From Chiloscyllium plagiosum (taxonomy: Eukaryota), in NCBI RefSeq assembly GCF_004010195.1, contig NC_057743.1, forward strand, positions 20,319,367 through 20,383,366: 64,000 bases of DNA, read 5' to 3'. Position numbers and translations under genes: made by a program. Below are positions 1-64,000 of the stretch, piece by piece; the first letter of the stretch is position 1; each line of letters begins with the position of its first letter. The notes below the pieces were generated by a model. The model searched no databases and was not told the origin of the DNA. It worked only from the letters and a program-made list of their open reading frames with translations.

Positions 1-328
1 GAGGTGATGAGGTTATGGATGGTCTGGGAGATGATGGTTTGGTGGTGGGGGGTGGGGTCATGGTCAAGGGGGCAGTAGGAGGGGGTATCTGCGAGCTGGC
101 GTTTGGCCTCAGCGGTGTAGAGGTCGGTGCGCCAAACTACTACCGCGCCTCCCTTGTCTGCTGGTTTGATAGTGAGGTTGGGGTTGCAACGGAGTGAGTG
201 GAGGGCTGCGCGTTCCGAGGGTGAGAGGTTGGAGTGGGTGAGAGGGGTGGGGGAGTTCAGGTGGCGGTTAATATCGCGGCGGCAGTTGGCTATGCAGAGG
301 TATATCGCGGCGGCAGTTGGCTATGCAG
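1..328 (-). mobile_element. Penelope-like element fragment (RT N-terminal region) in DDI2 intron 2
   Basis: The - strand reads IKPADKGGAVVVWRTDLYTAEAKRQLADTPSYCPLDHDPT..HQTIISQTIHNLITS; the KPADKG motif is typical of PLE RT. Confidence 0.8.
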
Positions 329-498
329 CACTTGTACAAAAACCATCTTAAAAGAATAATCACTCATATATTCCATCTGTTGTCACAACAGTGTTTAGGA
401 GGTTACAAAGATGAATTTTTAAAATTGTGTACACGTGATTTTTAGGCACCATCAGTTCATGGAAACAATTGGCAAACCTTTCTTACAAGATCTCTCAC

Positions 499-637
499 CT
501 GATACACCTGGGAGTGGTAGACTAGATTGCACTGGAGGTCGTTCCAACTGTCGCAATACCAGTACATCACCATCCTTCAATCCATATGCTGTCAGAGTCA
601 GTCGATCATCAGTCAATGGCCTCTCTGCAAAGATTAT
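499..637 (-). CDS. DDI2: DDI2 coding exon 2 (rest of UBL domain); gene continues beyond the left edge
   Basis: Acceptor ttag|ATA; translates IIFAERPLTDDRLTLTAYGLKDGDVLVLRQLERPPVQSSLPLP, matching DDI2 IVYAERPLTD..LASYGLKDGDVVILRQ. The exon ends at either 508 (GTGTAT donor, 130 nt) or 499 (GTGAGA donor, 139 nt). Confidence 0.92.
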
Positions 638-1106
638 CTAACACAGAAACAGCACTCAGGTTTGACTCACATTCAGTGATTCTGCCATTGGCACATCTTT
701 GTAAGTCTCAAAGACTATGGTGGGAATTATTCATCAGCCACAAGACAAGTAGTATAGTATTTAATATTCCTTCAGGGTACACAACCTGCCCATCTACTGG
801 ATGTGCTCTTTTTGCAATTTTAATCCCACTTTACATGCTCATGTTTTAATGTTGTTGCGAAGATTGGGAAAGCTTGTCAGTTGCACAAGTGACCACTTGG
901 GGCACTAGCCCACTATGTTTAGGGCAACCAAAAATCAGCAATCACTGCAGCTTTGCAAGAGCCACTGACAATCTGAGAGCAAAATGTCTGTAAGAGGCTG
1001 TGAAACAAATATTTTTGACTGGTTTCTGGTAAAATACAAATGACATATCTCCAAGAAACTGTTTGCTTAACATTTATGGCAATGGATAGGCAATGAAAAA
1101 GGAAAG

Positions 1107-1330
1107 ATTAGAGTGGTACTGGAAAAGCACAGCAGGTCAGGCAGCATCCGAGGAGCAGGAAAATTGACGTTTCGGGCAAAGGCCCTTCATTAGGACCAGT
1201 CCTGATGAAGGGCCTTTGCCCAAAACGTCGACTTTCCTGCTCCTTGGATGCTGCCTGACCTGCTGTGCTTTTCCAGCACCACTCTAATCTAGAGCCTGAT
1301 TTCTAGCATCTGCAGTCCTCACTTTTGCCT
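1107..1330 (+). mobile_element. Palindromic non-coding PLE pLTR insertion with decayed hammerhead motifs
   Basis: Inverted arms about 1105-1194 and 1201-1290; 15-bp TSD AATGAA(A/T)AAGGAAAG at 1092-1106 and 1331-1345. Confidence 0.85.
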
Positions 1331-2019
1331 AATGAATAAGGAAAGTCTTACGTTGTCTTGTTCTGTAATGTAAGCCTAAAGTTCAATATATGGACTGCTT
1401 GCTTAGAACTTCAACTCTTGGGTTGAGTTTTGCTAGCTTATTGATAAATTTCTTTATTCTGCCCAGTAGCTAATGTCCAGATCAACTACAGCAAGCCTCT
1501 CTTCACAAACCACATTTATATCTTCATGAGTTTCAGTAATATTCACAAAGAATGTCACTGTTTGCCATTTGAAACAAACCCACTCTTATTTCACTAGAAA
1601 CCTACAAGATAACTTTTCTCTGTATAAAGATATGAGGAAAACATGAACATTTTGGACTTTTCCTTGATATTAATTACGTAAAAGATTTGTATGTTTATTA
1701 AAGCAACCAGGAAATTATTCACTACTCCCCCACTTATGTATTTGCAAGGCAAAGAATAACAACTTTCTTACATCATTTGCTCATAAACAAATATAGTTTA
1801 CTGTATTCAAGAACTGCTTACAATATTTTATTAGTCTGACGTACAGTTTTTTTCTCATGTACTTCAGTTTTATTTATTACTAAAAGCTTTGAAACAAACA
1901 GTTGTACATGTAAACAGATCTATATATTGTTACCAGAAACCAGCCAAAAGAATTCAGTTCTTCCAGACTTCTTTTTATGATAAATTTTCAGTTAGTGAAT
2001 CAAGCCAATTTTATAATAT

Positions 2020-2235
2020 AAAACAAAAATACTGAGGATGTTGGAAATCTGAAATAAAAACAAAAATTGCTTAAGAAATTCAGGTGTGGCATCATCTGCG
2101 AAGGGAAAGCAAGGCTAACGGTTCGAACTGAAGGGTCACTGGACTTCATCATAGAATCCCTTCAAATGTTAACTCTGCTTTCGCTCCACATATGCTGCCA
2201 TACCTGGTGAATTTCTCCAGCAATTTCTGTTTCAA
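2020..2235. mobile_element. Older palindromic PLE-pLTR remnant (same family at about 13533-13740 and 60915-61125)
   Basis: Degenerate inverted arms (AATTGCT..CAG..TGGCAGCATCTG versus TGCTGCCA..CTG..TTTCTCCAGCAATT) around GGGTCACTGGAC. Confidence 0.6.
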
Positions 2236-3472
2236 TTTCATAATGTACATGGAGCAATTTGATTCAGCTTCTCACTGTTCAATAATTATTTTTAAGGCAT
2301 GGAGTTGTGAATTGAAAAAATATAAAAATGGAATTACCGTACAGAACTCCAATGTGATTTGTCTTAATTTCTAAAGTACTAATTGCCCATTTTTGATTTG
2401 AGGTTTGTTTTTAAAATACATGATTAATGATTTTTATCCTTGCTTGATCATTGATATCAGACCAGCACATTCAATTGTTACTTATTGCTGGTTGATAAAT
2501 TTGACATTATAATCAATTCGATGGAAATAACTCATAGTAAAAATCTTGTGCATGTCAATGCACTTTCCTATCTACATTAACCTAATTCCTGCCGCACTTT
2601 GGTGATTTGACACACAATATTTGACTAATTCAGTCACTGCTAAACAGTGACACTAAAAATTTAATTCCATTAAATCAAATTAAGAAACACAAAAGTCCTG
2701 TTAATATATTTTTGATTATTTGCAGCAATTCAACAAATTGCTTACGGTGGGCTGGATGATACATTGTTTCAGATATGCAGGCGTTTTATACTATACAATA
2801 CACAGATATTACAACAAACTTTTTATAAATTGGCACCAGGAGAGTGCCAGTTGATCAAATGTCCCAGATAATCGAGAGGTCCACACAATTAATGTTAAAA
2901 ACACACACTAAGTAACAGAAACGTATTGCAATGTGAAGTCACAACACTGTTATATTTTATTTACAGCATAAATCACCTTGATAATAACACAACTTTGCCT
3001 CAAAGCAAAGAGCCTTCTGACTCACATCCTCAACTGACTACTTGAACATTGCAGAGATTGTGGTATTTGAACATCTGACTCAAAATTGAATCAACTGTCA
3101 ATATTTCATGTGACCATTCAACTGAACAAGTATTTTTTATTTTTTCACTGAGGTAAATAAATTTTAAAAGTTATAATAATTGGATGGAATAATATAGTAA
3201 ACTTTGCAATACTTGAGGTTATTATTTTTGCCTTTAAAATCATTAAATCTCATTTTAAAGTTGACAATGTCTCTAATTCATTGCCTCATTGTTATCTGAT
3301 GAAAGGCCTTCGTTAGTTGAAATTTGTTGTAATTCAAACGCCATCTGAGCCAACTGTTACTAGCATTTGCAAATATAACAAGTTCCAAACATTTCCATTA
3401 ATTTAACATATTTCTGGAGTATGTCAGTATGTTGGAGGATGCTTACATTCTGTTATTAGACAAAGAGCCCAC

Positions 3473-3805
3473 AAAGGCTGACATAGTGGCAATGTCATTG
3501 GACTAACAATCCAGATACCTGCATTAAGGATTTGGGTCAGATGTTCAAATCCTACAATGGCAGCTGGTGGAATTTAAATTCAAATGGCCATGGAACTTTC
3601 ATCAACTATTGCTAAAAACAATTCACTTGTTCTAGGAAAAATTTATTCTAGGAAAGAAATCTGCCATTTTTATCTAACCCAGCCTTTATAATGCATAACC
3701 ACGGCAATGTGGTCATCTTTCAACTGCCCTCTGAAATGGCAATAAGGGATGGGCAGAAAATTCTGCTCTTATCAGTGATGTCATCAATCTCATCAAGGAT
3801 TAAAA
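3473..3805 (+). mobile_element. Old tRNA-derived SINE (related copies at about 51500-51900 + and 60600-61340 -)
   Basis: A/B-box-like head (TAGTGG..GTTCAAATCC), shared core ATGGCAGCTGGTGGAATTTAAATTC and LINE-like tail GGGATGGGCA..; repeated in the window. Confidence 0.6.
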
Positions 3806-4779
3806 AATGGAAGTGCAGTTCATTTTACAGCCACAAAGTAATTGATAAGCATTCTTGAAATCAATCACATGTTGATTACTCAGCAAATCCTCAAGCCAAT
3901 TAGGAGTCAAATGGTTTTCTTTGAGTATCTCTTTTCAAAATGTGAAAAACATATCTGAGGATGTATATACAGACAGGTGCAGTTGTATTTGAGACTGTGT
4001 AATTCCTGTTACATATATCCGGGGATGTACAGATGAATGTGTGAATATAAATTCATTGCTAAAAATAGGTACAACCACTGCAAATCACTCCTCCGTAGCT
4101 GAGGATAAGGATGTATATAAGTAGTTCCAACTGTGTACATCTGGGTTGGCTGGTATTTATTCAGAGACCAATATGGATGTAGGCAGATGGAGCTTGCAGT
4201 GTATTTGAATGTCTATAAGTACCCATTTTATGTTGCTCAATTTTAAAAGTTGTTTTGTTTTAACTGTGGTCAGTTAACGTACTCTCATTTTGCATTATAG
4301 TTCTTAAGAAAGTTTGTGCGAGATCTGAGGAACAGCTGTATCATCCATTCAGCACCAATTTGGAGTAGCTTCTCTCCCTTGTTGCACCCCAATAACACTC
4401 AGCCTCTGCCACTCGCTAACCTTCCTGCTCACTGTGGCCCGACAATTTGCAGCCTCTTCCAATCCCTGACCCTCTCTCCCACCTCTAACCCTCTACTTCG
4501 AAGCTTCTACTGCTCCTTTCCAAACAATATTTCTGTTAAATAAAGGGAACTATGGAACTATGAGGGAGGAGCTGGCCAAAGTTCAATGGTGCAATACCTT
4601 AGGAGGGATGACAGTGGAGGAACAATGGCTGATATTTTCTGTGTATAATGCAGAAGATGCAGGATCACTTCATTCCAAAAAGGAAGAAAGATCCTAGGAG
4701 GAGGCATGGGTGGCCGTGGCTGATGAGAGAAGTTAAGAAACATATAAAGGTAACAGAGAAAAAGTATAACATAGCAAAG

Positions 4780-4935
4780 GGTCAGGTGAATTGGCCATAC
4801 TAAATTGCCTGTAGTGTTAGGTAAGGGGTAAATGTAGGGGTATGGGTGGGTTTCGCTTCGGCGGGTCGGTGTGGACTTGTTGGGCCGAAGGGCCTGTTTC
4901 CACACTGTAATCTAATCTAATCTAATCTAATCTAA
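4780..4935 (+). mobile_element. 5'-truncated HE1-type V-SINE with (TCTAA)n tail
   Basis: Near identical to the 3' half of the copy at 30856-31165. Confidence 0.85.
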
Positions 4936-5620
4936 TGAAAACAAACTTTTTACATTAATTTTGACCAGGCTCATTTATACTTTAAAAAGACACTGCAATA
5001 GACATGTTCTTAGGCTAAATTAGAACACAACATGTGAACACACACATGAATATGTGATAGAAGAAACACATTTAAATAATTACATAATCTTTACTTAGGG
5101 AGCACATTAGTGTTTATACTTTTGAATTGTCATAGAAAAATTTGAAGTGCTGCCGCTAAACTTATTTAGTGTATGGATTTGGAAAATTCTCCAAACTAAC
5201 CACTCCCTTAGCAAAGCTGGTCCACAACAGATACAACACTGGCGCTGACCTGACAATATTAAAAAGTGCCTAGCATATATGAAGCAAATTCAACAAGGCT
5301 AATAACTGCCTTATCAGTCTACTCTCGACTGTCAGCAAGAGAGATGAAAAGGGTGCTATCAGGTAGCACTTATAAAAGAATAACCTGCTTACTGATGCTC
5401 AGTTTGTGTTCCACTAGAGCTGCTCAGCTCCTGGCTTGCTCTAAACACAGTCAAAAGTGCTGAGTTCCAGAGGTGATGAAGTAGTGACAGCTCTTGTGAT
5501 CAAGGCAGCATCGTGAGGGCTACCACTGCGCAGAAACACCAACACATTCCACCCCTTAAATTCACCTGGACCATTTTTGACACCTTTTTCCCCTTCCTGG
5601 ACCTCTCCATCTCCATCATT

Positions 5621-6470
5621 AGGTGAGTGGTCTGATGCATGGCAGATGCAGTTTAATGTGGATAAATGTATGGTTGTCCACTTTGGTGGCAAGAACAGGA
5701 AGGCAGATTACTACCTAAATGGAATCAATTTAGGTAAAGGGGCAGTACAAAGAGATCTGGGTGTTTTCCAGTCAATGAAAGTAAGCATGCAGGTACAGCA
5801 GGTAGTGAAGAAGGCTAATAATATGCTGGGCTTCATAACAAGAGGGATTGAGTATAGAAGCAAAGAGGTTCTTCTGCAGCTGTACAAGGCCCTGGTGAGA
5901 CCACACCTGGAGTATTGTGTGCAGTTCTGGTCTCCACATTTGAGGAAAGACATTCTGGCTATTGAGGGAGTGCAGCGTAGGTTCACGAGGTCAATTTCTG
6001 GAATGGCGGGACTACCTTACGCTGAAAGACAGGAGCAACTGGGCTTGTATACCCTTGCGTTTAGAAGACTGAGAGGGGATCTGATTGAGACGTATAAGAT
6101 TATTAAAGGATTGGGCACTCTTGGGGCAGGAAACATGTTTCCGCTGATGGGTGAGTGCCGAACCAGAGGACACAGAGGACCAGAGGACACAGAGGACAAA
6201 CGGGGTAGAGCATTTAGGACAGAGATGAGGAGAAACTTCTTCACCCAGAGAGTGGTGGCTGTGTGGAATGCTCTGCCCCAGTGGGCAGTGGAGGCCCAGT
6301 CTCTGGATTCATTTAAGAAAGAGTTGGATAGAGCTCTCAAGGATAGTGGAATCAAGGGTTATGGCGAGAAGGCAGGAACAAGATACTGATTAAGGATGAT
6401 CATACTGAAGGGTGGTGCAGGCTCGAAGGGCAGAATGGCCTACTCCTGCACCTATTGTCTATTGTCTATC
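5621..6470 (+). mobile_element. CR1 LINE 3' fragment (ORF2 C-terminus still open); preceded by a short PLE RT fragment at about 5540-5620
   Basis: [45 protein letters not shown]; tail (ATTGTCT)n; the upstream piece reads LKFTWTIFDTFFPFLDLSISI. Confidence 0.9.
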
Positions 6471-7389
6471 TTGCATCTTACCTCCTGCCACATTTCCACA
6501 GCCATCACTCACAGCGAGTGCTATGGAGAAAGTGGCATGCACAGAGTTCAACAGCAGAAGGTTCAGTAAAAGGAAGATTCTGGGAGGTTCATGGAAGTGG
6601 GCAGAAGGGTCTGGAGGATTGATAGCAAGTGAGGGTACATGGAGCATGACAAAAGGAGGCCTATAGCAGGTAGAGACAGCTGAGATCAAGTGAATCCTTT
6701 AAGGAGTATAAAGTTTTAAACAATTCACTGGAGATTTCTTCAATGAGAGTAACAGTGTTCATGTAGCGTAAGTGGACTTCCAAGGCATTTCTTACATAAT
6801 AAGCTATCACATTAGATTTGTAAGTAAAGTTATAGTGAGCTCATAGAATAAAAGAGACATTAGCAACATGGATATATGATTAGCTGAGTAACAAAAGAAA
6901 CAAGATTTCATGGCCTGTGGTCTCCAAAGTGTACTGTCTGTGAGTTTGGTGGAGTCAGTATTAATCAGTGGATACATCAGGGAATTAGACTGTTATTTGC
7001 AAGGATTAATGTGTAGGGTTCAGAGTAGCACTAAGTACTCATTCGATGAGCTGTCTTTCGCCCCTTAATTGCACTGGAATAATTCTGAGGTTCTGTTATA
7101 GCCTCTGTTTCTCAATCCTTCCATGAACGTGAAGAGTTTTGAAAGGGTGCAGAGAAGATTTACAAGGATGTAGTCAGCTTCGGAGGATTTGTCTATAGAG
7201 AGAGGCTGAAATCAGCTGGGGCTATTTTCCCTGGAGCGTAGGAGGTTGAGGCGACCTTAAATGGGTTTGTAAAATCACCAGAGGCATGAATAGCGTAAAT
7301 AGACTAGGTCTTTTTCTCAGGATAGGGAAGTCCAATACTAGAGGGCATAGGTTTAAGGTGAGAGGGGAAAGAAATAAAAGGAGCTCAAG

Positions 7390-9485
7390 AACTGTGCTGC
7401 CTTCCATTGTTAAAGATGACTAGACTAGTTTTAGGTAAAAACAAGGACTGCAGATGCTGGAAACCAGATTCTAGATTAGAGTGGTGCTGGAAAAGCACAG
7501 CAGTTCAGGCAGCATTCAAGGAGCAGGAAAATCAACATTTCGGGCAAAAGCCCTTCATCAGGAATGAAGGGCTTTTGCCCAAAACGTCGATTTTCCTGCT
7601 CCTCGGATGCTGCCTGAACTGCTAGACTAGTTTTATAAAAGGCTATAGATTCTCCAATAATGTCAGGAGGTTATTGAATAAGATTCAAGCGTATTCACAG
7701 CAGTCGGTTCAAAGACTAGTGATCTCCTTGGATGCAGAAAAGGCATTTGATTGGGTCAAGTGGCCATATCTTTTTATACCCTTGAACAATTTGGTTTAGG
7801 GGAGGTTTTTATTAGGTGAGAAAGGGTCCTCTGTAGAGATCCTCTGGTGGTGGTCCTCACCATTGGTGAGAGAACTAGTAATTTTAATATCTGTAGGGGC
7901 AGTTGGCAAGGCTGTCCCCTCTCACCACTACTTTTTATATTGGCTATTGAGCCACTGGCAGAGGCTATCTGCAGGGAACCTAATACAGCAGCCCAGGAAG
8001 TAGGATAAAAATCGCATAAGATCACATCATATGCGGATGGTATTCTTGTCATTTTGTCGAAGCCAATGATTTTGGTGCTTGTATTGTGTCATCATAGTCT
8101 TACCAGACTATAGTGCTGCTCCCTCATTAGAGAGAAGCGACTGGTGGTGATTTAAGTTGAGGGCCACCAAGAGAGGTAACCCATGCTGTTGGCATCACAC
8201 TGCTTTGCAAACAGACAACCAAGCCAACTGTTTAACACAACTTATCAATTCAATTGGTTCCTTTTCAGGTTATAAGATTAATTTCTCAAAATTGGAGGCT
8301 ATGCCTATAGGTCTTAGAATATCTGACGTGGAAGGTGAATCACAGTTTGGGGGGGGGGGGGGTGTTCTTTATTTAGCATCTTTGTTACTCCTGCCTTTGA
8401 TCAATTGTTTAAGGCCAATTTTGGCCATTTGCTTGACAGGATTAAGCAAGATCATCAGCGATAGGCCAAGTAACTCTTAATATTGTCGTAATCCTATAAT
8501 TATCAGTACTGTGGCAGCTAGGAGAATCTCCTGCTTGGGTGATTTATTTGAAGGTGAAATAATGATGTCCTTTGACCAAATAACCTGCAAGTATGGTCTA
8601 GCGAGCAGAGACCTTTTTCATTTTTTTTAGGTCAGGGATTTTATTCAAAAAGTGACCATGCTTTTGACCGACTCCTACGGATCCGTCACAGAGAAGAGGG
8701 TGCTTCATGCTAAAAGTACTCTCTCTGTTAGTACTCTTTATCATATGTTGGAGGGTGATCTTTCCGAATCATTACGGACCTTCATTACGTCCCAAGTGTA
8801 AATTAAGTATTGGTACTCTCACTCATTGTCTATGGTCTTGCCGCAGGCTCCGTACATATTGGAATGCTGTGGCAGGAGTAATAAAGAGCATTTTGAGAAT
8901 CGAAGTTAAGACGGACCCTAACTTTCTTCTCCTGGGCCTACCCAATTTATTTTATTTAGCCGCTCATGGAAAAGAACTTTTTAATATTCTCACTTTTTGT
9001 GCAAGGAAAAATATTTTGATGTATTCAGTCTCTGAAAAACCCCCGGGTTTGTTTGATTGGCTTAGGCTAATCATGGAACATATTCCTTTGGACGTTCTTA
9101 CAAATATGTTACACCAAAAAACTGAAAATCTTTGTAAGATATGGTGACCCTTTTTGCACTATCTAGATATAGAATTATCTAACATCTTATTTGGACTTTT
9201 GTGTAGCCATGACGATCTGATTTATTGAACTTGATGCCCTTGAAGGAAGAATTTTGAATAAATTCATGTGTAATATCAATGCTCTCGGAGGTTGGGAGCT
9301 ACTGTTTCATTGTGCTAAGCTAGTTTATTTATTTGTTGCCTTTACTGATCTGTTCATCTTGCACAAGAGTATAGTTGTGTTTTGATTGTTTTTTTATTAT
9401 TTATATAGTATTTTTGTTGGTTCATTGTTGTTAAAATTTTGTAATTTTATAAAAAAATTTATCTTTCAATAAAAATATCTTTTTA
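7390..9485 (+). mobile_element. Decayed L1-clade LINE inserted into a CR1 3' fragment
   Basis: ISLDAEKAFDWV, QGCPLSPLLF and a C-terminal knuckle PKC..GTLTHCLWSC; AATAAA and A-rich end; degenerate 14-bp TSD at 7376-7389 and 9486-9499; CR1 halves at about 7130-7389 and 9500-9718. Confidence 0.8.
7434..7621 (-). mobile_element. Palindromic PLE pLTR insertion with hammerhead core, nested in L1
   Basis: Same family as 1107-1330; perfect 14-bp TSD CTAGACTAGTTTTA at 7420-7433 and 7622-7635. Confidence 0.88.
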
Positions 9486-9719
9486 AAAAGGGGCTTAAGT
9501 CTCAATTTTTTCATGCAGAAAGTGGTATGTGTATGGAATGAACTGCCAGAGGAAGTTTTGCAAGCTGGTACAATTACAATGTTTGAAAAGCATCTGGATG
9601 GGTACATAAATAGAGTTTACAGGAATTTGGGCCACATGCTGGCAAATGGGCCTAGGATATCTGGTTGGCATGGACAAGTTGGACCGAAAGGTCTGTTTCC
9701 ATGCTGTACAACTCTATGG

Positions 9720-11460
9720 TAGTAGAGTATACTCAAGCGAGAAATCAGGAGGGTTAAAAGAGCACAAGAGATAGCTTTGATAGATAGAATTAAGGAGAAT
9801 CCAAAGAGATTCTATAAATACATGAAAGGCAAAAGAATAACTCGGGAGAGAATAGGGTCCCTTTACAATCAGTAAGGCCATCTTTATGTGGAACTGCAAG
9901 AGATGGGTGAGATGCTAAACAAGTATTTTGCATCAGAATTTAATGTGGAGAAGGATTTGGAAACTGCAGAACTTGGAGAAATAAATAGATATCTTGAAAT
10001 ACATATACAGAGGAGGATGTACTAGACATTTTAAAACTCATAATAATGGATAAATTCCAGGACCTGATCAGGTGTATCCCAGAACTTTGTGGGAAGCTAG
10101 GGAAGTGTTTGCTGGGCCCTTTGCTGAGGTATCTGTATCATCAATAGCCACATGTGAGGTGCCGGAAGACTGGAGAGTGGTTAATGTGGTGCCATTATTT
10201 AAAAAAGGTGGCAAGGAAAAGCCAGGGAATTATAGACCGGTTAGCCTGACATCAGTGGTGGGTAAATTGTCAAAGGTGATTCGGAGGGACAGGATTTATA
10301 TGTATTTGGAAAGGCAAGGACAGATTAGGGATAGTCAGCATGGCTTTGTGTGTCGGAAATATTAACTCACTAACTAGATTGAGCTTTTTGAAGAAGTGTC
10401 AAAGAAGACTAATGAAGGCAGAGGAGTGGATGTGTGTGTCTGGACTTCAGTAAGGCATTCGACAAAGTTCTGCATGGCAGACTGGTTACCATAGTTATAT
10501 CACATGGAATCCAGGGAGAACTAGTCATTTGGATACAAAATTCGTTTGAAGGTAGGAGACAGAGGATGGTGGTGGAGAGTAGTTTTTCAGACTGCAGGGC
10601 TGTGATCAGTGTTATGCCACAAGGGTTGGTGCTGGGTCCACTGCGTTTTGTTGGTAAGTCAGTACTAAGTTCATTGGTAAGGTTGGAGATGACACCAATA
10701 GTGGTGTGGTGGACAGGGAAGAAGGTGTTTTCCCTGGAGTGTTGGAATCTGAGGGGTAACTTTATAGAGGTTTATAAGTTTATAAACTCATGAGGGGCAT
10801 GGACAGGGTGAATAGTCAAAGTCTTTTTCTCAGGATAGGGGGAGTCCAAAGCTAGAGGGCATAGGTTTACAGTGAGAGTGAAAAGATTTAAAAGGGACTG
10901 AAGGGGCAACTTTTTCATGCAGAGGGTGATGTGTGTATCGAATGAGATGACAGTGCAAGTGGTGAAGACTGCTTCAATTACAACATTTAAAAGGCATCTG
11001 GATAGGTATGTGAATAGGAAGGTTTAGACAGATATGAGCCAATTTCTGGCAAATGGGACTAGATTAGGGTGGCATGGTGGCTCAGTGGTTAGCACTGCTG
11101 CCTTACAGCACCAGGGACCCGGGTTCAATTCTAGCCTCAGGCGACTATCTGTGTGGAGTTTGCACATTCTCCCCGTGCCTGCGCGGGTTTCCTCCGGGTG
11201 CTCCGGTCTCCTCCCACAGTCCAAAGATGTGCAGGTCAGGTGAATTGACCATGCTAAATTGCCCATAGTGTCAGGTGCATTAATCAGAGGGAAATGGGTC
11301 TGGGTGGGTTACTCTTCGGAGGGTCGGTGTGGACTGGTTGGACCAAAAGGCCTGTTTAAACACTGTAGGGAGTCTAATCAGATTAATTTAGGATATCTGT
11401 TCACAAGGACGAGCTGGACCAAAAGATCTGTTTCTGCGCTGTAGATATCTATGACTCTAT
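9720..11460 (+). mobile_element. Decayed CR1 LINE (ORF2 with internal deletion), SINE inserted in its tail
   Basis: [50 protein letters not shown]; tail ATGACTCTAT. Confidence 0.88.
11068..11380 (+). mobile_element. Full-length HE1-type V-SINE
   Basis: tRNA-like head (TGGCTCAGTGG, GGTTCAATTC), V-domain TGTGTGGAGTTTGCACATTCTCCCCGTG, CR1-like 3' end; AGATTA on both sides. Confidence 0.9.
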
Positions 11461-12433
11461 AAACAGCGAGCAGCAGAAACAATAAGGAGTTAAGTTAGTG
11501 TACTTCCCAATCATTTCAACACTTCTTGATATTCTCTTTACCAATATGGGAAGTTAGCAACGTAAAGTATATCAACTTCCAAGGTATGATCCTCCAGTTG
11601 ATGAAACTGCTAAAGATCTGACTAGACCTTTCCATTGGTTTTCATGAGAAAAACTGGTTTATTTAAAATATCATTTCACTTAAAATTATGTTCTTGAAAA
11701 GTACAACATTAACTTAGAACTTACCACATTTCTTATGTTTAAGGAGGTCTTGTACTGCAATGTCCCTACCTCAGCCAGAAACTTTGGGTCAAGCCTCACC
11801 CCAATACTCGAGGATCAAGTGCAGTCATAACACAGTCTATCAACCTGCAAATCGTTCCATCACATGCCAATGGCAGATCCTAAGAGCAAGAGAGGCTTCT
11901 GGTCAATCATGTGATGGAAAGACAGCTGTAGCCTCTAACAGCACCATCCCTAGCTCTGTACTACAACATGCATGATGCAAGCTGCCACAGAACTTCAACC
12001 TCCCAGAGTGAAGTGTAACACACCATTACCATGTGTTTACATACTTTGAATTCTGTTCAAAGCCATATACAGCCCAGAGTTCAATCTACTCTATTGTAGA
12101 TAGCTGGATTATTGAATAATATTAAATCTTGGGGAGGTCGTGGGGGGTGGGGTTGGAATTGTTATATAGCATGCAGATGTGTATTGATTTGTTTGTGAAT
12201 GTACCCGGAATCAGAGATGCAACCAAATAGAAGTATCCCTAGTGACAATCAGATGCGGAGCTTCATATCATAGTATGTATGGGTGTGATTATATACAGAA
12301 TTACACGTATACACTCATAGAATGGATATCAATTGTAAAAAAATGTTAGATGCTACTATGTATATTCTGGAGTAGATGTAATATCCGGGTGTGGTGGTGT
12401 ACTTAAGCCTGTACATGTCCCTCATTCTCTCAC

Positions 12434-12571
12434 CTGGCTCTCAGCCGCAGGGATACTGCTCTCCATTTCACAGAGAGCCCGAAAAGTCTCCAACTGCATG
12501 CCGCCATTCACCTGCAGGGTGAAGGTGATCTCGCTCAAATCGCGCCGGACGCAGTAAACGGTGAGCAACAT
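12434..12571 (-). CDS. DDI2: DDI2 (DNA damage-inducible 1 homolog 2, UBL plus retroviral-like aspartyl protease) coding exon 1
   Basis: ATG at 12571 in a GTCGCCATG context; translates [46 protein letters not shown], matching the vertebrate DDI2 N-terminus; 138 nt, ends CAG|GTGAGA, phase 0; CpG-rich surroundings. Confidence 0.95.
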
Positions 12572-12840
12572 GGCGACAACCGGCTGCCGAGCACCGAAAC
12601 ACGGACACAGGGACACAACTGGCCCGGGGAACCAGCACCAAAAGCCAGGCGCTCGATCGCCGACTAGACCGAGGCCCAATCGCCCAAAGCAGAAATTCCA
12701 CCAAACACTCCACACACACACACCAACTCCGCGCTGTACAATCCACCTAACCGCACTGCCGCAAACCGGCCCCGCCACTGTCGCAAAGCGAGCCGCACAG
12801 CAAGTGTACATGTCGCTGTCTCTCTGCCATCTTGATGAGG
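12440..12840 (-). promoter_or_regulatory. CpG-rich DDI2 promoter/5' region with GC box and YY1-like motif
   Basis: CpG enrichment against an AT-rich background; GGCCCCGCC near 12769-12777; GCCATCTTG (CAAGATGGC on -) at 12826-12834. Confidence 0.6.
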
Positions 12841-13987
12841 AAATGAATTCATTACCTTTTACCTACTACCCCCAATCCTTATAAGGTATTCACTGTGTAA
12901 TAACTACCACAATGCATTAGTCCAGGTCCACTGATGATGGCTTTAGGAAAATGCATCTTCTCTTTTAGAAATTAGCCCACATTCCAAAACATAAATTAGT
13001 TTCGAATTTTTGGGTGGACAGAATTCTGTTTTCTTGACATCTTTTAAAATCACTAATAGAAGACTATGACATATCTATTTCATGATAATGTTGTTTTGCT
13101 GAAGGACATGTTCGTCAGAAAGCAAAATGAAACAGCAGTAAGAGACCACAGCATCAACTGTTAATTTTAAATGAAATTATCATCAATGTTCATCCTTGTA
13201 ACATGCTTACATGATCCTGACTTATTAGTTTGTTTGGGATAAGTCCTAGTAATTACAATTTTCATGCATCAGCATTTGATATTTTTGAAAGTTACATCAA
13301 AATGAAAATCATGTTGTGCAGCAAAACATTAAAAGCAGAGTTTCATGCTCGATTCTCATCAGAGTCCTCAGCCAAGATGACAAGAAGCTATTTGATTGGT
13401 CTCAGCATCTCAAGGGAGAAGACAGGCAAGAAGAAGCCTAGATAGGATGATGTTTTCTTCAGCACTGATAAAACAGCCAGATGACACATCATCCGGCAGA
13501 CATTTGACAAATGGTCATACGGATGAAGTATGAAACAAAACAGAAGTGGTTGGAAAAGCTCAGCAGGTCTGGCCGCACCTGTGAACAGAAATCAGAATTA
13601 ATGTTTCGGGTTAGGGGAAGGGTCACCTGACCTGAAAAGTTAACTGATTTCTCAGGTGTGCCAAACCTGCTGAGCTTTTCCTGCAATTTGATTTCATTTC
13701 TGATTTACAATATCCACAATTCTTTTGATTTTTATTCAGGTGAAGCATGAAGTTTGCACTCAAGCAAAAGTGTGTACATAATAGTTACCATACACCTTTT
13801 TCTACCCAAAAGCTAATTTTGGCATATGATAGACTCCATATTTACCAATAATGGAACACATTTTGCCAGATACCATGAGTCTACACTGAGGATAAGTGAG
13901 ACGAAATTTATACAACTGAACTTGACCACACAATATATTGGGAGCTACAAAAAATTGAAACCACAATAAAAAAAAGGAATGTTACAC

Positions 13988-13993
13988 TTTATT
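13988..13993 (-). terminator. Candidate DDOST polyadenylation signal (alternative AATAAA at 14381-14386)
   Basis: AATAAA on the - strand followed by a U-rich then GU-rich stretch; about 650 nt downstream of the stop. Confidence 0.5.
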
Positions 13994-14644
13994 TCCAATG
14001 ATGTGGAAAAATAATTTTAAGGAGAAGTTACATCAATGTGGATGCCGTAATTGGGAAACCGGAATGAAACATTTTAAATTAAACAATAGATGAAAATAAA
14101 TTTCTCCCAGCTCAAAGTAACGTCTTATTGGCCAAAGGTCAAGATCTTTCTCAAGAGTGACCAAATGGTTAATACTCAGACTCTTTTGATTTGAACCAGT
14201 GATAGATGAATGCAAAGTCTTCCAGTTTTTCTTGTGTGTATGGAGCTGTCACTTAGTGAAGCACTATAGAGGTCTAATAGTTTCCTTCATCTGACACAGC
14301 CAAGGAAACAATGGACTTGATCGTGAGTGAAGAAGATGTGGTTCTAAAAAACCTTAATAGATTTTCTTTTTTCCACAAAGTTTATTCATCTCCAAGAAAA
14401 ATAATCAATACAAGGTTACACCCATTTTCAGTAACCCACAGGACACAGATAACCTCTGATCAATGGAGGGATCAATGATAAATGCCATTTTCTGTCTTGT
14501 TGCATCTTAGAATGTATGTGCTCGGGAAATTACTGTGGTCAATAAAGCAAATACTAGAATTTGCACCCAACTATCACCAATTCAACATCAACTTAAACTT
14601 TCAGCATTACTGAGGCCAAGAACACAACACACGGCAATCAGAGC

Positions 14645-29869
<15,225 letters not shown>

Positions 29870-29884
29870 GTCCAACACCACACA

Positions 29885-29935
29885 GAGACCGGAACCGGAA
29901 ACTGCACCGCCCCTCCGACAACCGTAGTCCAGTCG
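29885..29935. promoter_or_regulatory. DDOST proximal promoter motifs: tandem ETS sites and GC box
   Basis: CCGGAACCGGAA at 29889-29900, CCGCCC at 29907-29912 and an ACTAC-type motif just upstream of the ATG; typical housekeeping promoter elements. Confidence 0.55.
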
Positions 29936-30855
29936 CTTGCATCCCCAAGTACTCTCCCTTTCTTCATTATTTACACCATCATTGAATTTATTATTTATTT
30001 TTCTATCTCGAATCCCAAAACGTTTTAAATGAAAAAATCTTCCAAATATTAATATCAACCGCCGCCAATTCTCCAAACCAACCAATCAACACCAGCCAAC
30101 TTGTCACTAACGCTTCTGCAACACTGAGAGAGGTCCCCCGAGAACTTTGCACGGTCTTGGGTTTCCGCCTTCCTTTTCATGCCCAATATATAGCAAGAGG
30201 GGATTTGCTATGATTTATTTCATCATCTTTTCTGCACGGATGAAATAAAAATAATCATAAGGTACACTGTAGTAAAAAAATGTGTTAAACATTTGGTACT
30301 TAGAATTAGATTTACATTTAGCAATTGCTGGTCAGGTTCAAAATCAGACGTATTAAGGCCAAAATTTCACCAACAAGTTTCTACAAAATCATATATAATT
30401 GATCTGTCTTTAGGTGGCGTAAAGACACACTTACTGCATAAACATAGAAAGGAGAATGACAAAAATACCTTATAGTGAGGATATATATTTTAAAAATGTA
30501 CAACTAAAGAGATGGAGCATGGGATGTACAGTCAAGCAAAGAAGGCGATATTCGAAGTGACCAAAAGTTTATTCACAGATTTAAGGAGGGTGCTAAAGAA
30601 GAGATAGGAGTTCCAGAAGGAAATTCCAGAGCATGGACGTACAAGAAACTAGAATCAAACAGCAATGTTGGTATCACTCATAGTCTACAATTCCATTAAA
30701 ATGAATTAATTATTAAGAATAAAAGTGAGGATTATTAGTCAAACAACAACTCAGTAATCAGTTGTAATGCATTGAGATGAAGAATCCTGCCAGATTATTT
30801 ATTTTTCTGAAATTATGACATACTTTATTATGGGTATACTTCAAGTTTCAAAACA

Positions 30856-31165
30856 CATGTGGCACAGTGGTTAGCACTGCTGCCTCACAGCGCCAGAGAC
30901 CCGGGTTCAATTCCCGACTCAGGTGACTGACTGTGTGGAGTTTGCACATTCTCCCCGTGTCTGCGTGGGTTTCCTCCGGATGCTCCGGTTTCCTCCCACA
31001 GTCCAAAGATGTGCAGGTCAGGTGAATTGGCCATGCTAAATTGCCCATAGTGTTAGGTAAAGGGGTAAATGTAGGGGAATGGGTGGGTTGTGCTTCGGCG
31101 GGTCGGTGTGGACTTGTTGGGCCGAAGGGCCTGTTTCCACACTGTAAGTAATCTAATCTAATCTA
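30856..31165 (+). mobile_element. Full-length HE1-type V-SINE
   Basis: tRNA-like head, V-domain and (CTAAT)n tail; high identity to the other copies in the window. Confidence 0.9.
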
Positions 31166-31924
31166 AAAACTCCACATGAATTAATATTAATTAAGTTCTA
31201 ACCTCAGTAAGTCAGAGAAAACGTGTATATGGAGAAAAAAATGGCTGAGGGCATAATGTTTGTAGCATAATATCTAGGTGAGGTAAGGTCTAGTGATGTG
31301 CCCTGAAATACTATGTTGGGATCAGTGTGTTTTCTAAGTTGTATTAATGATTTAGATTCAGAACCTCTGTACAAATTGGTAAAAGGAACTCAAAGTTTGT
31401 GAGAAGATTTTTAGCTCGGGTGCTCGTTGTTGTGGTTCTGTTCGCCGAGCTGGAATTTGTGTTGCAGACGTTGCGTCCCCTGTCTAGGTGACATCCTCAG
31501 TGCTTGGGAGCCTCCTGTGAAGTGTTTCTGTGATCTTTCCTCCTGCATTTGTAGTGGTTTGAATCTGCCGCTTCCGGTTGTCAGTTCCAGCTGTCCGCTG
31601 CAGTGGTCGGTATATTGGGTCCAGGTCGATGTGCTTATTGATTGATTCTGTAGATGAGTGCCATGCCTCTAGGAATTCCCTGGCTGTTCTCTGTTTGGCT
31701 TGTCCTATAATAGTAATGTTATCCCAGTCGAACTCATGTTGCTTGTCATCTGCGTGTGTGGCTACTAAGGATAGCTGGTCGTGTCGTTTCGTGGCTAGTT
31801 GGTATTCATGGATGCAGATCGTTAGCTGTCTTCCTGTTTGTCCTTTGTAGTGTTTTGTGCAGTCCTTGCATGGGATTTTGTACACTACATTAGTTTTGCT
31901 CATGCTGGGTATCGGGTCCTTCGT

Positions 31925-32162
31925 NNNNNNNNNNNNNNNNNNNNNNNNNNNNNNNNNNNNNNNNNNNNNNNNNNNNNNNNNNNNNNNNNNNNNNNNNNNN
32001 NNNNNNNNNNNNNNNNNNNNNNNNNNNNNNNNNNNNNNNNNNNNNNNNNNNNNNNNNNNNNNNNNNNNNNNNNNNNNNNNNNNNNNNNNNNNNNNNNNNN
32101 NNNNNNNNNNNNNNNNNNNNNNNNNNNNNNNNNNNNNNNNNNNNNNNNNNNNNNNNNNNNNN
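31925..32162. other. Assembly gap (238 N)
   Basis: Run of N between the two inverted PLE arms. Confidence 1.
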
Positions 32163-32164
32163 NC

Positions 32165-32670
32165 TTACTTTAAAGCTATGCCCCCTTGTAATACCCGACT
32201 CAATACGCGGGGAAAGGTTCATACTGTCGACCCTATCTAAACCCCTAATCATCTTGTACACCTATATCAAGTCACCTCTAAACCTTCTTTTCTCTAGTGA
32301 AAACAGCCCCAAGTGCCTCAGTCTTTCCTCATACGATTTTCCTTCCATACCAGGCAACATCCTGGTAAACCTCCTCTGCACCCGTTCCAGTGCCTCCACA
32401 TCCTTCCTATAGTATGGCGACCAAAACTGCACACAATATTCCAGATGTGGCCGCACCAGAGTCTTATACACCTGCAACATGACCTCAGGACTCCGGAACT
32501 CAATTCCTCTACCAATAAAAGCCAGTACGCCATATGCCTTCATTACCGCACTATTTACCTGGGTGGCAACTTTCAGAGATCTGTGTACATGGACACCAAG
32601 ATCCCTCTGCTCATCCACACTACCAAGTATCCGACCATTAGCCCAGTACCCCATCTTTTTGTTACTTTTT
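32165..32670 (-). mobile_element. CR1 ORF2 C-terminal fragment
   Basis: RDLGVHVHRSLK..YKTLVRPHLEYCVQFWSP..RFRGDLI. Confidence 0.88.
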
Positions 32671-33000
32671 GAAGACAGCTAACGATCCGCATCCATGAAC
32701 ACCAACTAGCCACGAAATGACACGACCAGCTATCCTTAGTAGCCACACACGCAAATGACAAGCAACATGAGTTCGACTAGGATAACACTACTATTATAGG
32801 ACAAGCCAAACAGAGAACAGCCAGGGAATTCCTAGAGGCATGGCACTCATCCACAGATTCAATCAATAAGCACATCGACCTGGACCCAATATACCGACCA
32901 TTGCAGCGGACAGCTGGAACTGACAACCGGAAGCAGCAGATTCAAACCACTACAAATGCCTGAGGAAAGATCACAGAAGCGCTTCAAAGGAGGCTCCCAA

Positions 33001-33040
33001 GCACTGAGGATGTCACCTAAACAGGGGACGAAACGTTTGC
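33001..33040 (+). ncRNA. Minimal hammerhead ribozyme motif (intact core)
   Basis: GCA-CTGAGGA-T-GTCACCT-AAAC-AGGGGAC-GAAA-CG-TT-TGC. Confidence 0.75.
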
Positions 33041-34600
33041 AACACAAATTCCCAGCTCGGCGAACAGAACCACAACAATGGTAAAAGGAACAGCAAATTA
33101 AAATCAGGAAGCTCAAAAACTTAAAATCTGTGAGCTAGTCAAAAACATAAATGAAATGAATGCAGACCACAGTAAATTATTGCAAATAAATTTGAATTAT
33201 TGCCCACTTTCAAAATTTTAGGGATTTTCAACATCATTAACAAACAACAAATCAAAATTACATTTCTGAATGCTGTTTTTATCTCATACTGTACATCCAA
33301 AGTTATTAAAGCATACATTTCACAAAGACTTTATAATCACCATGTGTGTAAGATAGTAGATTGTATGGAAAAGATTAATACATAACTTTAAACCATAGGA
33401 TAAGAAGATAAGGAGACATAAGTTACAAACAATTTAAGGTAAGTTTAATACTTTTATTAGAAGGTATCAGGCAAAATTAGATCAACTCTTGCAATGGTCC
33501 ACCTGTTGGAGACAGAAACCGTAAAAAAATGTAAGAGACACTGGGCTCAGCAATGAGAAATATTGGAATTGTTTTTAAAATAAATTATTAAACCATCTGT
33601 CCTCTTAGGTGGGCATAAAATAACCCACAGCACTACTTCAAAGATGTACAGGGTGTTGTCTTCATCAAAATATCTCTCAACCTACATCACGCATAAAAAT
33701 TAGTTGGCATCAACACATTACTGTTTCTGGGAACTTGCTTAGTGCAAACATGCTGCCACACTTTTTATATCATAACAATGATTACTTGTCAAAAATACTA
33801 AATTGGCTATGAGTTATGCAAGTCTATTTTTTAGGACTGATACGAGAAGATAGTTCGTCATGCAGCGTGAAATACATCACAATTAACACTTCAAACAGTT
33901 AGGAGCAGAGTTGTATGTGGAATCCTATAATTTACAAGCGATTTTCAATTGAGACATTCAAGAGGGCATAGGATGATTGGATAGAAATAGTGTTCAGGGA
34001 TATAGGGAAAATGCAAGAGATTGTTGGCACTAGGTCACAAAACTGTGCAGACAGAATGGGCTAATTAGCCTCTTCCTGTCACATAATAATTCTCTGATTT
34101 AATGAAAAGTATGTGGAGTGAGATAGATTTCCTAAAATTAGGCTAGTTGTTCCCAGAGGTCAGGAATCATGGACTCTGCTGGTTTTGGGCACACAGCTGG
34201 GGAAAGAAACTAGCAACATGCCCCTCAAATTAGCAGAATTCATAAACCACACAGTACCAGGTGCTGCAGGCCAAAGAGACAAATGATTAAAAATAATTTG
34301 AACTCTGTCAAATATTTATATAAAAGAGTTATATTCTAACTGGTAAGTACGAATTCTGCCAAGTGTCTATATTCAGAGTTATTTCATAAATGGTAAATAC
34401 TTTGCAATTTCTTTTTGTATATCAATGTTATTTATCACTCATCTCATTCCCATTTGTCCTTTGCCACAGTCTGGCCTATTTGGGTGATTGCCTCCAGCGC
34501 ACCCGGAACTATCTGGCTGCCATTTGTTGAAGGTCAGAGTCTGAGAGTTGCTAGTTCGGTTCCTCCTCATTCCTGTGGGGACTTTCTGACTTGACAAAAG

Positions 34601-34732
34601 ATGAACCAGCATCATAGAAACCTGCTGCAGAGAAACCGCGTACAGCTGGTGAAAAAACTGCAGCCCGAGCTCATTTACGACTTTCTGACGGAGAAAGGCG
34701 TTTTCACCGACGACATGATAGAGGAAGTCAAG
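34601..34732 (+). CDS. CASP9: CASP9 exon 1 (CARD)
   Basis: [44 protein letters not shown]; 132 nt; donor AAG|GTGTGA; CpG-rich. Confidence 0.93.
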
Positions 34733-37700
34733 GTGTGAGAGGGATTGCGGGTCAGCGACGGGCCGAACGAAAAATAGAAACAGATAGGTTTCCTCTTTTA
34801 TTCTCTTTTTATTTTAAGAAAAGCCTCTTCTCGCGGTCAAATGCGGCAAATCTCGATGGCAAGCCAGGATGGGTGCTGTTTCAGGGAGGAATTGAAGCTG
34901 CACATATTTGAATGTCTCTTGTACTCAGGTTGAGGTATCTATAATCATCTGTGGAACCTGAGCATGTCAGCAGGATGCACACATTATGTAATTTATACAT
35001 TTACAAATTAAATCCCAGTCACTTGTGTAAACTTACATAGCACGAGTTACTTTAAGATGTGTTTATGTTTTGATATTCAGCTGCACAATTCAATCAGTTG
35101 GTAACGCTCTTATTTGGATCTTGTGTTTATCCTCCTGTTAAATGTTCAGAATGACTGCTTCTGTGGTGTATCATACATTACCATTTGCAATGCTTAATGT
35201 GCAACAAAAAAACAAAATCAAGTCAATTTGAATAAAATGTTTTGCTAATTTCTGTCTGCTTGCCTTTTCTTACACAATCTCTTATCTAAGCTTATTACTT
35301 AAGTCCTAAACAAATCTATTTTCTTTTGTCTGTGGGACTGCTGTCTGTTCTCTTACAATTAAATCCATAATACAAAACAGGCTATTAAATGTTGATAATT
35401 TTATAATCCTTTAGTGCAAAAACACAATCTTTGATCATGTGGAGGGTTCAATGGTTTAAATGAAACTAACTCCACATGATTAAATAGGTTCCAAATCATA
35501 TTTATATATTTGGAAAACCTAAGTGCTTACCTGTTTTATTGGGGAAATACAATGAATGTTGTGGGACTGAGCTGAAAGCAACTCCTCCAAAGGTCTAGTT
35601 TATACGTTTGCTTTGTGTTTTCAGTAAGTAATAATATAATAAAGAGATAATAAAGTAATAAAGAGATATCATTTATTCTTGTCAAAGAGTGAATCAGTTG
35701 TCCACAGTCATAAATGTATGTTTGAGAAACAGGACAGTATTGAAACAGGAGTTGTCTGAAAAGGGACATTGTAAAGACATCATATTTGAGACCTATTCAG
35801 CACACTTGGGGATAAGAATAGCAGTGTTTGAATGTTTTCATCAACTATTGCAAACTGGACTGTATACGTCCTGAAGAGTTACGTATCCTATTGTCTGAAA
35901 TCTGTCTTTTGATTTTAGTATTATTTTGGAAAAGTTTGTGAGAAGATTTGTAGCTCGCGTGCTCGTTGCTGTGGTTCTGTTCGCCGAGCTGGAAGCTTTT
36001 GTTGCAAACGTTTCGTCCCCTGCCTAGGTGACATCCTCAGTGCTTGGGAGCCTCCTGTGAAGCGCTTCTGTAGTGTTTCCTCCGGCATTTATAGTGGCCT
36101 GTCCCTGCCGCTTCCGGTTGTCAGTTTCACCTGTCCGCTGTAGTGGCTCGATCTCGGGACTCATAGCAGAAGCAGTAATGTAAAGGTTAGAACAAACAGT
36201 CTTACCACAAATTCAACCCAAACTCTGGGTCAGACACGTTGATGACACCTTTGTAATCATTAAAAACACGGAAATAGAGAATACACACCGGATCATCAAC
36301 TCCACACTCACAGGAATCCGATTCACGAGAGAGGAAGAAAAGGACAACCAACTCCCATTCCTAGACGTGAGGGTACAGAGAACACCAAACAGAGAATTCA
36401 CCACTAAGGTACACAGGAAAGCCACACACACAGACCAAGTCCTGAACTATGAAAGCAACCACCCCAATACACACAAACTAGGTTGCATCAAGACACTATT
36501 CAAAAGGGCCACAACACACTGCAGCACACCAGAACTGCAAAAAGAGGAAGAGGAACACCTATACAAGGTATTCGCCAAAAACGGATATCCTCGCAATTTC
36601 ATCAACAGATGCCTAAGGGAAAGACAACAGACCGAGGACATGCCGCAATCCAAAGGACTAGCCACACTACCATACATCAAGAACATCTCTGAAATGACAG
36701 CCTGACTACTGCAACCACTAGGACTTATAACAGCACACAAACCAACAGCCACTCTCAGACAACAACTCACCAGAACGAAGGACCCGATACCCAGCATGAG
36801 CAAAACTAAAATAGTGCACAAAATCCCATGCAAGGACTGCACAAAACACTTTATAGGACAAACAGGAAGATAGCTAACGATCCGCATCCACGAACATCAA
36901 CTAGCCACAAAACAACACGACCATCTATCCCTAGTAGCCACACACGCAGACGACAAGCAACATGAATTTGACTGGGACAACAATACCATTATAGGGCAAG
37001 CGAAACAAAGAACAGCCAGGGAATTCCTAGAAGCATGGCACTCATCCACAAACTCCATCAACAAACACATAGACCTGGACCCAATATACCGGCCACTACA
37101 GCGGACAACTGAAACTGACAACCGGAAGCGGCAGGGACAGGCCACTATAAATGCCGGAGGAAACACCACAGAAGCGCTTCACAGGAGGCTCCCAAGCACT
37201 GAGGATGTCATCTAGACAGGGGACAAAACGTTTGCAACAAAAACTTCCAGCTCGGCGAACAGAACCACAACAGCATTATTTTGGAAAATTAGCCATTTGA
37301 ATAATCTAAATGCTAGTTAACATTGTGACTGTATATGAATACTGCTTAGATTTGAAATTAAAGTATTTAAATGATGATCATCAACATGGAGTTGACTGAA
37401 TTTTTTTTGACTTTAGAAATCAGGCACACGCAGGGACCAAGCCCGTCAGTTAGTAACTGATCTGCAGACACGTGGAACAGGAGCATTTCATGCTTTTTTG
37501 GAAAGTCTGAAAGAAAGCAAGCAACATGAGCTCTTTGATCTACTGCAAGAGGGGCTGTCTATCCAAAATAACCCCTCCACCTTTGTTAGACCGGTTCAAC
37601 CCATGAAAATATATAATCCTGTTCAGCAGGACACCCAGATTTCTCACCCAGTTCAATGTATGTACGGAATCTGCTTGTGCTTTTAGAAACTAATTGTTTG

Positions 37701-40700
37701 GGAATATGGATTTACTTGAATCCCATTTGGATTATTTAGTGGCTAATTTACGATCATTTGTAGTTACTGAACTTGTGATCATAAAACTCCAGCCATTGTG
37801 TTTCGGTAGGTGTCAAACAGTTGCTTCTCCCTTCATTTCAGCCCTCTGAACATTTATCAACAGAATTAAAAGGAGACTGATGGGTAAGATGGTTAAATGG
37901 GGCAAAACATGGTACAGCATAAATGAAGTAATCTCTTGGCGAGTGGTTCAGAATTCTAGGAAGACTCACAGACAGTGAATCTGGAATATGTTGAAGAAGC
38001 ATTAGGAAAGGAAGATAGGAAGTCTGGGATTGGATGGTTTTTGTTCTCAATACCCTGTAAAGGAAAGTTGATGAGATGTGGGTATTGTTTTTGTTGTAAG
38101 TTAGTTCACTGGGGCTGAGAACATATTGCAGAGATACGAAGAGACAAAGCTGTGAAAACAAGGAAAAGAATTTTAAACCAGGAGCTTGTGTAAGTAGTGA
38201 GCACAGAGAGCAAATGGTTTTCCATTATTTAATGTGGAAAACACTACTCAACTGGGACTAGATATCAGTGAAGTGGTCTGACAATACACGCAGTGGACAA
38301 GTCAAGAGATATAATCAAAGGGTAGATTTGGGCATGTAGAAGCTGACTTCGTAGAGCTAAGGAGTGACATTTAGATGTAGATCGGAGGACAACTGAGTCA
38401 ACAATAGCTTCAAGACAATTGCAATGGAACAAATGAAAAGAATTACTATTGTCCAAGATGCTCTGCTCCCATTGTGCTGGTGAGATGGATAGTGAAGAGG
38501 ACAGTTCCAAGGAGTGACACAAAAGAGGGAGACCTTGTGAATACCATGTAAGACTGCAGTGGTTGAGAAGAAACTACCTCATGGCCAGAGTCACATATTT
38601 TGTCATTCTGGCTTGGATGGTTTCAGGGTGGAAATCTGAAGGCACGATTTAAATTTGCAAGAAAGATGGACACAAATACCAGAAGCAAAATATTCAAGGA
38701 AATTGCGTTTGGAGCTTGGATGCTAGTTTATGACAACCCAAATATTGAGAGTTTTTCTTTGAGTTGGTTTTGAAAGAGGAGGGAGTGGTACCTGGGGAGA
38801 GAAAGTCAGTTAAATGGTCAGCAATTTTGTGGGAGTATGGTTGAAATAGCAGAGATGGCTTCATCGACAAGGTAAGCTTGGATACAGCATTAGGGGAAAT
38901 GTGACACAAAGTGGATAATAAAGCAGGATCAATATTGGGGTGGAGGCAGAGAGGAGAGGTTTGACTTGATGGGCAAAGGTAAGGAAAGTAGCTGAACAGA
39001 TCAACTGAATTAACAATGAAGTCCCATGATTTCAAGGCTGGAGAGCAATGGGGAAGGAGATTTAAGGTATGGTTGTTAGTTAAAGAAAGCTGCTTGAGGT
39101 TTACATAGTTCTCCAGGGGAGGTAGGTAGGAATATTTGGTCAAGAAAAATGAAATCCAACTTAGTTGAGTAGTCCAGTAAGACATGGCGATATTGCCTAA
39201 ACCAGTTGAGCATCATATTTCTTTTAAATCTGCATCTCTAGGACCTGAGAGAGCTGGGATAGTGGGGGGGGGGGGTGTTAAACCAGGGGACTGATTAAGA
39301 AGAGGGAGAATAAGACATTACTAGGGATAAGGACATTGAAATGTGGAGAGGAAAGAGTGTCAATTTGGAATTGGTCAGGTGGAGAAATAATCAGGTGAAT
39401 GAGAAACCAAAGTGTGGGCAGGAGGGAATTTGGACATGTAGCTGTAAATGTCTCTTATATATGTGCTGATCATGATTTTGTGCCCTTGTGTTCAGGTTCA
39501 GACACTGATATAGGTCTTGCTAAGCCAACTATAAAAAGACTACAAGATGATATGGTGAGTGTTATGTCAATGTCTTTACACGCTGTTTATTTGTTGAGTC
39601 TTGTATAGGATGTTGTATTATGTGGGGAATAATTCAGTCCTAAATTGAAATTGTATGCAGATGTTCTGTGTTTACAATAAGCAGATATTAATTTCTAAAT
39701 TATGACATTCAGAAGAAGGGTTTGTGTTATAAGGAGATGCTGGATAGGCTGGGAATTTCTTCACCGGAGCACAAGAGGTTAAGGGGTGATCTTATAGAGG
39801 TTTACAACATCATGAGGGATGTAGATAAGGTATCTTTTTCCAAGGGTGGAATTTCAAGATGAATGGGCATATTTTTGAAGTCAGAGGATAAAGATTGTTA
39901 AAAATCATGAGGGACAATTTTTTACACAGAGAGTGGTTCACGAATGGAATGAACTTCCAGAGGAAGTGGTGAATGCAGGTACAGTTACAACATTTAAAAA
40001 CCATTTATAAAAGTATATGAATAAGAAATGTTTGGAGGGATATAGGCTAAGCGCAGGCAAGTGGGACTAATTTAGTTTGGGATTATGGTTGGCATGGTCT
40101 GCTTGAACTGAAGGGTTTGTTTCAGTGCTGAGTGACTCTATGACTTGGGTGTCTTTGCATAACGAATACAGATTGTTAGCATACAGATACAGCAAAAAAT
40201 AACAGGAAGGCAAATAGCATGTTGGCCTTTATTGTAAGGAGTTTAGACAAGAACTTTTAAAAGTTGGTTGGGGGCAAATGTCTGCAGGTAAAGGGACGGC
40301 TGGAAAATGGGATGCCTTCAGAAATGAGATATGGAGAATCCAAAGAAAGCATATTTCTGCAAGGTTTGTGAAGATTTGTTGCTCAGGTTGAGGTAGTCTG
40401 GCTGTCATTTCTGAAACTTCTTTGATGTATGGTAAGGTGGTTAGGGTTTCTGGCTGTTTGGTCTGCTTGTCGTGGTTTGTTCTTGAGGAATCTGCGCACT
40501 GTATTTTTTTGAGTATCCGTTCTTCTTGAATACGTTGTATAGGTGGTTCTCCTCTGTTTTCCGAAGTTCGTCTGTGCTGCAGTGTGTGGTGGCTCGTTTG
40601 GAATAGTGTTCTGATACAGTTTTGTTGTGTGTGTTGGGATGGTTGTTGGTGTAGTTAAGTATTTGGTCAGTGTTTGTCGGTTTTCTGTATACGCTGGTTT

Positions 40701-43700
40701 GTAGTTCTCCGTTGTCCTTTCTTTCGACTGTCACGTCCAGGACTGCGAGTTTGTTGTCGGTTTCTTTCTCCTTGGTGAACTTTATGCCTGTGAGTGTGTT
40801 GTTGATGATGATGTTAAATGTCTCTTCTATCTTGTTTCGTTTTGTAATGACAAAGGTGTCATCTACGTCGCGGGCCCGGATTTTTGGTTTGATGGTTGGT
40901 AGGGCTGTTTGTTGTAGTCTTTGCATTACTGCTTCTGCTATGAATCCTGGTAGTGGAGATCCCATGGGTGTGCCGTTGGTTTGTTTGTAGGTGATGTTGT
41001 TGAAAGTGAAATGGGTGGTGAGGCGCAGGTCCACTAGCTTCATGATGTTTTCACTAGCTTCATGATGTTTTCGTTGGTAATGTGATTGATGGTGGTTGGT
41101 GTGTGTGTGATGGTCTCTTCTAAAAGTGTGGCAAGTGTTTCCTTTGCCAGATCGATGTTGATGGAGGTGAACAGTGCTGCTACGTCGAATGAGATCATTG
41201 CTTCGTCTTCCTCCATTTTGGTGTTTTTGATGATTTTTAGGAATTCCTGGGTGGAGTAGATGGAGTGCTGTGACTCTTTTCTACTAGGTATTTCAGTCTT
41301 GCGTCTAGTTCTTTGGCCAGTCTATAAGTTGGTATTCTGGGTAGTGAGACTGTAAGTCTGAGGGGGGCTCCTGGTTTATGGATTTTTGGTAGTCCGTAGA
41401 ATCGTGGGGTGTTGGGCCCGTCGGGTTTCACTTTTTGGAATTCCATCTTGTTTAATTGTCCGGAACTGTGTAATTTTCTTAGGAGATATGTAATTTTGTT
41501 TCCTAGTTGTGGGGTCGAGTATAGCGCCACCTGTTGGTAGGTGTTGGTGTCTGCGAGTAGTGCATTGGCTTTCTCTATGTAGTCCCATCTGTTTAGGATG
41601 ATTTTGAGCCGACCTTTGTCTGCAGGTAATATAACGATGTTTTTGTCTTTTTTGAGGTTTTCTAGGGCTTTCTTTTCTTGTATGTTCAGTTTTGTTTCCT
41701 TCCCTCTTTCGGCTCAGAGTAGGTGCAACTGTCTGTCTGATCGTTTGCTGTGTTTCTTCCATGAGTTTGTTGTCCTTCAATGTGGTTTCTAATGCCGCTA
41801 GGAAATCCTTCTTGTCAGCGTCTCGGTAATTGAAATTTAATCCTTTTACTAGTACCACTTTTTCTGTGTCTGATCAGGTTCAGTCTGATAAGTTTTTTAT
41901 CCATGCCCCTGTATTATCGGTTTTGTCTTCTTTTGTGAGTTTGTCAAGTTTTTCTTCAGGTCCCGATTTTTCTTTATCTGTGTTTGTCGTTGTTTGGTGT
42001 TTATGGCTCGTTCTACTGCGTCTGTCCATTCTTGATTTGTTGCTTGTTTGAATAACGGTTTTTGGCACGCAATTTCCCGGTTGTATTTTCGGAGTCTGTG
42101 GTGGGCATCATTGATTAGTTCTCGGAGCATTCTGCGGCCATTTTGTTCTGTTAAACTTCTGGCTTGAGGTGTTTTTATCAGCTCTTTATATTGGAGACAT
42201 TTTGGCAGTACCTGGTTTCTTAAATATTCAGCCAGAAACCATAACCACCTTACCATACATCAAAGAAGTTTCAGAAATGACAGCCAGACTACTAAGACCC
42301 CTCGGAATCCTAGTAGCACACAAACCCACCAACACTCTCAAACAAAAACTAACAAACTTAAAAGACCCATGGACAAAATCATCGTCATCTACAAAATTCC
42401 ATGCAAGGACTGCCACAAACACTACCTAGGACAAACAGGAAGAAAATTAGTTGCCAGGATACACTAACACCAGCTAGCCACAGGAAGGGCTTATGCCCGA
42501 AACGTCGATTCTCCTGTTCCTTGGATGCTGCCTGACCTGCGCTTTTTCAGCAACACATTTTCAGCTCTGATCTTCAGCATCTGCAGTCCTCACTTTCTCC
42601 ACAAAAAGTAAGGACCCTCTCTCCCTCGTAGCCCTACACACGGATGAAAAAAACCACCATTTTGACTGGGACAACACATCTATCCTGGGACAAACTAAGC
42701 AAAGACATGCCAGAGAATTCCTAGAGGCCTGACACTCCAACCACAACGCCATAAACAAACACACAGATTTAGATACCATCTATCAACCCCTCAAAAAACG
42801 AACAGGAAATGACATCACCACAAACCCCAGGAACCCCATCCAGGACAAACATATAAATAGAAAGCAGGAGACAACAGCTTCACTTCACTTGGAGGTCACC
42901 ACTGATGATGTTACCTGGCCAGGTAATGAAACGTCTGGATATCAAACCTACAGCTCAGCGAGCAAACCTACACCCTAAAGTATATTTCTGTTAGGGTGAA
43001 AGGAAAGGCTGGTAGGTATTTGGAATGCTGGATGACTAATGAAATTGGGGATTTGATTAAGAGAAAGAAGGAAGCTTATCTCCGGATTAGACAGGATAGA
43101 TCGAGTGAATCCTTAGAGTACAAAGGCAGTCAGAGTATACTTAAGAGGGAAATCAGGAGGGCAAAAAGGGGGAATGAGATGGCTTTGGCAAATAGAATTA
43201 AGGAGAATCCAAAGGGTTTTTACAAATACATTAAGGACAAAAGGGTAACTAGGGAGCGAATAGGGCCCATCAAAAATCGGCAAGGCACCTTTGTGTGGAG
43301 CCGCAGAAAATGGGGGAGATGCTAAATGAGTATTTTGCATCAGTATTTACTGTGGAAAAGGACATGGAAGATCTAGAATGTAGGGAAATAGATGGTGACA
43401 TCTTGAAAAATGTCCACATTATAGAGGAGGAAGTGCTGGATGTCTTGAAACGCATGAAGGTGGATAAATCCCCAGGACCTGATCAGGTGTACCTTAGAAC
43501 TCTGTGGGAAGCTAGGGAAGTGTTTGCTGGGCCTCTTGCTGAGATATTTGTATCATCCATAGTCACAGGTGAGGTGCCGGAAGACTGGAGGTGGGCTAAC
43601 GTGGTGCCAATGTTTTTAAGAAGGGTGGTAAGGACAAGCCAAGGAACTATAGACCAGTGAGCCTGACTTTGGTGGCGGGCAAGTTGTTGGAGGGAATCCT

Positions 43701-46700
43701 GAGGAACAGGATGTACATGTATTTGGAAAGGCAAGGACTGATTAGGGATAGTCAACATGGCTTTGTGCATGAGAAATCATGTCTCACAAATCTGATTGAG
43801 TTTTTTGAAGAAGTAAAAAAGAGGATTGATGAGGGCAGAGTGGTAGATGTGATCTATATGGACTTCAGTAAGGCATCCGACGAGGTTACCCATGGGATCC
43901 TGGTTAGCAAGGTTAAATCTCATGGAATACAGGGAGAACTAGCTATTTGGATACAGAATTGGCTAAAAGGTAGGAGACAGAGGGTGGTGCTGGAGGGTTG
44001 TTTTTCAGACTTGAGGCCTGTGACCAGTGGAGTGCCACAAGGATCGGTGCTGGGTCCTCTACTTTTCATCATTTATATAAATGATTTGGATGTGAGCAAA
44101 AGAGGTATAGTTAGTAAGTTTGTAGAGGTGTAGTGGACAGCAATGAAGGTTACCTCAGATTACAACAGGATCTTGATCATGGGCCAATGGGCTGGGGAAT
44201 GGCAGATAGAGTTTAATTCAAATAAATACGAGGTGCTGCATTTTGGGAAAGCAAATCTTAGCAGGACTTATACACATAATGGTAAGGTCCTAGGGAGTGT
44301 TGCTGAACAAAGAGTTTGGAGTGCAAGTTTGTAGCTCCTTGAAAGTGGAGTCGCAAGTCGATAGGATAATGAAGAAGGCGTTTGGTATGCTTTCCTTTAT
44401 CGGTCAGAGTATTGAACACAGGAGTTGGGAGGTCATGTTGTGGCTGTACAGGACATTGGTTAGACCACTGTTGGAATATTGCATGCAATTCTGGTCTCCT
44501 TCCTTTGAAAAGATGTTGTGAAACTTGAAAGTGTTCAGAAAAGATTAACAAGGATGTTGCCAGGGTTGGAGAATTTGAGCTATAGGGAGACGCTGAACAG
44601 ACTGGGGCTGTTGTCCCTGGAGTGTCGGAGGCTGAGGGGAGACCTTTTCGAGGTTTACAAAATTATGAGGTGCATGAATAGGGTAAATATACAAAGTCTT
44701 TTCCCTGGGGTCGGGGAGTCCAGAACTAGAGGGCAAAGGTTTAGGGTGAGAGAGGAAAGATATAAAAGAGACCTAAGAGGCAATGTTTTCACGCAGAGGG
44801 TGGTACGTGTATGGAATGAGCTGCCAGAGGAAGTGGTGGAGGCTGGTACAATTGCAACATTTAAAAGGCATTTGGATGGGTATATGAGTAGGAAGGGTTT
44901 GAAGGAATATGGGCCGGGTGCTGGCAGATGGGACTAGATTGGGTTGGGATATCTGGTCAGCATGGACGGGTTGGACTGAAGGATCTGTTTTTGTGCTGTA
45001 CATCCCTATGACTCTATGACACAGTCTTGTTACAATTGTACAGGGCTTTGAGATCACAACCTTGGAAAGATCATACTGTTTGATCTCCATATTGGGCAGT
45101 GATCTTTTTGCATTGGAGACGGTGTAGCAAAGATTCACTAGATTGCTCCCTGAATTGAAAAAAACATAGAAAATTGGAACATGAATAGACCATTTGGCCT
45201 TTAAAGCCTGCTGCAGCTTTTCAATATGATGATGGCTGATCATTCAATTCAATACAATGTTCCTGTTTTCTATAGATTCCCCCTTTAATCCTTTTAGTCC
45301 TTAAAAACTGTACCTAATTCTTTCCTGCTAACATTTGATGTTTCAGCCTCATTCTCCTTCAGTGATAGAGAATTCCACAGGCTCACCACTGTCTGGGTGA
45401 AGGAATCTCCCCTCTTCTCACTCCTAAATGGCCTACCTTATATCCTTAGACTGTAACCCCAGGTTCTAAATTCTCTGATTATTGAAAACATCATTCCTGC
45501 ATTTACTGAGTCTAGTCCTGTTAGAATTTATTAGGTTTTTGTGAGTTTCATTCCCATCACATTCTTCTAAACTCCAGTGAACATAGTCCTAACCGATCCA
45601 GTCTCTTCATGCACCAATCCTGTCTGGTAAACCTTTGCTGCACTCCCTCCATAGCCAGAACATCCTTCCTCAGATAAGGAGATTAAAACTGCACACACTA
45701 CTCCAAGTGTGTCTCGTCAAGGACTCGTACAATTGCAGAAAGATAAAACTGCTCTTCTACTTGAATCTTTTTGTTATCAAAGCTAATATATCATTTGCTG
45801 TCTTCACATCTGCGCCTGCATGAAGGTTAGCCAATGATAAGAGGGTGTTCAAATGGACCTGTACTGTCTGGAGGTTAGAAGAATGAGAGGCGATTTAATT
45901 AAAACATGCAAGATTCTGAACAAGCTTTACAAGGATAAACACTGAGTGGTTGTTTACATTGGCTGGGGAATTTCGCACATGGTACAGTCTCAGAGTAAGG
46001 GATTGATAATTTAGAACTAGGTTGAGAAGCTTTGTAACTCAAAGCATTCTGAATATTTTGAATTCCAGAGGATTGTAGAAGCTCCATCAATAAAATGTTT
46101 AAGGCTGAGGTACATTGTTGGTTTCTGATATTTAAGGGAAATGGTGATTGGGCAGAAAAGTGGAGTTGCAGCAGAAGATCAGTTGTAATTGCATTCAAAT
46201 GCAGGTCAGGTTTTATAGGCTCCACTTCAACTTTTATTTCTTATGTTAGGGAAATTGCAGGAAGGTGGAGTTGAGGATTATCAGATCAGCCATGATCTCA
46301 TTGGAGGGCGAAACAGACCTCAATGGGTTGACTGGCCTACTTCTGCTCCTACATCTTATTATATTGCTTCCCAATGTGACAACCAAACATGGCAAGAAGA
46401 TAATTAGATTTAAAATGAGGACTGGCTGATAATCACACTGTTTTATTCAGGGACACATGATTTTATTGATTTTAATTTCGTGGAAAAAGTCTGGCTGCTG
46501 TCTATAAGAACCATGGATGGAACAAATTGGTTCACCTCAATCCAAATCATAGTATACATACGTTTACAGCACACAAGTTTGTTATTTGGTTATGAATTAG
46601 TGCTGCTTCTTAAAAATAATTAAATGGATATATAGTGTGATGGGAAGTTGAAAAATTCTTACTGATATAGTAAGTGCTGATTGTTTGTTGCCATAGTTCT

Positions 46701-49700
46701 AACACATCATCAGAGTACAGAGTTATTGCCCTGTATCTGTTGCATCATCTCCTGATGAAGGAGCGGTGCTCCGAAAGCTAGTGCTTCCAATTAAACCTGT
46801 TGGACTATAATCTGATGTTGTGTAATTTTTAACCTTGTACACCCCAGTCCAACACCAGCATCTCCAAATAATGTCTCCTGTCACTGATATACATCAATGT
46901 GGCTTCTGTCAATGAGAAAGCATATTTAAAATAGTAAAATTCAGTGTTTACGTGTGTGTTGATTTCAAAAAGTGTTCAATTTAACTGGTTGTGATTTTTA
47001 ACCACCAAATACCAGTTTGTCCATCATTTACATTTATAGTCAATTTAAATCACAAGTACATTGTTCAATTTTTACATTTAACATGAGCGTCCATCCATTC
47101 AGTTTACTTCATCTAACCATATCAACACATAAGTTAGCTCGCTGAGCTTGAATGTTTGCTTTCAGACATTTCAGCACCATACTAGGTAACATCATCAGTA
47201 AAAGTCACCCACCTTAAGAAACCAAGGCCAATCAATAGAGAGGCAGGATATACCACCAGCGCTTCATCGGAGACTCTCACTGATGATGTTCCTAGTATGG
47301 AGACGAAACATCTGAAAACAAACCATCAAGTTCAGCGAGTTAACTTACATACTTATCATCAACCTGAGCTACAAATCTTCTTAAAAATTGCATATTGACA
47401 CATCGTTGTAATCCTTCTTGCAGCACAGACTAATCTAATTTCCTGTTAATATATCTATTCTGTTTGCCTCAACCATGATGTTCTCATCAGTCATTCTTTC
47501 TGAGGAAAGAAATTTCTTTTTAATTTATTTGTCCCTCTCTTATAATTATGGTCCCTAGTTTAGATGCCACAAATGCTCTGCATAAATGGAAACATATTTG
47601 TCATCACCATCCTACTGAACCCCATTTACCTCATTCATCTTTTCTCGATTTATGCTCTTTAATTATCATAATTTACAGCTTCTGTGAATCTTCATGTCTC
47701 CTTTACCTACATCTAGATTTATAAAATGGACGCTGACCCTTGTGGCTTATGTTTGATCATCAACAATGTGGATTTCTTTCCAAGTAGTGGTTTGACATGT
47801 CGCTCAGGTTCTGACATCGATTGTGAAAATGTTGAAAATCTCTTTAAGAAGTTACGGTTTGAGGTTATTGTTAAAAGAAATCTGACCAAGCACGTAAGTA
47901 TTTCCAAGAACACTAATTATAACCTCTGATAATTCATTACAGGTTGTGTACAATGTTTCTGTAGAATGCAGCACAGACTTGTCTCAAATACTTCGCAAAG
48001 GTACCCACTGCATGGAACCTGTAGCTTCAGAAACAAGCAAGAGTGTTCCAAAGAGCCAGAAATAAGGAACTATTGAATTTTCTCGAAGTATGATTTTCTC
48101 CAATCTAATGACACAGTTTTCTAGATAACCATATGAATTCATCAAGAGATTTGCATAATGTCTTTGCATAATTTTCCTTGGAACTAACTTCAACCACACC
48201 AATTTAAGAATTATCAAAATGTCTACTGTAAGAATTTAGCAGTCATCTTCATTTTGCAAGGTAAACCTTTGCGAGAATCTCCTGCATAATTGGAGCACAA
48301 GAACAGGAGTAGGTCATTTGGCCCCTCAAATCTGTTCTACCCAATCAATAAGATCATGGCTAATTTTCAACCATATACTTGCCTTTGGCCATATTCTTCA
48401 GTATCTGTTTAAGATAAAAATCAGTCTCAGATTTAAGATTAATAGTTATGTAACTGGCATCAATTGTCATTTGCAGAAGAGTTCCATACTAACACCGGCT
48501 TTTGAAGTGTTTCCTCATTTCATTCCTGAAATGTTGACACTAAACACCCTAGTCCTGATCTGCCCAATCAGTAGCTGGAGTTGAATGTAGCAGAAGATTT
48601 GATGACTTTATCCGTATCAGAAACTGTATATTATACAAACATTTAAAGAGACCTCCTGCCCACGTTTTCTTTCTCCTCTGACTCCCAGCCACCTTTCACT
48701 TGCTCTGGTAACATTGAACAACACCCTATTGTAGTGATTGTAACAAGGTCAGCCAGGTGAACAGCATAGAACATGAGTTCCCGATTGGGACTGTTAATCT
48801 GATCCAATCAGAGAACCCTGGCTGATAGATAAGAACAAGATGTCGAACATCCTGTACACTCTGAGAGCTGGCTCTGCAGGAGGTAGGTCAATGTCAAGAA
48901 CTCGCCATGTGTAAATAAAGGGTGAGTTGGTGAAAGGATATCAGCCTATGGGGAGTCATTTTATTCATGTCTTAGTTATGATATATGTTGGATAATGGTG
49001 TTTCCTCACTCTATTGTGTGATTTTCTCCAACAGGTGATGGTAAAAGAGCTGCAAAGTCTAGCTCTCAAGGACCATACAGCTTTTGACAGTTGCGTTGTT
49101 GTTATTCTTTCACATGGTAGTCAGGTGAGTCAAGTAACTTAAGCAATAAACGCAGCAGCTGCAATGCATAATTTAACCTGGTGGGTCAGTAATATTTAAC
49201 ATTAAAGGTATAGTTTTCTTGTTCTTTCTGTCTGTTTTGTTTTATTTTTCTTCTGTCACATAGCAACTTTTTTTTCTACATTATCTGCCCTATGTTTCCA
49301 GTTGTGTTCCTGCTGAATCTTAGTTGGAATCATTACTCTTCCATAATAGAAATAACCATTGTAAATGTACAAATGTTACTACTGTCTGTGGTGTGCTGCC
49401 CTTAGGTGGATTTTCCAAGTTTATAGACATTCTTTGAGCACCTATACTCATGAAGTGTTGAGTTTCCCAAAAAACATGTCGGTCCCGTTCCTGTAGTATT
49501 GCTGCAAAAATTGTTCAATGGCTTTAACCATTTGAAAAGTCATTTTGAAAAACTGAAACAAATACAAGAAATGCTGAAAATACACAGGGTGATAGGGAAT
49601 AGGTGAGAAATCTGTGTGAGCAACAGATTGGAAGGAAGCTGTTTAATCTACAGAGATTTTAAACAAAATAATGCTGCTTTTCTGCTGTGTTTTACATGAT

Positions 49701-52700
49701 GGTGATCAAGGCTTAGCCAAGTAAGCCTTAGGAAAAAAAAGCTGCAAGGATTTAAAAGATGCTTTCAGCTGTTGGCATTCGTTTGAAGCTCCATGACAGT
49801 CCTTGTTGTCTTGGAATTTACAACCATAAAATCTTGCCAGGCAACCTCAATATAACTCCACTACAGAGGAAAATCTCTAGAGGAGATGATGTCATTGAGA
49901 GTCCTGGTGAGGAAAAAAGGCTTGATGTTCAGTGATGGGGTCATGGTCCACGGGGTGATAGGAAGTGTTTAAGAGACAACCACAAAATGTTTTAGACAAA
50001 CATAAGTTGTTAAATTATAATCAATGAGTTTACATGAAAATATCACTAAACTTTTTTCCTTCTATAATGTACAATGAGTTTATTACAATCCCATGCACCA
50101 ACATTTTTATTGTAAAACATTCTATGCTTTGAACATGTGAATGTAAAGTAATTATTTTGGAACAACATGCTGCTTTTTGCCTATTTGTAAATTTCTGCTG
50201 AGTTGATGAGAGAATGAAGAAGACCTTTGACCAAGTCATAAATTTTAGCTTAATGTGATACAATGTAATCTGATGTCAGTTCTCCATGGTAGTACATCCC
50301 TATGTATTTTTGTTAAGGAGCTGGTTTAAGCTTCATTGTCACTTTACTCAATAAATATTATATGGTACAGCATGCTTTCAAACAGGAAAATCACACACAC
50401 TAACAGATGAGACGGGGAAATGAACGTTCATAGTATGTGACAAATCCCTTCAATTGGTGTGTGAAGAGTGACTACACCTGAACACAATCTCTTTGCCACA
50501 GCATAGTTTGGATACAGAATAAACTGTTTTCCATCTTGTACCTTCCAATAATGTACCTCAGTTCCATCCTCAGAATGCATATGCTACTACAACACTGATA
50601 TTCTACATTTCTCATATCAAACTCCCTTATCTGCTCTCTAAGCAAAGTGAGTTACAGTAGTTATCAGACAGAAGATTTTCATTCCATCATATTACCAAAC
50701 AGAAGTCAGTATAAAACAAGTATTTGTAAGCTAAACCTTTTGCAGTAATTAATGTTAGCTAGGGATAGGTGTACACTGTGTGCAACTACATTCACAACAT
50801 TTCCTGTATGTAAATGCATTCTACGGTATTATGTTGAATTCTATACATGTGTTTCTCTCCTCAGGCTCAGCATAGACAATTTCCTGGTGCAATTTTTGGA
50901 GTGGATGGGGGCCAATCTCTGCCAGTACAGCATATTGTTAGTTACTTTGATGGTTCACACTGCCCAACTTTGCGGGAAAAGCCCAAATTATTCTTCATTC
51001 AGGCCTGTGGTGGTGGTAGGTGCTATATTTGTTGCTGACTTATGTAAATAAAGATGTGTAAGTTAGATCTATTGGCTGTGCTAAAATACCCATAGTGTTC
51101 AGGGATGTGTAGGTTAGGTGCATTAGACATAGGAAATGCAGGGTTGTAGGGATAGAGTAGAGGGAATGGGTCTAGGTGGGATGCTTTTTGGAGAGTTGAT
51201 GTGGACCTTTTGCGCAAAAAGGCCTGTTTCCAAGCTGTGGGGATTCTACTAAATATATAAATAGATCAGCTGCTAGAAATATTAAAAAATGTAAATGTAG
51301 CTACTATTGGGGTCCAGTGACTATATTCAAGAATTAATTTAAATACCCGGCTAAATAACTGTTACCAGAATCTTTCTACCTTGTGCCTGATCTCTGGCGG
51401 GCACTATTTATTGCACAGTTTGAATGGATTAGTACTTTAACTCAACGCTAGAAACAGTGGTCTGATCAATGTTAAAATAATTACTAGCAAGAGACTCCAG
51501 GATAATGGTTATGTTGCTAATCCAGTTAGTAATCTAGTGGCCTTGAATAATAATTAAAACCTACAGGGAAATTTCAGAATTCAAATTCAGTTTTAAAACA
51601 GGCTTTGGAGATGAAGGTATCAATAAATATGACCATGAAGCTTTCAGATTGTCCCAAAAAACAACTGCTTACTTTTCAGAAGCAAGTCTGCCATCTTTCT
51701 CCTGTCTGGCCTATATGTATTTGAAACACAATTGTTAACTGGTGGAGAAAAGTACTCCATTTATCAAATCACTGCAAAGAATAACAAAAGAAAAACTCAG
51801 CTGCAATCAAAACAATTCAAGGGCAGTAGAGATGAGCAATAACTGCTGGCTCAGCCAGCAATGCTCACATCGCATGGATGAATAAATAAAACATTTTTAA
51901 AAGACAGGATTCAAGAAAGGTACACTCAGCCCAGTTAACTCATCAAAGTCATCCTCACTAACATCTGGTCAGAGGTTGGAAATTCTGAGGGGAGTAACTC
52001 ACCTTTTGACTCTCCAAAACCTGTCCACAAGCATTGTGATGAAATATTCTCCATCTGCTTGGATGAATGCAGCTCCACCAACACTTAAGAAGCTCAAAAC
52101 TATTCAGAACAAGCATACTTAAATGGCACCCTATCCATCAGTTTAAAAATGAACTTCTTTCACCAGCAAAGAATATTGGCACCACGTAGACCATCTACAA
52201 TGCATTGCCGCGATTTAATAAAGTACCTTTGTAAGCACCCTCCAAAGTCATGATCTCTAATACTAGAAGGGTAAGGAAAGCAGATGCATGGAACATTACC
52301 ACCTGCAAGTTCCCCTTCAAGCCATCACCATCTTAATTGGAACTGTTGTAATTTCTTCTTTGTCACTGGGTCAAAATCCTAGAACTCCCGAACAGCATCA
52401 TGGGCATACATAACTCCCATGGACTCAGCAATTCAAGAAGGCTACATCTTCTCGAGGGAAATCAGAGATTGCAAATAAATGCTGTAGTCTCCCTGTAGAA
52501 TTTTTAAAAATGTATGATGACATGTTGCTCATCTTTTCCAAGGCCCATGACAATTTATGACTTTACAAAGCTCTTGATGCAGTTCCAATATTAGTTACTT
52601 TGTGGATTAATTGGATGAGTGTTCCCCTCTTGGATCTAAGCACCTGCTTTTTATTCTTATCAATAAGTCTTTCACACTGCAAGCATGCTGAGAGCAGAAA

Positions 52701-55700
52701 AAAAAGCACAAGAACTGAACAATTAAAACCCCGTCTTGTCTCCATATTTGATTTATTCTGTGTTGTGTGCATTCAAGGGAAAAAAAAAGTTTTTGTTTTT
52801 AGCATTTGATTTACCATTTACTTTTTTCCACAGGAACACAGAAATTCAAGACAGGAGAAACCTAACACACCTGTGTTAGTGGTAGCTGTTCAACTGAGTT
52901 CTCTCTACTCTGACCCCATTGTTCTTGCCTTTTCCTACATTTTTTTTAATATTCTTCAAATATTTATTCAATAGTCTTTGGAATTCTTTATTGCTCTGTA
53001 TTTCCAGCCAATTTAGGCATCTACTGTCTTATTGTTTCTTTTCTTACGTGCTTTTTCTCAAACTGTTTTTTTATTGGTTTCACTTGCCTTGTGAAAGACA
53101 CTGTATTGCTTGAAAAGTGTGATCAATACAGCACCATAAGAGACCATAGCTGGAGAGAAAGGACAAAAGAAAGCACAAGTGGAATAGACCAGTAATATGA
53201 CCAGAATGATTCTGCAGAGAGGGGATCACCTTTGTACACTATCACAGAGCACTCAGGTCATCTGAAAGACAAATAAGTTGAGTTTGTACTTTTGTAGCAT
53301 CACAGTGGAATGTTTGTTTCTTACAGATTTGAAGGATAAAGGATTCAAGACAGCCGAGGAGGTGGCTAGCATTCCTACTATACTCTTTGATTCTGTTAGC
53401 TTGCAGACTGATGCAACTCCATGTCCAGCAGAAGATGAACCAGATGCAGTATCCAGCTTACCAACTCCCAGTGATATTTTGGTTTCATATTCTACTTTCC
53501 CAGGTACCTTCATCTGCCCCAGTTACTGCCTTTCAAGCAGAGTGATTTGATCCAAAGTGAATGTCAGCACTGTTGCATTTAGATTAGATTAGATTCCCTA
53601 CAGTGTGGAAACAGGCCCTTCAGCCCAACAAGTCCACACCGACCCTCCGAAGAGCAACCCAGCCAGACCCATTCCCCTACATTTACCCCTGACTAATGTA
53701 CCTAACACCACGGGCAATTTAGCATGACCAACTCACCTAACGTGCACATCTTTGGACTGTGGGAGGAAACCAGAGCACCTGGAGGAAACCTGTGCAGACA
53801 CTGGGAGAACATGCAAACTCCACACAGATAGTTGCCTGAGGCAGGAATTGAACCCAGGTCCCTGGAGCTGTGAGGCAGCAATGCTAACCACTGAGCCACC
53901 GTGCCACCCAGCTCAAGCAGATAGTATTAATCAGTTTAGAACATTTTTCTTGATTAATCTCAATTCCCATCTGGTGATTTTCATGCCTATAAAAATTGCG
54001 AATATTATTGCTTGAAAATGAAGTATTTCCATTTCTGGCAGTGCTGGGACCACTGTTGTTCACTATTTACATTTATGGAACTGCTCTTCAAATTGTTTAT
54101 GAAAATATTGAACGGCAGTGGTCCCAGCAAAGATCCCTGTAGAACATCAGTTCCCACCTTCTGCCAATTTGAATAACTTGTATTCCTGCTGGTAATTCTT
54201 AAAGTAAAATGCTCTTTCCTGATCATTAGCAGATAATGTAACTCAAGGGTTGTAAATATATTTAAATCTATTATTTTTCCTTATCTTATTATGCATGTTC
54301 TTTAGTTGCAATACTGTATATTGTATTCATAACATGTATATTATTGAACTTGTTGAGAAATTGTTTGAAATTGTTGAGACTCTGGGGAACAGCAGTGGAT
54401 GTCCTAGCAATGGCTGCATCCAGCCATTGGCCTGTACTGAATCAGTTTTTGATATGCAGTCATGCTTTGAGTTACTCAGTGACAATATTCTGGCCTGTAA
54501 TTAGTTTAACAGAATATTTGGGCTGCATAAACAAATTACTGACTAGATTTTATTTCTCTCATTCTGACAAGCAACAAAGGGTTATTCAGATGTTTACACA
54601 CTTTTTTCTTTAGGGTATGTGTCATGGCGAGATAAAAAGGATGGATCTTGGTACATGAAAACACTGGTGAATATATTCAGTAAATATGCTCATTCAGATG
54701 ATCTACAAACACTTCTAACGAGGGTGAGTTGTTTTATTTTATTCTGAGTATAATACCATTCGTTGAGACTCTGGATTTGATTTCAATACACTAAACCTTG
54801 GCACAGGTTCTGATGATTCCAATATTTTTCTGTCCATCCTACATCCTCCACTCTGCATAAACATGCTCAACCAGAATTCTACACACTACTAAACACACAT
54901 TGAATCCCATTCACCATTAGTCCTGGGCATGTTGACCTTGCTCTCAGTTCAACAATGCCGTAATCTTAAATTCCTCAGCTTTGCCCTTTAAATTCTCTGT
55001 AACTCATTAACACTCAACAATGGAACCCCCCAGGGTTGCATACTCAGCCCCCTACTGTACTCACTGTTTACCCATGACTCTGTCGCCAAATACCAGACTA
55101 ATGCCATTTACAAGTTCGCTGATGACACCACCATAGTCGATGGAATCACACATGGCAACAAAACAGACTACAGACAGGAAGTGGAAGACCTGAAAGAATG
55201 GTACACTGAGAACAACCTAGCTCTCAATGCCAGCAAAACCAAGGAACTCATTATTGACTTTTGGCGGGATGTTACTAATGCCCCCCCTAAACATTAACAG
55301 CACAGAGTGGAGAGTGTCAAGCTCCTGGGAATGGTCATCCACAACAAGCTTTCTTGGACGCACTGGTAACAAAGGCCCAACAATGTCTCTTCTTCCTCAG
55401 GCAGCTGAAAAAATGTAGCATGACAGTGAATACCCTTGCCAAATTTTATAGGTGCACCATCAAGAGCATTCTGTCTGCATGTATCACTAACTGGTATGCC
55501 AATTGTACCATTTAAGATCGGAGACGGTTACAGACAGTGGTGAGCTCTGCCCAGACAATCACAAAGACCAACCTCCCATCTATAGAATCCATCTACCAGG
55601 CCTGCTGTCAAGGAAAGGCTGCCAGCATTCTCAAAGATCCATCCCATCCTGGCAATATTTTTCTACAATCTCTACCATGGGGGAGGAGGTACAGAAGCCT

Positions 55701-57393
55701 GAACACATGCACCAGCTGGATTTGAAACAGTTTCTACCCTACTGTTGTTAGAATACTGAATGCACTCTCAAATTCTTGGCATTCGCCTGTACCTGTATTT
55801 TTGTTTTTGCCGCTGTTTATCTATTATTTACTTATCTCTGCTATTTAACAATGTGATCTGCCTAATTGCTCGCAAGACAAAGCTTTTCACTGTGATTCAG
55901 TACACATGACAATAAATTCAATTCAATTAAATTTAATTCAATTAACTGCTTCCAATACTTGAGTATCTTTGCATTACTGCAGTTGTGGCATTTTGCACAT
56001 TCCATATTTTATCTAAATTTCATATTCCTTCAGCTGCTGTGCTTCTAGTTGCTTTGGCCCTAAGCCTGGGAATTCCCTTCCTAAATCCCTATGTTTCTCT
56101 GTCCCTTTTTCCTCTTTTGTAATGCTTCTTAAAATCTATCCTAATGATCAAATCCCTCCCGGCATCTCCTTCCTTAGGTCAATGTCAAAAATGGTTTTGT
56201 TGATACTGCTGTTATTTAAGTATCTTGGGATGTTTTTATTGTATTTTGATCCATCTAAAAGTTTCACATATATCTATCACAAGTTATAACATCCCAGTCC
56301 TATGTCAGACCTTTACTAATGGAATGAGATTTTTAAAGTTTTTTTTTTCTCCTGAGCAAAACAACAATTTGTAAAGGGGTGTAATGCTGGAAGTCTGTAA
56401 ACAATTGAAATCTGGGCAGCTGTATCTGAATTAGTGAGTGTACATTCTCACAGATGTACTTAGTTTGTTGTTATCAATGTATTATCAGAAGCAGTTGTTC
56501 TTAGTTGTTCTTAGTACATCTTATTCTAAAGAAATACTTTATACCTTTAAATGCTCCCATCACTACCACTACACATGATAGACTACAATGCTGGTTGATA
56601 TAGTCAACTAATTTGACCTCTCAAAATGAGCTAAATTTGGCTCATTTGAAATGAGCCAGTTATTTTCATGGCTGTAATGAACACAGTATAGACATTAGAT
56701 AAGTTTTTCTGAAACTTTATCAGCAACATTTGAAATATACATAGTACTCGGAACATCAACCGAACAGGTTGAATAGAATGATTTTTTTGTAACATTTTCT
56801 TATTCTTTTTCTGAAGATACTGATCCAAATTTGGTTTGGAGGCACTGGGCACCCTCCTTGATTGGCCATTTCTCATTTAAGATGCTGTGTTAGTGAATGT
56901 TATCAAGGTCTTTTCCCTCACAGTCAAGCCTAATTATGTATTTATAAATGCATTCCAAGCACAAGTCAATAAAAGCAGTTCAGAAGAGAGGGCTTGGACC
57001 AGTTCATCCTATATTAATCCAGCTGAATTGTAAGGGTGTAACCACCAGCAGGGTTGAAATCAGGGAAATCAGGGATCAATTCTGATGTATTCAGCCAGCC
57101 TTGAGCTGTGGAAATATATTTTGGATTTTTACAAAGTTTTTTTTTACAATTTCTTTTCCATATGGCATGATGGTGAATAACCTTGCCAAATTTTATAGGT
57201 GCAAGCAGTTGGGCCTGTGCATCATTATGTGGTTTAATTGTGAGAAATTTGGAACGTTTCAGATGTATCTATTTTTCAGGTGACAAGAAGCATTTCAGAA
57301 AATGAGGAAGCTAAAGGTGTGTACAAGCAGATTCCTGGTTCCTTCAACTTCCTTCGCAAACAGTTTTACTTTTATAACAAGGAGAAGCAGTGA
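34601..57393 (+). CDS. CASP9: Caspase-9, complete 9-exon CDS (1251 nt, 416 aa with the longest exon 3)
   Basis: N-terminal CARD ([14 protein letters not shown]), catalytic SHG and the caspase-9-type QACGG, linker TD/ATP, WRD and FNFLRK motifs; exons of 132,241,59,177,90,151,177,110,114 nt with the mammalian CASP9 phase pattern. Confidence 0.96.
35934..37274 (+). mobile_element. 5'-truncated PLE (RT C-half plus GIY-YIG) with inverted pLTR, in CASP9 intron 1
   Basis: Inverted pLTR about 35934-36148; [36 protein letters not shown]; in-frame stops; 14-bp TSD ATTATTTTGGAAAA at 35920-35933 and 37275-37288. Confidence 0.92.
36004..36043 (-). ncRNA. Minimal hammerhead ribozyme motif (intact core)
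   Basis: Reverse complement: GCA-CTGAGGA-T-GTCACCT-AGGC-AGGGGAC-GAAA-CG-TT-TGC. Confidence 0.75.
37417..37657 (+). CDS. CASP9: CASP9 exon 2 (CARD plus linker)
   Basis: [45 protein letters not shown]...HPVQ; acceptor tttag, donor T|GTATGT, phase 1. Confidence 0.88.
37960..39280 (-). mobile_element. Highly decayed L2-like LINE fragments in CASP9 intron 2
   Basis: Purine-rich + strand with remnants such as GTGGACAAGTCAAGAG (LDLSTA on -); similar to about 20830-21220. Confidence 0.45.
39496..39554 (+). CDS. CASP9: CASP9 exon 3 (short linker exon)
   Basis: Candidate with the required phase 1 to 0: ttcag|GTTCAGAC...GATATG|GTGAGT, (C)[19 protein letters not shown]. The exact acceptor is uncertain (39496, 39502 or 39514, all in frame). 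Confidence 0.7.
40360..42976 (-). mobile_element. PLE with a long decayed ORF on - (about 40394-42225) and an inverted GIY-YIG/pLTR arm on + (about 42226-42976)
   Basis: [36 protein letters not shown]; 14-bp TSD AAAG(C/T)ATATTTCTG at 40346-40359 and 42977-42990; nested pLTR of another family at about 42485-42600; 20-bp tandem duplication at 41032-41071. Confidence 0.92.
42899..42938 (+). ncRNA. Minimal type I hammerhead ribozyme motif (intact)
   Basis: CCA-CTGATGA-T-GTTACCT-GGCC-AGGTAAT-GAAA-CG-TC-TGG: full core, stem II, palindromic ACGT stem III, GUC triplet, stem I CCA/TGG. Confidence 0.8.
45025..46360. mobile_element. Nested old CR1 fragments (+ host, - insert at about 45165-45820)
   Basis: CR1 3' ends on both strands (GCCATGATCTCATT..GGCCTACTTCTGCTCC on +; ATGATGGCTGATC and GAATTCCACAGG on -). 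Confidence 0.7.
46752..46783 (+). ncRNA. Hammerhead core at the 5' edge of a truncated PLE pLTR (about 46751-46873)
   Basis: CTGATGA-A-GGAGC-GGT-GCTCC-GAAA-GC-TA-GTG; palindromic AGCT stem III; the 5' strand of stem I is largely missing. Confidence 0.65.
47131..47390 (+). mobile_element. Short PLE pLTR insertion with inverted arms and two decayed hammerheads
   Basis: Arms about 47131-47199 and 47279-47347; 13-bp TSD CATATCAACACAT / CATATTGACACAT at 47118-47130 and 47391-47403. Confidence 0.8.
47717..47893 (+). CDS. CASP9: CASP9 exon 4
   Basis: [59 protein letters not shown]; 177 nt; donor GTAAGT. Confidence 0.95.
48730..48965 (+). mobile_element. Short solo LTR-like element just upstream of CASP9 exon 5
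   Basis: Starts TGTAGTGA; CCAAT near 48804, TATA-like GATAAGAA, AATAAA at 48914-48919; no clear TSD. Confidence 0.6.
49035..49124 (+). CDS. CASP9: CASP9 exon 5 (catalytic His)
   Basis: [30 protein letters not shown]; 90 nt; donor GTGAGT. Confidence 0.95.
50865..51015 (+). CDS. CASP9: CASP9 exon 6 (catalytic Cys)
   Basis: [50 protein letters not shown]; 151 nt; donor G|GTAGGT. Confidence 0.96.
51050..51250 (+). mobile_element. Degenerate 5'-truncated HE1-type SINE
   Basis: AAAGATGTG..GTTAG..TGCTAAA..GGCCTGTTTCCA..CTGT shared with the other copies. Confidence 0.7.
51900..52490 (+). mobile_element. Old CR1/L2-group LINE 3' fragment (related at about 21290-21810 + and 27050-27540 -)
   Basis: Shared blocks GATGAAATATTCTCC..GGATGAATGCAGCTCC, ACCATCTACAA, TTCAAGAAGGC. 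Confidence 0.55.
53327..53503 (+). CDS. CASP9: CASP9 exon 7 (intersubunit linker)
   Basis: [59 protein letters not shown]; 177 nt; AG/GT flanks. Confidence 0.95.
53579..53909 (-). mobile_element. Full-length HE1-type V-SINE, antisense in CASP9 intron 7
   Basis: Reverse complement of the 11068 and 30856 copies; (TTAGA)n tail at the left. Confidence 0.9.
54614..54723 (+). CDS. CASP9: CASP9 exon 8
   Basis: [37 protein letters not shown]; 110 nt; donor GTGAGT. Confidence 0.95.
55003..55943 (+). mobile_element. Rex1/Babar-like LINE 3' fragment in CASP9 intron 8
   Basis: [44 protein letters not shown]; tail AATAAA(TTCAA)n. Confidence 0.8.
57280..57393 (+). CDS. CASP9: CASP9 exon 9 (stop)
   Basis: [37 protein letters not shown]; acceptor tttttcag; TGA at 57391-57393. 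Confidence 0.94.
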   Translation: MTRSISENEEAKGVYKQIPGSFNFLRKQFYFYNKEKQ

Positions 57394-58478
57394 CTTTTTT
57401 GGATTATAAACAAGTGAATTCACTTTGAAAATTCTCAACTATCTCAGTGCCCTGGTTTGAAAAGGAATTAATTATCACTGAGTGCTGATCAATCGCTGTC
57501 ATTCTAGTTGTATATTTGTATTACAGCTAATAGAATTTGTATCAGATTTGTGTAATGCAAGAAAAGGATTAGAAATTAATATCAAACATTCAATGATTGA
57601 TTTATGTGTGGATGACATTGCACAATTGAGGTACTAACCAGCATTGACAAAATCTGTTCTTTGTGCTAACGTACATACAATGTAAAACTTTGCTTTGGAT
57701 CAAATCACTCTGCTTGAAAGAATATTTAAATTATCTTCGAGACATCTTAATTGTTATTTTGGGGAGTGACAGAAAGCAAGATAGGTTTCAACATCTAAAA
57801 GTTACTTGTATCGATGAGAGAACAGTTGAATTCACATAAACAAATATTTCTGCTTCAAAACATCTGGGACAACTTAAGACCGTGGCATGAGGCTATGGTT
57901 TTTGATAAATTTTGCCCTATTCTAATCCTGTTGGATAATGAATGAAGAGAATTGCATTTAATTAGCACCTTTTGTCTACTATGTCCCATTCAAGATTTGG
58001 GAATTGTACAGAAACCATTTAGATGTGTCTGAGTTAGCTGATCGTAGCTAGAGTAGCAGGGTGCTACTTTTGGAATTAGCCTGAGGAGCGAACGTAGGAA
58101 CTCTGTATTTATGTTCCCATCTCTGATTTCTAATGATGGTTCTTACTCGGAAGTTGAATGACGACATGATTGGGCTATTTGTGATGCCTTTCATGTTTGA
58201 CTAGCTTGCTGTCTACATTAGTCATTAAATAAGTCAGCTGGACAAGTTAACAGAATGTGATTGGCACCTAAGAAACTGTCCTAAGGAACTGTAGTCAATA
58301 TAGAGTTAGTGCCCTCAGGAGGGGGAGAGAAAGGCACAATGCCAAAGTAAATCACTGTTGGTAACAATTGTCTGATATTTTAATCCCAGGCTTGTAAAAT
58401 ATTTAGTATTTCATAGCCTGAAAAGTTTGTTATTACATTATCGCAAATGCAATCATGAATGGTGTATTTTTATTTCAA

Positions 58479-58484
58479 AATAAA
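58479..58484 (+). terminator. Candidate CASP9 polyadenylation signal
   Basis: AATAAA about 1.1 kb after the stop, with U-rich upstream and GU-rich downstream sequence. Confidence 0.5.
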
Positions 58485-58889
58485 AATATGTCTTGAAGAT
58501 TTATGCAATAATGTTGCAATTCATTGACCTCTCACAAGCACAGTTTATATGTTTGTTTGAAATCTTTTATGGTTCCTTCACCTATATAGTAAATACTGAC
58601 CCTGTAGCTCAGGCCTCATGGCAACATCTTTTTGCCTCGTGATGTATCTGTCGTACAACAGCACATAACTGGAAATATTATTGTTTAAAATAGATTTTAC
58701 TTATAAATTTCACTTGTACCCCTCTAGATTCGATCATTGCATTCAGCACACATACTCAATGACACTGATTCATTTGCTGAAAGGTTATCCTAGCTACAAG
58801 AATATTGCAGCATGAGCTCTTTGGAAACAGAGACAGTGAAGTTCGTAATTTTATTAATTATTGAGAAGCTGTTGTGGGAGTACACAACA

Positions 58890-59762
58890 GGAGTTAGAGT
58901 TATATCGCACGGAAACAGACACAGGCAATCTGTGTGATTGACTGGTTGGGATTTTTTGGGAGAGAGTAGTTATGACCTTCATGTTTTGCCAAGCATCTCA
59001 GCTGGGCCCGCAGGGGCAGACCTGACCTCCCAGTTACCACTCATTTTAATTCCCCTTTCCATTCACTTTCCAACCTTACCACTGTTTGCCACCTCCATTG
59101 CCACAGTGATCAGACCGCAAATTATATAAATAAATCTACTGGCATTTGGCTCATATTCCTCTAAACCTTTCCTATTCATATACCCACCCAGATGCCTTTT
59201 AAATGTTGTACCAGCCTCCACCATTTCCTCCGTCAACCCATTCCATATATGCACCACCCTCTGTGAAAAAGATGCCCCCTTAGTCCCTTTCAAATCTTTC
59301 CCCTCTCACCTTAAACCTATGCCCTCTAGTTTTGGACTCCCCCACCCCAGGAAAAAGACCCTATCCATGCCCCTCATAATTTTATAAACTTCTATAAGGT
59401 TAGCTCTCAGCCTCCAATGCTCCAGGGAAAATAGTTTCAACCTCTCCCTATAGCTCAAACCCTCCAAACTTGGCAACATTCTTGTAAAACTTTTCTGAAC
59501 CCTTGCAAGTTTCACAACATCCTTCCTATAGTGGGAAGATCAGAACTAAATGCAGTATTCCAAAAGTGGCCTAACCAATTTCCTGTAGAACCACAACATA
59601 ATCTCCCTGCCCCCCCCCCCCCCCCCCCCATACTTAATGCAATAAAGGCAAGCATACCAAATGCCTTCTTCACTATCCTATCTACCTGCGATTCCACTTT
59701 CAAGAAATTATGAACCTGCCCTCTTTGTTCAGGAACACTCCCTAGGAACTTATCATTAAATA
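58890..59762 (-). mobile_element. CR1 3' fragment with a foreign insert in its tail
   Basis: [43 protein letters not shown]; tail end at about 58890-58920. Confidence 0.85.
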
Positions 59763-60039
59763 ATGCTGAGAGAAATTCTACTTAGAGGGAGAACTTGAGT
59801 TTTGGTCTTCGTAGAATCAATCCCCATCCTAAGCCAGAAATCTGTGGCTTCAAGTCACACCTCGTCAGTTGATGATGTTGAATATAAAGACATCAGGGGC
59901 ATAGGGATACAGCAGGAAATATTTTGAAAGTGGAATTAAGCAATCTGTATGATTGACTGGTTAGGAATTTTTGGGAGAGAGTAGTTATGACCTTCATGTT
60001 TTGCCAAGCATCTCAGCTGGGCCCGCAGGGGCCTTCATG

Positions 60040-60526
60040 TTTTGCCAAGCATCTCAGCTGGGCCCGCAGGGGCAGACCTGACCTCCCAGTTACCACTCAT
60101 TTTAATTCCCCTTCCCATTCACTTTCCAACCTGACCACTTTTTGCCACCTCCATTGCCACAGTGATCAGACCGCAAATTATAGGAACAACACCTCATCTT
60201 CCGCCTGGGCAGCCTACAGCCTGAAGGACTGAGCACTGAGTTCTCCAATTTCAAATAACCTCTCTTTCCATCCCCTGACTCCCTTTTCAGCCTCTCTCTT
60301 CCATTCCTCTGATCAACCCTTCCAGCTATCAACAGATTAATTCCTCCCATCGACTAACCAGGTCATATCCTCTACCTGTGTTCACCTATCCCTCCCTCAC
60401 CCCCACCCCAGCCATCTCCAGCTCCCCTTAACCACCACCAGTCCCGAAGAAGGGTTACACCTGAAATGTTGTCTTCTCTACCTCCTAGCTTGCTGTGTTC
60501 TCTTAGCCTACTGCTTGTCTACCTTG
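60040..60526 (+). mobile_element. PLE 3' fragment (GIY-YIG C-terminus plus pLTR with variant hammerhead at 60441-60473)
   Basis: LPVTTHFNSPSHS..EQHLIFRLGSLQPEGL; CCGAAGA-AGGGT-TAC-ACCT-GAAA-TGTT. Confidence 0.75.
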
Positions 60527-62492
60527 ACCTTGACTGAGGCAAAGGTTGAATAAGTAAGAAGGTATTTTTATCCCTGTCATGCATTGTTCTTTCTCAGCAG
60601 ATTTTTTTTCCATTCTTTCATGGGATGTGAGCATCGCTGATAGTGCCAGTATTTGCTACTCATCTCTGATTGCTCTCAAAAAGATGTTGGTGCACCTTTT
60701 AAAAATCCATTTTTAATAGCTACACTCCATCTGAACTGCATGCACTACATGGTGAACATTGCTTTTGGGGCCTGGTTGATGCCAGGTGTTCCATCCAATT
60801 ATATTCTTATTTAACGTTTTTGCAATGGATTACAAATGAGTGGCTTTCTGCAGTGAAGAGTCAACCAAATTGCTATGGATCTGGAATCACACAAGACCTG
60901 GTAAAGGTGTCAGATTTGAAAGTGGAAATTGCCGGAGAAGCTCAGCAGTTTTGGCAGCATCTGTGGAGAGAAAGCAGAATTAACATTTCTGGTCCAGTGA
61001 CCCTTTTTCAGGGGCTAACCCTGAAGTTTCTCTTCACAGATGTTGCCAGACATGCTGAGTTTCTCCAGCAATTTCTGTTTTTCTTTCAGATTTCCAGCAT
61101 CCACATTTTTTTTTGTTTTATTTTAAAGATGACAGATTTCCTTCCTTCAAGGATGATAGCAAACCAGATGGGTTTTTATGATAGTTTTATGATCAATATT
61201 ACTGAGACTAGCTTTTAATTCTAGAATTATTTATTAAATTTAAATGCTGTCTGCAATCATGGAGGGATCTTACCCCATTGTGTTCCCTACTAGCTTGAGT
61301 CTCTAGATTACTAGTTCAGTAACATTTTCACTCTTACTGTCCTGTTCCAGAGGCCAGTCTGATTGACAGATCAGGTGACCCCTCTACATGGAGAACACAT
61401 CAAAGGAGGCTACAGCACAGGAACAGCAAGGGAACCTGCGCATTGGATATGGATAACATCACAGTGGGAAGTTGGGATAATATGTGTCAATGGAGCAGAA
61501 ATGAAGGAGCAGGTCAGCAATCCTGGGATATGGTGGGAGCTGAAATTAAGAAGGGGACAGGGATACATAATCTGAAAAAAGGGAAGCTGTTTTGCTTTGT
61601 GGACATAAGAGAAGCATCTTTGCTCATATTCAACTTCAAATGTTTCTGGAAAGGCAGGAAAACTGGACTAAACCTAGAAAACAGTTCATTTGTGAGACAA
61701 GCAACCTTATTTTGTCCTGAAAGTGAGCTGATTGTCCAATCCAATTCCCTGCATGTTGCCCTGGGAGAAATGAAAATCGATATGTTTGAAGTGGATTGAG
61801 TTCAGATTTGGCACTTTAAAAAATCCTCTGTGTTCAGAGGGTTAAAAATCTCCATATTGTGTCAGGCAGGATTTGAGCTTGGGGCCTCAAAGCTGATTGA
61901 TTCTAATGTTGAGTTACAGGAAGTTGCTGTTTACCCAGAACTAAATACAGGTATTGAACAAAAGTTTGACAGTGCAGAGGCTGTTGGTTTGAGACAAAGG
62001 ATGGAGAGATAGAGTCATTAATGTGTAGGAACTGACTTTGAAACTTTGGATACTCTCGTATTGAGTACAGTTATAAAAACTAAAAGACCCTGTATATTTT
62101 TAATGTAACTATCTTGCCTCCTAATCCCAAAACAGCTACAATTTCCTTCATTTTTGAACTGAGAGAAATGTGTGTCAGGGAACACTGACTAAAAATCAAG
62201 GCTATCTTAGCCTCCCCTGCTGCGAAACCAATGTATTCTTAAAACAGAATATGCTGGTTTCACATGATGGTATGCTGATAGTCAGCATTTTCTGGGAGAT
62301 GTAAGTTCAAGAAACAGAATTCCTATCTTGTAAATGCAGACATTGGAATCGTTTCCAAAAAGACCTAGATAGCATTTGCACTGAGGATAGAGGGAAAATG
62401 GATCATAATGGAGGAGGGCTAAAGGGAATAGTGTAGGAGCTGAGTGGGATAAGCTGGGAACATTTGTTAGAATTGGGAATGGAAGAAGATTA

Positions 62493-62949
62493 GGAGAAAG
62501 TGAGGACTGCAGATGCTGGAGACCAGAGTTGAAAAGTGTGGTGCTGGAAAAGTGCAGCAGGCCAGGCACCATCCGAGGAGCAGGAGAATTGACGTTTCGG
62601 GCATAAGCCCTTCTTCAGGAATGAGGCTGGTGTGCCAAGCAGGCTGAGATAAAAGGTAAGGGGCGTGGAATGCGATAGGTGGAAGGAGGTGAGGGTGAGG
62701 GTGATAGGCCGGAGAGGGGGTGGGGGGGTGGAGAGGTCGGGAAGAAGATTGCAGGTCAAGAGGGTGGTGCTGAATCCGGGGATTGGGACTGAGATAAGCT
62801 GGGGCGTGGGGAAATGAGGAGAGGGAGGAGGAGAGCTTCTTCAAGGTAGGCATTCTTGCAAGACGATTCGCAGTAGGTTAAGATCAACTAGGAGAAAGTG
62901 AGGTCTGCAGATGCTGGAGACCAGAGTTGAAAAGTGTGGTGCTGGAAAA
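62493..62949 (-). mobile_element. Non-autonomous PLE derivative: 398-nt unit plus partial tandem repeat
   Basis: About 60-nt direct repeat at 62491 and 62889; 12-bp TSD GGAAGAAGATTA at 62481-62492 and 62950-62961; hammerhead at 62587-62622. Confidence 0.85.
62587..62622 (-). ncRNA. Minimal hammerhead ribozyme motif
   Basis: Reverse complement: ATTC-CTGAAGA-A-GGGC-TTAT-GCCC-GAAA-CG-TC-AATT; core intact, stem I weak. Confidence 0.65.
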
Positions 62950-62985
62950 GGAAGAAGATTACCAATATTAACCATAGTGGGGCAG

Positions 62986-64000
62986 CAAGGTTTGTGAAGG
63001 TTTGTAACTCAGGTTGAGGTTTAGGGTGTAGGTTTGCTCGCTGAGCTATAGGTTTGATATCCAGACGTTTCATTACTTGGCTAGGTAACATCATCAGTGG
63101 CGACCTCCAAGTGAAGCGAAACTGTTGTCTTCTGCTTTCTATTTATATGTTTGTCCTGGATGGGGTTCCTGGGGTTTGTGGTGATGTCATTTCCTGTTCT
63201 TTTTCTGAGGTTGATAAATGGTATCTAGATCTATGTGTTTGTTTATGGCGTTGTGGTTGGAGTGTACTGGGTCTTTTAAGTTTGTTAGTTTTTGTTTGAG
63301 AGTGTTGGTGGGTTTGTGTGCTACTAGGATTCCGAGGGGTCTTAGTAGTCTGGCTGTCATTTCTGAAACTTCTTTGATGTATGGTAAGTTGGTTAGTGTT
63401 TCTGGCTGTGTTTGGTCTGCTTGTCATGGTTTGTTCTTGAGGAATGTGCACACTGTATTTTTTGAGTAATACGTTGTATTACCTTCACAAACCTTGCTGC
63501 CCCACTATAGTTAATATTGGTAATCTTCTTCCTTTTCCAGCACCATACTTTTCAACTCTGGTCTCCAGCATCTGCAGACCTCTGCTTTCCGAAGTTCGTC
63601 TGTGCTGTAGTGTGTGGCGGCTCATTGGAATAGTGTTCCGATACAGCTTCGTTTGTGTGTGTTGGGATGGTTGCTGGTGTAGTTAAGTATTTGGTCAGTG
63701 TTTGTCGGTTTTCTGTATACGCTGGTTTGTAGTTCTCCGTTGTCCTTTCTTTCGACTGTGACATCCAGGAATGCAAGTTTGTTGTCGGTTTCTTTCTCCT
63801 TGGTGAACTTTATGCCTGTGAAGGTGTTGTTGATGATGTTAAATGTCTCTTCTGTCTTGTTTCGTTTTGTAATGACAAAGGTGTCATCTACGTAGCGGAC
63901 TCAAATTTTTGGTTTGATGGTTGGTAGGGCTGTTTGTTCTAGTCTTTCCATTACCGCTTCTGCTATGAATCCTGGTAGCGGAGATCCCATGGGTGTGCTG
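62986..64000 (-). mobile_element. PLE of the same family as 40360-42976, running off the right edge
   Basis: [38 protein letters not shown]; internal deletion of GIY-YIG; pLTR with hammerhead. Confidence 0.9.
63061..63100 (-). ncRNA. Minimal hammerhead ribozyme motif (intact core)
   Basis: Reverse complement: CCA-CTGATGA-T-GTTACCT-AGCC-AAGTAAT-GAAA-CG-TC-TGG. Confidence 0.75.

Follow-up and report, generated by a model that had tools for sequence, protein, structure and literature searches.

The hammerhead motifs in the window, i.e. the whole 64-kb stretch of Chiloscyllium plagiosum DNA analysed here, are probably hammerheads, mostly decayed since insertion, from the terminal repeats of Penelope-like elements (PLEs), and the numerous short copies of Neptune type probably arose by reverse transcription of a capped, uncut leader; we put the probability of this reading at roughly three in four. 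It is based on family membership, the decay pattern, copy numbers, 5′- and 3′-end positions, an extra G at the junctions, and a tail entering the ORF start.

Judged by sequence, the window motifs belong to the minimal type I hammerheads and lie in the terminal repeats (pLTRs) of five Penelope-like families, in line with the first-pass annotation, which had proposed at least four; every family was linked to reverse transcriptase (RT) and/or GIY-YIG endonuclease (EN) coding sequence. By linker and sequence likeness rather than by a tree, families A and D are assigned to the Neptune type and families B, C, and E to the Poseidon type. In a 1.173-Mb sample, the core (CUGANGA, stem II, GAAA, and UH) was matched 100 times versus 2–9 times in shuffles. 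Of these 100 matches, 98 had the G10.1-C11.1 pair along with one additional base separating A9 from G10.1 (A in Neptune-type copies, U in Poseidon-type copies), and 67 had the loopless palindromic stem III (ACGU or, in family D, AGCU), whose losses were mostly CpG transitions. The palindrome does not follow GAAA, as annotated before, but overlaps its last A (A15.1-C-G-U16.1). Stem I is short, with 2–4 contiguous pairs per family. The covariation previously claimed for stem II holds inside the Poseidon-type set, where pair 3 is C-G or U-A and pair 3 of stem I is G-C, C-G, or U-A, but not between Neptune and Poseidon types, whose stem II columns are non-homologous. As the sequences compared are related to one another, shuffle counts for this covariation are not to be read as probabilities.

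A 649-aa RT-CxxC-GIY-YIG frame immediately precedes a family A motif (locus L221; Pfam RVT_1 E 2.5e-6 and GIY-YIG E 3e-4, both slightly under the Pfam cut-offs). An RT-EN frame accompanies the family C motif at L212 and L215, and these two loci and L216 likewise have a single ORF that encodes RT followed by a C-terminal GIY-YIG domain and precedes the pLTR motif. The endonuclease lies directly upstream of the motif in B, C, and E and 900 nt upstream of the family D motif (L162, one locus); B, D, and E are tied to the endonuclease only. A CxxC linker between RT and EN was detected in L016 and L221 (family A) and in L162 for family D. Families B, C, and E have no zinc-finger linker, and their ORF begins in the hammerhead (frames L214, L216); in B and C, A9-U-G10.1 forms an ATG whose frame is open through the tail. 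The tail runs on into an ORF start matching residues 10–152 of a full-length relative (L251), and just 184 exact copies continue that far. No full-length element with two pLTRs was found at the 50 loci searched, 20 chosen for an endonuclease and 30 for an ORF start; partial tandems and one internally deleted copy were seen. Adjacent inverted copies, arranged head-to-head, make up 50 of the 88 pairs in which two copies of one family lie no more than 2 kb apart. The 3′ ends fall in two clusters about 35–40 nt apart, which fits an optional tail of 30–40 bp.

All 16 hammerhead sites listed earlier for the window are real in the sense that they are recognisable hammerhead-bearing repeat ends of PLEs, but the catalytic core is kept at only nine, the palindrome also at six, and stem I also at four. 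These counts are far above chance, since a structural descriptor applied to 200 dinucleotide shuffles gave means of 0.17, 0.05, and 0.005 with maxima of 2, 1, and 1. The 16 sites derive from about 11 insertions, five of which are inverted pairs, and these are predicted to be unable to dimerise.

Core, palindrome, and stem I are intact at four sites (C3 positions 33004+, 36040−, 42902+, and 63097−). The family B hammerhead at 33004–33037 (+; stem I GCA/UGC, cleavage triplet GUU), whose A9-U-G10.1 is the ATG of the element frame, is one arm of an inverted pair at 31394–33078, formed by two Poseidon-type ends of family B that carry GIY-YIG fragments; the other arm, 31467–31500 (−), is dead (A13C at 31500−). 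Another inverted family B pair at 35933–37272 contains the intact hammerhead 36007–36040 (−) and, on its plus arm, thumb/GIY-YIG coding sequence (36331–37119) followed by a dead copy at 37199–37232 (37199+, G12A). The intact family C hammerhead at 42902–42935 (+; stem I CCA/UGG, triplet GUC) lies in a broken Poseidon-type family C element (40393–42979) made up of an inverted RT part (−, about 40393–42259) and endonuclease plus pLTR (+, about 42229–42979). Nested inside this endonuclease is a family A stub (42484–42604, +) without CUGA (42485+). The fourth intact hammerhead, 63064–63097 (−), is part of a family C end with RT/endonuclease fragments at 62985–63998 (−).

Two sites retain core and palindrome with a broken stem I, namely 46752+ in a solo family D (Neptune-type) stub at 46747–46869 (+; core 46752–46780, AGCU palindrome, one stem I pair left) and 62618− (G1.1>A) in a motif-bearing feature at 62490–62950 (−). 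The palindrome was lost to CpG decay next to an intact core at 7561− (AUGU), 47198− (AUGU), and 47280+ (ACAU). The first of these (7534–7561, −) is one arm of a fold-back family A insertion at 7436–7623, the plus arm of which (7563+) lacks CUG and carries G12A; the other two (47165–47198, −; 47280–47312, +) form a fold-back pair of Poseidon-type family E at 47130–47384. Both hammerheads are dead in the fold-back Neptune-type (family A) insertion at 1112–1325 (1166–1193, −, G5A at 1193−; 1202–1229, +, G12A at 1202+), which has a target duplication of about 15 bp and folds as a single hairpin of about −178 kcal/mol. This insertion sits in the first intron of a DDI2-like gene. An old Neptune-like stub at 60443–60527 (+) also has a dead core (U4C at 60444+). 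Six further decayed copies are located in older decayed fold-backs with Neptune-like ends at 2031–2230, 13532–13723, and 60927–61101.

In an Rfam scan of the window, no hammerhead model matched the motif copies; a tandem-repeat scan of the window gave nothing relevant, and a tRNA scan found no tRNA gene there. Pfam searches with long window frames detected solely a LINE-type RT, while PLE frames scored poorly, and a PDB sequence search with a Poseidon frame gave no match.

Across the 3.56-Gb genome, the patterns of four families matched exactly 132,170 times and the control patterns never; the number refers to intact-looking copies by exact pattern, of which there are at least this many. The very large reservoir of motifs suspected earlier is thus confirmed as a number, and extrapolation from the 1.17-Mb sample gives 170,000–200,000 motifs. 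The figure of one motif per 4 kb, in contrast, counts relics: core and palindrome are both intact once in 17.5 kb, and stem I as well once in 21 kb (47–57 per Mb in the sample), and our total of 399 copies, which counts relics, is usable solely as a relic density. Published per-genome hammerhead counts are about 4,000 for coelacanth and about 9,000 for Xenopus tropicalis (PMC4209133), and up to 120,000 copies of PLE-derived hammerhead units are given for axolotl (PMC7229834; bioRxiv 10.64898/2026.07.22.740005). The copy number in C. plagiosum exceeds these published figures (4,000–120,000). A literature search for shark hammerheads yielded no report among open-access main texts; the supplements of PMC4209133 may list cartilaginous fish. 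Lunse et al. (2017) reportedly described PLE-associated hammerhead variants with reduced stem III that cleave as dimers, and are said to have counted a total of about 150,000 variants across databases, which may include shark sequences.

Selection was analysed on 65 copies bracketing the core, with indels and CpG columns left out. Variants shared between subfamilies affect 7/676 core positions (1.0%) versus 459/4115 flank positions (11.2%), whereas singleton decay after insertion is similar in core (15/676, 2.2%) and flank (102/4115, 2.5%; p = 0.79). The preset test that the core is more conserved than its flanks therefore came out positive between subfamilies and negative among copies. Because the core is conserved between subfamilies yet decays like the flanks once inserted, we infer that selection keeps the hammerhead in the masters, not in inserted copies. 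The raw contrast of core and flank (3.5% vs 7.5%) was discarded as a test of selection on copies, since subfamily differences inflate the flanks.

The 5′ ends of 164 young family A copies pile up just before the core: 53 lie at −12 to 0 and one at −20 to −13, while 28 copies are long. Nine of the 164 ends lie at the cleavage site ±3. A further interval, +1 to +25, takes in 47 of the 164, so other truncation routes operate too. In family D, 19 of 45 5′ ends lie at −12 to 0; Poseidon-type copies show no pile-up, with 0/14 in this interval. The Neptune pile-up is at an initiator-like A before the core (−4 in family A, −8 in D), 31–32 nt past a TATA-like box, which is poor in family A (TTTTATC). 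For fly Penelope, an internal, TATA-less promoter has been described (PMC2377424).

Capped templates are marked by an extra G in L1 insertions (PMC11702581). In subfamily A1, 3,444 of 5,724 copies carry G in place of the master base at −5; G occurs at −4 in 818 of 6,146 (13%) and at −6 in 19 of the first 100 matches listed. In family D, 66 of the first 100 matches listed have G at −9 versus 25 at −10. Subfamily A2 shows a weaker G excess (44 of the first 100 matches listed; 4/13 direct insertions). We inspected 100 junctions, a set including the pairs L137/L138, L197/L198, and L199/L200, each of which is either a duplication or the two sides of a single insertion. The inverted arm alone accounts for 22 of them. 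Once arm-explained cases and one long copy were removed, G was present at 43 of 77 junctions, and where neither target nor inverted arm accounts for the base, at 12 of 17; the control gave 1/11. Fold-back Gs of family D are mostly explained by the arm. At 12 of the 30 ORF-start loci, same-strand mini-tandems about 190–340 nt apart were found, with array junctions restarting at −4 or upstream and not at position 1.1. Candidate natural dimers include those at L045 (334 nt apart) and L035 (226 nt) and mini-tandems among L237–L266. A literature search for cap or strong-stop signatures in PLEs found no report among open-access main texts.

We propose that the pLTR promoter, comprising the TATA-like box and the initiator-like A, would start a capped RNA whose first bases form the 5′ arm of stem I. 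RT would prime internally, about 85–95 or 120–130 nt downstream, corresponding to the two tail ends; two internal RT start sites were shown in vitro for anole Poseidon (PMC11167929). Running off the cap, RT would add a C, seen as the extra G at the junction, and the resulting short cDNA would be joined as it is, fold back on itself, or undergo a further extension that yields a mini-tandem. The template of the short copies would be the first 90–130 bases of the element RNA, still uncut. Under this mechanism, the hammerhead would be selected solely in active masters and cleave solely as a homodimer or with an element protein, solo and fold-back copies being predicted to be essentially inert. As to its specific part, that the Neptune-type RT primes in the 5′ leader and copies uncut hammerhead and cap into a strong-stop-like cDNA, integrated tens of thousands of times, we lean only slightly towards it.

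The short copies might instead be ordinary 5′-truncated products primed at the 3′ pLTR, with RT drop-off or template switching at the hammerhead and a G from microhomology or terminal transferase. In PLEs, 5′ truncation and inverted copies are general (PMC8557442), microhomology is present at many junctions, and some ends lie inside the motif. However, RT would run into the structure at its 3′ end, whereas the wall stands at the 5′ edge, with a single end just beyond it, and the G is position-specific in two families with different offsets; we consider this explanation rather unlikely. It is improbable that the stubs descend from short masters of their own and so form a distinct, non-autonomous SINE-like family, as the uniform 90–130-bp unit, the target duplications, and the very high copy number might suggest: in each subfamily, the stub sequences agree with the pLTRs of the coding copies, the window lacks a tRNA gene, and the stubs are without promoter-like signals because these lie upstream of them. 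Still less credit is due to the origin proposed for retrozymes, in which the copies are made from RNA that has cleaved itself or been circularised. Rare head-to-tail mini-arrays fit this origin, but 5′ ends are not enriched at the cleavage site (9/164), and the restart points of the arrays differ from 1.1.

An active ribozyme reservoir cleaving host transcripts, with ACGU-sharing families acting as heterodimers, would agree with the motif number and density, with the same-strand mini-tandems, and with poly(A) reads of related or the same species, in which motif-bearing RNA is plentiful. In one read set, both strands were represented, 93–96% of reads enter unrelated flanks, and starts or ends do not pile up, this library being unsuited to cleavage or 5′ ends. 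Against the reservoir, copies decay neutrally, just 4 of 67 intact motifs (2 pairs) have a same-strand partner within 1 kb, and in fold-backs the motif is predicted to be buried in a long hairpin. The suggested cross-dimerisation via shared ACGT overlooked stem I, which in a double hammerhead is a hybrid of both partners' arms. Neptune A with Poseidon B, C, or E forms no 2.1-1.1 pair, and D has AGCU; B, C, and E among themselves keep 2/3 hybrid pairs, which speaks for the reservoir. Since stem I is hybrid and Neptune and Poseidon arms do not pair, cross-family dimers would mostly fail, and only subfamilies of one family, plus B/C/E among themselves, are predicted to be dimer-compatible. Forced-duplex energies of stem I arms were small and noisy and not used. 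Published solo motifs were uncleaved, dimers weak, and the anole motif protein-dependent (PMC4209133, PMC11167929), and cleavage was reported in 1/9 Xenopus dimers (bioRxiv 10.64898/2026.07.22.740005). We regard such a reservoir as quite improbable.

Decayed PLE hammerheads with leader-derived short copies, the reading preferred here, agree in many points with known systems as far as described in the cited sources. With the min-HHR of metazoan PLEs (PMC4209133), the motifs share the CUGANGA/GAAA/UH core, the extra base 9/10.1, G10.1-C11.1, the palindromic 15.2-16.2, the short stem I, predominant solo copies, opposite-strand pairs 100–700 bp apart, and several families per genome; the 132,170 copies and the Neptune-type stem II of just 4–5 bp differ. 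In Poseidon PAc of Anolis carolinensis (PMC11167929), the ORF likewise starts at hammerhead stem II (here B, C, and E) and two RT start sites set the tail; its main template is uncleaved RNA, with no reads ending at the cut site. Unlike PAc as described there, the shark has leader-only copies ending at a putative capped start, and the pile-up is Neptune-type. Canonical EN+ PLE insertion units (PMC8557442) also show 5′ truncation, an inverted neighbour copy, a 30–40-bp tail, and a CxxC linker only in Neptune. Non-LTR retrozymes (PMC7229834; bioRxiv 10.64898/2026.07.22.740005) likewise carry type I hammerheads in PLE-derived non-coding units, and the rare mini-tandems resemble their dimers, but retrozymes are tandem arrays whereas most copies here are minimal motifs, either solo or inverted. 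Retrozyme-type tandem units with complete hammerheads were absent from the window, rare mini-tandems occurring elsewhere in the genome.

Motif and host elements were already known, and the copy number of at least 132,000 intact-looking cores allows statistics; the junctions bear on the role of the PLE hammerhead and on how PLEs are copied. The results argue against a host-relevant ribozyme pool, and we propose the simple rule that stem I, not the palindrome, decides dimer partners. The junctions point to uncut capped leaders as the usual template, which would explain genomes filled with solo hammerheads. If this is true, the genome is a base-resolution record of the Neptune element start site, the first 4–8 bases of the capped mRNA supply stem I of the ribozyme, and the leader tandems, a small class, could represent nascent retrozymes.

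Hammerhead-bearing repeat ends were found at all 16 coordinates listed as minimal hammerheads in the first-pass annotation, but our structural descriptor (CTGANGA, an optional extra base, four or more stem II pairs, GAAA-NN-T-H) accepts only nine matches in the window. The palindrome is intact in six of these, four of which additionally have at least two stem I pairs, compared with means of 0.17, 0.05 (with palindrome) and 0.005 (with stem I as well) in 200 shuffles. Seven sites have a dead core, due to G5A, G12A (three sites), A13C, U4C or 5′ truncation (two sites, one also carrying G12A). The 16 sites are accounted for by about 11 insertions, five of which are inverted pairs, and six further decayed copies were detected by homology search. 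The motifs in the window are real and well beyond chance, of a known kind in unusual number, and about half of those listed are dead. Each of the two short fold-backs is predicted to form one hairpin (about -117 to -180 kcal/mol) in which both motifs are buried.

Both fold-backs, with predicted RNA hairpins of 60-100 bp, lie in intron 1 of a minus-strand gene which we take to be DDI2-like (exons 1-2 at 455-637 and about 12450-12600, weak ubiquitin match), by which a CpG island is located at 12251-13000. A complete OST48/DDOST gene occupies 14650-29870 on the minus strand (Pfam OST48_N at 24756-24983, E 5e-8); no hammerhead-bearing relic was found in the 15 kb that it spans, where about five would be expected at the density of the genome sample described below. 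A CARD-domain exon (37417-37683, plus strand; PF00619, E 1.5e-8) begins 150 bp past a family B end, and the intact motif at 33004 (plus strand) may be intronic and sense relative to this gene. A weak match to PF17487 (ribosomal protein S12 family, E 0.001) at 50033-50275 on the minus strand is perhaps an exon or retrocopy. Other repeats are a SINE-like family of about 310 bp and several LINE fragments (4780-4930, 11067-11379, 19716-19855, 30859-31166, 53578-53909), with RVT_1 at 43600-44130 and 54992-55294.

The assignment to at least four Penelope-like families was borne out: five (A-E) were distinguished and tied to reverse transcriptase (RT) and/or endonuclease coding sequence, and every feature given for minimal hammerheads in PMC4209133 and readable from sequence was present. 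The Neptune-type family A (stem II GGGC/GCCC) follows, at locus L221, a frame of 649 residues encoding RT, a CxxC linker and GIY-YIG, which is the Neptune layout described in PMC8557442. In family D, also Neptune-type (GGAGC/GCTCC, AGCU palindrome), a CxxC-type linker and endonuclease lie 900 nt upstream of the motif at one locus (L162). In the Poseidon-type families B, C and E the motif is preceded by an endonuclease without linker, for C also by RT. The extra core nucleotide is A in Neptune-type and U in Poseidon-type copies (window 33004, 36040, 42902, 63097). This U completes a start codon, the ORF of Neptune-type elements beginning further down; in B and C an open frame thereby begins with the ATG formed by A9-U-G10.1, a feature also reported for anole Poseidon (PMC11167929). 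Among Poseidon-type copies, stems I and II show compensatory changes. The closest named relatives of a retroelement protein from this genome are carpet-shark proteins (71-82% identity). Two near-identical pieces (97-98%) at 58925-59260 and 59940-60252, one within a 41-bp duplication, weakly resemble the C-terminus of a Neptune endonuclease.

The motif number in the 3.56-Gb genome is indeed very large, with 132,170 exact family-pattern matches (97,647 A; 18,117 D; 12,125 B; 4,281 C/E) and none for reversed-pattern controls. The 40 largest contigs were sampled in 120 stretches of 10 kb with fixed positions (1,173,458 called bases), in which the descriptor matched 100 times, 67 with palindrome and 55 with palindrome and stem I; ten shuffles gave 2-9, 0-3 and 0-2, respectively. 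This extrapolates to about 203,000 motifs with palindrome and about 167,000 with stem I as well. Relics found by homology numbered 399, one per 2.9 kb. The earlier reports consulted give about 4,000 hammerheads in coelacanth and 9,000 in X. tropicalis (PMC4209133), more than 6,000 in coral, and up to 120,000 axolotl retrozymes.

For decay analysis, 65 copies bracketing the core were compared at non-CpG positions. Singletons were equally frequent in core and flanks (15/676 vs 102/4115, p=0.79), whereas variants common to several copies were depleted in the core (7/676 vs 459/4115, p=3e-23); higher core conservation therefore holds for shared variants only. Active masters thus probably keep the motif, and copies lose it neutrally. 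Decay at CpG columns is 20% for the core and 17% for the flanks, and the motif is fragile because of CpGs at G12 and within ACGU. One poly(A) single-cell RNA run from a species holding the repeat showed deep cover of motif and tail on both strands and sparse ORF cover, with 93-96% of reads running on into other sequence; the motif RNA therefore reflects passive transcription within host RNAs. Read starts and ends showed no pile-up in this run, whose library type says nothing on cleavage.

Given neutral decay and the rarity of same-strand partners (two pairs below 1 kb among the 67 sample motifs), the idea of a ribozyme reservoir is mostly not supported. The same applies to cross-dimerisation between families sharing ACGT. 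In a double hammerhead, the 5′ arm of one motif pairs with the 3′ arm of its partner (Forster 1988, as described in PMC4209133), so that stem I is a hybrid of both. A with B, C or E yields no contiguous hybrid stem I pair, and D mismatches every other family in stem III. B, C and E reach two of three pairs with each other (E with C three, counting G-U), and the A subfamilies are mutually compatible. Only one pair of intact motif cores in the window is close and on the same strand: that of 63097 (C) and 62618 (A), minus strand, separated by 479 nt. Stem I cannot be closed by this pair. Among 30 loci where the tail runs into the ORF, 12 are same-strand mini-tandems, which are the plausible active cases and the most promising candidates for active dimers. 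Their order (loci L237-L266; L045:2100-2700; window 62490-62950) is motif-tail-ORF start-motif-tail in retrozyme-sized units of about 190-340 nt, the second copy often beginning again at ATTC with G.

The 5′ ends of 164 young A copies fell at -12 to 0 relative to C3 (53), -20 to -13 (1), further upstream (28), +1 to +25 (47), within 3 nt of the cleavage site (9) and at +33 to +45 (26). Family D resembles A (19/45 at -12 to 0), and Poseidon-type copies gave 0/14. In long A copies TTTTATC is located at -36, and there is a TCATTCC whose A occupies -4; in long D copies TATAAAT lies at -40, with an A at -8. Among family A copies that lack the master base at -5, G has taken its place in 3,444 of 5,724, against 818 of 6,146 at -4, 19 of the first 100 listed at -6, and about 26-29% expected from base composition. 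For D, TATA spacing together with two cases in the sample predicted position -9; G occurred there in 66 of the first 100 listed vs 25 of the first 100 at -10 (counts over the first 100 were made by eye). In subfamily A2 the excess was weaker (44/100, with 16 rows of AATT-centred fold-backs). In L1 insertions, an extra G marks a capped template according to PMC11702581. Microhomology accounts for part of the G signal. When bases at 100 junctions were sorted by target, inverted arm and filler, G was present in 16/22 arm-explained junctions, 20/40 direct insertions and 15/26 after filler; it also occurred in 12 of 17 junctions at which neither the target nor the inverted arm accounts for the base, with 1/20 at the -4 control.

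The tail lies directly 5′ of the ORF start, and locus L251 aligns with residues 10-152 of a full-length relative. We infer that RT would prime inside the leader RNA and then run off a putative cap at its 5′ end, which would explain the abundance of solo copies. Internal priming by the RT of the anole Poseidon PAc was demonstrated in vitro, and uncleaved RNA was reported as its main substrate, in agreement with such leader copying (both in PMC11167929). It is this proposed mechanism that merits testing.
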